The notes under the pieces are model-generated. The model was given only the letters and a program-made list of their open reading frames with translations. It did not search any database and was not told where the DNA came from. Both the position numbers and the translations under genes were made by a program. A stretch of 63,887 nucleotides of DNA, counting the filler, from Stramenopiles sp. TOSAG23-3 (lineage: Eukaryota), in NCBI GenBank assembly GCA_900128585.1. It is 11 parts of 11 records of this genome, joined end to end, with 100 filler letters (N's around TTAATTAATTAA, not from the genome) between each part and the next. Parts side by side here need not be neighbours in the genome. Positions count along the whole stretch, not along the records: positions 1 to 9,224 come from LT642940.1; positions 9,325 to 18,539 come from LT642941.1; positions 18,640 to 27,839 come from LT642942.1; positions 27,940 to 37,137 come from LT642943.1; positions 37,238 to 46,428 come from LT642944.1; positions 46,529 to 55,703 come from LT642945.1; 5 more parts are not named here. One strand, written 5' to 3'. Positions 1 through 63,887 of this stretch are shown here, one piece after another (the first letter of the stretch is position 1; the number at the start of each line of letters is the position of its first letter).

Positions 1-79
1 CTTACTATATATATACTACTACAGCAGCAGTATTTAAAATAATTATTATTAAAAAAAATAATTATTATTACACAAACCA
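1..79. repeat. 79-bp perfect inverted copy of 6655-6733 at the contig start (likely amplification chimera)
   Basis: Bases 1-79 are the exact reverse complement of 6655-6733, checked by eye. Confidence 0.9.
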
Positions 80-468
80 TCGTTCTTCGCCTCGCCCTTC
101 TTGGCCTTACCAGGCGGCCCAGCAGATTGGCACGAAATTGCGCCTATGCTCTTGTCGTACTTCCCTATCTCGAGGTCACCCGTTTTCAGTAGCGTGTAGG
201 AAAACTGCAAGAGTTTCCCCACGACAAGGCTTTTCTTCTCCTGGTCCTTCGCCTTGGCCCGCCGCCCACCTCCAGCTTCGAGGCCATCCGCCTTATCATT
301 AAATTGAAAAATTGCCCGGGCGTTCGAATCTATGAGCATCTGGAGTTCTTGCAAGAGACGGACCGAGTTTCTATTCCACCACTCCATCTCCTTTGCATCA
401 ATATCCACAACAAGCGGAAGGGCACGTTTGTTCACTATCCCAATCTCAAGAAGATACCTCAGCCTCAT
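49..468 (-). CDS. Hypothetical protein, possibly SLX4IP/UPF0492-like; the true 3' end is replaced by the inverted duplication
   Basis: ATG-initiated ORF with coding-like GC. The pattern LVVDI..WW..LQELQMLIDS...LVVGKLLQFSYTLLK loosely resembles the SLX4IP N-terminal domain (from memory). The last codons (GLCNNNYFF) come from the 1-79 repeat. Confidence 0.4.
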   Translation of the reverse strand: MRLRYLLEIGIVNKRALPLVVDIDAKEMEWWNRNSVRLLQELQMLIDSNARAIFQFNDKADGLEAGGGRRAKAKDQEKKSLVVGKLLQFSYTLLKTGDLEIGKYDKSIGAISCQSAGPPGKAKKGEAKNDGLCNNNYFF

Positions 469-1188
469 CCCGCCGCGAAAGATACGCGAACCGTTCTATA
501 CCCCTTTGAGGGATTCTTCTTAACCACTACAAAAAGAAGAAAATTCACAAATAACGCACTCTCTCTACTTTTTTTCACTTCTCAAAGATAAAACAATCTT
601 TTTGGTGTTGTCAAAATATTTTTGTTTATTATTTATATATATAATACAGTGACATTTATTTTAATAAAAAAAATATTATTATTAAATCAATTTTTTTATT
701 GTTTTGTTGTTGGTGTAGGTTGTTGTGATTTTGATCGGATGATGGATGGATGATTGTTGAATTGAGAAAAGTAAGAGAAGGTCATCATCATCATAGATAT
801 AATATTATAATTATATACATGTTGTGGGCTACCTAATATAATATTAATTATAGAAGAAGAAAGAAAGAAAGAAGATGATGAATAGCTAATAATGTGAATA
901 AAATATATATATAATACCGCGGTGTAGTATAGTAAATAATAAAAAAATAATATTTATTATTGAATATTGAATTCTTCTTTTCATCACATCAAAAGTAGTA
1001 GTACGTACAATTATAGAGACTTACAAACTCTTTCTTTTTTCACAGCAGCAATAGGCAAGCAATTAGGCGCCTTTCAATTTTATAGTATGTAACTTAGACG
1101 AGCGGAGAGTATTGATTGTTTTGAGGACCAACCAGCATTGTCTTTCACAGTAAGGCCAACGGACGTGCCGAAACGTAAAGATACCGCA

Positions 1189-4100
1189 ATGTCGAATACT
1201 TTTGGAAGTAGAACCTATACGAAATGTCCAGTGTGCGACCGCACCCTCCCCAGCGTGATGATCCAGGCGCACGTAGAAAGTTGTTTGAGCGCACTGGGTA
1301 ATGCGCCTGCTCACGACCCACCGTCGTCTAAACGGCCACCGTCACCCCTTCCTGCGAAGGAGAAAAAAAACGCATTGTCTCAGCTAATGACCCACCGGTC
1401 GTCTTCTCAAAATTCGTCACTTCCAGCGAATCAGAGAAAAAAGCGAAAAATTAGTAGTAGCTTTGCAAAGCAGAGACAGAAGCGATCGGCGACCCTGACC
1501 CAGGGAACCCCCGAGGTTGAAGTAGAAAAGGTATGGGGGGACGACGGCAAAATACTAGGTTGGAACCTTTGCCCAGGGCTCTCTACTACTAAAGGAGGCC
1601 TGTCCCGCCCCCTTCGCCCAGGGGTCCGAGTAGAAGTTTGGCGACAGAGCAGGACCTCGCCCTTTGTCCGTTTTGGCTTCAGTCGCACAGAGATTATCGG
1701 GAAATTGGAGCAGGAAGTTGCTGCATTTTTGGCACCGTTGATAGACCATGGGCTGCTTTCGGCAAGTGCGATTTGTCAGAGTGCACCGGAAAAGCTAAGC
1801 CATTGGAGTACTGTGCAGCTCTTGGTGCAAATCAACGTTTTGTCTCCCTTGCTTTTTTCAAACCACCCCGCCCAATCTGCACTGAAAGATGCTTCGTTTT
1901 TGTTGGTTCGCTGGATTTTCCCTACTGTCAGCGCAACTTGCTCTGGCTTGTCAACAGACGAAGGTGGCAAGCCCCCCCAGGTTGGCATTGGTGGGGAAGG
2001 TGGACAGGGCCCAGAAGATATCGTGAAAGATGTGGACGATGGGCCGGACGGGGAAGTAGTGGACCAAAACGTTCTCTCGAAAGCGTCCCAAGAGGCTCTT
2101 TTGGAAGATTCCCTTGGCCTGCATGATGACATTGCGACCATTGCTCCGCCGGTGTCGTTGAACGTGGAAATGCGGCCGTACCAACTTGACGCTCTGTCGT
2201 GGATGAAAGCGCGAGAGCTGGCAAAGGTGGAGTCGTTTGAGATGTTAAAGCCGCCGTCCAAAGGTAGAGATGGGAAGCATTTTGCGGGGTCTGCAGGATC
2301 CCTCCTGGACGCGCACCCGCTGTGGCTTAAATGTAAATTTGAGGATCCCAGCGCAACCCCCGCGGAGCAGACGTTTGTGTACGTGAACCCGTACAGCAGG
2401 AGAACCCAAATGGAAACGCCCCCAATGATCCAAGAGTGCCGCGGTGGGATCTTGGCCGACGAAATGGGCATGGGGAAAACGATAGAAATGCTGTCCCTGT
2501 TGGCGAGCGACAAAGAGGAGCGTCAGGAAACGGCGAAGGGCAGTTTTTCGATTTCTGAGGCAGCAGATTCATGCGAAGATGGGCACGCAACCCTCGTAGT
2601 CGTTCCAATGTCTGTGCTGGGTCAGTGGGGGAGCGAGATTAAGTCACACGTCAAAGGAATGTCCGTTTACACTTACTATGGCTCGGAGAAGAAAGACTTG
2701 TCCTTTCACCGCTTGAAGACGTCGGACGTTGTCTTGACAACGTACGGCACTCTGTCCGCGGAGGCACAACGTATCGCTGGTAGTGGTCAAGCTGGGCAAA
2801 GTTTGTTGCAGCTGCACTGGCGGCGGTTGGTGCTCGACGAAGCGCACACAATAAAGAACAAAGCGACCTTGGCCGCACAGGCAGTCACCTCGATCAGGGC
2901 GTCGCGGCGGTGGTGCATGACGGGCACCCCGATGCAGAACGGAATACAAGACCTGTTTTCGTTGATAAAGTTCCTTCGCCACCAGCCATGGAGCGAGCCA
3001 CTCTGGTGGAACCGTGTGATCAAGGCCCCGTTCGACGAGGGCGACGAAAAAGCAAAGGACCGTCTGCGGGCTGTTTTGGGGCCCATTATCTTGCGGCGCA
3101 CAAAGGACACGGTGGATCGAACTACTGGGAAGGCAATTGTGACGTTGCCCAAGCGCAACATCCAGTTGCACGCAGTGGAGTTTTCTGACGCAGAATCGGA
3201 CTTTTACAAGGCCCTGTACATGCGCAGCAAAGCTGAGTTCGATGGATACGTGGCCACCGGCACCCTTTCGAGCAATTACGCAACAATATTAACGCTGTTG
3301 TTGAGGCTGCGCCAGGCATGCAACCACCCCTTTTTGGTGCTCGGAAAAGGCGACGGGGGAAGCAACAGAGACTCGGCAAAGAAGAAATACGTGGGCAAGC
3401 TGTACCATAAATTTATATCCAATTCCAACTTGGACCTCTCCTCGTCAGAAAGCAAAGGGAGGGCAGCGGAAGACGCCGGGGATGCTGGCAGCGGCACGGC
3501 GGCGCGCACCATTCCCGCTGGCGCGGGGCAGAGCCAGTTGCGCGCTGGGGCATCAAATGCTGCCATGTCCCCCTCTGCGACAATTGCACACCAGCCCGAA
3601 TTCATTCGCAACCTGTTCGCGGAGCTTGAGAAAGACGGTGTAAGCAACATGGAATGCCCCGTGTGCTTGGACCCGCCTGACCAGGCGTGCCTGACGCCTT
3701 GCGGTCATTTGATGTGCCGCGAATGCCTGTTTGGGAGCATGAAGTATTTCAGCTGCGCGAAGTGCCCCGTTTGTCGCCAAAAAGTAGAGATGGGGAGAGT
3801 CGTGTCTTTGTCAGAATCCATCGAAGCGTCCGCGCCAACGATGAGAGACTTGGAATCGAAAGGGAAAATGGTACGAAGCGCCAAATTGGACGCCATGGTG
3901 GACATCCTCTCTACGCATGTGGTCGGCAGGGCAAAGAAACACGGAAAAGCGGTCGTATTTAGTCAATGGACCTACATGCTCGACTTGGTTGGCTTCGTGT
4001 TGAAAGAAGAAGGGATGCGGTTTGCGCGACTGGACGGGTCGATGAGCCAGCGGGCAAGGGAGAAAGCCATCGAAAACTTTCGAAAGGACCCTAAAGTAAA

Positions 4101-4410
4101 CGTTATGGTAATGAGCTTGAAAGCGGGGGGGCTGGGGCTTAATCTGACGTGCGCATCGTTGGTTATCCTGATGGATCTGTGGTGGAACCCAGCCGTAGAA
4201 CACCAAGCAATAAACCGCTGCCATAGAATTGGCCAGACTCGCCAAGTGGACGTTTTTCGCTTTATCGTGTCTGGGTCTTGCGAGCAGAAAATGTTGGATA
4301 TACACAAGAAGAAGAACGATCTGTCCAAGTCCTTGATGCTGGAAGGGAGCGAACTTGGGCAAAAAGCTGGTAGGCTCGACATCGACGATTTGAAAAGTTT
4401 CTTCCTCTGA
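1189..4410 (+). CDS. RAD5: DNA repair protein RAD5/HLTF-like SNF2 helicase with RING E3 ligase
   Basis: UBZ-type finger CPVC..HVESCL, HIRAN-like region, GGILADEMGMGKT, LDEAH, TGTPMQN, RING CPVC..PCGH..C..C..CPVCR, and helicase C motifs FSQW, LDGSM, QAINRCHRIGQ. First ATG is at 1189. Confidence 0.92.
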   Translation: MSNTFGSRTYTKCPVCDRTLPSVMIQAHVESCLSALGNAPAHDPPSSKRPPSPLPAKEKKNALSQLMTHRSSSQNSSLPANQRKKRKISSSFAKQRQKRSATLTQGTPEVEVEKVWGDDGKILGWNLCPGLSTTKGGLSRPLRPGVRVEVWRQSRTSPFVRFGFSRTEIIGKLEQEVAAFLAPLIDHGLLSASAICQSAPEKLSHWSTVQLLVQINVLSPLLFSNHPAQSALKDASFLLVRWIFPTVSATCSGLSTDEGGKPPQVGIGGEGGQGPEDIVKDVDDGPDGEVVDQNVLSKASQEALLEDSLGLHDDIATIAPPVSLNVEMRPYQLDALSWMKARELAKVESFEMLKPPSKGRDGKHFAGSAGSLLDAHPLWLKCKFEDPSATPAEQTFVYVNPYSRRTQMETPPMIQECRGGILADEMGMGKTIEMLSLLASDKEERQETAKGSFSISEAADSCEDGHATLVVVPMSVLGQWGSEIKSHVKGMSVYTYYGSEKKDLSFHRLKTSDVVLTTYGTLSAEAQRIAGSGQAGQSLLQLHWRRLVLDEAHTIKNKATLAAQAVTSIRASRRWCMTGTPMQNGIQDLFSLIKFLRHQPWSEPLWWNRVIKAPFDEGDEKAKDRLRAVLGPIILRRTKDTVDRTTGKAIVTLPKRNIQLHAVEFSDAESDFYKALYMRSKAEFDGYVATGTLSSNYATILTLLLRLRQACNHPFLVLGKGDGGSNRDSAKKKYVGKLYHKFISNSNLDLSSSESKGRAAEDAGDAGSGTAARTIPAGAGQSQLRAGASNAAMSPSATIAHQPEFIRNLFAELEKDGVSNMECPVCLDPPDQACLTPCGHLMCRECLFGSMKYFSCAKCPVCRQKVEMGRVVSLSESIEASAPTMRDLESKGKMVRSAKLDAMVDILSTHVVGRAKKHGKAVVFSQWTYMLDLVGFVLKEEGMRFARLDGSMSQRAREKAIENFRKDPKVNVMVMSLKAGGLGLNLTCASLVILMDLWWNPAVEHQAINRCHRIGQTRQVDVFRFIVSGSCEQKMLDIHKKKNDLSKSLMLEGSELGQKAGRLDIDDLKSFFL

Positions 4411-4737
4411 TCTTGTTTGGTTTAAAAACAAAAAACTGGCCGTTGTGTTTGGAAGCTTAACAACAAAACATTGGCGGATACTCCTTCGTTTTTATCAAAG
4501 TAATTAGAATTTATCTTCCTCGTGCACCACCGCGAAAATGAACCCCTGCTACTCCCTTATTTAAGAGTTTTAAACAGCGAGACGAATCAAATCAAGTGTC
4601 AATACAAAGAACATACCTTGGTTAGACTTGCTCTTTCATTAACTCAAGCAGAAGGCACCTTTGTTAAATGCGCGTTCTTTAAACAATTTTTGTGGCATAA
4701 AATAAAATTTACTCTCTTCAGAGTTTACCTCACACTA

Positions 4738-4790
4738 TCACGAATTAGGCTTAAAACATACTATATAATTTGTTTTTTTCACGAATTAGG
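4738..4790 (+). mobile_element. ~30-bp family-B retroposed fragment with target-site duplication
   Basis: CTTAAAACATACTATATAATTTGTTTTTT (4750-4778) is flanked by TCACGAATTAGG at 4738-4749 and 4779-4790. Confidence 0.85.
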
Positions 4791-4836
4791 TAAGCCCCAC
4801 ATTCTAATGTTTTACTTTTATTGCACACACACGACT

Positions 4837-6447
4837 CTACCACGCACCTGGAAGCAGCGGAAGGCTTCGCCGGCATACCGCCCGCAGTGCATTCGTTGCG
4901 CCCCCAATGCTCGCGTAACTGTTTACCTGCTCTACCAAGGTTGTGAGGCACCTCGTGTACTCCGGGTTCTCCCCTAGGGCGGCAAGGCCAGCAGCGCCCG
5001 CCGCGTCTACAAAATTAAATCGCACGTACTCGTACGTGTTCATCATCGCCTGGTACACCTGGAGGCGCGCAGGGTCGCCGAGGTCCCCAACCACCCACGG
5101 ATGCTCCAGGGCCAGGCCCACCCCTATTCGTTGGTCGGGTACAATCCTGAAGATTCGATTCAAAAGGTCGTGAAGCTCTGGCGAAAATGGTGGAATGCCG
5201 TGTTTCGTCCACTGGTGCAAGATTTTGGAAACGCTCCCAGTCTTCTTCAGGTGGCGAAAGCGGCCGCACGCTTCACCTGGGGTATCAAAGATCGGGCACC
5301 CGCTCATCATCATTACTATCATAACCGCTACGGACCAGACATCGGCGTGCACGCCATCGTACGGCGTCCGCGGCGGGGCTGCCTTGAGTTCTTTCCACAC
5401 TTCTGGGGCCAAGTAGAAGACTTTTCCTGCTGTGTTTGGCGGGTTTCTGTGCCGTTGTTGCCCCCCCTCCGTCAACATCATCGACGCCATCCCAAAGTCC
5501 ATAAGCACGCAGCGGGCGGCGCCCCCCCCCGATTCCGCGTGCAACAAGGTGTTTTCCAGGGAAGTGTCATTGACGGACACCCCCCGCTGGTGACAATACA
5601 GCATCCCCTCCATGATCCCCTGCGTGAGCCTCCGGACCTCGAGCTCCGCCTTCCTCCCTCCAGCCTGAATGACGTCAAACAGTTCGCCCCCGTTGCAAAA
5701 CGGCATGATCATGAACATGTGCACCGCGTCATGGCCGACGTCTGTCAGCCCCATGACATTGGGGTGGCCACCACCACGCCCTCCGAGGGTCCACATGATC
5801 GCGACCTCCATGATCGGGTCTTCCATTTTCCGCCGTTGACGGGGGTTAAATTCCGGGAGGTAACTTTTCCTACTTACTTTGACCGCGAACATCTCGATGG
5901 TGCCCACCGCCGGGTCAGGGACGTAGTAGCCGCCCGGCCCGTGGTACAACTTGACACACTTGACCACCTCCCCATAGATGCTCTTCTTCAACCTTCGGAC
6001 GACGGCGTACACGAAGGGCGGGGACGCCGCGGCACCTGCCGGGGTGGACAAGGCCCTATGAAGACGGTGGACGCGCCCGTCCTGGCGGCACGTGAACGTT
6101 TCGTTCTGATATTCAATGATCTCCATGTGCACAAGGCCCTGCAAAACTTCTCGGCCCCGCGGGCGCCCGTCGACCAAAATCTGGCGGCCGCCACCATGAG
6201 ACGCCAAGGCGGCTTCGACGGTGACGTCCGGCTGCGTACCAACGGGCTTTCCGTTAACAAAAAAATGGACCGCCTCCCGCCCAAGAGCGGCGCGGAGCGT
6301 CGCAAACGTAGCCCCGGACGGGAACGTCAGCGTACCACGCCCACCTCTAAGGTCAACGAGGTCGACCTGCAACGTCCCATTCGCCGCCGGCGTAGGCGGG
6401 GGAAGGTGTCCCACCCCTACAAAAAACTCGTCCGGCGCCTGGGCCAT
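4837..6447 (-). CDS. Ser/Thr protein kinase (CAMK-like, D-x-SLEN subgroup)
   Basis: SIYGEV, FAVK, GGELF, NDTSLEN catalytic loop, DFG, GKVFYLAPE, DVWS, HPW. Confidence 0.9.
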   Translation of the reverse strand: MAQAPDEFFVGVGHLPPPTPAANGTLQVDLVDLRGGRGTLTFPSGATFATLRAALGREAVHFFVNGKPVGTQPDVTVEAALASHGGGRQILVDGRPRGREVLQGLVHMEIIEYQNETFTCRQDGRVHRLHRALSTPAGAAASPPFVYAVVRRLKKSIYGEVVKCVKLYHGPGGYYVPDPAVGTIEMFAVKVSRKSYLPEFNPRQRRKMEDPIMEVAIMWTLGGRGGGHPNVMGLTDVGHDAVHMFMIMPFCNGGELFDVIQAGGRKAELEVRRLTQGIMEGMLYCHQRGVSVNDTSLENTLLHAESGGGAARCVLMDFGMASMMLTEGGQQRHRNPPNTAGKVFYLAPEVWKELKAAPPRTPYDGVHADVWSVAVMIVMMMSGCPIFDTPGEACGRFRHLKKTGSVSKILHQWTKHGIPPFSPELHDLLNRIFRIVPDQRIGVGLALEHPWVVGDLGDPARLQVYQAMMNTYEYVRFNFVDAAGAAGLAALGENPEYTRCLTTLVEQVNSYASIGGATNALRAVCRRSLPLLPGAW

Positions 6448-6654
6448 TATGACTGGCCAAGAAACAGTCGGGTTCTACCGTAAAACACGAGCAATTGTTT
6501 TCTTCTTCCACTGTCGTAAAGGTACCATCCCATAAATGCAAATGAATATGAATGTTCGCAGTGCCGTTTTCTTACCTTTTTTCTTCTTCTTCCTTTATTA
6601 ATCTAATATTCTTCATCATCATGCAACATTTCAATATTTAACAAGAAGTGAGTG

Positions 6655-6733
6655 TGGTTTGTGTAATAATAATTATTTTTTTTAATAATAATTATTTTAA
6701 ATACTGCTGCTGTAGTAGTATATATATAGTAAG
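6655..6733. repeat. Source copy of the 79-bp inverted duplication
   Basis: Exact reverse complement of 1-79. Confidence 0.9.
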
Positions 6734-7354
6734 TTATTTATATTATTATTATTATTATTAAAAAAATAGTAGTACCTTGGTAGAGAGAGAGATGTGAAAG
6801 AAAAAAAAAGATGATCTCTTTCTTCTTTCTTTTGTCTTCTTTCTTCTTCTTCGTTCTCTTTTTTTTTTAAATAAATATTTTAATAATAATTAATATAGAA
6901 ATAGCACTGAATAATTATAATTTTAATAGAAGATGATACCAACCAACAAGAAAGAAGAAGTTCGACCGTAGTTTGTTTCTTGGTTCTTGGTTCTTGGTCA
7001 TCATAATTAATAATCAAAGGACGGAGAGAGAACAAGTATACATTAAATTATATTTATATATAGGTAAATATAGATAGGTAAATATTCATGTATTAATTAT
7101 ATGTATTGTATAAATATGATTGGGTTACATTGTATATTAACGTTCTTTTTTATTATTATTTATTATAATAAAAAAAATAATACAACAACGTAACCAACTA
7201 GCCACACCATCCACACGAAAAAAAGCGAGATATAGCAGAAGAATGACAAAATAAACTCTACAGAGGCGTTCCCCCTTCCCTTCAGTCGTTCATTCGTTCC
7301 CTTCCATGGATGGTTCGCCCCGAAACGATCTTCCTTCCTACTTGCCACCCGACC

Positions 7355-7855
7355 TTACTTCTTCCCCCCATCCTGCTGGCGTTCTTCCTCTTCCAATTTT
7401 TCCGCAAGGCGACGACTCTCGTCATCGTTGTCCAAGCGTTTCCGGGTCGCCAGCTCGAAAGCCCGTTCCATTTCGTACAATTGCAAGGCGTAGTCCGCAT
7501 CGCGCCGGGCGGGGCTGGAATTGCCACTGTTCTTCACAATGTCATTCTTCATCTTCTTCACTAGGGTCCGTGCCGTAAACTCGTCCGTGTTTTCCTGGAG
7601 CTTGGTAAAGATTTCATGCCTCCAAAACTTGTCTTCCTCCAACAGGGCCGCCTCGTCCACCGTATGGTCGTCAGCAAAGGTAGCGTCCCCTGATAGCCGC
7701 TTGGTCCGTTCCTTAATCCTCTCGTCGATCTCTTTCAAATTTTCCCTCAGCGCGTTTTGGAGCAGGTCGATGTCCAGGAGGGCGTCTTTCGACGACGGGG
7801 ACCTCCCGTTAACGTCCTCGGGACGGATATTTGCGTCTATTTCTCGAAGCGCCAT
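7355..7855 (-). CDS. Hypothetical charged/coiled-coil protein
   Basis: GC-rich ORF from ATG at 7855 (MALREIDANIRPE), flanked by AT-rich DNA. Confidence 0.6.
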   Translation of the reverse strand: MALREIDANIRPEDVNGRSPSSKDALLDIDLLQNALRENLKEIDERIKERTKRLSGDATFADDHTVDEAALLEEDKFWRHEIFTKLQENTDEFTARTLVKKMKNDIVKNSGNSSPARRDADYALQLYEMERAFELATRKRLDNDDESRRLAEKLEEEERQQDGGKK

Positions 7856-8661
7856 CGAAAAGGGAAAAATCAATAAAATCACCACAGGGGTGGAAGAGGT
7901 AGTCGGTCCTGCAAACGACGGAGAGTTTCTATTGGCACGAGAATGGTCAGAAAATGGAAGCGATTGGTATTGAACCGTGCTAATACGTGCAGTATTTAGT
8001 TAGTAGTTGTAGTAGTAGTTCCAAGAAGTAGTAGTTCCAAGAAGTAGTAGTTCCAAGAAGTCGAAGTAGTAGAAGCACTTTTCTTCAACGGTGCCTTCTT
8101 TGTTGTTGTTTGTTGTTTTGTTAGTGTGTTGTACCTACTATTAATTATTATTATATAGATTATAATATAATTAATAATACGCAGTAATAGTATTGGGAGG
8201 AGGACCACGATGTGTTGTGTAAAAAAAATGAAAAATATTTTAACTATTCATATTGTAACTATAACTATAACTGGCTAAAAACAGACACGAGGGAGGGGGT
8301 GGTAACGGTCGTCTTTCCTTTCCTTTTCCTTTCTTTTCAACTTTTCAATTATTCCTTTCCTTTCCTTTTCAATTCCTTCCCTTCCTCCTGGGATTATATT
8401 TTTATTGTATAGTCCTGATAGGGCAGATTATGGGTAAATAGGAGTTTGCTCCTATAATTTTATCTTAACCCCCCCCACTGAGAACTAAGAATTAGTTCGC
8501 CATTGTATTTATTACATGACACACCATTAAATATATAATTATACAATATATATATCTAAAAATCCTCACATTGTGTAACTTATAGCAAACAACACCTTAG
8601 CAGGCGCAAGCCTTCAAATAGGCCAGTTATCCTTATACAAGTAACAGCAGCAAAACAATAC

Positions 8662-8714
8662 GTGCATAGTGTACTACTGGAGTACAATTACAGGTTCAAC
8701 TCCTGATATGTACT
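8662..8714 (+). ncRNA. D-armless tRNA-like fold (candidate only)
   Basis: 7-bp acceptor-like stem GTGCATA/TATGTAC, hairpin TGTAC-TACTGGA-GTACA, and T-arm CAGG-TTCAACT-CCTG containing the box-B match GGTTCAACTCC. Confidence 0.25.
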
Positions 8715-9059
8715 GGCTGAGTTAGTATAGGGGTTAGTACAACACGTTGTGGCCGTGTAAACCTGGGTGTAAGTAAAACATTTAAAACAGAAGTTAAAAA
8801 TTATAAACATGACTCTAACATAAGAAAATCTTAAACAGTCGATTCCCAGACTTGGCACTCAAGTCTCCAGGACATTAATTTTTTTATTTTTTTTTCTCTG
8901 CTATTGTTATGGGTTCTTGAGTTGTATCGAGTTTGTACATATACACAAAATGGAAAAAAGAAAAGATATGAATATTTTTTATGTTATGTACTTAGTTATC
9001 TATTTTGAATATACTTTAAACTATACTCCTATTTATAATTTAATTAAAATTGATTTCCT

Positions 9060-9224
9060 TCCTCTTCTTCTTTCTTCTTTCTTCTTCTTCTATCTTCTTC
9101 TTCTTTCTTCTTCTTCTATCTTCTTCTTCTTCTTCTTCTCTCTTCTTCTTCTCTCTTCTTCTTCCTTCTTCTTCTTCCTTCTTCTTCTTCTTCCTTCTTC
9201 TTCTTCTTCTTCTTCTTCTTCTTC
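9060..9224. repeat. (TTC)n microsatellite at contig end
   Basis: Direct reading. Confidence 0.95.
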
Positions 9225-9324
9225 NNNNNNNNNNNNNNNNNNNNNNNNNNNNNNNNNNNNNNNNNNNNTTAATTAATTAANNNNNNNNNNNNNNNNNNNN
9301 NNNNNNNNNNNNNNNNNNNNNNNN
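9225..9324. other. Artificial contig linker N44-TTAATTAATTAA-N44
   Basis: Identical 100-bp linkers also at 18540-18639, 27840-27939, 37138-37237, 46429-46528, 55704-55803, 57343-57442, 58981-59080, 60617-60716 and 62253-62352. Contig lengths descend (9224, 9215, 9200, 9198, 9191, 9175, 1539, 1538, 1536, 1536, 1535). Confidence 0.98.
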
Positions 9325-9493
9325 AAAAAAGAAGGTGTCAGTTCAAGAACAATGTCTCCTCCTATTGCAGATCCTCCCCAAGTTCTGGTCAAGATTCCAA
9401 TTGTTATTATCATATATTTTTTTTTTTATCATATGTAAAAAAAAACAAATAATTTAGTATGTAATTTTGTAAATTAGAAAACATTTTTTAAAA

Positions 9494-10375
9494 TTACTCA
9501 AGCACCGTCTTTATGGCCTTTCCTTCGCCTTTCGGTGCTTCTGTTCGCCGGGAGGAGCAGCAGGAAGGGTCGTGTTTATATTCCATGTCCTCATCAGCAA
9601 TACCACGTTCGTTTTTCTGTAAGTAGTGAAAGAATTCTTTCAATCGTTGAAAGAAAAGGCCTGATTTCTTCCGCTGGACGATCACTTCAATGTTGTTGTG
9701 CCCGGCATCTTCTACCCATAACGGTGGGTACCGAAACTTTGGTTTAGTGGCTAAGTATAAACACTCTCCATGCCAAAACGGGACAATTTCATCGCGTCTT
9801 CCATGCAAAATAAATACAGGGGCATCGATTGACGGTATTTTATCAATATTACACATCATGTCTCCCGGCATTGAATAGCGAAAATGAAACGCAACTCTAT
9901 AAGCACTCATCAAAGGGCTTTGCAGTATAACCCCGGCGGGCGGGCGACCTTCCCGAGACAGTTTTGATCCAAGCTCACAGCTAGCTCCAGAACCCAAAGA
10001 TCGCCCATACAATACAATTTCATCTGGCATATAACCTTGGGTTTCTGTAAGAAAATCGAAAGCCGCCTGGGCACTATAAAAGCAATCGGTCTCAGACGGC
10101 TTCTCGCCATCAGAGAGACCATAACCCAAATAATCATACCCCATGACATTACACTCTAACTGTATAGCGACTTCTTTAAACCAATCGTATATCATTCCTA
10201 TGTCTTCCGCATTTCCATGGGAAAACAATATCGTAAATTTTGCCCTTTCATGCCGTACAAAAAAAGCTTGTATAGTCAAATTCTTTCCGGTACTCAGTGG
10301 GAAAAAATTAGGGGAGTTTGTATATGATGCTGGTCTCGGGGGCTGAAACAACAATTTGTCCACGGAATTTCCCAT
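9494..10375 (-). CDS. ABHD17-like alpha/beta hydrolase (depalmitoylase family)
   Basis: LLFQPP, LFSHGNAEDIG, YDYLGYG, GRSLGSG nucleophile elbow, HGRRDEIVPFWHG, AGHNNIE. The MGN start is a possible myristoylation site. Confidence 0.9.
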   Translation of the reverse strand: MGNSVDKLLFQPPRPASYTNSPNFFPLSTGKNLTIQAFFVRHERAKFTILFSHGNAEDIGMIYDWFKEVAIQLECNVMGYDYLGYGLSDGEKPSETDCFYSAQAAFDFLTETQGYMPDEIVLYGRSLGSGASCELGSKLSREGRPPAGVILQSPLMSAYRVAFHFRYSMPGDMMCNIDKIPSIDAPVFILHGRRDEIVPFWHGECLYLATKPKFRYPPLWVEDAGHNNIEVIVQRKKSGLFFQRLKEFFHYLQKNERGIADEDMEYKHDPSCCSSRRTEAPKGEGKAIKTVLE

Positions 10376-11343
10376 AATGACTATTGCAACGGGCTGAATC
10401 GAATATTTACACGTCAATCGAATTTACATAAGTTTACCAACGTTTTCTGTTCCTTTACGTTTAAGGGAGCATGCACGGAACACTCCGGCGGGCGAACACA
10501 GGCAAGCGTTCGTTCGTTGTAAAAAACATATAACTAAAATAAATAATATATAATAAAAAATAATTATAAGTAACTACCTGTACCGGTATCTTATTGCACT
10601 TATACTAATAATAACCAACCCTCCTTCCCCCCCTTCTTTATTTTTTTATATATAAAACCAGTTATATTTTGGAACAAACAGAAGAATGATGGTATAGTGT
10701 TATCATTAGGGTAAAATAACAAAGGCAGGACTCACAGGACCGTTGGAGGTTGGAGAACATTTTAATACACGTTTAATTATTATAAGAAAATATAGAAGAA
10801 AAAAGAAGAAGAAGAAGAAGAAGAAGAAGAAGGAAGAAGAAGAGAAAGGAATCGGTTTCTGTTGTTTTTACATTAAGGATATTAGTATGTATATTATATA
10901 AATAATATTTATGTACATTATTGAATATATATTAATAGAATAATTTATAAACTAGAAGAACGAGCATACCTTATATGCTCTCTAATAAAATTAAAACCGT
11001 ATTATTTATAGGAGGTTTTTTGTACAAAATATATTATTTATTAAAATAATAATAAATATAATACTGTAATAATAATAATTAAAAAAAAAGCCAACAACAA
11101 ATAATAAAATATTATACAATAATATATACACAGACAGTAATAAAAATAGGACTTAAAAGAAAATTATTATTATTATTTTTTATTATTATTATTTAGACTA
11201 ATTTATTATAATAATTATTATACCCGTTAGGGTTCAATTGAGTATATTTTCATGTTTCATTTGCTCTCCCGAAAAATATGTTGAAAGAAATTAACATTAT
11301 AAAATGTCCGATACATCGAAATGATCAATCAAGTATATGTACT

Positions 11344-12961
11344 ATGAGTACAAGACCGAAAGGCGTGCCCCCTCGGAATACACACGTCTTGCGGGAGCTC
11401 GACTTAATTGATTACCATGAGAGGGGTGGCGAGCGGGGTGGCGAACGACCTCGGGCGGTAGGTAACGGCGCGACCGGGTTGCCTGGTGGAGGGTCACTAC
11501 AGCTGACGAAAACGGCGAAACGGCTTCTAGTATCTGTGTCGAATAGCGAAGGCTCTGGTAGCAAGGGGAACATGATGCCAGTTGAAGTGCAGTGCAGTTT
11601 TTGCGATGGCTCGTACCCTTGGCAGGCAAGTGCGTGCCCGAACTGCGGTGGAAGCACATCTTTCCCAACGTAAGTAAACCTATGACTCGTAATACCTTGT
11701 CGAAAGTATCCTCTCGCTAACACAAAATAGTCGAACATTTTTGCCAAGGTTGGTGCCGAAGAGCGGCGCATCTGCAAAAGAAAGCCAGGAATCAAAAAAG
11801 AAACTCCTCTCCAACAAGTCCGTCAGGCGTGTTGCACAGGCATACGGTGGGGATGAATTATTTCCTAAAAAAAAGTACAGGAAAAGGGAGAAGGCCCTCA
11901 AGCATGGGGGGCAGCACGGTCGGCATAGGGAGAGTCGGGAATACCAGTACGTAAACGGGGGAGGGGGTGCAAGGCAAATTCGCCAAAATCAATCATCCCA
12001 GCGGGGTGATCAGACCAAACAGGCAGTAAAAAACCCAAACGAGGGCATGTTGCGTGCCTTGACTGACATGAGAAAGGTTGAACGTGCAGCTGGGAATATA
12101 ACGGTCTCGGATGCGTACGATGAAGCCATAGGAGTTTTGCTACAGAACACAGACCCAACTTGTGTCATAAAGTCTCAATCGAAATTACGCGCAATGATGT
12201 CGAAGCAAGCGCAAATGGACATATTGAATAGGGAAGGGTTGGATGTTTTTGGTGCTGCGTTAAAAAGTGGAGACAAGGCTTTGCGTGTTTCCCAGTTTTT
12301 GTTGCAAAAGGAAATTGGGACCTTGAAAATACGCTACGGGGAAGAAAAGCGGACACCATTGCACATTGCTGCCATAGGGGGAAGCGAAATGGTAATGCTA
12401 GCTTTGCTAGAATCTGTAGGAGACAGAAAGTCAAAAGCACAGTTAAAATTAATCAACACGACAGATTCGAACGGAGAAACAGCTTTCGTACTGGCCTGTA
12501 AGCACGGCAACACGAACGCGGTAAAAGCTTTGCTGGATTTTAAGTGCGACGCACAAGCGGATGTTGTCGTGGACAAAGAAAAAATGCACACATGTTTACA
12601 CATCGCATGCTGCATTCCGAAAAAAGATGACCCGGATTTGGTACGCCTGCTGTGCCATGCCGGTTATGATTTGGGAAAACCAGCTGGGTCGGGACAGTCG
12701 TGTATACATTTGGCAGCTGATGCAGGCCATCCCGGAATTGTAGATGCATTGGTTTCGTTAGGGGTGTCCCCAGATATAAAGGATGGTTACGGACACTCTC
12801 CTTTGCACATTGCAGCAAGCAAAGGCCGACTTCGTGTATGCAAGGCATTGGTGCAGAATGGTGCACGAACAGACGTAATGGACAATGATGGTGCAAGTGC
12901 AATAGATGCAGCAGATAAGAACAGCCACAAAGCTGTTGGGGAGTGGCTAAGAAAGCAATAA
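11344..12961 (+). CDS. Zinc-ribbon plus ankyrin-repeat protein; two exons (..11669, 11731..12961)
   Basis: A 61-nt intron at 11670-11730 (GTAAGT..GCTAAC..TAG) joins ORFs 11278..11673 and 11741..12961 in frame. CSFC/CPNC ribbon plus TPLH/SPLH/TAF ankyrin motifs. The start could be 11278. Confidence 0.85.
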
Positions 12962-13003
12962 AACCGTGTGTTAAAAGTGTATGATGATAACAAAGAATTT
13001 TAT

Positions 13004-13160
13004 AAAAGCAAGAAAATTGGCTGTTATTTAAGTAATTAAAATTAATGTACTGCGAACTGAAAACTGAAAACTGAAATCTAGAGTGTGGAGTCCATGAACG
13101 ATCCGAATCGGTATCTGGATTAGCAATGCTTGCAAATGAACAAGAAAATTGGCTGTTATA
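13004..13160 (-). mobile_element. Two tandem family-A 3' fragments (~135 bp and ~22 bp) between convergent genes
   Basis: CAAGAAAATTGGCTGTTATTTAAGTAATTAAAATTAATGTACTGCGAACTG.. extends into sequence homologous to the ORF-tail region of 16966-17070 and 37390-37485. Confidence 0.85.
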
Positions 13161-13273
13161 TTAGATCATATTTACTCTTTTATGATTAATCAAAGATTTA
13201 CTTATAAAGAGATATGATATATAATCAGATCAGTGAACACGCACAGTATTTTCTAACCTTACCACCTTGACTT

Positions 13274-15202
13274 TTACATACCTAAACCAGGGACAGGTAC
13301 AGCCTCTTTTGCGACATTTTTTGAAAGGCTTAGAAAAGTTTGAAAGTTTTGGCGAATTTCATTTAATTCCAACATCAGAGCGCTATTTGTTTCTTTCACC
13401 TGCCTCTCTTCTCGACGGGCATCATCTTTTGCCTTCATCGCAATTTCTCGCCATTGCAGCAGTTCAGTTCTCCCGTCATCAACTTCTTTTTGAGCTTCTG
13501 AAAGCATGTGTTTGGTGGATTTCAAAGTCGCATCCTTGGACACGTTCTGAAGATTCGCCAAACGCAGCTTCTCTTCAAAATTTCTACATTCTAGAAGCTT
13601 GGCACGGTAGGCATTCTCGAACTTTTGCCGCTTCGATGTAGAATCTTTGGCAGTGCCGATTGCTTGGCGCAAACCAGTTTGAAGACTTTTGATTTTTTCG
13701 TTTAACATTAAAATTTGACTTTCTAATCTTTCTATCATCAATTCCAGTTCTTTGGTTTTTGCATTGGACGAGACTAGCTCGCGAGAAAACTTCCGATTCC
13801 CAGCCTCTAAGTCAGGCACCTTGTCTCGCAGTTCTGCATTTTCACGCATTAGTTTATCCCGCTCTGATTTTACTTCCATTAACATTCGTTTCCATCTGCG
13901 CTCGCCACTCTGGGCCATTTCGTTAGCCTCTGCTTCCACGCGTTTCAAGCGACTCCGGGTTTCTCTTAAATCAGCATTTAAATGTTCATTACTTTCTTGC
14001 AAAGAGCGGTAGTCATGGTTTACCGCCTCACTCTGCAATTGTGCATACTCAAATTCTTGACGCAGTTTGGTTAGCGAGTCTTGAGACATGGATAGTTCTC
14101 GCGTCATTGATGATATTTTATGGTCGCAACTTTCTACAACTGTATTCGCCATTTCTTCTGCATGGAGCCTCTGTTGGCGTTCAACGCGAAGGGCACTCAA
14201 CGTTTCTGTTAGTTTTGCTTGGCAACTCTCAAATTCAGAGGACACTGCATCCAATTCAGATCTAGTGCGGGTTATAACCGACTGTGCTACCTCTTTATCT
14301 TTTTTTTCGCGTTCATGGCTTCTCCTTATACCTTCTAATTCTTGCACTAGCTTGCTTAGCGAACTTTCAACTTCAGCGCGCTCGGCATCTTGCTTGTACT
14401 GCCTCTCTACTAACGACGAGTTATCTGCTTGGGCTTTCTGCACGTCTAAGTAAAGCTCTTTCCGCTTTTCCTCGCTTTGCTCCGCCTGAATATTCAAACG
14501 ACCGTGATCCTCTTTTAGCTGCGATAAAGTTTGCTTTAACGATTCCGTCTCCGAGAGAAGACGGTTGTTCTCGTACTTGTGACTAGTTGCTTCGACAGAA
14601 ATAGTCTCATGGTCATTTCTAGCCCGTGCTAGCTCAGATTTAGTTGTGTCTAGGGAATTTTGAAGGGATTCAATCTGACGCTTTGCGTTCATATTTTCTT
14701 CTTGCGAACGGTCCAGATCATCTTGGAGAGTCAAGTGCTGCGACTTTAAAATCGATTCCGATCTTTCGGAACGGCTTAAATCTTCTTCTAAGTTTGTTAT
14801 TTGTCGTTTTACAGCAGATAACTCCGAGCGCATATTGTCACATTGGACCGTAGCTTCATTATTATTCGATTTAAACGTTACGTGCTCAAACTTAAGTTTT
14901 GAGATTTCGCTCTTTAGCTTTTCATTCTCTACGACCGCCTTTTCTCTATCGTCTATCAGCTGCTTCATCATCGTTTTTACCCCGCCAAACCCTCTCATTT
15001 GCTGCCTCACACCCTTAGCACTTTGCAAGAGGTCTGCGTGTGAGGGTGATGAGAAGCCGCTCCATGCTTCCGCAGGACCCGGTGTTAGAAACCCCCCTCC
15101 CCTAGTCGATTGGGCACTACTTTTGACTGACCCTGCTGCATCCAAGTCGCTACCAGCCCCTGTTATATCTGTAGACTCTCCAGCGGGTGAACTATTCTCC
15201 AT
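13274..15202 (-). CDS. Long coiled-coil protein
   Basis: 642-aa ORF with heptad-rich E/K/L/Q composition. Confidence 0.8.
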   Translation of the reverse strand: MENSSPAGESTDITGAGSDLDAAGSVKSSAQSTRGGGFLTPGPAEAWSGFSSPSHADLLQSAKGVRQQMRGFGGVKTMMKQLIDDREKAVVENEKLKSEISKLKFEHVTFKSNNNEATVQCDNMRSELSAVKRQITNLEEDLSRSERSESILKSQHLTLQDDLDRSQEENMNAKRQIESLQNSLDTTKSELARARNDHETISVEATSHKYENNRLLSETESLKQTLSQLKEDHGRLNIQAEQSEEKRKELYLDVQKAQADNSSLVERQYKQDAERAEVESSLSKLVQELEGIRRSHEREKKDKEVAQSVITRTRSELDAVSSEFESCQAKLTETLSALRVERQQRLHAEEMANTVVESCDHKISSMTRELSMSQDSLTKLRQEFEYAQLQSEAVNHDYRSLQESNEHLNADLRETRSRLKRVEAEANEMAQSGERRWKRMLMEVKSERDKLMRENAELRDKVPDLEAGNRKFSRELVSSNAKTKELELMIERLESQILMLNEKIKSLQTGLRQAIGTAKDSTSKRQKFENAYRAKLLECRNFEEKLRLANLQNVSKDATLKSTKHMLSEAQKEVDDGRTELLQWREIAMKAKDDARREERQVKETNSALMLELNEIRQNFQTFLSLSKNVAKEAVPVPGLGM

Positions 15203-16148
15203 TGCCTTCTTCTATTCCGGCTATTGAATGACCACGGAGCTCCACAACCTTTCGAATTAGACGAATTCCTGTTCCTATTTCTTGAAGTACAATTATATTG
15301 TAGAGAGCAGAAAGGATCAGCTTATTGATGCGAAGAAGAAAAAATATGGTATATCTTGTATTTATTATATTATTATTACTATGTCGTTTCCGAACGACGT
15401 ACGGTAGTATTTATTTTTGGTACCCAATATTGAACGCGGCCGTACCGGTAAAAAAAAGTTGTTGTTGTTGATTGTTGTTGCCACATTTTTTTTCTTCTTG
15501 TAGTAGCGAGTGAGCTGCCTGCTCTGGTCTACATGTATTATATTGTAGGGAAGCGCGCACAAGTTGCAGGAAAGATAAAATAATAACATCAACAGAGTGT
15601 CGGATAAAATTCTCCAAACCAAAAACAGACAAATTTTTTCATAGAGATGACCCCCCGCTCCTGCTGTGCCCTGAAAGAAGAAAATACAAAGAATATATTG
15701 CTTTTTTTTTGCTGCTGTGCTGCTCTCGTCATTTTTTTCCATCATTTATTATTTATTATACCAAATTGGTACATATTAATACTATTATAATCTTTTTTTT
15801 TTGCTGGAGCTGGGATGATGATAGATTTAAATTATTGTTGATGATGATTGATGATCTCAATCAGAAGAAAAGAAGAAGAAGAAGAAAGAAGAGGCGGCCT
15901 GCTGACCTGCTGAGGAATAACACGTTGCTGATGATGAGATGGAATAAATAATAATTTTCAACATGCACGTTTGCATTATACTTCATAATTAGTGTTATCA
16001 CAACCGAGCTGTTAATTGCAAACTAAAGGAGCCGCCGTTTAAATATTTTGGCTTCAGCTCTTTATCCGATGAGATATAGACGAAGGAAGGTTCGCTTTTG
16101 AAGAAGGAAACTGGGTGAACAGGTTGCCCTTGTTATAGTTTGCCGCCC

Positions 16149-16964
16149 ATGGTACGGGTCGTGAGCCTAATTTTGATTTGCTTCTCAGCAATTTTTGTAT
16201 TTTTTGTGACAAATACCTTTTATGGGGTTGGCAGTGAGGGGTGGTATACCGGGCACGTTGGGCAGCGTTATGACGCTATTATTGTACCCGGTGGAGGTTG
16301 CCAACCTGGCGGTTTGCCTCATAAGCATGTCCAAGCAAGACTTGAAAGAGCGTGGGAACTGAGAAACACTACCAGGTATTTCATATTTTTGAGCCGCGGG
16401 ACCACGCACAAACCGCCCCCGATACATAAAGGGACAGGATTTCCTATTGACGAGTGCAAAGCTTCTGCAGATTATTTCTATTCAATGGGGGAAGTTAGAA
16501 AAGAAAGGATTCTACTGGAGTGTTGGAGTTTTGACACAATAGGAAATGCAGTGGCAACTTTGTTCTTCCACATTTTACCTGCAGGAATGAAGAAGCTGTT
16601 GGTCATTACAAATGAATTCCATATTGACCGCACGAAACATATTTTTGAACACATTTTTTCCTTGCCAAGCAATAAGATTGAGGCAGATTTTCTTTCCGTA
16701 GAAAATAGAGGACTTAGTGACGAAGCTCTGAGTATTCGAATCGGTAAAGAGAAGAAGGCAATAAGTGGGTGGAAAGAAATAATGCAATCACTGAAGTCTT
16801 TTTATGATTTGCATAAATTCGTTATGATTGAACACCACGCATACAGATATTCAGGAGATAAAGTTGAGTTTGATGAAGTTCAGGATGCCCAGAATATTAT
16901 ACCAGGGAAAAAAGGGGATGGCAGAGTGCAGCTAAACAGCAAATTACTCCTCGATACTTATTAA
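16149..16964 (+). CDS. YdcF/DUF218 family protein with N-terminal membrane anchor
   Basis: DAIIVPGGG, ARLERA, E..SFDTIGNA, VITNEFHIDR; hydrophobic N-terminus. Confidence 0.85.
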   Translation: MVRVVSLILICFSAIFVFFVTNTFYGVGSEGWYTGHVGQRYDAIIVPGGGCQPGGLPHKHVQARLERAWELRNTTRYFIFLSRGTTHKPPPIHKGTGFPIDECKASADYFYSMGEVRKERILLECWSFDTIGNAVATLFFHILPAGMKKLLVITNEFHIDRTKHIFEHIFSLPSNKIEADFLSVENRGLSDEALSIRIGKEKKAISGWKEIMQSLKSFYDLHKFVMIEHHAYRYSGDKVEFDEVQDAQNIIPGKKGDGRVQLNSKLLLDTY

Positions 16965-16965
16965 T

Positions 16966-17192
16966 CTGGGCGAGGAAGTTGATTATGGGTCATGTGGAAG
17001 CAGTGCTAATCCACCTACTGATTCAGATCATAGATGGAGTACATCTGAGAATGATAGTCAAGACTAAGTGGCCTAAAATAACAGAGCCAATTTTTTACTT
17101 TTGAAGGAATGTAAACCTCGAATTGTTTAGTAGATTTCAGTTCGCAGCACATTAATTTTAAATTTACTTAAATAACAGCCAATTTTCTTGAT
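16966..17192 (+). mobile_element. Family-A 3' fragments including the ORF tail EEVDYGS..SENDSQD*
   Basis: Homologous to 37390-37640 and 46080-46274; ends TTACTTAAATAACAGCCAATTTTCTTGA. Confidence 0.85.
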
Positions 17193-17267
17193 TTTAAAAA
17201 GTAAATATTATTGTCGTCCACCGGAACATTTTTACTTTTTTACTATAAAGCGCCATCTCCCGATTTT

Positions 17268-18539
17268 CTATTTCAGAAGTCGATGGGTGTACTGCCTTTG
17301 TTTCCCATCGGCGTTGGGAGCAAACTCTTTCACCGTGGACACTGTTCCCGATTTACTTCTCAAAAGCCACCGGGTTGTCAGCAACCCTTCTACCCCAACC
17401 GGTCCCCGAGCATGGACTTTTCCAGTAGAAATGCCTACTTCTGCGCCTAAACCAAACCTGAAACCATCAGCAAAACGGGAGGATGCGTTGTGAAAGACGC
17501 AAGCAGAGTCGACTTCCTTCAGAAATGTTTCTGCGGCTACGCCATTTTCCGTCGCAATGATATCTGTATGGCCGGACCCATGTAGGGCAATATGCTCAAT
17601 TGCAGCATCCATGTTTTCTACGAATTCTAACGAAACAGATAGCGATCCCCATTCTGTGCTGAAATTGTTTCCGGGCAAAACTTTGAGTCTGTCTCCGTAT
17701 TGTCGACATGCCCATTTCCCACCGTAAACAGTGACACCGTTTTCCTCCAAGGCAGAGATTATCTTGTCGGCATGCCCATTCTGAATCAGCGCCTGGTGCA
17801 AAAGAATCGTTTCAACAGCATTGCAAGCCGATGGATAATTTATTTTTGCATCTACCACTAAAGAGCTTGCCCGTTCAACATCTACCATTTCGTCGACATA
17901 CGCATGGCAAATACCGGCGGCATGGCCAAGGACAGGCAAATTCGTCGAAGCTTTTATGTGTCGAACTAGTTCCGTGGACCCGCGAGGAATCACTAGGTCA
18001 ATATATTTTTCAGCTTCTTCGTTGCCCAGTAACGTTGCCACGTCTTCGCGCCTCTCAAGCAACGTTACGCACTGGTTTCCAGGTACAATGCCCTTCGACC
18101 CAATAGTAATTGCATTTGATACAGCCTGATACATGGCAAGGTTTGAGTTTCGAGCTTCTGACCCACCTTTTAAAATCACAGCGCACCCTGCACGTACTGC
18201 CAACGCAGCGATCTGCGGCAAGCATTCAGGCCGTGCTTCAAAGATAATTAGCAAAACTCCAATCGGGGAGTAGACTTTATCTAGCACCAAGCCATCCGAG
18301 AGTTCTCGTTGCAAATCAATTTTTCCAAGTAAATCTTCCCGTTCTGCCAACGACCGCGCACCCTTGGCGACCGACAGTATCTTTGCTTCTGTTAGCTTCA
18401 AACGCTGTTTTAAGTGGTCTTGCTTTCGGGATTGCACTTTGGTTGAGCGCTCAAAGGATGCAAGGTCTTGTGCATTTGCTGCCAAAAGTGTCTTCGTTTC
18501 ATTTTCTAAGACGCTGGCTAGCGCCAGCAGAATATTTGA
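17268..18539 (-). CDS. proA: Gamma-glutamyl phosphate reductase (ProA/PRO2 or P5CS GPR domain), 5' end cut by contig edge
   Basis: PIGVLLIIFEARP, LKGGSEA, IPRGS, PVLGHAAGICH, YPSACNAVETIL, SGHTD, NASSRFADGFRFGLGAEVGIST, HARGPVG. Confidence 0.93.
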   Translation of the reverse strand, partial: SNILLALASVLENETKTLLAANAQDLASFERSTKVQSRKQDHLKQRLKLTEAKILSVAKGARSLAEREDLLGKIDLQRELSDGLVLDKVYSPIGVLLIIFEARPECLPQIAALAVRAGCAVILKGGSEARNSNLAMYQAVSNAITIGSKGIVPGNQCVTLLERREDVATLLGNEEAEKYIDLVIPRGSTELVRHIKASTNLPVLGHAAGICHAYVDEMVDVERASSLVVDAKINYPSACNAVETILLHQALIQNGHADKIISALEENGVTVYGGKWACRQYGDRLKVLPGNNFSTEWGSLSVSLEFVENMDAAIEHIALHGSGHTDIIATENGVAAETFLKEVDSACVFHNASSRFADGFRFGLGAEVGISTGKVHARGPVGVEGLLTTRWLLRSKSGTVSTVKEFAPNADGKQRQYTHRLLK

Positions 18540-18639
18540 NNNNNNNNNNNNNNNNNNNNNNNNNNNNNNNNNNNNNNNNNNNNTTAATTAATTAANNNNN
18601 NNNNNNNNNNNNNNNNNNNNNNNNNNNNNNNNNNNNNNN

Positions 18640-19705
18640 AAACAGACGATGGCGAGCAGCCCCCTTTTTGGTAGTTGAATATGATCGCCATCATCAGCAA
18701 AATTGCTTCCCCAACATCACCAACGCCATGTGCACTTCGCGAATCGGCGCTCAAATTTCGTAAAACTGCAGCTACGTTTTCCCAGCAAGTTGCGAACCAT
18801 TTACCCCACCGCCCTTCTTCCCGCTTCAGGGATAGAATATTTACCAAGACCTTCACGCACATGCCATTGGAGTTGCTTTTGTGAATTTTGACGTTTGTAG
18901 TCAAATTAGCCAATGCACCTGTGGCGGTGGAAAGAAAATCAGCCCTTTCAGTCACGAGTTCGACGGGCGATGCAATTGCGTGTTCTAACAAAATGCAAGT
19001 GGTTTCGATCAAACCTTCTTGCGAAAGGTAAATCTCAATCTCAGAACTTGCCGACAAGTCCTTCACGACAGAAGTCAACGAGGACACGATCTCGTCCGAT
19101 ACCAAAGGGTTATCATGGTCTTCAGTCGGGGATGGAAAAGGATTGAAAGATGCTTCAAGGTTCCGTTCAACAACGGCAACCCTAAACAGAACTGCCAAAA
19201 CGTTCGCTACGTTCGAACACAGCAGAGCCTCGTCGTAGTATTCGTGCTCAGACAGGGACACGAGGCAGTTGGACGCACTTAGGCAAATTTTTGATGTAAA
19301 GCTTGGGCCAAAAAGCGAAATGTACGATTTGGATTTGTACGCCTCTTTGTCAAGGATCAGATTGCGGTACAAAACACTACCAATCTGATTTAAGACGGAA
19401 ACTATGCCGTTTACAGTTCTCAATTCTTTTCTCAAGATCTCCGGGTTGGCTCCCAAACTATTGTGTATTGTTTCACACGCACTGTACAAGGTTTCACTAT
19501 ACTTTTCGTCATAACTTGGGGGCAACGGAATATGCCCATGGTTGGCAGGGATACTGGGTGCAGTGTTCAAAACTAACCCAGAGATTGAGCCATCATTGTC
19601 GGACGGATTGTCCTTCCCACGTTCATCTTGCAAGGCTACAGGGGCACTGGCGGCCACGTGCGCCAGGAGAATCTTCGCTGCCTGAAGAAACTCTTCCGTG
19701 CTCAT
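18640..19705 (-). CDS. Armadillo-repeat protein (ARMC2-like?), 3' end cut by contig edge
   Basis: ARM-like helices ATGALANLT, NVAAVLRNLS, ASNCLVSLS. Confidence 0.6.
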
Positions 19706-20429
19706 CGCAGTTGTTTCTTAAACAGTAATAAACGCCAAGAAAATTAATCTCTAAGCCGTGCAATATATTTCTGAAGCGTATTTCAGGCGCGAAAGAAAAT
19801 TGTTTGTGCACAGACAATCTCCATTAAAACATTAAATTATTAAATAATTCAGACTGTAATAGTTGTTTTGTAGTAAAAAAAGCAAAAATGTCAAAAAGAT
19901 GTGATGACCGTTATATTATATTATTATTATTATTATTATTTTTTTCTTCTTATTATTATATAAATATTAGAGAAGATGAAGATGAAGAAGAGAAGAAAGA
20001 AAAAAAGAAGAAAAAATAATAGTCTAATAATAATATTTTTTACGAAATAATAATACCACCTCCTTGGTTATACAAGGATTTTTGACTAATAATATTACTA
20101 TACTTATTAGTACCAGGTATTAATACTACCAAATCTCTTCCTTCTTCTATTACTACTACTATCAAATACTATCGAAATACTACCAACTATTTATTTTATT
20201 AATAAAAAAAAATATTATTAGACGACTATAAAATAATATGGAGGAGGAGGAGGAGGATGGAGGAGCGAGAGAGGAGGAGACTAAAAATAATAATTCAAAA
20301 ACGAATAATGAATGTTTTTCACATTGTGCAGAATTTCATATACTTCACATAAATGATACAAATTATATGCAGGATTGATAATAAATCAAAGAGGCCAGTT
20401 GGTATAGAAGTAACGCGTGGTTAACAGCG

Positions 20430-20865
20430 CAACCCAGTCATTGATTTGATTTTAGAAAGAAGAGGTAAATCTTTAGTGTAAGAAAGAATGTGGAGACGGA
20501 CTTGGGGACTGCCACGGCAGCGACTAACTGCGAGAACTGCAGTTGTAGATACATCTTTTGGTACCAGCCAGGACAGCAATGAATATATAGCTGATAAATG
20601 CAACTACATATATCCCAATGGCTGGCATTCATTGTATCATCGGAAGGTAGCAATAGTCGAAAAGTGTAACTTTGTGCCAGACCACGGAAGGTCTGGTGTG
20701 TTGGTTCTTTTGCAAGCTTTGTTCATCGCAGCTCTGTACTTGTTTTGCTCAAATACTGTAACGACCAGCGTCGTTATTATATATTTGATGGTGATGAGCT
20801 ACAAAGAGTTGATACATTGGAACGATTTTCTCCCTTGAGGCTTTAGGCTGGTTTTTAATTTTCAT
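20430..20865 (-). pseudogene. Decayed dual-specificity protein phosphatase (candidate)
   Basis: Removing two 4-nt insertions (20572-20575, 20550-20553) restores YIHC-LAGTKR-STTAVLA (HCxxGxxRS). FDYCYLPM lies upstream; there are several stops. Confidence 0.4.
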
Positions 20866-21326
20866 AAATGTCGCTCAGACACAATTTTGTAGGTTATCGT
20901 AAAAGAGTTAAAACTTAAAACAATTACTGCTCGGATAAAAGAACAAGAATAAAACTAACTAACGGCGTGATGATGATGATGTTATAAGTAGGTTTATAAA
21001 ATATAGACGACGACTCCTCGTATGTATAATAATAGGGTTCTTCATCTTTCTTTGAGTGGTGGGTGGTGTGTGTCCGTCTGATCATGTCTTCCCCAAAACT
21101 TGTTTACCACGAAGTTCATGTGAAAAATACTTAGTCTATATATAATACTACATAAATCCGTGCAACAATGAAAGAACCAACACCTTTACAACCTGAAAGA
21201 ACGAACGATTCTCTGTTCACCAAAACTCGCGTTATTGTTCAAACAGGTTCGATCGATTGCAAACTGCTTGTTATTGACTGTTCGCCGTAAACGGTTTTCA
21301 CCGCGTTGATATAAAATTTTGTCACG

Positions 21327-24300
21327 ATGATAAAGCACTTCGTAAACGTGCCGAATTTTTCTTCTCGCACCAGGGCTACGTTTGTTTATAGAAGCCGCGT
21401 TCGCGTAAATTTCAGACAATTTTCTAGCCAAGATGCCTTCGAAAATTATTCAGAAGACATCAAAGAGGCTTTTTCTATTAAGTCAAAGGCTGTCTTGCAT
21501 GACTATGGACAGTCCGAAGCAACACTGTACGTTCATAAAGGTACAGGAGCAGAGGTATTGAGTGTCTTATCCAGTGATGAAAACAAAGTCTTTGGTGTGA
21601 CGTTCCCGACACCACCGTCCAGTAGCGACGGTGTTGCTCATATATTAGAGCATTCAGTATTTTGCGGGAGCAGAAAGTACCCGTGCAAAGAACCGTTTGT
21701 AGAGCTGATGAAGGGAAGTATGTACACTTTTCTGAACGCGATGACGTATGCCGACCGAACATGTTACCCGGTGGCCTCGACTAATTTGAAAGATTTTTAC
21801 AACCTTGTGGACGTTTACTTAGATGCAGTATTTTTTCCAAAGCTGACGCGTGAAACGTTTGCACAGGAGGGCTGGCATTACAAACTAGAGCAAGAAGATG
21901 GGATGGCGCGAACAGGTTTGTCGTACCAAGGCATTGTACTTAATGAAATGAAAGGGGTGTACTCTCAGCCCGAATCGCTGCTGGGGAGATATGAACAGCA
22001 AGCGCTCTTTCCAAGCAACCAATACAGGTTCGATTCTGGGGGCGACCCAACGGTAATTCCAGAGCTGACCTACCAACATTTTATGCAGTTCCATCGAACT
22101 CACTACCAACCGAAGCACGCAAAACTGTTTTTTTACGGCGATGATCCAGAAGAAGAGCGCCTCAAGAGGATATCTTCGTTGCTTTCAAGGCAAAACATAC
22201 AAGAAATGATGGGAGACGCTACCCCCGGTCTGGTTTCGGCGGTAGAGTACCAGGAGAAATCCAACCGACCGTTTGCAAAAGTACGAATTCCATATTCCTC
22301 TTCCCCAACAACCGAAGAAGATAGTTCTGCTGATGATGGCGATCACTTTGTGACTGTGAACTGGCTGCTCAATGACTCCCCCATGTCCACAGAAGAGCGA
22401 TTGTGCTTAAATTTCTTAAGCGCATTGCTGCTAGGCAGCAGCTCTAGCCCTTTGTACAAAGACTTAATTTCCAGTGGATTAGGATCTTCTGTAATCGGGT
22501 ACGGCCTTAATGACGAACTCCTGCAGTCAACGTTTAGTGTGGGTTTGAAAGGCGTGACAGAAGCGAACGTTAGGAGGATAGAATCGTGCGTATTTGAAAG
22601 TCTTCAAAACATTTGCGAAGAAGGATTCGGAGACGACGCTATTACATCAGTCATGAATACAGTAGAATTTTCCTTGAGAGAATTCAACGCGGGGGGGATA
22701 CCGCGAGGTTTGGGTTTGATGTTAGGGATAAACCCTGGGTGGCTTTATGATGGTAATCCCTTCCAGCACATTGACTTTTCTTCGCATTTGAAGCGTATTC
22801 GAAAGCGGGTGGCAAGCAAAGAAAAAGTTTTCGAAGATCTCATCGAGAAATATCTACTCAAAAACATGCATCGAGCGAACGTGGAGTTGTACCCTGATAG
22901 TTCTTTGGGAGAACAAATCGAGCAGGATGAGCAGGGGTCTTTGGAAGCAACGTACAAAAGTATGTCAGAGGACGACCTTTCAAAAGTTGCGGAAACTTAC
23001 GAAGCACTAGATTTGCACCGCTCTTCACCGGACGACGAAGATGCTGTTAATACAATCCCCTCGTTGAAGCGGAAGGATATGAGGCGCGACATTCTGACGG
23101 TGCCAAGAGAGGTTGTCAATCACACCGTTGAAAACTTGAGTCATACCTTGCTGCTTCATGAACAACCCGATACAAACGAGATTGTGTACGTTGATGTTAT
23201 GCTCCCTATTCGAAATATCAGTGCACAGCAAATACATGAGCTTCCGCTTTTGTGTCGAGGCCTGGTTGAGACAGGAACTGCAGATCTTGATGGATCATCG
23301 TTTATCGAACACATTGGGATGTACACGGGGGGAATATCTGCGTCCCTGTCCGTTATACCAGAAAAACAGTCTTCTGTAGAGTTCGAAGACAAGTTCGATG
23401 TAAGATTAGTATTGTCAGGAAAGGCAACAGAAGGAAATGTCATTCGTTTGATCGAATACCTAGAAAAAGCACTTTTGGAATCTGACTTAAAGGCTACTAC
23501 ACGTATTCAGGAAATTCTCAAAGAAAAAATAAAATCTATGGAGTCGACCATTATGGATTCCGGGCATTCCATAGCAGCAATGAAGCTTCGGAGCAAATTA
23601 AAGCGCAGCAGTTGGTTTGTTGATCAGTACCAAGGCCTTGCGTACTATGACGCCTTAAGACAATTAGGTGGCTCCCTGGACAGAAATAAAGAGGGCACCA
23701 TGGCTTCTCTGTGCGATGATTTATCTCGTTTGAGGCAGCAAATTGTAAACCAAGATTCAATCACTGTGAACATAACCGGGAGTGCGGCTGGGATTTCCCT
23801 TGCGGAGGAACAGGTTCGAGGGTTGCTGAATCGCATTGGTCAAAACCGCACACGTAAAGATGGTCATATAGTCATACCATCGGAGGACTTGATGCCGGTC
23901 AGTGGCGCAAACGAATTGTTGATAATTCCCTCTCAAGTCAATTATGTTGTCCAAGGAGCTTTGCTTTTGGACAGCGACTTGGGTCAGGCAAATGGTAGTT
24001 GGCAAGTGGCTACCCGGTACCTTCAAAATTCATGGCTCTGGAATCAAGTTCGGGTGATTGGGGGTGCCTATGGGAGCTATTGTTCTTTGAACGACCGTTC
24101 CGGAGTATTCACTTTTGCCAGTTACCGCGATCCCGGCATGCAAAATACAATTGATGTCTACGATCGGAGCGCAAACTTCTTGGATGACCTCACTTTAAGT
24201 TGTCCAGAGCTGGACAAAGCCATTGTTGGTACTATTTCTGAAATGGATGCACCAGAGCCAGCCAGCGCCAAAGGTTACAAAGATACTTTGCGATACCTTT

Positions 24301-24488
24301 CAGGATTTACTGACGCCGACCGCCAAAAATTTAGAGATGAAGTCTTAGCAACACAGGAATCGGATTTCAAGGACTTGGCGCAAGCGATGAGAAACTTTTC
24401 TAAGAATAAAATCAATGTGGTTGTTGGTGGTGAAAACATTGAGGATACGCAAGATATTCAGTGGGAAGTCCGATCAGTCTTTCATTGA
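21327..24488 (+). CDS. PITRM1: Presequence protease PreP/PITRM1 (peptidase M16C), probably mitochondrial
   Basis: HILEH inverzincin motif, CGSRKYP, FLNAMTY.D.T.YP, QEGWH, NEMKG, SGGDP, RVIGGAYG, SYRDP; R-rich N-terminal presequence. Confidence 0.93.
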   Translation: MIKHFVNVPNFSSRTRATFVYRSRVRVNFRQFSSQDAFENYSEDIKEAFSIKSKAVLHDYGQSEATLYVHKGTGAEVLSVLSSDENKVFGVTFPTPPSSSDGVAHILEHSVFCGSRKYPCKEPFVELMKGSMYTFLNAMTYADRTCYPVASTNLKDFYNLVDVYLDAVFFPKLTRETFAQEGWHYKLEQEDGMARTGLSYQGIVLNEMKGVYSQPESLLGRYEQQALFPSNQYRFDSGGDPTVIPELTYQHFMQFHRTHYQPKHAKLFFYGDDPEEERLKRISSLLSRQNIQEMMGDATPGLVSAVEYQEKSNRPFAKVRIPYSSSPTTEEDSSADDGDHFVTVNWLLNDSPMSTEERLCLNFLSALLLGSSSSPLYKDLISSGLGSSVIGYGLNDELLQSTFSVGLKGVTEANVRRIESCVFESLQNICEEGFGDDAITSVMNTVEFSLREFNAGGIPRGLGLMLGINPGWLYDGNPFQHIDFSSHLKRIRKRVASKEKVFEDLIEKYLLKNMHRANVELYPDSSLGEQIEQDEQGSLEATYKSMSEDDLSKVAETYEALDLHRSSPDDEDAVNTIPSLKRKDMRRDILTVPREVVNHTVENLSHTLLLHEQPDTNEIVYVDVMLPIRNISAQQIHELPLLCRGLVETGTADLDGSSFIEHIGMYTGGISASLSVIPEKQSSVEFEDKFDVRLVLSGKATEGNVIRLIEYLEKALLESDLKATTRIQEILKEKIKSMESTIMDSGHSIAAMKLRSKLKRSSWFVDQYQGLAYYDALRQLGGSLDRNKEGTMASLCDDLSRLRQQIVNQDSITVNITGSAAGISLAEEQVRGLLNRIGQNRTRKDGHIVIPSEDLMPVSGANELLIIPSQVNYVVQGALLLDSDLGQANGSWQVATRYLQNSWLWNQVRVIGGAYGSYCSLNDRSGVFTFASYRDPGMQNTIDVYDRSANFLDDLTLSCPELDKAIVGTISEMDAPEPASAKGYKDTLRYLSGFTDADRQKFRDEVLATQESDFKDLAQAMRNFSKNKINVVVGGENIEDTQDIQWEVRSVFH

Positions 24489-24531
24489 AACAAATCGCGT
24501 AGTGGATCTATTTCAGACGATGTAAATTTTA

Positions 24532-24991
24532 TAAACACATGGAAAAATAACAGCCAATTTTCTTGTTTAAACACATTGATAGTTTTAAAACAAGAAAATT
24601 GGCTGTTTTTTAAAAAAAAACACTAATTCTATAGACTAGTCTACATGTTATTTAAAAAAAAAAACTAATGATATAGTATGTTTTAATCACTTTAAAAAAA
24701 AAAACTTTAATAGACGACTAAGTAATTTAAAATTAATGTACTGCGAGCTGAAATCTAGATTTGGACATTCTAGATTCATGGATAGTTTAACTTTATCAAT
24801 CCTACAAATCATTATATTGCTTTAGTAATAAAATGTACGAAGTAAGAACTGCTGTTTCTTTTTAACTGTACGCTCTTATATTATTTACCGAGAGACTAAA
24901 CCAGCCCCGACTGAAATTTGTTTTTTTTTCTTTTTACATTCAGTTTGCAGTACATTAATACTTTAAATAAAACAGCCAATTTTTCTTGTTT
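24532..24991. mobile_element. Cluster of family-A and family-B fragments in both orientations between convergent genes
   Basis: A forward at 24544-24567 (flanked by TAAACACATGGA/TAAACACATTGA), A reverse ~24587-24608, degenerate B reverse ~24654-24686, A reverse ~24721-24783, A forward ~24938-24991. Confidence 0.85.
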
Positions 24992-25078
24992 AAAAAAATG
25001 ATGATAATGCAAATTATTTAAGATTTATCACTGACACACAAAGAATTTGAAATTAAGAAACATTGGATTATTCTCCCT

Positions 25079-27730
25079 TCACTTAAATTTTTGGGCACAG
25101 AAATTTCCCCGTTCGTTCATTGTGTGCTTGTGCGTTGCCTCAGAGTGAGAAAACATAAAACCGAACAATCTCGCTCGAACAAGTTCAAACCTAATAATAA
25201 CTCGTCTTCCAGCCAACTGCGAGACAAACGGGGCCTTCTCGGAACCTTCTGCCCAGGTTAACTCTTTCGCCAACTCGTTCCCATTTACCTTGTGGGACCA
25301 AGCAAACACCCCAGCCATGGAACTGGCGCATGTCCTGCCCTCTGTTGCAATTACAACTCCCACCCGTACGTGCCCACCTTCTTGCGATTCGTAATTCAGA
25401 ATCAAGCGGGCTGCCCGCCTTGGGACCAGCAGAACCCTAGTTTCGACAAAACCAACCCCGTTTTCTTGTTCGTTCGTGTCCGACCAATTTTCGCTTTCTA
25501 CTGCGGCAATGCCCCCGTACCGAAATCGGTGAACCTTTATTACTCTTGGGTTCCAAAGCGGCGGGTTTTTGTCTGAGTGCATGGTGTATACGTATAAATG
25601 TTCGCAATCTTTAGATTCAACAATGCCCCTGACGTCCATTACTTGATAAAAGACAGTTGGGCCAACCTCGCTACTTAATTTACAATTTTCAAACATTCGA
25701 TGTGACCGGGTTCGCCTTGGGTTTAGTACGGACAAAACGTCATGGTGCGCATTATCACCACCATCGGACGAATACATGAACGTTACAAATGTTGGGCAGT
25801 TGCTGTGGCCGCTAAAGTGAGCGGAAGGAAAGAACGCTATGTATTTTGTTCCCGGAAAAATGTTCGCATTTGCTGTGTAAAATTGAACGTAAGGGAGGCC
25901 TAGCCCGGACTGGACTTTGACTGCTGTGCCACTCCTTTGACTGTACCTTCGCCACTCGCACTCAGAATGGGACCTAAGCATTTGAATCCCCCGCACCCCC
26001 CTTTTTACGTTGTGGCGGGCAAAGACTTTGAACACTCGTTCTTCATGGTCGTATAGCAAATCACTTCGAGAATCGAAATATGTACGGGTGTAAGGTGACT
26101 CCAGCAGGTGCGATGCGTTCAGTATAGCCTTTCGGGAATACGCGTCACCGTACGACTTCCAGTTTATCCCATCCCCAGACCGAAATGAGTGTAGGCCGAC
26201 ATCAATCCCTTCTGCGTCTGGTCGATGTTCTCCTCCGATACCTTTAAAAGAATATGCGTGCCGGCGTGGAAATCGTTTCAGCAATTCGTGGTCCCCTTGC
26301 AAGTACTCCTGCGTGTCTTCCTCCGACTCGTCGAGCAATGGGGGTCTGTTCATATCGTACACGTTGGTGGCGCCGACGGGACAGTTTGAATAGTCCACCA
26401 TTGGTGAAAAATTTTGGCCGCTGCTGTCTTGGGAATTGTAAAATACAATGTTCGTTTCAAACCCTGCAAATACTGTCGACTGCAGCGGAGAAAAGCTAAT
26501 GCCATCGTCCGAGTACAGGAGCTTTACAATATCATTTCCTAAATAAGCATTTCTATCGTTGCGCGTCCTCAAATCTTTTACTGAATAATAGAGCATGTAC
26601 ACGCCCGTTATTGGGTGGCGCAAAACAGACGCGTACGACAGCATAATGTCTTGCTCGGGAAAATCGTCAATGAATTTGTCAAAAGAGGTCGGCGTCATGT
26701 ATTTTATGGAGCACTTTGTAAAGGAGCGAAAAAGGCTCTTGTCGAACGCCAAATTCCACAAATCCAACGGCAGGAGCACCGCGTCGTCCTCAAAAGCCCC
26801 GTCTTCCCTGGAGCAGGACGGCATTGAAAGATCTGTTTGAGTTTGAAACTGCATCTCTGGTGGCGCGCCAGTTTTGATCCTTTGGAGGGAAACTCCCTTG
26901 CACCGAAGCAACTGCAATTCCAATGCATCTGAGTATGCCTTTATGACGTTCTCGAACGCCCTTAAACACACACCGCTAACCCTTGCGTCACGTACAGGCA
27001 TACCACAACCAAGTGTGTGAGCAACTTCGACCAGTGGGTTTTCTTCCGGGTTAACTCCAACTCCATCGATCCATATTGTGCGGTTTACAACTATTGATAG
27101 CCACTGTGAGGCGGTTCCATTTGCATATTTTCTACAGCGCTCTAGCACCATATTGCATTGACCATGGTTTACACCTAAATCACGACACAACCGTTTTACA
27201 CGTTCTGGAAGAAGTCCCAGCGGTCCAAAGTCATGCTTTTCAAAGGCCACTTTTGCCATGTCGATATGGTGGTAGGTTACAGGAGGATCAGGAAATAGTA
27301 ACGTTTTTGAAAAACATGTTAATGGGGTTGCGTCAGGGATAAGATTGATCTCTCCGGGCGACTGTCCTTTATCCACATTCGGCCGGGTGTTGTGGAATTC
27401 AAACGGTGTAATATTGAGCTTGGGGCGTAAGTAAGCTACGTTCCCCCGTTTGTAGTCTGTGGCTGCAGTTGCTTCGTGATAGAATCGTGTCACTGCCCCA
27501 CGTTCTCCAATCGGGTAGGTCACTAGCAAAAAACGAAAAACTGCAAAACACTGCTCTCGGTATAAATTGTACTTTAAGCACGTTTCTTCGGTAACACTGG
27601 TATAATACCACAACCACGTAGTCGTAGTTATCCAGTTCGGAGGTGAGCGAAGCCGAATTACCACGTTTTCAGTCGCACGTCGAGCAGTACTGCATGCGGA
27701 TAGTAGAAGGAAAACGATCAAAGCTTTCAT
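25079..27730 (-). CDS. Secreted protein with a GH32/43/130-like beta-propeller and a bacterial-type C-terminal beta-sandwich
   Basis: Signal peptide MKALIVFLLLSACSTA; Asp-box-like S.DG..W/F motifs (YSDDGISF, SGDGINW, SSDGG); C-terminal LILN..G.VRV..NGNE..W..LAGR.V..RFEL..ARLF.F. Confidence 0.65.
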   Translation of the reverse strand: MKALIVFLLLSACSTARRATENVVIRLRSPPNWITTTTWLWYYTSVTEETCLKYNLYREQCFAVFRFLLVTYPIGERGAVTRFYHEATAATDYKRGNVAYLRPKLNITPFEFHNTRPNVDKGQSPGEINLIPDATPLTCFSKTLLFPDPPVTYHHIDMAKVAFEKHDFGPLGLLPERVKRLCRDLGVNHGQCNMVLERCRKYANGTASQWLSIVVNRTIWIDGVGVNPEENPLVEVAHTLGCGMPVRDARVSGVCLRAFENVIKAYSDALELQLLRCKGVSLQRIKTGAPPEMQFQTQTDLSMPSCSREDGAFEDDAVLLPLDLWNLAFDKSLFRSFTKCSIKYMTPTSFDKFIDDFPEQDIMLSYASVLRHPITGVYMLYYSVKDLRTRNDRNAYLGNDIVKLLYSDDGISFSPLQSTVFAGFETNIVFYNSQDSSGQNFSPMVDYSNCPVGATNVYDMNRPPLLDESEEDTQEYLQGDHELLKRFPRRHAYSFKGIGGEHRPDAEGIDVGLHSFRSGDGINWKSYGDAYSRKAILNASHLLESPYTRTYFDSRSDLLYDHEERVFKVFARHNVKRGVRGIQMLRSHSECEWRRYSQRSGTAVKVQSGLGLPYVQFYTANANIFPGTKYIAFFPSAHFSGHSNCPTFVTFMYSSDGGDNAHHDVLSVLNPRRTRSHRMFENCKLSSEVGPTVFYQVMDVRGIVESKDCEHLYVYTMHSDKNPPLWNPRVIKVHRFRYGGIAAVESENWSDTNEQENGVGFVETRVLLVPRRAARLILNYESQEGGHVRVGVVIATEGRTCASSMAGVFAWSHKVNGNELAKELTWAEGSEKAPFVSQLAGRRVIIRFELVRARLFGFMFSHSEATHKHTMNERGNFCAQKFK

Positions 27731-27939
27731 TTTCCCCAGGTTTCTGTGGGCGTGTTTTTGTGCGTCGAACCTTTCATTCGGCACTTCCCATCTAACACCT
27801 CCTTCTTTGGTTTTTCTCTTTAGACTCCGTTGAGATGTTNNNNNNNNNNNNNNNNNNNNNNNNNNNNNNNNNNNNNNNNNNNNTTAATTAATTAANNNNN
27901 NNNNNNNNNNNNNNNNNNNNNNNNNNNNNNNNNNNNNNN

Positions 27940-29298
27940 ATGAACCGGGCAACCTTGATACGGCTGGTGACCAAAATCAAAGCAAAAATTTTTGCCAGGA
28001 CTTGGAAGCGTTGGGAGAAGTTCGTTGCAAGCGATAGACTAGTGAACGACGCCGATCACCAGGAATTTATGGACGAAGAAAGGCAAAAAGCGATGCGAAA
28101 GATTTCAGGGCGACTTCAACACTCAAGGCTAAATTTTGGCTGGAGTACATGGTTCGTATTTTACAAAAAATGCATTCGGTACGATAACATAATTCGAAAA
28201 TGTTCAAGCAGGCTACGAAACAGGCATATAAGTATGGCCTATTCCGCATGGAAGCAGTACCGAATTGTAAGAAGACGGTACAAAAGGAACATTTTAATTA
28301 TGGTGACCAGCCGGACGAAACGGTGCAAGGAAAATATTCTGCGCAAATGGAGGGCGTACTGCGGTCGACAGGCTCGAAACCGACGAGTGCTGGCAAAACA
28401 GGCAGCAAAGCGTTTGTTTGGGGACTTGCGAAGTACCTTTCGAGAATGGCATGAAGTCGTTACTTGGAATTTAAATATTGTTAGAGAACGAAAGCAGCAA
28501 CTGCGCCGCATTTGGAAGCTCAAAAGAAAGCGATTCCAGTTCTTAGCATTGCACATATGGAGACTTGGCGTTCAGCAAAATTGCCGGGAGTGCGGAACAA
28601 AACTGAGAGGAAAGTTTGTACCAGCACAAGTGGCACTATCTCAATTACAAAAATCTGCTAAAGTCGATGACATTGATTGGAGCTCTCGTGAAAAAAACTG
28701 GGACAGCAAATTGCCACCAGGGCATCGCACTGGCGGCGGCTTCTTCGGAAAAGCAGATTCCCTGGCTGCCATCCGTCCACCATTGAAGCGGATGAAAATG
28801 TATGTCCCACAAGGTGGAACTTCATCCGTGCGCATGTTGAAGCAGATTATTGAGAAAGCAGGCCAAGTTAAAGAAATGACAGAGAGAGCACGCATGGAGT
28901 TAGAGGCCTCCAATATTGTAATGAACACGTTCATCAGCACTTTTGGTGTGGACGTGGACGATGTATCTACTGGCGCCGACAGCGTGCCAGAAAGTGTAAG
29001 AGGGGAAGATGACGACGACTTTCTTGAAGTAGACGAAAAAGGCAAACTGGGGTCGGACGGCCTCTTGAATGATTCGGCTATTTTAGAGAGCTACGAAAAG
29101 AAAACCCTGTTGCGCTATGAAGAATCAAACAAAACTGCCGTCACTGTCGACGTTCGTCATGGTCGAACCCACAGCAAGGAGGTCGCAAAGCGGAAAGAGG
29201 TAAGCAGAAAGAAAAAACACGATAAACAACGTCTAGCAGAAAAGCAAAAACGAGACGTACAAAAGCACGTGCGGTTTCCCAAGGTTCAAAAAGATTGA
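27940..29298 (+). CDS. SFI1-like Trp-repeat protein, 5'-partial
   Basis: Periodic basic repeats with W (FARTWKRW, GWSTW, AYSAW, LRKW, FREW), starting at the contig edge. Confidence 0.6.
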   Translation: MNRATLIRLVTKIKAKIFARTWKRWEKFVASDRLVNDADHQEFMDEERQKAMRKISGRLQHSRLNFGWSTWFVFYKKCIRYDNIIRKCSSRLRNRHISMAYSAWKQYRIVRRRYKRNILIMVTSRTKRCKENILRKWRAYCGRQARNRRVLAKQAAKRLFGDLRSTFREWHEVVTWNLNIVRERKQQLRRIWKLKRKRFQFLALHIWRLGVQQNCRECGTKLRGKFVPAQVALSQLQKSAKVDDIDWSSREKNWDSKLPPGHRTGGGFFGKADSLAAIRPPLKRMKMYVPQGGTSSVRMLKQIIEKAGQVKEMTERARMELEASNIVMNTFISTFGVDVDDVSTGADSVPESVRGEDDDDFLEVDEKGKLGSDGLLNDSAILESYEKKTLLRYEESNKTAVTVDVRHGRTHSKEVAKRKEVSRKKKHDKQRLAEKQKRDVQKHVRFPKVQKD

Positions 29299-29369
29299 AG
29301 GGGAAACTGGAAATCGTAGAGGGACTGTAAGCTCAATAAGATTTTAATACAAAATAAATATTTAAAAAC

Positions 29370-29975
29370 ATGAAGGAATGTTCACCTCGAATGTCTAAAT
29401 TTAGAGTTCAGTTCGCAGTACATTAATTTTAATCACTTAAATAACAGCCAATTTTCTTGTGCAAAAAAAAAAAAATAATTATTATCAAAAAAGTGGCAGA
29501 TTCACTGTGCAGTATGAAGAAGATAAATTAAAACAAGAAAATTGTCTGTTATTTCCATTAAAAAAGTAATTAAAATTTAGCTTCCTCATATATTATTACC
29601 CTAATCCTGAAGTTAAATTAAAAATTTTTATTACACTTATAGACGACTAATAAAAACAAGAAAATTGGCTCTTATTAAACTTATAATAAATAACAGCCAA
29701 ATGTTTTGTTGTTAGGTACTAGTCTATAATAAATATTAGTATGTTTTAAAACTCTCATTTTTTTATATTACAAACAAGAAAATTGGCTGTTATTTAAGTA
29801 ATAATAAAAACAAGAAAATTGGCTGTTATATAATATCAATTACTATTTTTTCAGTTACTTTTATTTAAAGTTCGCAGTATAATATTTTTTTTTTTAAAGT
29901 TCGCAGTAACATATATGATGAAGACGATAAATTTGAACTATTTAAAGATATAACGCACAGCCATTTTTTTGTTTT
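29370..29975. mobile_element. Dense nest of about 8 family-A fragments and a family-B fragment between convergent genes
   Basis: A forward ~29370-29460; A reverse at ~29531, ~29653, ~29772 and ~29807; A forward ~29688 and degenerate ~29895-29975. B reverse ~29735-29855 is interrupted by two A copies. Confidence 0.85.
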
Positions 29976-32776
29976 TATATTTTATTTTGATTTACTATTT
30001 TAACACAAAGGTGTTTGGCGGCAGATTCAATAACCCAAGGAATCATTTTTTGTTCGATAAATTCTCTTGCTGCTAGCCTTTTTTTCTCCTTCGCTTCTTG
30101 CAAACTCTGTTTGTGTTTAAGAATTTCTCTCTCTTTGTTCACTATTACAGCGAATTTTTCATCAAAACGTTTTTGCTCTTCCATGCGAGCAAGCTCTTGA
30201 GCAAACTTCGTGCCTTCGTAATCGACCTTTATCAGTTTTTCTGCCTTCGGCGCATGCAGTTTAAGTGCTAACAATGCCTTGCCTCCTTGGTGGCCAATTC
30301 CGGGGTTTTCACCGAGTTTTAATAGCTCTAGGGAGGTCCATTTCTTCATATTCTTGAATATATGGAGCAGTGTCTTACAAAATACGTCCGTAAGCCCATT
30401 CTTTTCAAGTCCTAAAACTTTCAAGGTAGCATTGCCATCTAGGCCTCCAAGGAGGACTTCTGCCGGAGTATGATCACCATTCGAATGAACGGCATGCAAA
30501 ATTTTGTGGCGGTCTAAGGCGTGTCTATAAGGGTCGCATTTTAGACTTATTAAGGGAAATATTTGATGCGAAAAGCTTCGCGTCGACGTCTTTTGCTTAC
30601 TGTTTTGTTCAGCGTGATGATGAGGATTTCTGCTGACTTTGTTCGCTTCGTACATCTCGTCACTCACGGATAAGCACACGTACATTCTTGCGCTGTTCAC
30701 TTTCATTTTTGTTATTGACGCCATGCTCGCTACAAGCGATTTCCCCAATGGCCCAAGCGTCGGTCTAAATTCACCACTAATAACATCTTCTGAATCAGCA
30801 GCAACACCCCTTCTGTGTCGATCGAGGTGAATGTATTCCATTTTTATGTATTCATTTCCATTTTGGCTGATCAACATATTTGCCAGTGCTTTCCAATATG
30901 GAAACGTATGCGAGCCCCCAGTTCCAAAAAACGTTAACTTTCTTGGCATCATCTCTAAACATTCTTGATGCGAATAGTCATCTGGGAAGATCTGGTACGG
31001 GATATGGGTGCCTTTCTTATGACCCACCACGGCATAAAGCAGTTCGTCCATATCCATGTGATGGTGGGCTGTACTGATTGCATTTAGCAAAATGTTTGTC
31101 ACTATGGTAAAATCTTTTACCCCATGCCCATGCAACCTTAGCTCTTTATGAGCAACCTCTGCCTCGGATCCACACCAACTTGATCCGTTGTCCAAGTACC
31201 GAGAAACAAGATTGTAAGCAAACGCGTTGTACCCAAGCTCTAAGACCCTTACACTTTTATTGCATCGCATTGCAAGAGCAATTGCCATCGCACCCTCTGT
31301 TCTGATATTGTTATCTCTGATGTCGATGGTTTTTAAAGACAAGGAAGAGGTAAGCAATTCACTAACCATAATTGCACTTTCCAGTCCGAGACAACACCTT
31401 CGCAGCCGAAGCGTCCTGATGTGGGGGCAAGGTATCAGCGAGCGCAAAAATATGAAGCCTAAGTTATCCCCAATACGTGTTTCCGACAAGTCAATCGTGT
31501 GCAAACTGCGAGGAACACCCATCACACGCTTCCAAGTCAGGATTCTTACTATTGAAAGCATTGCAGCTTTGTTCACTTTGTTTCGAGCCAGTATAATCGA
31601 CTCAATAGAGTTCAAATGATTACACAAGATACTCTCCAGTATTGAATTCAGGGACTCGTTTACCCCGGTTCCACTTAAATTCAGAACAGAACAAGTATTT
31701 GGTGGGCCAGAGGCTAGCCAGCGAGAAAGTGCCAACCCACGTCGTACTCCAATGCTATTGTTGGAAAAGTCCAATATGCCAGAAACCCTGTCGTTAGTTT
31801 TTCTCGTAATGTTTTGTAGTGGTATTGGGCTCAAGCCTGCATCGACCAACGCCGAGTGAAATTCGAGAGATTGTTGCACCCTGCTCATTCTTTCCCCCGT
31901 TTTGCGGCCCACCTTTCCCAGATTCTGTTCTTTTTTCATGTGAAGAGATTCTACAAAAGCGTGCAAATAAATTCCAGTGGGATCATTAGAAGGCTCCATG
32001 TCCACGGCGTTGGATTTTCTCAAAATGCTCTTCGCAGAAAAACCATTCACGACCGAGTTTCTACGGGCGAAACGATAGTTCCGAAAATAGTCTGATTTTC
32101 CACGCTTTTCGTATATCTCTATTGGTGTCTTCGTCTCTTTCTTTGGGAAAATCTTCTGCTCTACCTCCTTGGTTTCAAGGATCTGTACGACTGGATTTTC
32201 TTCTTCGCTTTTTACCCGTTGGCTGCGCCTCAAAATATCCCGTTTTGACACTTTCACTCTCTTGGAAGCCGTGCCTCGCTTTTGTATTTTCTTTTTCTTT
32301 AGGGATACAGTACCCGTTATTTGGATACCTAGAAAATGTTTGATAAGGTCATTCCCTTTTTTTACTATCCTAGTTTCTTCGTCCTTAATTCCCCCTTGGT
32401 TTTTTTTCGGGATGTCGTTGTCGCTGAAACTTACGGGTTTTGAACCACGGCAATAAGGGTGTTTTGGCGCACGTTTCAGATTCGAGGCAGGCCTTTTTCT
32501 TTCTCTGTAATGAAAAGGTTTGTGAACAAATCGCCTATTGCGATGCTTTATTGCTTTTGCGGAGCAGTTTCGAAAACGAGAGAATCCAGACGCAACAGTG
32601 GAGGGCCGACGGGGCACAACGTTGACATGCCTCACGCCATTTGCAGTCTGAGCTCGAATAGGGCTTGGCGGCGCTAGTGGCACAACGCAATAGTCCGGTG
32701 TGTATATCACTCTCGGTTTAATCTCTCGCTGTTTCGAATCAAGAATCTCAAATTTCCTCAAAACGCGAGAAACCAT
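29975..32776 (-). CDS. RNI-like leucine-rich repeat protein
   Basis: Repeats LDFSNNSIG, LNLSGTGV, IDLSETRIGD, IDIRDNNIRTEGA, LELGYN, LGLEKNGL, LKLGEN. Confidence 0.85.
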   Translation of the reverse strand: MVSRVLRKFEILDSKQREIKPRVIYTPDYCVVPLAPPSPIRAQTANGVRHVNVVPRRPSTVASGFSRFRNCSAKAIKHRNRRFVHKPFHYRERKRPASNLKRAPKHPYCRGSKPVSFSDNDIPKKNQGGIKDEETRIVKKGNDLIKHFLGIQITGTVSLKKKKIQKRGTASKRVKVSKRDILRRSQRVKSEEENPVVQILETKEVEQKIFPKKETKTPIEIYEKRGKSDYFRNYRFARRNSVVNGFSAKSILRKSNAVDMEPSNDPTGIYLHAFVESLHMKKEQNLGKVGRKTGERMSRVQQSLEFHSALVDAGLSPIPLQNITRKTNDRVSGILDFSNNSIGVRRGLALSRWLASGPPNTCSVLNLSGTGVNESLNSILESILCNHLNSIESIILARNKVNKAAMLSIVRILTWKRVMGVPRSLHTIDLSETRIGDNLGFIFLRSLIPCPHIRTLRLRRCCLGLESAIMVSELLTSSLSLKTIDIRDNNIRTEGAMAIALAMRCNKSVRVLELGYNAFAYNLVSRYLDNGSSWCGSEAEVAHKELRLHGHGVKDFTIVTNILLNAISTAHHHMDMDELLYAVVGHKKGTHIPYQIFPDDYSHQECLEMMPRKLTFFGTGGSHTFPYWKALANMLISQNGNEYIKMEYIHLDRHRRGVAADSEDVISGEFRPTLGPLGKSLVASMASITKMKVNSARMYVCLSVSDEMYEANKVSRNPHHHAEQNSKQKTSTRSFSHQIFPLISLKCDPYRHALDRHKILHAVHSNGDHTPAEVLLGGLDGNATLKVLGLEKNGLTDVFCKTLLHIFKNMKKWTSLELLKLGENPGIGHQGGKALLALKLHAPKAEKLIKVDYEGTKFAQELARMEEQKRFDEKFAVIVNKEREILKHKQSLQEAKEKKRLAAREFIEQKMIPWVIESAAKHLCVKIVNQNKI

Positions 32777-33428
32777 TCTCCCGATGCGTGCAGAACGTCA
32801 AGCCCGGGCAGCGGTCAAATTCCAAGCTATTCTTTGTAAAAGCGAACCACTGATTACCATTTTCTCTCCCTCTCTTCATTTACATTTGATAAAATATGGT
32901 TCGTTTTTATAAGATTAATAGATGTTACTATACTTTTGCTTAAATTCTATATGTTACATCGATGAGCTGAAGGCTGACGGGTAACTGCAAAATTGAAACG
33001 TTCACATCATGTTTTTTTCATACAGCCTTCTTTCATAGTATTTATTGTTAATATTCGAAGTTGTAGTGAGTGTCTAATGCGTGATGGTATTTTATAGTAT
33101 GGTTGACTGTAGTGTTAATTATGTAAAACACCTATAATGTCTTTTTATTTTTTTTATTATTATTAGACTTATTAATTATTAATTATAATATTTTTTTTTA
33201 ATAAAAAAAAAAAATAATAATACCTACCTATAATAGTCTATCTATACCATTTCGCACATTTGTTCTCGCAGTGAATGAATGAAACGTCTACATTCTACAT
33301 ATCTCCCCCCATATTTAAATAGCTTTGGTTTGCATATGTACGTGTAACGGCAATTATATTTGATTTTATATTTTGAATCCGCATCTTTGGATTTTGCATG
33401 GGCGGTACCAAGCCTATCACAAACCGTA

Positions 33429-35270
33429 ATGTTGAGCGATGAAACTGAAGCGCGGGCCACAAGCGACAAAGTTGATGTATTGGGTACCTTTTGTGCCTCT
33501 CGGTGTGATATAAATGCACGCGACGGTTTTCTAACATCACTTTGGAAAAATCATCGCGTCGAAGCTATTTCGGAATTGGGATTTTTTCATGGAATATTTT
33601 TCAGGACAACGGTACTTGAAGCTTTACCAATGTTGCTTGCAGGTCCATTGAGTCTTTTTACCGAGGGCAAAGCAACTGCACAAGCTCGGCAACTCTGGCC
33701 CCCAGGTATAGCGCTGGATGTCCTTGTGTACATTCCGGCATGGTACGTTAGTGTTGCGTCATGGACGGCAGGACTGGCAGTTGGCCTGCAAAATATTACT
33801 GTTTTTGCAAATATGGTTGCGCGCGCGCTAACGATTGGGACCAAATATGCACACTACGGTCACCGCGACCTTATCTGCAGAGAGAGTGGAATGACATCCC
33901 AAGTTTATTCAAAAACGCAAAGAATTGTAAAAAATCAAATTTCGCAAATACTTTTCAACTTAAACGGCCATCAATTGGGTGTTTTGGCAGAGCAAGTGTA
34001 TGCATCTAGCCTGGTCAAAGACACAAACCTTGCGTGTTCGCACGTGAAGTTCAGTACACCAAAAGAGGCACAGAATCTTCTCGATAGAGTGATGAAACAT
34101 TTTGCAACAATTGAGGCTATTGATAAGAAAGAATTAAAACATATGATGAATCAAAAGGAACACCAAACCACTGGTAAAGTTGCCGATCTAGAGGCAGTGG
34201 CGCCAATTAGCAATGATGCCAGCTCTAAGCAAGCGTCTGGCACGTCTAGACTGCTCCTTCATTCAAAGTACTCCGAAAAAGTTGGTTTGTTCAGCCTCTT
34301 ACTGAATGGCAAGTCGCGCGACGAGATTGAAAAAATGGCAGCGTCGGGCAAACTTCCTTCCTCTTTTGTTGCTCTAGATGCGACGTGGAGTTCACATCAC
34401 ATCGATCAAAAAATTGGATCTAAGTTTGTAGTTCTTCCTTTGTTAATTTCGTTTTGCTTAAATTTCTTACCCTTTTTGGTAGACGGTGCTATGGGGTATG
34501 AAGCGTTCGGGACGACTGCAATCGAGAAGTCATTTGCAGTGGCAGGAATTTTTCCAGGCGCTTTCTTTCAATGGCTTATCTTTATGTACGCATGGGGCCC
34601 TGCGTATTTTCAATTCTTGTCCACGAAACGCGAGCAATATTTGTATGCCATGATTGGAGGGGAAAATTTGGATGGGAGAGCATCGGCGAAAGTTGCCCCC
34701 CCAAGATTAGACCTTACCGATCCGTCAAATATAATAGCTTTTTCGGCTATTTATCGAGTTCTTCACGGGAACAATTTTGCAAGAAGTATGCAAAAACGAT
34801 TTTCAATGTATTTGGTTGTAACCTTTTCTATAATTGTTTTTGGGGCGACAAAGTCAGTTTTTTCCGAACAGTATGGAATTACTGTAGAAGGTAGAATAGG
34901 GGACAAGATTTCAAGCATTGTCATTTTATGTATATTTGTAAGTTTTGTGTCATTACAAGTGGTCGCTGCATGGACTGTTAACGATTTTACAAAACGACAC
35001 TTGAGTGCAATAAGCCAGGCTAGGATAACAAATTTGGCTTTCGCTTCTGTAGAAATGGATGCAGAGCGAAAAGAAATCCTGCTGACTGCAGAGGCTCTCT
35101 TGGATGGCTTGAGCAATGAAATCTCCTCTGAAGATGAGTGTAACCCAGTAAGAGTTGCATTCTTCCGTGCGAACATTGCCCTCTTATCATCCATCAGCGG
35201 TATCTTATCCGCCATTTTGATATACGACCTACGAGCACTTGCGAAGAGTTTGGGTATATACGATTCGTAA
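33429..35270 (+). CDS. Multi-pass membrane protein of unknown function
   Basis: >600-aa ORF with several hydrophobic segments; first ATG at 33429. Confidence 0.75.
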   Translation: MLSDETEARATSDKVDVLGTFCASRCDINARDGFLTSLWKNHRVEAISELGFFHGIFFRTTVLEALPMLLAGPLSLFTEGKATAQARQLWPPGIALDVLVYIPAWYVSVASWTAGLAVGLQNITVFANMVARALTIGTKYAHYGHRDLICRESGMTSQVYSKTQRIVKNQISQILFNLNGHQLGVLAEQVYASSLVKDTNLACSHVKFSTPKEAQNLLDRVMKHFATIEAIDKKELKHMMNQKEHQTTGKVADLEAVAPISNDASSKQASGTSRLLLHSKYSEKVGLFSLLLNGKSRDEIEKMAASGKLPSSFVALDATWSSHHIDQKIGSKFVVLPLLISFCLNFLPFLVDGAMGYEAFGTTAIEKSFAVAGIFPGAFFQWLIFMYAWGPAYFQFLSTKREQYLYAMIGGENLDGRASAKVAPPRLDLTDPSNIIAFSAIYRVLHGNNFARSMQKRFSMYLVVTFSIIVFGATKSVFSEQYGITVEGRIGDKISSIVILCIFVSFVSLQVVAAWTVNDFTKRHLSAISQARITNLAFASVEMDAERKEILLTAEALLDGLSNEISSEDECNPVRVAFFRANIALLSSISGILSAILIYDLRALAKSLGIYDS

Positions 35271-35283
35271 ATAAAAATAAATT

Positions 35284-35394
35284 AACAAGAAAATTGGCTG
35301 TTATTTAAGTAATTAAAATTAATTTACTGCGAACTGAAATCTAAATTTAGACATTAGATTGAAATCGTAATTGATCTAAAATGAGAGTCTTAAA
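35284..35394. mobile_element. Family-A fragment (reverse) fused head-to-head with a family-B fragment (forward)
   Basis: AACAAGAAAATTGGCTGTTATTTAAG..CTAAATTTAGACA, then GATTGAAATCGTAATTGATCTAAAATGAGAGTCTTAA, which matches 38588-38624. Confidence 0.85.
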
Positions 35395-35506
35395 GATTTT
35401 ACCCGTACGGGTACCGGGTACAGTATATTTGTATCATAGGTAATCATACCCCAAAAATAAATAAATGTGTGTAATGTGTAAAATATTCTATCCGTAAGAG
35501 TAGTTT

Positions 35507-36751
35507 TTACAGTTTCCGCTTGTAGATTTTTTTCAGCAGCTGCTGGAATACTTCTTGAGGAACTATAGACTCGTTGATTTCACCGATCATTTCTACCAGC
35601 TTTTTGTAGCTCTTTTCTTCGTAATCTTCGAAAACTTTGGTTAAATTGAGCTCATTGTACAAATTCTTTATTGCTTTTTCTGACGCCTCATTCTCACCTT
35701 TTCCATAGTGCGTCTCCAGCATTCGCTTCTGGTTGTTTGAGCACATTTTTTTGGCTTGAACAACTAGCCAGGAGCACTTGCAATCTTTGATGTCTGTGCC
35801 AATTTTTCCAATGACTTCGGGTGCCCCGTAGCAGTCTAAATAATCGTCTTGAACCTGAAAGTACTCGCCCATTTCCAAGCAAATGCTCAGCGCTTGCTCG
35901 TACGCACCAGAGCTCTCGTCGATCTCACCCATAATCATACCAAGGGCAACGGGAAGGTAAAAGGAGTAGAAGGCGGTCTTGTACCTTACGATAGCGGCAT
36001 GGCGCTCTATTGTGAACTTGTTCAGGTCTGGGATGGCTGGTGGCAACGGCTGTGTCGTCAAGTCCAGGAGCTGGCCCAGCTCAGTTTGGTACGTGACCTC
36101 GTGAAACAGATCCAATAGCTTCACGTATCTGGCGGGGTTGTCGCCACCAAAATGTTTTTTTAAAAGTCGGTAAATATGCGCTTCAAGCAAGAAAGAGTCG
36201 TTAACTGCGCAGTTTCCAACCCCATCCATACGGTACCAGCACGGCTTCCCTCGGCGCGTAATCGACGTGTCCATCAAATCGTCCGCAACCAAGAAAAAGG
36301 CCTGGAGCCACTCGACGCTCCAGCCAAGAATGGACGCTTGGTAGAGTTCGTACGGCGTCATCTTTCTGCCACGAAGGCAAATTCGCGCTGTGTGAACCAC
36401 CGTTAGGCCACGGTTCATTTTCCCCCCGGGAACAGCGTGATTCATACACTTTCGAACCCACTCAACCCCGTCAGCCGGTGCTTCAAAATTATCCTTCATA
36501 TCTGCAATAATTTCCTCGGCCAAAAAGTCAAAGACTTTGGAAAAGAACACTTTGTCCTTGCTGGCGTCTGCGACAGCCAACCACTCCTTCATCAGCGTTT
36601 CGGCTTTTTTCGAAAAATGAGAAGCTTTTGACGACGAAGCACCAGAGCAGGACGGGCCCGCTCGAGAGCTCAAAGCAAAGTACGAACCAGCAGCACCCAC
36701 AAGAGTTGCAAGCACCAGTGGCAAAGCGTCGTTGAAAGAGTTGGAAGACAT
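35507..36751 (-). CDS. FDPS: Farnesyl pyrophosphate synthase with hydrophobic N-terminal extension
   Basis: GGKMNRG, QAFFLVADDLMD..TRRG, GQLLD, YKTAFYSF, YFQVQDDYLD, GTDI. Confidence 0.95.
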   Translation of the reverse strand: MSSNSFNDALPLVLATLVGAAGSYFALSSRAGPSCSGASSSKASHFSKKAETLMKEWLAVADASKDKVFFSKVFDFLAEEIIADMKDNFEAPADGVEWVRKCMNHAVPGGKMNRGLTVVHTARICLRGRKMTPYELYQASILGWSVEWLQAFFLVADDLMDTSITRRGKPCWYRMDGVGNCAVNDSFLLEAHIYRLLKKHFGGDNPARYVKLLDLFHEVTYQTELGQLLDLTTQPLPPAIPDLNKFTIERHAAIVRYKTAFYSFYLPVALGMIMGEIDESSGAYEQALSICLEMGEYFQVQDDYLDCYGAPEVIGKIGTDIKDCKCSWLVVQAKKMCSNNQKRMLETHYGKGENEASEKAIKNLYNELNLTKVFEDYEEKSYKKLVEMIGEINESIVPQEVFQQLLKKIYKRKL

Positions 36752-37237
36752 GGTGGTGGACGTTCAAAACAAGGATATGTATGCGGTGCTATCAAACGTT
36801 TTTGTTTTTAAAATTAAATTGTTTACTTATGATTCTTAGGGTCAATCGTTTCTTTTCTTCCTTTCACTTCCATTCGTGAATTTATTTACAATATGTATTC
36901 GTATAGAGATATATATCCCAACTCCTCTTTGAAAAGATTGGATGGAGTACTAAAGACTAGAAAAGAAAAAGAAGAGTTTAAATTGTACCAGTAGCTCTTC
37001 TATATAGTCTAACGAGTAATTTGTGTGAAGATGAATGTTGAGATGTGATGGCCGCCGTCCAATGTGCCAATACAATAGAGACGTATCTCATAGTACTTAC
37101 GAAGATAAATAAGTATAAATACCACCGACCGGGGGGGNNNNNNNNNNNNNNNNNNNNNNNNNNNNNNNNNNNNNNNNNNNNTTAATTAATTAANNNNNNN
37201 NNNNNNNNNNNNNNNNNNNNNNNNNNNNNNNNNNNNN

Positions 37238-37641
37238 CCGACTTAAACGACCCTCCCCCGATACTTCAACTCACAAATGATAATTCCCTGAGTGATTTAC
37301 AAGACAGACAACGAGCACCTATAAAACATTCACGCCGCTGCTTGGAAAATTATGCATGGAATGATTCATCTACGAGTGAGACATTTGACGAGGAAGTTGA
37401 ATATGGGTCTTTTGACATCGACGCAATTCCACACACCGATTCGGATTATGCACGGAGTACACTTGAGAATGATAGTCAAGACTAAGTGACAAAGGTATAT
37501 ATTGATTACTAAAATCACAACTGTAGAGATAAATTCGCAGTACAGAAAGGAACGTAAACCTTTGATGGACAAAAGGAGTAGATTCATTTTTGCGGTATAT
37601 GAGGAAGATAACATTTTTAATTACTATGATATTTAAATAAC
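37238..37641 (+). mobile_element. Long family-A 3' copy: open C-terminal frame (DLNDPPP..STLENDSQD*, stop ending 37485) plus 3' UTR
   Basis: Collinear with 45928-46274, 45213-45410, 44085-44290 and 16966-17070. Confidence 0.8.
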
Positions 37642-38046
37642 ATCGGAGTTTGGGTTCTTGAACGGTTTTACCTTCTTTTTTCTTTTCTTTTTTGACTTAA
37701 AACATACTATATATATAATTTGTTATCGTTGATTTTCCACTTCAGGGCGTATTCGTATATTCTTGCATCATCACTCTCAGCATATTCTGTACCATACCCA
37801 TCAAACAAGGAAGACATGCGCCTAGATTGATTTAAATACTTTGATCTGCAATAGGAGGAGATATTGTGATTGAACTGACAACCCATTTTTCATTTTATAC
37901 ATAATATAAATACCTTGACGAGAAAGCTAAATTTTAATACTTAAATAACAGCCAATTTTCTTGTTTTTAAAAATGTAAAATACCTAAGGTGGTGTCGTGA
38001 ATCAATACATTACGACTGGCTGAAACGGATCAACTCAATTGAGGAA

Positions 38047-38625
38047 ATGAGTTCTACAGACAACTCCGATGAGCCTAAACGGGCGAATCACCTGCAGGTA
38101 TTTCTAAAACTTGGACCAAACTCCACGGACGCTGATAATCTATCCCCCCCAACATCGCAAGTGTCGAACAGATCCAGGCAACCAAAAAACAAATCTAGCC
38201 GCTGTTTGAACTCTGGGGATGATGTCGAAATGGATTCTACAGCTACCTCCGCTAAGTGTAACCGAGTGTTTCACCGGCCGGGTTTTCCAGAATTTGGACC
38301 CAATTTCAGAGACGCTGATAATCTACCCCCCCCAACACCAAAAGAGTCGTACAGATCCAGGCAATCAAAAAACAATTCTAGCCGCTGTTCGAGTTTTGGT
38401 AATAAAGGGACGATTGATTCTCCAAGTGACTCTGTGGATGAAATTATCAGGGGCTTTGACTGGGAATCGGGCCGGTTTGTTGAATACAGATCACCTTTAA
38501 CAAGAAATAATTCCTCAGTGATTGACAACCAACGAAAAAACGAAATTAAAAAATCAAATTAAATAATCAAGATAGGATTAGGGTTGGAATTGAAATCGTA
38601 ATTGATATAAAATGAGAGTCTTAAT
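38047..38625 (+). mobile_element. Family-B ORF tail (internally duplicated Ser/Pro-rich 171-aa frame) plus family-B 3' UTR
   Basis: Two copies of GPN..DADNL.PPT..RSRQ.KN.SSRC. The downstream ATCAAGATAGGATTAGGGTTGGAATTGAAATCGTAATTGATATAAAATGAGAGTCTTAA recurs at 46295-46370 (reverse) and in part at 35357-35393. Confidence 0.65.
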
Positions 38626-38679
38626 ACACTTAATGTCGGAATACGTGAATATTAACGTACCTGCCCAAACTCGGGCTTT

Positions 38680-39250
38680 ATTCACGCCAGTATTCCAAAA
38701 GACAATCGTAGAGGATATTGCAAAGCTGTGCGACCAATCTCCTTAATCTAGAGGATGAAAGAAGACCCAAAAGGCTCGCGAAATTTACTGCGCCTCCAAG
38801 AACTGGAACAATAAATACAGCGCCGCGAAGGCTCTTCTTGGGGTTTCCTCACCCCAAGCAACTACATGGAACACCAGTAGTGCCCGCTACTTTATTGCCG
38901 AAAATAAATAGCTAACATTAACACAACGCTCACAACCAATTGTTTCAAAAGAAACAAAAGGGATAAAGTATTATAACCGAAAACTCTTCGTGCTTCGTGA
39001 GAAACAACAATTGACATCCATTTGCTGGCAAGTTTTTCCTCCTTGAGAGAAAACGAAAAGATATTTGCGCGGTTTTTCTGGAATAAAACCCGGCTGCTAT
39101 AGAAGAAGACATAGTGCTCGACTTCTTAGCACCAGTACAAAGGTCTCATTCGAAGCGCCGCACCGCAACCGACTGGAAGGTTATCTTTGGATACTTGTCT
39201 TGCAAAACGAAAAACTGCATGCGATGGAGGAGAGTTTTATAATATATATC
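38680..39250 (+). pseudogene. Decayed non-LTR reverse transcriptase domain
   Basis: IPK..VRPISL (38692-38745), NAHN (38925), KGLIRSA resembling G..QG.P (39139), AMEE resembling (Y)xDD (39221), in RT order and roughly RT spacing, with stops and frameshifts. Confidence 0.45.
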
Positions 39251-39506
39251 TTTATCGATAATAAAATTATTACTAAGCAAAAACTGATTCTTTATTATTA
39301 ATCTTTAGCTAAGGTAGATACTACATCCCACAGCTAAATAATACCACCTACACAATTACAGCTAATCGCTACGCTGCGTTACACAAAAAGTATAATACGT
39401 CAAGTATTTAAAAATTATAACACTTAAAGCAGTATAATAATTTGTTTTTCTAAAATACCTAAATAACAATCATAATACCTTAAATAACAACCATTTTATT
39501 TTGTTT

Positions 39507-40247
39507 TTAAAGCACATTCTCTTGTACACATTTGAGAGTTTCAACGTATTTCTTATAAAACTCGTCAGCCAAAGCATTGAATGGCGCTTCAGTGCCAGCA
39601 TGACGTAAGGCAGAGGTTTCAAAAAATTGAAAGCCTTCTCGTTGAGCAAATTTTTCACCCTCTTCCCTAGTAACAGCAAAACGATTTGCATCTCGCAGAT
39701 CCATCTTATTAGCGATTACTATCCCGGGCATCGAAAATCCTGGGCGTGTAGCCCTGACTTCGTTCAGCCACTGGCCTAGCGCGACAAAAGAATCACGGTT
39801 TGATACATCGTACACAAATACGCACGCTGACGTGTTTGACCAGTAGTCATGTAGCATTTGGCGCTGGTTAAAAACTTTTTGGCCAGACGTATCAAACAAG
39901 TACATTTCTACCTGAACATTAGTCCCCGGGACATCCACAGTTTTAACAGAAAATTCACAACCCAAGGTCATAACATAATTTTTCGGAAAATTGTGGCCAC
40001 CGCTGGCAAACATTTGCACTAGCGCCGTTTTCCCAACCGCATAATCTCCAATAACAACCACCTTCTGCCTCAGAACTAGAATGTTTGTATGCGTTGTTTG
40101 CATACTCTGAATCGCTTTCACAGCTGCATTTTCGAACGTACTTTCCACCGGGGATACAGTGTTGGTAGAACGATCGTCATACGATGAAATCTTCGGTGCA
40201 AACTGATTAATTGTCCGGACTCTCTCTATTCGGGTCTTTCGTTCCAT
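39507..40247 (-). CDS. IFT27: Intraflagellar transport protein 27 (RABL4 small GTPase)
   Basis: LRQKVVVIGDYAVGKTAL, FPKNYVMT.G, VEMYLFDTSGQ, PGIVIANKMD, FFETSA, EAPF..LA. The true start may be internal (MQTTH). Confidence 0.88.
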   Translation of the reverse strand: MERKTRIERVRTINQFAPKISSYDDRSTNTVSPVESTFENAAVKAIQSMQTTHTNILVLRQKVVVIGDYAVGKTALVQMFASGGHNFPKNYVMTLGCEFSVKTVDVPGTNVQVEMYLFDTSGQKVFNQRQMLHDYWSNTSACVFVYDVSNRDSFVALGQWLNEVRATRPGFSMPGIVIANKMDLRDANRFAVTREEGEKFAQREGFQFFETSALRHAGTEAPFNALADEFYKKYVETLKCVQENVL

Positions 40248-40568
40248 GTTCCGATCGCACAGAAAGTTTCGTCACAAGGCTAGACCACAACATCGCCTAA
40301 TGTAAAGGAATCTGAGTAGTCATGGAACACTACTGAAATCTGTTTACCTTTCGAACAAACAACATTATGTGAATTCAAAATCAGTTTGAAGTTTTATGGT
40401 TGTGTTGTTGTTCAATAAAAAATAATCATCAACACTACTACTCTGTAAATCTGAAATATACGGCAGTTTGAAAAAGTCCTTAATAAGAACAAATTCAAAA
40501 TGTGCCATCAACAATCCAATTTGTTGTATTTTTACTAACAACATGAAAAGAGGGGTGTTGCATATTCA

Positions 40569-41441
40569 CGGTGAAATATCATAGGGTCACCGCGCCCGCT
40601 CGGGCGAGATCAGCGGAAGAAATTTCCTTAAATAATGTTCTCATTTTTATTATTCAGAGATTGATATTTTACCCTGTTAAAATCGATCGTCGATTCTGCT
40701 GCACCCATATCAATCTAGAGGCCACGACTGAACGACCAAAACAACGATCAGTCAGTCGTTCAGGCGACCAACCCGAGCTATGGTTTTTTCAAGTTTGATT
40801 ATACTACATACCCAAATTCCACTAATATCTCTATAAGGCCTTACTATGGTATTTATATCATTTTATAAATAGGGCTAAATATGAGTTGATTATCGAATCA
40901 TACCGGTAGTAGTAAGACAGTTGAAAACTCTTGCTGGAGAAGAAGAAGTAGAAATGGACGATGAGGATTAAGGAAATGTCAATTAAATGATTTATATAAA
41001 TAACCGAACATTTTACCACAAATTTGTTAGACGACACTAGCTTAAAATATTTTGTAGTGATTTTAAGTGAATATGTGTTGAAGGTAAAAAAACTACGAAT
41101 TCCCAAACCGACGTTAGTTTAGATAGGAGAATTGCTATTTATAAAAGTACAAATCGCATAGTCGAGAAAAAACAACTTCTGTATTGTGTAAATCAATAGT
41201 ATGACACAGCGTTAGATAAAAAAAGGAGTGACTTTTTTATTTTAGCCGTTCGTACGAGGGCCCGTTGGGAGTGCCGAGGATCGGGGGAACGTATTAAAAT
41301 ACCATTGACACAGCATCCTTCGCTATGCTGTGCCGATCCGGCTGATAACTCTACAACCCAGAATATTTGTATTGAATTAAGTATATAAATACACCATTAA
41401 TTAATTCATAAATCATGGCCTGAGTGTTGAGTTATCAGCCG
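40569..41441. other. Two hairpin/inverted-repeat-rich non-coding blocks (40569-40789 and 41242-41441)
   Basis: Perfect stems AGATTGATAT/ATATCAATCT, CTGAACGAC/GTCGTTCAG, GCTCGGG/CCCGAGC, CACAGCAT/ATGCTGTG, GGATCGG/CCGATCC and CGGCTGATAACTC/GAGTTATCAGCCG. Confidence 0.55.
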
Positions 41442-41579
41442 TATGCGTCCTGAAGGGTCAAATTTTGATTGGATAATTGTCTACTTACTTAAATCGTTAT
41501 CACCGTATTGTTAAGGAATACGTCTTCGTATATTACAAAAAGTTTTAAAATAAAAAAGTGGGTCATATGGAATAATAGC

Positions 41580-42860
41580 TCGTATATTAATTCCTTTCTA
41601 TTGGGTGTAACCCTACTAAAAATTGGGGACAGCTCGGAAATGAAGATTATTCCTCTCCCCAACACAAAGAGAAAGGAACAACGTCAGAAGAAAAAGAGGA
41701 AGACGAATTCGTTAAAATATTTTGAAAGTAACAAGTCGACAATTGGAGATAGTGTGACAAATTTGTTACACGTCAAACCATCTTGTCTACTAATCCCTTG
41801 AGGTGTGGTGAAACATATTTGAATCCCCAGTAAAATGAGGTATGCAGCTCAAGTTCTTTCTTCCTGAACATTAATTTAAATATCTAGTATTGCATTTACC
41901 ATGGATAAAGAATTAGGAACTTCACCAATACATTTAAAACGAATGGTTCGGGATGAAATACGTTCTGTACAGGTGCTGGATATCATATCTTCTTCACGCA
42001 GGCGCATTTTTTCGGAAATAAACGAAGACTTGGATAATAAAACAGTGGAAAAAAATGGTACTCACGCAGGTCTGAAAACTGCAAACAATCCTCTCAGTGT
42101 ACAGCAAAGGTTGGGAATCCCGCTACAGGGAATTTTCGGTACGTGTCTATTGGGAGAACACATTGCAGCGGGGACGTACTGCATAAATTTAGAAAAAAAC
42201 GCGACAAAGAATAAATCTAATCATGCGTTGGACCAGCTCTCTTTCATCGATATTTTGAATGTTCCTACAATGACTGATACACTATTGGGATGCCATTTAC
42301 ATACTCGAAATGAGCTCGGGAAAAAACAGAAATAAAGGTTCTCGAAGCTTTTTTACAGTGTTATAATTCGGAATATTGAAACACAGATCCATGGGTGACA
42401 AAAGGGGGAACACGTCATCCTATTCCATGTCGTTTTTCCTGTACGTGCGGGAAAAAACAATCTAATTCGAACCGTGCACAGCGTGTTAATGCACAGTGGA
42501 CGGTGAGGATAATGGTGTGACGCATGGGCTTTGGGCTATTCCTCTCCTGATTTCGATGCATTGTTTTATTAACATACGCCCAGCTACGCACAGGTAGGAA
42601 TTCTTGCAGCACAAAAAAGGTTGAAGTAACAGAGACAGAAATCGATTCAATAGTAACTGAATTTAATTTTTGCCTTTTTATTAAAATAAAATTCGAAAGG
42701 GTCAAAGGTCAGGAAAATTTGAAGATCAAAGAGAATAGTTTCACAAGATTTTAATAAAAGAACCTCCTGGAACCACTCCCGAACCAACCGATGACCGATT
42801 ATATTGGGAATCAAGCTGATAGCCCAACGGTTTATAACGGCCGCCTTCCCGTTGACCAAT
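41580..42860 (+). pseudogene. Decayed C-terminal half of an RLE-type (CRE-like) non-LTR ORF (candidate)
   Basis: Fragments in order across frames: LLGV..IG, SG..W, QRLGIPL..C, D.LG.HLH, D....H.PSY...AA....K, YW..LIAQR..AA. Confidence 0.3.
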
Positions 42861-43639
42861 TCCCGCCAAACAAGAGTAAATAAGGACCCATCGCAAACGA
42901 AAACATGAAGGGCTCAGCGAGATGTAATGAATCGTTTACCACCCCTAGAGACAAACGAAAGCGTCAATCGGACAAAGTCCCCCTGCCTTTCGACAAATTA
43001 TAAAGAAGTTTATTTTGGCGAGAAGGATATCACGACGTTAGTTCAGAGCAATGGTGTTGGGTGGGACTACTCGGATTCGCAATGTCGTATCTAGTGACCA
43101 AGATGAATATCTTGGTAAAAGGCCGAGAAAGGGTGAATATCAAAGAAAATAGTTCATAATTTTAACGGCCTGAAACTAATACTGAGAATGACTTGAATGG
43201 TTCACTCAACAGACAAAGTAACACACGTGCACTGCTGTTCAGTAAATCACACAAATTTGATTCAGATTTGAGGGAGTCTCAGGAGACCGGAGAAGTTGGA
43301 GAAGATGAAGCCATTGAAAAATATATGAGTGACATGATGACCACTGGAAGGAAATAAATTTCTTGAATGGAGTCCTTGAAGATTTATAAGCTAGAATATA
43401 AAACTTGTGACAAAAACCAAAACGTGTAATACGTTTTTAATTTTATAAAATATAAATGAAAATGAGAGCGGTGTAAACTTTTTCTTGAAGCGAAAACTAA
43501 ACCACCATGTTCGGAATATTGTATGCTAGGGCCGTAATGCTCAACGTCATAAAATAAAAGGAATGCGTACGTTTTAGAGACAGACAACAGAACCACAGCA
43601 ATGCACACCAGCCTACCATCGCAACATAGCCCTTCAACG

Positions 43640-46428
43640 ATGGCTATGATTACCAACCCAAACTACACTCCCCTCGACCCATTACCGATCATTCCTTGAA
43701 CGATTTACTGGACAGAAAACGAGCAACTTTACAACATTAAAGCCGCTGCCCGATAGATCAAACAAGTTATGATATATCAGTTATGAGTGGGACACCGGAT
43801 GAAAAAATTGATCATGAATTGGACGAAGTCGTTCAAGCACCATTTATCGAAAGAGGTTAACTGGAGTAAACCAAGAGGATAGTGAATATTAGGAAGGAAA
43901 CAAATTGAGATCGCAGGGAAAGTACATAACTAACTTTTTAAGTTTAGAGATTTAAAAAAAAAACATATATATAGTATGCTTTTAAGACTCTCACTTATAT
44001 CAGTCATTGATTCTCTTCGAAATCTAGATTGTTTTCGAGATATCAATAACAACATAGTGCTTAACAGCCATTTTTTTATTTTTAGTCAAGACTAAAGCGA
44101 CAAGGGTATTTGATACTTAAATAACAGCCAATTTTCTTGTGTTTTTTAAGTAAAACAACAAAAGCAGAGATAAGTTCGCAGTACATGAAGGAGCGTAAAC
44201 CTATAATGGGCAAAAGGAGCAGGTTCATTTTCGCGGTACATGATGAAGATAAATTTTAATAACTTAAAATTAACAGCCAATTTTTGTTTTAGAAGTTAAT
44301 TTCTTAACATATAAAGTGAATTAGTTTTAAAAAAAACCGAATTAGGTTTTTTTAACGATTAAACCTTACTTTAGGTAAAATCGCCCCTGACTGCTCGAAA
44401 AGCAAATAACGTTGGGAACAAATGGCAGGTGAATGGTGCCTAGAAGAAAATTGTTAATTTTCGATGGAGGATGTTTACAAGAGCATAACGATAAAAGAAA
44501 AGGAACACCAAGAAATCAAGACAAAAGGCGAAAATATAGAAACTCGAGACGGAAGTAAAAAATAGATTTGAGACAAAAAACAAGTTAATCTGAGTGATTT
44601 ACAATCAAATGAAACATTTATGTTATAATCAAATGGAAACATTTACTTGTAATTTAGATAATCTGAATTAGTATTTTTAAAAGTTAAACTTATTAATTCA
44701 GTTTATCTAAATTTTAATTTAAGATACGGCTCTAGCCCTAACGGCCCTACCAATGGACAATGCCGCTGAAGCAGCCGACCATGCACCCTCTATCCAGAAT
44801 TCGCCAAGCTCGGACTCGGGCCCGGAGATGGAACCGCACAGCTCCGACGAAGGGCAACCCAGTAGTATCGCGACTCTAGAAGTATCAACTTCGGCCCATG
44901 ACACAGAAGAGTGCCATCCTCGGACGAATCAGTAGTGGGGGAGGAAGTGGGTATGGGTATCCACAGAAGGACGAGACAACAGCTCTCGCAAGGAGCCCCC
45001 CCCCCCCCTTCCCCTAAACCCAGTAATTATAACCTCAGACGAAGTGGCAAGGGAGGCGGAAGCGGATCTGGGTATCCCCAGTAAGACGAGAAACAAACAC
45101 AAGCAACACCAACGCCCCGCAGCATCTGGTTTAATGTCGAACAACACAACCACACCACCGCACACCGAACCTTTATCACTGCAGCAAAAACCCCTAATGA
45201 TGGTTCCCAACACCGACCTGAACGACTCTTCCCCGCCATCCCAACCCACCGATGACCATTGAACAATTTACAAGACAGAAAACGATTGCCTTAAAAACAT
45301 TTACACCGCTGCTTAATAAATCACACAGGTTCTGAGTCATTTATGAGTAACATATCGGCTGAAGAAGTTGACTATGGGTCATTTGACATCGTCGAAAATC
45401 CAAATTTAAAAGAACGTCCGTGGAGTTCATTAGATTCAATGAATGGCCCGAGGGAAAAATCGCCCCCGACAATTCAAAAAGCAAGAAATTCTGGGAACAC
45501 TAGCAAGTCAAGCGTACCTAAGAGGAAGAGAATAAAACAATTATTTTTTGGTGGAAGTACAAAAACAATTCAAGAGAAAAAAAAGAGAGAAAAAAAACAA
45601 AAAACAAACTAGTACAGCCACATGAACGTATAATCTTCGAAAGAGAAAAAAGAAAAAAATAACCTGAATGGTTTAACATCAAATTAACCTTTAGTGGTTT
45701 AACATCAAATTGAAACATTTACTTTATAATTAACGCCCCGACCCTATTAGTGTCATCCTCGGATGACGACACAGAGATACAGTCCTCCATACAGTCTTCA
45801 GAAGAAGGGGACCAAAGCATTGCCAGCAGGACGAGACTTCAACTGGCACGCCAACGACTCCCAACCATCGCGTTGCTTACCGAATCTTCACCATTGGAAC
45901 AGAACTCACAAACGCCGATTACGCACACCGACTTAAACGTCCCTCCTTCAACACCTCAATTCACAAATGACAATTTCCTGACTGGTTTACAAGACAGACA
46001 ACTCGCACCTTAAAAAACATTCACGCCACTTCTTGTAAAACTACACAAGGAATGATTCATCTACGAGTGAGACATTGGATGAGGAAGTTAACTATGGGTC
46101 TTTTGACATCGACGCAATTCCACACACTCATTCGGATCATGCATGGAGAACACACGAAAATAATAGTTAGACTAAGTGACAAGAGTACATTGATTACTAA
46201 AATCACAACAGTAGAGATCAGTTCGCAGTACATTAATTTTAATTAACTTACATAACAGCCAATTTTTTGTTTTTAATTTAGAAAAAAAACAAATAAGACT
46301 CTCATTTTAAATCAATTACTATTTCAGTTCCAACCCTAATCCTATCTTGATGTTTTAATTTGATTTTTGTTTTTAATTTAGATAAAAAAAGCAAGAAAAT
46401 TGGCTGTTATTTAAGTAATTAATTTAGA
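43640..46428 (+). mobile_element. Head-to-tail pile-up of 5'-truncated copies (families A, B and a third 3' variant C)
   Basis: Tail copies ~43640-43760, 44085-44290, 44720-45410 and 45732-46274; variant C 44376-44660 resembles 45455-45731; B reverse ~43955-44015 and 46283-46369; A reverse 46384-46418. Confidence 0.75.
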
Positions 46429-46528
46429 NNNNNNNNNNNNNNNNNNNNNNNNNNNNNNNNNNNNNNNNNNNNTTAATTAATTAANNNNNNNNNNNNNNNN
46501 NNNNNNNNNNNNNNNNNNNNNNNNNNNN

Positions 46529-47410
46529 GGGATTTAAATTCTCCTGTTATGTTTGCCAACTGGTCGTCTAAAAAATTTGTCATTGCTGCATACATTCGGC
46601 GGTTGTCTTGTTTGATAAACGAGAACTTTTCTTGGTATTCTTTGGGAGCCTGCAGCGGGTAGTGGATTAGTTTTGAGTTGTAGTTCAAAAACAAAGGCTT
46701 GCTCTTGTCATGGTTTCGTACGATAGAAACGATGCGCTCCCGGAACAGGTACTCTTCGTGCATGGTCCCGTTCAATGCTTTTGCGGGGTGGCCTGAGTTC
46801 CAAAGGTCCACAATTAAATCGTCGTACACGTTTGGATCAGTGGGAATGCTCGTCCGCGCAACTGTGCTACCCCCCCCCATGCAACGTTGGTGTAGGCCCA
46901 GTTACCATGACTGAAGTAAGCCAGCGACGTGTCATAGCCACGTCCCTCTGGGGTGTGTGTTGGTGTAGTCATGCCTACGTCCCACTTTCCGACTGTGTGT
47001 GTCTCATATCCGGCTTCCTTTAGCTTTGCGGCAATGCCTGTCATATTCCGGGGAATGGCACCGTTGATATCGCAAGGACCAACGAGGTTGGTGAGTATGT
47101 GAACGGGTAACCTCCCCGTTTGCAGGGACGAGCGCGATGGGGTGCAGGTCATGTGTACGTAGTGCCGGTTCAACACTATCCCTTCGTCCCTTGCGAGGGA
47201 GTTCATTGTCGGCGTGACCACTTCCCGAGACGGTGTTTCTCTATGGAACCCAATATCACCCCAGCCAAAATCATCTGCAACGACAAGAAGGATATGAGGC
47301 GGGCCCTTTTCGCCATGGTGTCCCTTGCCCCCCACGGCCGCCACCGAAAACAAGAGCCATACGTTTAAATTACAGACCACCAAAAGCAAAACCCAACATG
47401 GTGGTCCCAT
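46529..47410 (-). CDS. Arylsulfatase B/I/J-like sulfatase, 3'-partial, frameshifted at a G9 run
   Basis: Signal peptide, PHILLVVADDFGWGDIG, CTPSRSSLQTGR, VGKWDVG, RGYD. The second frame gives KPLFL..HYPLQAP..RRMYAAM..LDD. The frame switches at 46870-46878. Confidence 0.9.
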
Positions 47411-47990
47411 GGCAGTTCAAAGACAAAAACGGGAGAAACAACGCGCAACCAGACGGTTCCTTTCAACAAAATTGCAACGGGCTACGTTCCTTTATTCTTT
47501 TCCTCTTTCTTTTATTTATTTTCGTCCTTTTATTATATATATTACCGTATGTATATGTGTATAATTGTTTTTGTAAGCTCGTAATAAGTGTCGGATTATT
47601 TTTTTTTAAATAATTAAATAAAATTGTTGAGAGAGAGGAGGAGGGCGGGGGGGGACGGAGGACGGAGACACGGAGACACGGAGAACGGAGGAGATATTTA
47701 TTAGAGAGAAGAAGAACACGACGACTGCGCGCTGCTGACGAAGAAGAAGAAAAAAGAAGTAAAAATATATAGTAGAAGAATAAAAAAATACTTTAAATCT
47801 CATATATTTCTTATAATTTCAATATATTCCCTTGCTTATAAACTTGCAGCCGAATTGAATGTTTCGTGGTTCCCTTGATTAAAAGCACTAACTAACGCAC
47901 GGTATTTTATGCATTTCTTCGTTCTGTGTGTATATGATCCAGACATTTGGATTATTTACCAGTGTAAGAATTTTTAGTATAGAAAATTAG

Positions 47991-48794
47991 ATGCGCCCTT
48001 GTCCTTCGAATTCACTCATGGTGGCGTACCAACCGCTCGTTCTGCTGCCATTTTTTATTTTGGCAACGGTTGGCCCTACAATGGTTGTACCCCAGTGTAA
48101 AGCCGAAGACAGCGCCTACCGACCGACTGTGTGCAAAGCCAAAGAAGAAAAAATATGTTTGTACTACAACCCAATAACAAAACAACTAAAGCAAAACCCA
48201 AAATTAAACACTCCGATGCAACCCATGAATGAGCATGCATCGAACCATGTGAAAGAGTTCCATCAGAAGGATCATCATCATCGCTTAGACAAGTACGTTG
48301 CCTATAAGATGTCCGTAATGGCCCTTAGGCGCCTGGAAGAGTCTGAAAAGGTGCTTGCATTGAAGCACCACTTTCCACGATTAGTGAATGAAATAAACAA
48401 CTGTACGTACGAAATTGAGCACGTCGGCTTTCAAAGCGACCAAATTGATGTTCAATTGAACGAAGAAACAATTCGGACTCAGGTTCATCACATGAGACAG
48501 ATCATGGAGCATGCGGGCGTGATGCACATGGATTACGAGCCGCACTGTAAAAACATTGTCTATCAGGAGAAGACAGGTAAAATCTCTTTGATAGATTGGG
48601 ACATTATCGCGCTGAGATCGAACGTTACAATAAGTGGGGCAAAACCAATGTGGATGGACTCGGACTGGTATCCGGACATATACGCTGATAGATTCTTAGA
48701 CATGCGTGGATGGGATAACTTCGAAAAACGAATGCTTGCTGCCATGAAAGCGTGTCTAAGTCCCACCTGTTTCTGCCGAGACGCTTCCAAATGA
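47991..48794 (+). CDS. Kinase-like (APH/RIO-type fold) protein with signal peptide or anchor
   Basis: Hydrophobic N-terminus; GVMHMD..KNIV and LIDWD motifs. Confidence 0.6.
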   Translation: MRPCPSNSLMVAYQPLVLLPFFILATVGPTMVVPQCKAEDSAYRPTVCKAKEEKICLYYNPITKQLKQNPKLNTPMQPMNEHASNHVKEFHQKDHHHRLDKYVAYKMSVMALRRLEESEKVLALKHHFPRLVNEINNCTYEIEHVGFQSDQIDVQLNEETIRTQVHHMRQIMEHAGVMHMDYEPHCKNIVYQEKTGKISLIDWDIIALRSNVTISGAKPMWMDSDWYPDIYADRFLDMRGWDNFEKRMLAAMKACLSPTCFCRDASK

Positions 48795-49074
48795 CACGGC
48801 ATATGTGTATCGTTAACGAATAATGATCCAGTCTTAAACGTTATCGTTTTAAATATCTTTATTATATATAACATATAGTCGTCTATAAACCCTGGTATAA
48901 AATATTAGAGACTACTAAATGAAATGCAAATAATAAAAAATATATTATTTTATTTATAAAAAAAAAATATCTTCTTTTTTCACACTTTTTTTTTCATCAA
49001 ATTAATATATTAAAATTATGCTGTGTATATGTTATTGAGTTGTTGAGAAGAAAGAAGTATAATATTCCACCCCA

Positions 49075-49135
49075 AGAAGAAGAAGAAGAAGAAGAAGAAG
49101 AAGAAGAAAGAAGAAGAAGAAGAAGATGAAGAAGG
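49075..49135. repeat. (GAA)n microsatellite
   Basis: Direct reading; a similar tract lies at ~10795-10845. Confidence 0.9.
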
Positions 49136-49509
49136 AAATAATAATTATTTTATTTTTTTTATTTTGTTGTTTTTGAAATTCCTATAAATAATATATTTAA
49201 TATTAATTATAATAACAACACAAAGAACAGCAGCGCAGGAAGCATTATAATAAATATCAACAAAAAATCGAAGAAAAGAAGAAAAAATAAAAAAAGGGAG
49301 AAGAGGAGAAGAGGCGGAGGTGTCTTCTTCTTCTCTTCTTGACACCAACAATTATTATATCAAATTTACACAAACATGTATTAATATACAAAGAGATGTA
49401 TGTGTATGTATATCATTGTTATATAGAGTAATAAACAGTTTCAGTGTTTTCTGTCTAGGTGTTGGAAAACCTCTGCTTGTTGGTTGGGCATCGTTTCTAA
49501 AGGGAAGTA

Positions 49510-50631
49510 ATGCGTACCGTGCCTATAATTGCTGCAAAAATTTCACTCTTTGGCTTTTTAGCTCTATTCCACAGCGTCCTACACATGGCCACTATGTCGG
49601 CCGCACAAAAACATACGTGCTCGTCTTCGGCGATTTTATCGACAGGGCCATTGGGCTTTCCTTACACAACGCCAGATCCATTTCTATTTTGCGTATTTCA
49701 TCGAGATATGTACCCTGCAGGAAACGAGAAGAACATGCATGCGCCGAGGAAAGGAAATGGGGCCGATTTCGACTGGTCCAAACCCTATCGTATGTATCAC
49801 GGGATCGACATCGCCGGGTTTCCTCAGCATCCACACAGGGGTTTCGAAACGATCACTGCCACCTTAGAAGGGATAATAGACCACACGGATAGTTTGGGCA
49901 ATGCTGGGCGCTACGGTCATGGAGATGTTCAATGGATGACCGCGGGGAAAGGAGTTGTGCATGGCGAAAACTTTCCTCTGGTCGAGACAGAGAAACCCAA
50001 CTTTACAAAGTTCTTTCAAATCTGGTTGAATCTGCCAGCGAAGAACAAGATGGCGGACGCGTCATTTAAAATGCACTGGAATGAGAACATACCGCGGGTG
50101 AAACAAGAAGGCGTCACCGTTCATGTGTGGGCAGGGGAATTAGAGGGTAAGACTGCACTCCAGCCCACCCCCTTCAGTTGGGCACAAGACGACGCAAATG
50201 ACGTTGCAATTTTTGCATTCGAGCTGATGCCTTCAAAGGAGTTTTACGTCCCCGCCGCTAAAGGTGGCTCGCACACAAACCGTGCACTTTACTTTATTGA
50301 AGGGGACGAGATGTTATGCAACGGCAAATCCTTTACGAAGCCGGTGCATTTGACCATGGACGGCGGCCAACCATTCGAAATTAAGAACAATGGCCCAAGC
50401 GGTAGCAAGCCAATGTTATGCCTTCTCCTCCAGGGTCGCCCGATTGCGGAGCCCGTTGCAAAGTATGGCCCGTTCGTCATGAATACACAACAAGAAATCC
50501 AGCAGGCTTTCAGCGATTACCGGGCGACACAATTTGGTGGGTGGCCATGGAAGGACGACGCTATGGTATTTCCTCGCACGAAAGGCAGGTTTGCACTGTT
50601 GAATGGTGCAGAGACTTATCCGCCTGTCTGA
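49510..50631 (+). CDS. Pirin family protein
   Basis: DPFLF, GFPQHPHRGFETIT, DHTDSLGNAGRYG.GDVQWMTAGKGVVH.E, FQIWLNLP, GRPIAEPVAKYGPFVMNT. Confidence 0.93.
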   Translation: MRTVPIIAAKISLFGFLALFHSVLHMATMSAAQKHTCSSSAILSTGPLGFPYTTPDPFLFCVFHRDMYPAGNEKNMHAPRKGNGADFDWSKPYRMYHGIDIAGFPQHPHRGFETITATLEGIIDHTDSLGNAGRYGHGDVQWMTAGKGVVHGENFPLVETEKPNFTKFFQIWLNLPAKNKMADASFKMHWNENIPRVKQEGVTVHVWAGELEGKTALQPTPFSWAQDDANDVAIFAFELMPSKEFYVPAAKGGSHTNRALYFIEGDEMLCNGKSFTKPVHLTMDGGQPFEIKNNGPSGSKPMLCLLLQGRPIAEPVAKYGPFVMNTQQEIQQAFSDYRATQFGGWPWKDDAMVFPRTKGRFALLNGAETYPPV

Positions 50632-50798
50632 CGGGGCATGCGAAGAAAGGGGGCGCAGAAACGAGAACCTGCAACAAATTAAATTAAGACACAATATGTT
50701 GAGAGTAAAAGACATATTATGATATCATATATACGAAAATATAATAAGGGTACAGTATATTATCAGAGGGAAATAATAGGCAAAATATGATTCACGCA

Positions 50799-50849
50799 TT
50801 CTAAAGTCTAAAAACAAGAAAATTGGCTGTTATTTAAGTTCTAAAGTCT
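50799..50849 (-). mobile_element. 29-bp family-A fragment with a perfect 11-bp target-site duplication
   Basis: TTCTAAAGTCT (50799-50809) + AAAAACAAGAAAATTGGCTGTTATTTAAG (50810-50838) + TTCTAAAGTCT (50839-50849). Confidence 0.92.
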
Positions 50850-50925
50850 TCTTATTCTTTACACTTCGTAAGAGCTAAACATATGCAACTCTTTTCGTAG
50901 AAAATTAATATTTGCGTGTTAACAG

Positions 50926-51747
50926 TTAACTTTGCTTTTTTCCTTTGCTACTATTATTGGCTGGGGCCGATGCGCTAATCTCTGCCTTTGCCAGCGCCTT
51001 TTGAGCAGCTTCAACAGATGCGCTTTTTGGTAACTTTGCCTTGGAAACGTTCTCCATCCAAGGAATCTCCTTTTTTTTCGAGTTCAACGGTTTTACCCAG
51101 TTCGTTTCGTCATCTTGCTTGCAATTTTTACACAATGGCAACACTCCTCTTACACCAGACTTAGGCGTATGTGCTGCGTTTTCCGGCAGACCTACGTACC
51201 CACAATTCCAACATATACAAGCACGCCCCATGTTATTTTTGCTGGTCCCGTCCGGGTTGGCAGCAATTAAACCGAGGTACTTGTTTATACAGTTGGCACA
51301 CCGAACGCTATTCTCGAGCAGCTGGACCATTACAAACAGTTCACAAGCGTTGTGCAAATTCTTTGGCATATTTGGCTGGCCAAGCTCTTCGATCTTGGGC
51401 TCTATTTTTATGTTTGCAAACGTCGCCTTTATTTCAGCAGCCGCAGGATCATTTAAGTATATCTCTTTTGCCAATTTCTCGATTTCGGAGTCGGAAAGCG
51501 GTTCTTTCATACACTCCTCAAAGTCTGGGATATGATTTATGTCGTCCTGCTCCTTTTGAGTAGAAGCCGAGGGCGTCGTCTCCTTTACTAGCTCCTCCAC
51601 CAACTTGTCGTTCTCTTCAATGGTCATTGCCGGCTTTTTGATTACCCCAATCATCTTCATCGGGTCCATGTAGTCTGCTGGCGGCGCCGTTTCCGGCTCG
51701 TTTGCTGCCTCGCTTGCCTCGCTCCCTTCCTTTGCTAAACTCGCCAT
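50926..51747 (-). CDS. Hypothetical protein with CxxC zinc-binding motifs
   Basis: CANC, CWNC and CKNC in a 273-aa ATG ORF. Confidence 0.75.
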   Translation of the reverse strand: MASLAKEGSEASEAANEPETAPPADYMDPMKMIGVIKKPAMTIEENDKLVEELVKETTPSASTQKEQDDINHIPDFEECMKEPLSDSEIEKLAKEIYLNDPAAAEIKATFANIKIEPKIEELGQPNMPKNLHNACELFVMVQLLENSVRCANCINKYLGLIAANPDGTSKNNMGRACICWNCGYVGLPENAAHTPKSGVRGVLPLCKNCKQDDETNWVKPLNSKKKEIPWMENVSKAKLPKSASVEAAQKALAKAEISASAPANNSSKGKKQS

Positions 51748-52265
51748 TCTTCTGCTTCGTTGTATACTTCCTATACAGTGAACGTGGACGGAATACTATA
51801 TCACCCTGTGCTTTAAGACAAAAATGGCGTATTTTTTGTTTTAATTTGATATGTACTTTAAAAAAGTGAACTTTCTTTTCCTTTGCTTTGTGTAAAAAGA
51901 CATAAAAATAAAATCGGCGTAAGTGGAACATACACACCACCTCCAGAGCAGCAGAGAATCACCTCACTCACTCACTCCTCCTCAACTCGCCAAAACCACA
52001 AATCATTTCAGTGCTGTGTGTTGGTTGTACTTCATCACCATAAAATAAAAAAATCAATAAAAAAGAAGAAGAAGAAAGAAGAAAGGGTGATGAGCGTCTG
52101 AGTCTGAGCCACTATTAATAATATTAATAATATTAATTACCGGTATAATTAAGAGTTAAATAAGCAAAAAAAATACAACGTTAAACATGCATTAATTCTT
52201 ACGGTACATTACATTACTAAGTTGATATGATTGCTGGTTAAAAAAAGAAACACAAGAGACTATTA

Positions 52266-54860
52266 CTAATGATTGAACGATTTAATATGCGTTTCTACAA
52301 ACATCCTCAGGCATTCCGTCAAATATTCTTCTTCCTGGCAATGCTTATGGTGAGAAATCCGAATTATTGCTTCCGCAAAATCATGCAAATTGTACTTATT
52401 GTTGTATTGAGGTCTGCGCCCACCCCGCGCGTGTGCCTTTTGCATCAATATATCGGCCTCTGCGACAGGAAAATCCTCGGTGATGCACCCGGCATCTTTC
52501 AAAAAATGGTGAAACCCGTGGTCGTGCAGCAGCGGTTCGTTGTCGTCGTGGGAGTGGGAAACATAGTGATAAAACTGCTCCTCCAAGCTTGCCTGAATTT
52601 CATAAATGTATTGAGTCAACATCCACATTTCCATCTTCTCGTCGTGGTCATGAAGTAAATCTTGAATGTGCAGGTTGTACGGCGGTTTTTTCTTCGATCC
52701 ATCGTTATCATCCTGAGGGAGAAACCTTCGGTAGTGATCCCTTTCTTTTCTAGTCATGCTCAGGACGTCGCGTGTGTCTCGCAACGTTGCCGCTGTGTCG
52801 TTCAATCGCTCAGAGTATTCCAGAAGTTGCCGCCTGAGGGCTTCGATTTGTTCGTTCTGCTCTTTTCTTACCTGTTCCGCTTCTCTATTTCTATTCTCTA
52901 ATTCTGAAATTCTGGCTTCGTTTTCCGTCTTTGCATTGGACAAGCTATCAATATTGTTCTGCATGCTAGTAAGAATTTTGAAAGAGGTTTCTCTTTCTGC
53001 CTGGACTGTTGTTCTTAAATCCTGTATGACATTGTTGTTGTCCGTGTACTGCTGTTCTAAATCCCTGTTTCGCTGTGTCAACACGCCGCATCGCTCTTTC
53101 ATTTCGCGGCAGCTTTGGGCACTTTCATTCATTTCCCTTGCCGTTTTCAACAGCTGGGATGCAAGCCCGTCGGATTGCTCTTTGGCTTCCGTTAACTCTG
53201 TCGAGACTTTTTCCAGCCGCTTTTGGGCCGTTTGCGACCTTTGGATTTCCGAGCCGAGGGTGTTATGGTACTCGTCTAATTCCCGGGCCATCCCTGCGAG
53301 AATTTTTGGCCCCAGGATACGGGTGACCCGAGTCTGTTGGTGCCCATTGATGCCAACAGCGTGGTGGGAACCAAACCCCCTTGGTAACTTTTGGCCAGGG
53401 GCTTTTGATGCCTTGTAATCAATACGGGGGACCAAGGTGCACAGCAGATCAGCCGTGGGATTTCTTCCCTTGGCCTTTACCCAAGAGGGCACCGCGCCGC
53501 GCCATTTTGTGCCTATGATTCCTATCATCACTGCGTAGTCAGACATCCTCAGACCTTCTATCCTTTTCCGCTTTGCGACTTCACTTTCGTCGATGACAAA
53601 CTCGCAGACGAGCGCATCCAATTTTCCCTGAATGGATCGTTTGTTGATGTAATTCGTGATTTGCATTACCTTGCGGCGCAAGTCGTCTGATATTTTCTCA
53701 TCTTTCGTCGGCTCCACGCGCGGTTTGGGTCGTGGGACCCGGCCAATCATTCGTTCCATATTTAGCGTTTTCGAGGACAAGTCGGTTGCTTCGTTGGAAT
53801 ATCTCAGGGCAAATGTTTCGCAAGCTGCCCGTGCGGTCGAAGGATCGTTGATAAAGACGACGATGTATCTAGTGTCATTGTACGCCGGGACAAACTCTTG
53901 GATAGCAACCACGCAGTCATCGTTTTCCCCAGGGCCTTTCCCCCCCTGCGAGGAATGCTCTTGCAAATCGCAGAAAAAAAGCTCCAGCCCTCTCGTGTCT
54001 ACCAAATCTGCACTGGACTTTCTTCTCAGGACAGACATTGGATGGTAACTCCCGGCACGCCGTTCCCTGCATGTCGTGAGTTTGCTTTTTATGTGGTGCC
54101 TCGTCAGCATGGAGCTTGGTCTTTTCCTAACCAGCCCGCGGCGGTCGTTCGTGAACCATGATACAAACGTACCATTATCGGTGAAGAATATTGTCTCTGG
54201 GATTCTAATTGGCACACCTACTCCTTTGATATGTGGGTTCAATGGACACAGCAAGCTAAACATTCCCCACATTGTCTCTCCCCTCACATGCATTTGCCTG
54301 GGTTGATGAATGCTGTTCATATCAACAGCGCTAGATGGACGCTGCCGAGGCATTCTCACCCGCCTGCCAGCAGTGACGGGGCGGTGCGATCGTCTGTTTT
54401 CTTTTGCTGTAGATGGGCGATTGAATGACTGGTGGCGCTTTGATCCACTGGCAGTGCCTTTGGTTTTCGATATAGCAGATTGCCTTGCGTATGCTGTACT
54501 TGGCCGTTGCCTACTTTGGGTACTGCTGAACACTCTCTTTGTTTTCGAATGCCCTGCGTCATTGTTTGATAAGGAAGTCGGCGGTTGATACGTCGTTCTC
54601 TCGCTTTTGTTGCCATCCTCCTGTTTCGTTCTCTCGACTAATATTATTTTTTCAGACCCATTGTCACTCCCGCCTTCTCCCGTTTCGACACCCGCAATTA
54701 GTTCACTCATTTCCACCACCGCCGATGAGGAGCTGTTCCTGATCCCATTGCCATCGTTTGTCTGCCCGCCCTCTAGCACATCCTCCTCCTCTCCGATCGA
54801 AGTGTAAGCTTCAGAAGTCGACGTGTCCTCCGAATGTTCCGATAAACTGTTCGTATCCAT
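52266..54860 (-). CDS. Large protein: disordered N-terminus, possible degenerate ATP-grasp-like region, coiled coil and helical C-terminal domain
   Basis: 864-aa ORF; IPETIF..IQEFV..EFVID motifs; heptad region; C-terminal DFAEAIIRISH. Confidence 0.75.
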   Translation of the reverse strand: MDTNSLSEHSEDTSTSEAYTSIGEEEDVLEGGQTNDGNGIRNSSSSAVVEMSELIAGVETGEGGSDNGSEKIILVERTKQEDGNKSERTTYQPPTSLSNNDAGHSKTKRVFSSTQSRQRPSTAYARQSAISKTKGTASGSKRHQSFNRPSTAKENRRSHRPVTAGRRVRMPRQRPSSAVDMNSIHQPRQMHVRGETMWGMFSLLCPLNPHIKGVGVPIRIPETIFFTDNGTFVSWFTNDRRGLVRKRPSSMLTRHHIKSKLTTCRERRAGSYHPMSVLRRKSSADLVDTRGLELFFCDLQEHSSQGGKGPGENDDCVVAIQEFVPAYNDTRYIVVFINDPSTARAACETFALRYSNEATDLSSKTLNMERMIGRVPRPKPRVEPTKDEKISDDLRRKVMQITNYINKRSIQGKLDALVCEFVIDESEVAKRKRIEGLRMSDYAVMIGIIGTKWRGAVPSWVKAKGRNPTADLLCTLVPRIDYKASKAPGQKLPRGFGSHHAVGINGHQQTRVTRILGPKILAGMARELDEYHNTLGSEIQRSQTAQKRLEKVSTELTEAKEQSDGLASQLLKTAREMNESAQSCREMKERCGVLTQRNRDLEQQYTDNNNVIQDLRTTVQAERETSFKILTSMQNNIDSLSNAKTENEARISELENRNREAEQVRKEQNEQIEALRRQLLEYSERLNDTAATLRDTRDVLSMTRKERDHYRRFLPQDDNDGSKKKPPYNLHIQDLLHDHDEKMEMWMLTQYIYEIQASLEEQFYHYVSHSHDDNEPLLHDHGFHHFLKDAGCITEDFPVAEADILMQKAHARGGRRPQYNNKYNLHDFAEAIIRISHHKHCQEEEYLTECLRMFVETHIKSFNH

Positions 54861-55273
54861 GTTCTCCTTTTGTCAACAAGGGCGCGTCCCACGTTCTTTT
54901 TTTCTTTCTTTCGTACAAAATCAATCAATATCAAATCATATACGTTTTTTATATTTACAAACATTAATTCACTCATTTTATTCTTCTTCAACCCACACCC
55001 CACATACGAATATTTGGTTAAAAAAATTATAACATTATAAAAAATAAATTATATAGGTGAAACGGTTCATTAGTTAACAGGCACACAGCTCCTTGGTATT
55101 ATATTGCATTTAGATTTTTATTTAAAAATCACAGCAAAGGAGCAATAGAGAAGAATAAGAGTCAATAAAATAATTAAAAAAGAAGAGAAGCTTTGGCTCC
55201 TCCATTTTTGTCTCTTCGAACGCCCGCTCCCTAAGGCGGCTCCTTGGGCCCACGGTCGAGGGTGTGGTGATTT

Positions 55274-55297
55274 TAAAAACAAGAAAATTGGCTGTTA
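55274..55297 (-). mobile_element. Short family-A fragment downstream of a gene 3' end
   Basis: AAAAACAAGAAAATTGGCTGTTA. Confidence 0.75.
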
Positions 55298-55440
55298 CAA
55301 TATTTTTAATAATGGGGAATTAATAATTACGGAGAAGGAGTTGATGTTGTTCTGTTCTGTCAGAAGAATAGGATATAGTCAGCACGCAAGTAGTAATAAT
55401 ACATTCTAATATAGAACACAACAACTGGGGTAAATTTTTA

Positions 55441-55703
55441 TTACGATACATTACTGATCAAATCAAAACATCGTTGAACTACAAATTCGAGCATATGAAG
55501 ATCTTTCTTTTTGTTTGTGTCTGCCTTTTCAGCATTCCACCGAACCCCTCCCGCAGCAAGGGGAAGAAGGGACTGAATGCTTGCCCCAAAGACGTCTCCG
55601 TCGGTAAATGAATAGGCTCCACAGAATAAGAAAAGCAGCAGGCCGAACAGGTACACTGTCCCAATGCAGATAGCTGCAACAATTTGTTCGGTTGACAAAG
55701 ATA
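55441..55703 (-). CDS. C-terminus of a membrane protein, 5'-partial
   Basis: Hydrophobic ORF running from the contig edge. Confidence 0.5.
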
Positions 55704-55803
55704 NNNNNNNNNNNNNNNNNNNNNNNNNNNNNNNNNNNNNNNNNNNNTTAATTAATTAANNNNNNNNNNNNNNNNNNNNNNNNNNNNNNNNNNNNNNNNN
55801 NNN

Positions 55804-56766
55804 ACTCATACGTGTCGTGACGACCAGGCCTGGTGGGAAGTTGACTTGGGAGCGAACGCGGTCATCGAGCGGATCGTGCTCTGGAATCGCACGGATTCCC
55901 CCACCGACAAAGGCCAGCCTCAAGATTACTTTACCAAGAGGCTGTTCCCGGTGTGGGTCATAATAAGTTCGAAAGAAATCCCCGATGACCGCGAGGAAGG
56001 TTTAGACGCAGCGCTCGAGGAGGCAGACTGTGCAAGGAAGTTTACGGAGAACGTCCGGTGTTCCGAGTGGACTGTTCCCGTCAACACGACGGGACGGTAC
56101 ATTCGACTGCAGCTGGAGAAGAAGAACTTTCTACATTTTTCCCAGCTGGAAGTTTTTGGAAATTGGGGACGCGCGCATAGACCCATTCACGCGGTGGAGT
56201 GTGGCCGCGACGTCACTGTGGCCGTTGTCCACCCGTCAAGCGTTAAACGGGACATTGAGGAAGCGTACCTGAAGACCGTAAAAGCCGATGCCCACGCCGG
56301 CATACTGTTGCGGCAGTACGAAACGTTTCAGCCTTACTATGATAGGTTCAAAGTGGGCGAGAATATTCAGGGTGCCTGCATCCTGTGCACCGCAATGCCC
56401 CCTGATATGAAGTGCGAGATCTGCACGCTGCATAAGAACTGGCCGACCAGCATTGCCAAGGGCGACGAGCAGTACCCGAACCGAAAGAAATTGTCCCACA
56501 TCGCCCACCTGCTAATGGACGAAGAGATACCGAAGCTCGGATGGCATGAGCCGTGGTACCCCCCCAGACGTGGCTGCAAACAGAACCTGTACAAATTTGG
56601 ACAATGGTGGCAAAAGCAAAGAGAAGGGGGCTACCAACCGACGTGGGAAGAGGTGGCGCAGAAGGCGGCTTTGCTGGACGAGTTCTCGAAGGAAGCATAT
56701 GAGCGGGACAAAGAATTGTACGGGGAAGAGGAGTGGAGCAACGATAGCGATGACGAGGGCCGGTAG
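55804..56766 (+). CDS. F-type lectin/F5-8 type C-like domain protein, 5'-partial
   Basis: HT....AWWEVDLG..IERIVLWNRTD and GRYIRLQL..LHFSQLEVFG. Confidence 0.75.
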   Translation, partial: THTCRDDQAWWEVDLGANAVIERIVLWNRTDSPTDKGQPQDYFTKRLFPVWVIISSKEIPDDREEGLDAALEEADCARKFTENVRCSEWTVPVNTTGRYIRLQLEKKNFLHFSQLEVFGNWGRAHRPIHAVECGRDVTVAVVHPSSVKRDIEEAYLKTVKADAHAGILLRQYETFQPYYDRFKVGENIQGACILCTAMPPDMKCEICTLHKNWPTSIAKGDEQYPNRKKLSHIAHLLMDEEIPKLGWHEPWYPPRRGCKQNLYKFGQWWQKQREGGYQPTWEEVAQKAALLDEFSKEAYERDKELYGEEEWSNDSDDEGR

Positions 56767-57442
56767 TCGTGTCGTTCTTTTTCTTGGGGAAATTTCGTTT
56801 TTATACTACTAATAAAAAAAAACCATGTATTTATTTGCTAATGCTATTCAATGTAAATTTTATCGTTTTTGTTAAAAAATAAAAAGACGACCGTCGTTGT
56901 TTTCCTTTAAGTAAAATGCCATGGTAGGGACCTGTTCTACAAAGTGGTCAGTGTCCTTGGCGCGAATAAAAATCCGACTCGATTTTCAAAGTATGGAAGC
57001 ATTCCGACAGAAATTGTCAATAGAAGGCAAGAAGGACCCCTAAATCCATAAGTTTAGATCAGGCAATCGTTCCGCACGCCACGCCTGGACCGGAACGAAC
57101 GTTTATAAATTGTTTGACCTCTAATGACTTGGAATTGTGGTTCCTAGGGACAATTTTTTGTGAAATGGACGATTTCGACCAAACGCTACCCGAACATTTA
57201 CTTATTTCTTTGTTGGGACTGAAAAAACGAGTGGTACGGGCATAATTTAGTACATCTGAAAAGACTTTTGAACGGTTGAAATAGTAAAAATTATACTTTT
57301 TTCGTAAAGATCTCTTCATCTCAAATAGTTTACACAAAGTCGNNNNNNNNNNNNNNNNNNNNNNNNNNNNNNNNNNNNNNNNNNNNTTAATTAATTAANN
57401 NNNNNNNNNNNNNNNNNNNNNNNNNNNNNNNNNNNNNNNNNN

Positions 57443-58980
57443 GAAAAGTTTTCTGGTTTATCCTTAAAGTACTCTCTGATTTGCCAATATCCAGGCTCTA
57501 AATGTACTTCACGTGCTGGATCATCTGTAAAGAGAGCCAAACCACCTGAACAATGTCCAACAGAGCTACAAGAAGATTCAAAACTATTGCATTTGCACAT
57601 TGTTCCTTTTGGGCACTTTGTACACTGAATGGCAAATGTTTCTAAACCTTGAAGCATTTCAACTTTAACATCAACAGCAGAGGATAAGGAATGACGTGAA
57701 ATTGCTGAAGTAATATATGATTGGGTTACTACTTCATTTACAACTGTAGTATTTTCACACTGTTGCTGTGTTACAACTCCTGTGGTCCCTACTTTCAAGT
57801 ATCCAAAGAAAGTTGATGGACATTCACATCGATCGTGAGAACCAGTTGCCAAGGCTAAGTTGCCGGGACATTCAGATGGAGTTAGTGTACCTTCGCTACA
57901 AAACTCAAGACTAGTGCATTCAGTAATCAGTGAAGGTGTTTGACATGCAAAATTTGCAGGACATGGAGATTTGGTGAATGATCCATCATTGCAAAAAAGT
58001 GTTGATCCATCTGGCAACAAAGGGCACGATACTTGCGTTTTGGAATCTGGGCAAAATGTTCCTTTTGGACATTTTAGGGGTCCAAAAACACCAGTGCCTT
58101 CTGGGCAATAATATGCAGTCTTATACAGCAATTCATCATTTTTAAGAGCAATGCGAGTATTCGGACTTGAAAAATCATTAAATAGAAGCTGAGTTGTTGT
58201 GACATTTGATAATATACCCACAAATGAATAGCTTGTTGAAGAACTTGAAGTGTTTCGAGTGTAAACCCTATCACCAGTATCAAAAATATTCATTGCTCCG
58301 TTCCCTTTAATTGTAATTTTTTTGGCTCCACTATTTGCTGCTTCATCCACTCGCAAACCAGTGTTGGAGTCATTTATTGGATTTGTAGGATCTACCACCA
58401 CATCATTTAGTCCATCGCATGAGTATTTAAATTTTCCTTCCTCACAGTAATAACCAGCTGGGCATTTTTGTGGTTCAACATTACTACCTGGGCAATACCA
58501 AGCAGTTTCAGCATTCTGTAAGGAAGAATCTGGATTTGACGAGTCCCAGATGCATGATTTCTTTTGCGTGGGAGTAGGACAGTACCAGCCAGCTGGGCAA
58601 GTATTGCTTTTAAAAGAGCCTTCTGGACAAAAACTACCTACTATAGTGCATTCTATCTGCTCTGTAGCCGTTGGGCAATAATGACCACTCAGACAAAGGT
58701 TTGGCGACATAGTTCCACTGGGGCAGAAATATCCAATATTGTCATAGTCGGTTATTGGGTTAGACAAATCTACAGGATCATCAATTGGTGCAGAACAAGA
58801 ATACTTAAATTTGCCCTCTTCACAGTAAAATCCTTCAGGGCACATCTGAGGATAATCATTTCCACCTGAACAAAGCCAAGCGGTGGTGGAGTTTATCAGA
58901 GTCTGATCAACATTATTTGTGTTCCAAACACACGACTTCCTTGTTTTTGCTCCTGGGCAATACGAACCTGGTGGACACTT
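57443..58980 (-). CDS. Cysteine-rich repeat surface protein (CPxGxYC repeats), internal fragment
   Basis: Many CPAGYYC/CPEG repeats; the frame runs to the contig edge. Confidence 0.8.
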
Positions 58981-59080
58981 NNNNNNNNNNNNNNNNNNNN
59001 NNNNNNNNNNNNNNNNNNNNNNNNTTAATTAATTAANNNNNNNNNNNNNNNNNNNNNNNNNNNNNNNNNNNNNNNNNNNN

Positions 59081-59655
59081 CCAGCACGAACGCGGAAGTG
59101 CTGCTGATATCCAAGATTGGGGACACCTCCATCGATCTTCCAGAATGTCAAGTCATTATTCAGATCTCATCCCATGGTGGGTCCCGGCGACAAGAGGCGC
59201 AGCGCCTTGGTCGTGTAATCCGCCCAAAGCCAGGACAAGACCCCGAAAACAAAGAGCCTAATGCGTACTTTTACTCGCTTATTTCGCAAGGCACCAGAGA
59301 GGTCTACCACAACTACAACCGGCAGCGGTATTTGGTTGACCAAGGGTACCCGTATACCGTTCTGGATGGGGCCGACTTCCTCGACTCCGACGTGTACGAT
59401 TACAAAGATGCCCCAAAGACCGTGAAGGACCTCGCCGAGGACGAGGAGGTGCGGTTGCAACTGTTGGAGACCGTCCTCAACACCAGCTTTAACCAAGACG
59501 ATAAAATAGGCAATGACGTGGACGCCGATATGTTGGAGGACGATGACAACTACGCTCCCTTTTCAAGCACCGCGAGGCGTTCGCGGGGAAGGTTGAATCA
59601 CTTAAGCGATGTAAATGGGAACTTGGAATATTACGAGCAAAACAGAAAAAGGTGA
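59081..59655 (+). CDS. ERCC3: TFIIH helicase XPB C-terminus, 5'-partial
   Basis: [48 protein letters not shown]. Confidence 0.9.
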
Positions 59656-60538
59656 AGATACAATCCCCGGTGAGATTACGAGGTTTTTTTTTTATTAAAA
59701 GAGCATCTTGTTAATATTAAAAAAATGAAATGAAAGTCATCAAGGCTAAGGTATCTATATCAATGGAATCATCAGATCACTCTGAATTGTTAATTTGAAA
59801 TATGTATGATATTTATCAAAAACATATTTATTTTTTTATTGTTTATTATTATAATTATTATTAGAGAGTGTGATGGAATGTATATTTACCTTATTTTTTT
59901 TTTTTTTTAAATCCATTTTTTTTAGAGATTTCTTGTTTCCCAATAAGACTACCGTATTAATATTATACGAACTACGAGGCATACACTGACATTCATAATA
60001 AATAACAAATTAACAAATGTTTAATAGAAAATGAATGGTCCGTCCGTCCGTCCATCAAATCATAAAAAAGAAATAATGAACAATTAAGGATATGAATTTC
60101 ATATATATTAAATAAGTATCTGTTAATCTCAGGAAAAAGTAGTGTCCATTTTGTATAATGAAGATTTTTGTCTTCGCGATGAAATATTTGTTGCTTGAGG
60201 ACATCAATACTATAATACACTATAACCCTTAATATATTGATTGATTGACAGGAAAAAAAGAAGAAGAAATGCGCCATTTTTTTGATGTAAATATCTTATT
60301 ATATTAAGGATATTTAATTATATATAAATGTAAATATACTGTTTTAAATAAGTATACAGTATGATTTAATTATTAAAACATTATGAGTATTTATATTGAT
60401 ATTATAAGAATTACCTTACTATTTTATTGAGTTTGATGAAAGAAAAAAGCACAAAAAAAAGCCTAGCCCCCAGACCACACAGCAGGAGAGATGAAGAAGG
60501 ACAAATACAATTCAACAACAAACAATATGATGATGTGA

Positions 60539-60539
60539 T

Positions 60540-60615
<76 letters not shown>

Positions 60616-60616
60616 T
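60539..60616. repeat. (TTTC)n microsatellite at contig end
   Basis: Direct reading. Confidence 0.95.
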
Positions 60617-62069
60617 NNNNNNNNNNNNNNNNNNNNNNNNNNNNNNNNNNNNNNNNNNNNTTAATTAATTAANNNNNNNNNNNNNNNNNNNNNNNNNNNN
60701 NNNNNNNNNNNNNNNNGTCGCAACCACGCTCGTCCCTCTTTCTTCATCGTTTTGGATGCCAAAGTAGTTTGTACAAATTCCTTTCTTCTTGAAGAAATTT
60801 GCGAAATTTGAAGCGATTTTCTCAAACGATCCTTCCCTGTGTGCATGTATTGTATAATTTAGTACAGGAATAGCATAGGTAACTCTTTCAGTTGCATGCT
60901 ATGACTATCTTAATGATATATTAACATAGAAATAACATTGTGATCTTCCTTTGTTTGTAGTTGATGGGTACACCGTACAATTGTATACAACTAATAAGTA
61001 CGCTCAATCGTAAACGTTCAAATGGAATCATTTTGTATACAAACTAGTTGTACTTAATGTACAATGAGGTTCTATCTAATATAATTGTGGCCAGAAACGA
61101 TTCTTCAATTTTTGATAGGGACTTAGAATACGATATATTCATTACAAGTACGAATTCTATTGTTTCGAATCGATTTTAATACAAATCATTTGATAGGAAG
61201 GATTAAGGATTACAAAATACAAAATGAAATACTCTGCATTGCTTTTTTTGTTAGTATTTTCCATTGTCTTTTCTTCAATCAATCAAATCAAAGCACAGTT
61301 GCAATGGTCACATCAGTTGCTCTAGTTAGGGTTGATCTCAATTGGATCGTATTCTGCTCTTGTGGAGAATATAGAACCACGGGGGAACACGGGAACACGG
61401 GAACACTGGAGAACTGAAACTGGGGAAGAAGAAACGATGATGGAAAAAAGGGGGATTTCTATTTTGAGATTTTGGGTTTTGGGTTTTCTAGTTGTCTAGT
61501 CGTTTGTTGTTTGTTGCGTTTACTGATGAGAGCAGAGCTGAGAGCTGAGAGATGAGAGCTGAGAGCTGAGAGATGAGAGGTCTAGTTGTCATCTACGCAG
61601 GAGGCTGTCGTTTAGAAATTATGTTCGAATGGAATTGGGAAGTTCAGGATATGTAAATGACTTCGTATAGAATTCAATTTGTTTTTTATTGCTTACTCTT
61701 TTGTAATGGATAACATGGTATGTTTGAACAGTTCAAAAAGACTGGAAATCTCAAAAGATGATGATTTCATCTATAAATTGTTCTTTGTCTCCTTCCTTCC
61801 TCTTCCTTCCTTCCTTCCTTCCTTTCTTCCTTTCTTCCTTTCTTCCCTCTTTCCTACACGCAACCAGCAGCAGGTAATAAAGAAAAACAACTACTATTAC
61901 TAACTAATAATAATTAAACGAATACGATTTAAGCCCTTTCTTCTTGCACGAAGAAATCCCCTTCCACTATAGCGTACACAAATATGTATTTAAACTTTCA
62001 CGCCCCTGAGTCTTACGCCAACCTTTCCTACCAAGATACGTACGCGTGGGAGGAAGCCTTTGACCCAAA

Positions 62070-62252
62070 ATGCGGTTCCAAAGGCGACGACCGAGCGAAC
62101 TTGCTCTAGTTGCGTGCATTTGCCAACTGTTGCTCTTTGCAGCCGTAAGCGACAACCGATGTGAACGCCAGTTCACATGTGGTCGGTGCTTGCAGGTCCC
62201 TGGGTGTGGTTGGTGCGACGGGTTCCGGTACAAACTGTGCCACCTGGAGAAT
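62070..62252 (+). CDS. N-terminus of a secreted PSI-domain protein, 3'-partial
   Basis: Signal peptide, then C...TC..CL..PGCGWC.....C. Confidence 0.6.
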
Positions 62253-62365
62253 NNNNNNNNNNNNNNNNNNNNNNNNNNNNNNNNNNNNNNNNNNNNTTAA
62301 TTAATTAANNNNNNNNNNNNNNNNNNNNNNNNNNNNNNNNNNNNNNNNNNNNTTAAGAGTACATT

Positions 62366-63887
62366 TCAACATCGACCACCATTATTGCTAGACATCAATA
62401 GCTTTCTGCTCCTGTGCCGTTGTTCTCGTACAGTATACGACATGAACTTCCCGTCGCCCGTGAAAAGTACCTGAAATAGCTTGCTTTCAAAAATGATGCT
62501 TTCCGTGCCCAAGCCGGTTGCTGTGATACACTTGCACAGCTCTTTCGCCTCTGTGCACTCGAAGTGGAACGTCCCGTCTCTGTCTGAGAATTTCGCAAAT
62601 AAATCTTTGGCAGCCTCACCTTGGCAAGTGCCTTTCACGGTTTCTCGAAAGGAGGACCATGCAGAGTTTGAAAATTTAAAATCAGGCTCAACGGCTCCAT
62701 GTCCGTTTACATCTTCCCCAATTCGCACAGAATTCTTCTTGTTCGGGCTTGTAAACCGCGTGCCTTCCAAGATCAAGTCCGACAGCTCAAATTTGAAGGC
62801 ATTGCCAATCAACGACATGCGAAACGCAAGCGCCATATCTTTTCTGTGGTGGTGAAAATTTTGCTCCAAAGTGCACTTTCTGCTAAAGCAAACTCCAAAT
62901 GCTTTCGTGTCAGGGCAACAATCGTTCTTGTCTGCGTATATCTGTAGTTGGACGTTCGTCTGTGGCAAGTAATCTCGCGCTTCGCATCTCTCGTTCACTT
63001 CGTGCTGCAGGTACCCTGAGGTCTTAGAGAATTGGATAACTAAATACCACCCCCCCTTCAGTTGCTGCAGCGAAACGCCGCTTTCATCGAAAAGCTTTGA
63101 CCCCAGGCACTCGTCGGTGACGTGAAATTTGGCATTCATTGCCAGCGCGCGTTTGAATTCGCTACTTTTCCCCAAATCTGAGTCTACATATATCATGGCA
63201 ACATTTATCGCAGTTTCATGGGCCATATCCAGGTTGTACTCGTTGCAAAATTCCGCCTTCATCTTCTCTAGCGTCTGTTTTGAGTCAAACACGGCCTGCC
63301 GGTCAATGTGGGGGCACTCGGAAGCCATTTTTTGCTTCGTTTTGGCAAACGCCGCCGCTTGAGCAGTCAAAGCAAACTCTGTTTTCCCCTGGACATTTTT
63401 CAGCAAGTCGCTCTGTTCATCCAGCTTGCGTTCAAGGTTACTAACCTTTGTGTTCAGCGCGCCAGATTTTTTCTGTTTTGAGGCCATCATTGAGACCATT
63501 GGGTTCACCGCGTCCATGCGGCCACTAACGGCCCGGTTTTTAAGACCTAACAACCGACGCCGTGAGTTTTCCAACCCTTTCGTATCCTGTGTGTGAAACA
63601 AGTGCAGGAAACCATCGGCGAAGGATTGAAACATGTGGTGGTACGCGTGAAGCATCTGGCATAACTGCACTTCTGGGTTTAAGGGGGAGAAAAAGACCCG
63701 CGGGCCGCATAAGTTTACCTTTTCAAACATGACATCAAGCTTTTTGCGCAAGGTGTCGATGCGGGCGCCTCTTCGTTTCGCTTGGTCAAGTGCGGCCAGC
63801 ATGCCTTTATGAAAGTGCCCACCTTTACTCATGACTTGGTACATTTCCGACCACAGGTCGTTTTCGCTTCCTTCACCTCCTTGCGCC
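62366..63887 (-). CDS. Hypothetical protein with a coiled-coil segment, 5'-partial
   Basis: The frame is open from the window end to the stop at 62366; no family recognised. Confidence 0.7.
   Translation of the reverse strand, partial: AQGGEGSENDLWSEMYQVMSKGGHFHKGMLAALDQAKRRGARIDTLRKKLDVMFEKVNLCGPRVFFSPLNPEVQLCQMLHAYHHMFQSFADGFLHLFHTQDTKGLENSRRRLLGLKNRAVSGRMDAVNPMVSMMASKQKKSGALNTKVSNLERKLDEQSDLLKNVQGKTEFALTAQAAAFAKTKQKMASECPHIDRQAVFDSKQTLEKMKAEFCNEYNLDMAHETAINVAMIYVDSDLGKSSEFKRALAMNAKFHVTDECLGSKLFDESGVSLQQLKGGWYLVIQFSKTSGYLQHEVNERCEARDYLPQTNVQLQIYADKNDCCPDTKAFGVCFSRKCTLEQNFHHHRKDMALAFRMSLIGNAFKFELSDLILEGTRFTSPNKKNSVRIGEDVNGHGAVEPDFKFSNSAWSSFRETVKGTCQGEAAKDLFAKFSDRDGTFHFECTEAKELCKCITATGLGTESIIFESKLFQVLFTGDGKFMSYTVREQRHRSRKLLMSSNNGGRC

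Follow-up and report, generated by a model that had tools for sequence, protein, structure and literature searches.

Retroelements of gene-dense genomes follow strategies that place them at tRNA genes, rDNA, spliced-leader genes, telomeres, heterochromatin or promoters, the last exemplified by Tf1, which targets Pol II promoters. Among non-LTR elements, poly(A) is missing in some clades, and the "stringent" LINE/SINE pairs share a 3' tail. The available text of PMC7650587 describes target-primed reverse transcription (TPRT) with frequent 5' truncation in R2/RLE non-LTR elements, and reports R2-like elements that are not site-specific. For R2Bm, a domain succession of thumb, linker, CCHC, RLE is described in the available part of PMC10499050, which also remarks on a likeness to Prp8. 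Safe-haven targeting at tRNA genes is described for Ty1/Ty3 and Dictyostelium TRE in the available portions of PMC5006619, PMC6101501 and PMC7459421. A literature search found no description of retroelement targeting of Pol II termination zones, and a search with the core sequence of the present family returned nothing except one unrelated 1995 mouse paper.

The family analysed here consists of very short repeats that lie almost exclusively just behind gene ends, which may constitute a new kind of safe landing site. The window, that is, the whole stretch of DNA analysed, comprises 63,887 nt of Stramenopiles sp. TOSAG23-3 (GCA_900128585.1) in 11 record parts joined by filler. Its host is an uncultured marine eukaryote that turns up in metagenomes of many studies.

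Family size and copy anatomy

The 26-base core has 14 matches in the window (at most 3 mismatches, both strands) and 0 in 100 dinucleotide shuffles. With a profile built on the tail (last 50 nt), 20 copies are recovered at E<=0.01 plus 6 weaker ones, close to the "about 25 family-A copies" of the first-pass annotation; the "about 8 family-B copies" shrink to just 3-4 B-type pieces with subfamily-specific probes. The wider survey, composed of the window and 108 metagenome loci whose source is possibly several related organisms, covers 798 kb with 170 core matches. Two candidate diverged orthologues (L061 and L081) were rejected as chance 19-mer matches within unrelated coding DNA. In contigs mapped to 27940-37137 from two DNA runs and two RNA runs, the summed core depth is ~31,000-39,000 and that of single-copy bins ~4-5; summed contig depth, which is no copy number, hints at thousands of family copies. 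Viral contigs gave 38 pattern matches to the family, with 0 confirmed. The copies of the window are listed in the table.

Table. Family copies and parent-element fragments in the window
Position	Strand	Feature	Context
4422-4544	-	two degenerate tails (4422-4448, 4457-4480) and B-type internal fragment (4498-4544)	convergent 4410/4837
13002-13140	-	~135-nt copy, tail 13002-13048	inner 13083-13139 from parent C-terminal coding region
13139-13170	-	~36-nt copy abutting the 13002-13140 copy	nested or tandem insertion
16966-17197	+	~231-nt copy, tail 17156-17197; coding remnant 16972-17061 (P0121 residues 714-743); weak tail-like motif 17073-17096	begins 2 nt past stop of ORF 16149-16964
24544-24569	+	25-nt copy with 9-nt direct repeat TAAACACAT	
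24584-24621	-	~30-nt copy	inverted to the 24544-24569 copy, 21-nt gap
24692-24776	-	A1-type inner fragment; core replaced by other sequence (TAGACGACT motif)	
24940-24993	+	degenerate copy, tail 24971-24992	
29369-29460	+	~94-nt A1-type copy	
29524-29570	-	short copy, B/C-type inner sequence	
29650-29714		two inverted short copies	29650-29692 minus sense, 29683-29714 plus sense
29759-29847	-	two tandem short copies, tails 29769-29805 and 29804-29837	
35278-35393	-	A1-type copy of at least 72 nt	begins 8-14 nt past stop of ORF 33429-35270
37238-37625	+	long fragment, no tail detected; coding remnant 37240-37479 (P0121 residues 664-743), then UTR	N mask cuts 5' side
37925-37970	+	~45-nt copy, perfect core	repeat-rich stretch upstream of farnesyl-diphosphate synthase gene
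39445-39493	+	weak degenerate tail matches, E 1.1 and 5.3	3' end of Rab-like gene 39507-40247 (-)
44062-44298	+	three or four copies nested in one cluster	tails 44112-44144, 44249-44284; A1/B inner parts 44149-44253
45085-46285	+	longest window fragment; frame-shifted parent-ORF remnants 45085-45429; 45735-46167 = P0121 residues 611-742	~100 nt UTR, tail 46234-46276
46364-46425	-	short copy, tail 46386-46425	runs into N mask
50799-50847	-	29-nt insertion, exact 11-bp target-site duplication (AGACTTTAGAA)	convergent 50631/50926
55273-55297	-	~25-nt copy	144 nt from stop of partial ORF 55441-55755 (-)

All copies have a common sharp end, ...AATAACAGCCAATTTTCTTGTT followed by 0-5 T, which falls at about -4 relative to the core, and conservation on the inner side fades gradually. 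Copy length is continuous, from 23 to 226 nt, with a median near 50 and a roughly geometric fall-off; among BLAST matches against a long reference, 150 of 213 stop at the same reference position, 570-586. The sharp end and the continuous length range bear out the fixed end and variable other end that had been described. A poly(A) or simple-repeat 3' tail is absent: the element ends CTTGTT plus 0-5 T, with the duplication directly after. ARAGORN finds 0 tRNA genes in the window and an Rfam scan of it 0 hits at gathering score; a SINE identity was rejected, as there is no tRNA/5S/7SL head and long copies enter a protein-coding region.

The parent element

Long copies continue, in the same sense, into a multi-copy protein gene, of which they cover the C-terminal part and the 3' UTR. 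With P0121 as query, tblastn returns many pieces, all to the C-terminus, with differing start residues. P0274, the most upstream fragment recovered, begins MLAAFADD, which contains an RT-like FADD motif, and among named Atlas clusters it lies nearest to RVT_1, a label that 20% of the cluster members carry (score 0.92, 177 shared features), and to Prp8 regions. Neither a Pfam nor a PDB sequence search of the parent fragments gave a significant RT or endonuclease, a profile run against PDB found nothing relevant, and the AF2 fold model of the parent protein is poor (pLDDT 57), with no Foldseek match. Alignment A1 of the parent proteins displays a conserved CCHC and then downstream acidic/lysine motifs (the 123-sequence alignment A3, with misaligned N-terminal fragments, was left out). 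Read from sequence, the parent ORF appears to comprise an RT (FADD), a long thumb/linker, a CCHC zinc knuckle, a conserved domain and an acidic tail, the last bearing SUMO-interaction-like repeats. Our suspicion is that the conserved C-terminal domain, like that of R2, is a restriction-like endonuclease; the architecture of the element, known here from fragments alone, looks R2-like. The several parent lineages diverge in their 3' UTRs and agree only over the final ~37-40 nt, ...TAATTACTTAAATAACAGCCAATTTTCTTGTT followed by a few T. A search for repeated long ORFs among the loci gave host families alone (ABC transporters, LRR, ankyrin).

Target sites

An exact direct repeat of at least 9 nt flanks 66 of 168 copies, compared with 16.7 +/- 3.3 (maximum 25) in 200 flank permutations. 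The target-site duplications vary in length from 9 to 15 bp, and among non-redundant cases with at least 10 nt, 29 of 48 have the repeat at most 25 nt past the copy length as determined independently. The 29 empty sites that could be reconstructed are AT-rich only, without the single specific target sequence that is an R2-like trait, and their first duplicated base is T in 20 of 29.

Five pairs of nearly identical loci show no indel at the position of a copy; L103 and L113 differ by 1.35 kb of coding sequence that does not belong to the family. The contigs on 27940-37137 break at the repeats, so that they yield neither poly(A) sites nor empty sites there: loose ends fall at 35284 (the fixed end) and 35321 (a subfamily switch) of the 35278-35393 copy, and the joints across copies have sides of just 21-30 nt and resemble cross-joins between copies. 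Neither an empty site nor a presence/absence polymorphism was found.

The name micro-retroposons given at first reading suits a family with one fixed end, continuous 5' truncations, duplications above the permutation control and ORF continuity; together with the FADD-bearing parent, these features identify the repeats as extremely 5'-truncated non-LTR retroposon copies. That they are DNA transposon or MITE remnants, or a short regulatory motif arisen many times, is very improbable. Some copies are paired inverted, at 24544-24621 and 29650-29714, as such an origin might suggest, but just one end is fixed, duplication length varies, units lack bounding terminal inverted repeats, identity of 60-220 nt runs into the coding region, and the parent protein carries an RT-like motif.

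Position relative to genes

Genes in the survey were taken as ORFs of at least 150 aa, an approximation, and 7 loci without a 26-mer match were left out of the final distribution table. In the window and 108 loci, convergent regions hold 83 matches (1.91 per kb; 60 of 86 occupied), tandem regions 23 (0.27 per kb; 18 of 98) and divergent regions 2 (0.04 per kb; 2 of 53), absolute occupancies being inflated because the survey loci were retrieved via the core itself; ORFs hold 0 matches despite being 66% of bases. With the ORF cut-off set to 100, 150 or 250 aa, occupied convergent regions outnumber occupied divergent ones 67:1, 60:2 and 50:2, respectively, and among 62 locus-edge matches 49 adjoin a 3' end and 3 a 5' end. 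The median distance from a copy to the nearest stop is 138 nt, with 130 of 155 copies at 300 nt or less.

The claim that the repeats mark convergent gene ends is thus strongly supported in the window and beyond. Within the window, the tail-to-tail regions 12961/13274, 16964/17268, 24488/25079, 29298/29975, 35270/35507 and 50631/50926 have clear copies, and the seventh, 4410/4837, only degenerate tails (4422-4480) and a B-type fragment, as the first-pass annotation had said. Its six head-to-head regions hold 0 matches, as it reported, and carry GAA/TTC simple repeats instead; nor does any of 16 window matches fall within an ORF of at least 150 aa, in agreement with its finding of none in coding sequence. 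Of the copies placed just 3' of the genes at 39507 and 55441, that at 55273-55297 stands, and only weak matches occur at 39507. The gene at 55441 is merely a 104-aa ORF cut by the N mask, and 413 nt separate the 55273-55297 copy from the start of 52266-54860 (minus strand). Outside the regions classified in the first-pass annotation, a gene-poor, repeat-rich stretch (37238-37970, 44062-46425) also holds copies and long fragments, its first part lying upstream of where the farnesyl-diphosphate synthase gene (35507-36751, minus strand) begins.

Insertion bias, selection or function

What is observed is the copy anatomy, the duplications, the ORF link and the distribution. The two readings first offered left out a plain third one, in which insertion is unbiased and copies in promoters and genes are then purged. 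According to this third reading, which we regard as possible but rather doubtful, the same retroposons have no regional preference beyond AT-rich DNA, and, the genome being compact and the population very large, the gene 3' flanks are the sole nearly neutral DNA in which copies survive. Purging certainly acts, since ORFs are devoid of matches, and insertions in or beside coding sequence do happen, as P0197, a truncated host FAE1/KCS-like enzyme fused to an element fragment, attests. Relative to the nearest gene, 96 copies are antisense and 59 sense (p = 0.004), the sort of trace that selection leaves, which counts against targeting. The lower occupancy of tandem than of convergent 3' ends (18/98 vs 60/86) would also result from selection against promoter-side insertion, as tandem regions also bear a promoter, and the weakly specific target sequence (T first in 20/29) fits as well.

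Purging as the sole cause meets several difficulties, however. The 30- to 50-fold depletion of divergent regions, which average ~950 bp, would need near-total intolerance of 25-60 bp insertions, yet these same promoter-side regions tolerate variable GAA/TTC tracts of 30-174 bp. In tandem regions the upstream stop is the nearer in 22 of 23 matches, also where the region exceeds 1.2 kb, and in long ones the copies stay 50-310 nt past it. Copies with intact duplications are under the same restriction (16 convergent, 5 tandem, 0 divergent). Between region classes, the AT content and the density of TTTAA vary by 1.8-fold at most. Each of these observations favours an insertion bias over selection alone.

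Another reading, which we consider unlikely, holds that the fragments are retained because they are functional, as roadblock terminators, insulators or 3'-end processing signals between close genes, so that positive selection instead of insertion bias would have led to the near-saturation of convergent regions. It accords with the many convergent regions that hold several copies, with the occurrence of the repeats in metatranscriptome contigs, and with sequence in the core that we take to be CCAAT-like and Myb-site-like. Against it, the retained content ranges from 19 to more than 220 nt on either strand, between roughly a quarter and a third of the convergent regions lack a core match (26/86 overall, 2/8 in the window), and exact duplications of up to 15 bp speak for recent arrival rather than old conserved signals. 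Neither the orientation of the copies nor the folding of three tails (z 0.2-0.8, no structure beyond shuffles) gives a positive sign of a terminator or 3'-end signal role.

Our preferred reading, to which we give about as much belief as doubt, is that a bias of new insertions toward Pol II gene 3' ends lies mainly behind the ~300-nt confinement to stop codons, the pattern being sharpened afterwards by purifying selection. The copies would be dead-on-arrival products of TPRT, in which the parent reverse transcriptase presumably recognises the shared tail by sequence. Reverse transcription would begin at this tail, on a nick in AT-rich DNA, where the duplicated target mostly starts with T, and would usually abort after a few dozen nt, giving the median near 50 nt; a second-strand cut 9-15 bp away would produce the duplication. 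The bias could act by tethering to something at termination zones. A more specific form is put forward tentatively, its likelihood lying somewhat short of even: Pol II termination zones, convergent ends above all, would be the sites to which a non-LTR lineage in an abundant marine protist is actively steered; direction might come from the acidic SUMO-interaction-like tail binding a factor gathered at gene 3' ends. The term "terminator-targeting system" is plausible as a proposal.

If insertion bias is the correct reading, confinement to the 3' ends of protein-coding genes would be a new retroelement strategy, and Pol II termination zones a safe haven undescribed for any retroelement, bearing a feature that retroelement machinery can read. 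Thousands of micro-copies of 20-100 nt would then form much of the 3' UTR and terminator DNA of this genome. Even under selection alone, the family exemplifies TPRT that mostly halts after a few dozen nt, on a template with a short terminal U run instead of poly(A), and one family fills most convergent intergenic regions of its host. The copies are also a simple gene-orientation marker for the unannotated contigs of this organism.

Comparison with described systems

The family resembles the R2/RLE elements in TPRT with 5' truncation, its own 3' end being precise and without poly(A), and its parent ORF apparently has the RT, thumb/linker, CCHC and C-terminal domain order given for R2Bm in the available part of PMC10499050, RT and RLE being unconfirmed in the family by profile or fold search. 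Unlike R2, it has no single target sequence and uses AT-rich sites in gene 3' flanks, its copies are mostly tens of nt long instead of hundreds, and SUMO-interaction-like repeats occur in a long acidic tail of its parent protein. As in stringent LINE/SINE pairs, lineages with unrelated upstream parts share the last ~37-40 nt, which fits a tail-recognising RT; unlike them, there is no Pol III-type head, and the lineages resemble sister autonomous elements or fragments.

With Ty1/Ty3, TRE and Tf1, as far as the available accounts of these elements extend, the family shares strong confinement, within a gene-dense genome, to a single place with respect to transcription units; what is observed for it is the distribution of surviving copies. 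Whereas Ty1/Ty3 and TRE go to tRNA genes, of which the window has none, the family sits at Pol II gene 3' ends, mainly convergent ones. It is similar to L1 in its variable duplications, 5' truncation, AT-rich nick site and microhomology between template 3' end and primer. In contrast to L1, where poly(A) pairs with T, its template ends in a short U run that would pair with an A-ended primer, and its truncation is far more extreme.

The window and its repeat copies

The window sequence is compact, intron-poor and eukaryotic (GC ~41%), and its ordinary host genes include a SNF2/RING helicase, a kinase, a PreP-type peptidase, a Rab-like GTPase and a farnesyl-diphosphate synthase whose best named relatives, in stramenopiles and chytrids, are only ~50% identical. 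The same DNA is present in marine metagenomes and metatranscriptomes from 15 studies. Paired 44-base N stretches, which we take to be masks, are spaced ~9.3 kb apart up to 55.8 kb and ~1.6 kb apart beyond.

The 26-base core of family A, the short repeats with one fixed end, has 14 window matches at up to three mismatches against 0 in 100 shuffles, and a 50-nt terminal profile recovers 20 copies at E≤0.01 plus six weaker ones. The first-pass annotation had placed copies in all seven of the tail-to-tail regions it named. They are clear in six; in the seventh, 4410/4837, there are degenerate tails and a fragment of the second type, B, but no clear copy. The six head-to-head regions are copy-free as described and carry GAA/TTC repeats instead, and no match falls within an ORF of at least 150 aa. 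The gene-poor stretch of ~36.8-46.5 kb, which had been missed, contains several copies as well as long fragments; one group lies upstream of the farnesyl-diphosphate synthase gene start.

Copy anatomy

Each copy was read on the strand placing the shared end at 3'. The terminus is ...AATAACAGCCAATTTTCTTGTT followed by 0-5 T, and beyond it the flanks abruptly cease to match; on the inner side, each copy loses similarity at a point of its own. The shared length is 23-226 nt (median ~50) with a roughly geometric fall-off. At least three lineages have the last ~37-40 nt in common and different sequence upstream, and one switch point also appears in loose ends of metagenome and metatranscriptome contigs. 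The 3' UTR of the C-subfamily lineage includes TTAGGATTAGGGT, which resembles the TTAGGG telomere repeat, and other contig loose ends carry a similar ...TAGGGTTGGA... joined to another repeat.

Exact direct repeats of at least 9 nt surround 66 of 168 copies, against 16.7 ± 3.3 (maximum 25) in permuted flank pairings. In 29 of 48 non-redundant cases with at least 10 nt, the repeat lies at most 25 nt past the copy length as measured independently. These duplications are 9-15 bp long, begin with T in 20/29 and directly follow the element's T run, with no A tail in between; an RNA template ending in a short U run would pair with a primer ending in A where AT-rich DNA is nicked. Roughly one in four copies with a duplication lies inside or against an older copy.

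The parent element

Towards their 5' side, long copies pass into coding sequence of the same sense, which ends ...EEVDYGS...TDSD..WST.ENDSQD*. The family's longest protein in the databases is P0121 (744 aa, from a 2.5-kb contig), which has many partial tblastn matches across 23 loci and the window; their start residues vary and nearly all reach the C-terminus, which is 5' truncation as seen in the protein. HMMER, run exhaustively, returned 302 relatives, of which the best 150 are all short fragments. Some reach further upstream, P0128 and then P0272-P0274. The N-terminus of P0274 is MLAAFADDLTIVAPP; FADD is a catalytic motif in many non-LTR reverse transcriptases. The named Atlas clusters nearest to P0274 carry RVT_1 (in 20% of members; score 0.92, with 177 features shared) and Prp8 regions, which are leads, short of proof. 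In P0121 the conserved motif CPC...H....C.SHG precedes conserved acidic and lysine motifs. The acidic C-terminal 200 aa contain repeats such as LVVSSSDEDTE, presumably akin to SUMO-interaction motifs.

An account of the R2 structure gives the order thumb, helical linker, CCHC knuckle and RLE, with likeness to Prp8 (PMC10499050), and the P0121 motif order agrees. Because the element protein had no match in Pfam, in PDB sequences (single sequence and profile) or in a fold search with a poor model (pLDDT 57), the element is called non-LTR with fair confidence; its likeness to R2 is no more than a lead. The retroposon nature of the copies, proposed at first pass, is well supported by the fixed end, 5' truncation, duplications and coding continuity.

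Distribution relative to gene orientation

Scanning metagenomes with 19 bases of the core yielded at least 120 loci (823 kb; GC 32-52%), which may mix several related organisms; only one of the 120, L014, overlaps the window. At up to four mismatches, the window and all 120 loci contain 181 core matches against 0 in block shuffles. Thirteen loci were dropped (seven chance matches in unrelated DNA, six near-duplicates), leaving 109 sources of 797,926 bases with 170 of the matches. Non-overlapping ORFs of at least 150 aa served as a crude gene model.

Core matches by intergenic class in the 109 sources (occupancy inflated, the loci having been ascertained through the core)
Class	Matches	Regions with match	Per kb
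Convergent (tail-to-tail)	83	60/86	1.91
Tandem	23	18/98	0.27
Divergent (head-to-head)	2	2/53	0.04
Inside ORFs (66% of bases)	0		
Locus edges, unclassifiable	62		

The copies mark gene ends in further loci as in the window, with a marked convergent excess. Convergent and divergent regions alternate along a chromosome, so their numbers are equal; regions with a match divide 60:2 (binomial p ~1e-15), or 67:1 with a 100-aa ORF cut-off and 50:2 with one of 250 aa. Among the edge matches, 49 adjoin a 3' end and 3 a 5' end; the other 10 lack an ORF in the vicinity. In tandem regions the upstream stop is closer than the next start for 22/23 matches, and overall the nearest stop lies at a median of 138 nt (within 300 nt in 130/155). 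In the window, the only sample free of search bias, matches occupy 6/8 convergent, 1/7 divergent and 1/8 tandem regions (convergent versus divergent, Fisher p = 0.04), both exceptions lying within the repeat-rich stretch.

GAA/TTC simple repeats (20-174 bp) mark the promoter-side regions, divergent and tandem; GAAGAA occurs 3.1 times per kb in divergent regions, 2.3 times in tandem ones and 0.7 times in convergent ones, the mirror image of the retroposon copies.

Targeting, survival or signal

Insertion bias to gene 3' ends has about an even chance of explaining where the copies lie. In its favour, divergent regions are depleted 30- to 50-fold despite their greater length; AT content is equal across classes (0.66, 0.66, 0.64), the target-like word TTTAA being at most 1.8-fold enriched in convergent regions; and variable GAA/TTC tracts of up to 174 bp are tolerated promoter-side. 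In tandem regions above 1.2 kb copies still lie 50-310 nt from the stop, and duplication-intact copies number 16 in convergent, 5 in tandem and 0 in divergent regions, with 7 beside 3' and 1 beside 5' ends at locus edges.

The location may instead reflect selection, as survival after purging. In favour of this, purging does act, since copies are wholly absent from ORFs. Orientation relative to the nearest gene is skewed (96 antisense, 59 sense; p = 0.004), and tandem 3' ends are less occupied than convergent ones. In the predicted protein P0197, a host condensing enzyme of FAE1/KCS type, truncated after its first ~295 residues, is fused to the element's protein at residues 443-533 of the latter; this fusion is either an assembly chimera or an insertion into or beside a host coding region, in which case such insertions do occur. 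Near-identical locus pairs have identical copy presence and absence, and metagenome and metatranscriptome contigs break at the repeats.

For retention of fragments as 3'-end or termination signals, also raised at first pass, nothing positive was found: the sequence that a copy retains varies, starting at 19 nt; copies point either way; folding of the tail RNA does not exceed that of shuffled sequence; and core matches are missing from roughly a quarter to a third of convergent regions (26/86 overall, 2/8 in the window).

Other repeats

A second repeat family of ~520 bp, with copies 78-89% alike, lacks the family-A tail; in loci it starts ...AAGACGACCGTCGTTG and ends ...CAATTCCGCGCCAAAGATAC. 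The related motif TAGACGACT adjoins several family-A copies. A multi-copy window ORF is related to a 305-aa ORF in L028 that has no Pfam match but contains a DGHCLL motif reminiscent of OTU cysteine proteases; the multi-copy ORF may be part of the same or another mobile element. L103 and L113, otherwise 99.9% identical, differ by a 1,354-bp apparent coding stretch; possible causes are a deletion in one haplotype and a difference in assembly.

Coordinates of features (L numbers, metagenome loci found via part of the core)
Feature	Source	Position	Remarks
GAA/TTC repeats	window	9051-9224, 10773-10851, 15863-15892, 49074-49139, 52064-52085	
Clean insert, 29 nt	window	50799-50847	between two copies of AGACTTTAGAA
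Lineage switch point	window	35321	
Contig loose ends	window	35359/35360	TAGGGTTGGA
C-subfamily 3' UTR motif	window	46320-46345	TTAGGATTAGGGT
C-subfamily 3' UTR motif	L020, L023, L037	1582, 1292, 4494	examples
Strong A-over-T skew (0.17-0.22)	window	42001-46000	plus strand; gene-poor, plus-sense element fragments
~520-bp family	window	56867-57340	convergent region 56766/57391, into N mask
~520-bp family	L002, L065, L077, L096, L098		
TAGACGACT motif	window	24700, 29640	
TAGACGACT motif	L035, L078		
Multi-copy ORF	window	38047-38562	+
Its tandem repeats	window	38044-38206, 38227-38389	
Related ORF	L028	3-1176	+
1,354-bp stretch	L103	2997-4350	absent from L113

Comparison with known retroelements

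Literature searches, largely outside subscription journals, listed no account of retroelements tied to terminators, to convergent genes or to the 3' ends of genes. For compact genomes, three accounts describe safe-haven targeting of tRNA genes (PMC5006619, PMC6101501, PMC7459421). The copies behave as 5'-truncated R2- or L1-type insertions do, but they are extremely short, end in a U run instead of poly(A) and are confined to gene 3' ends.
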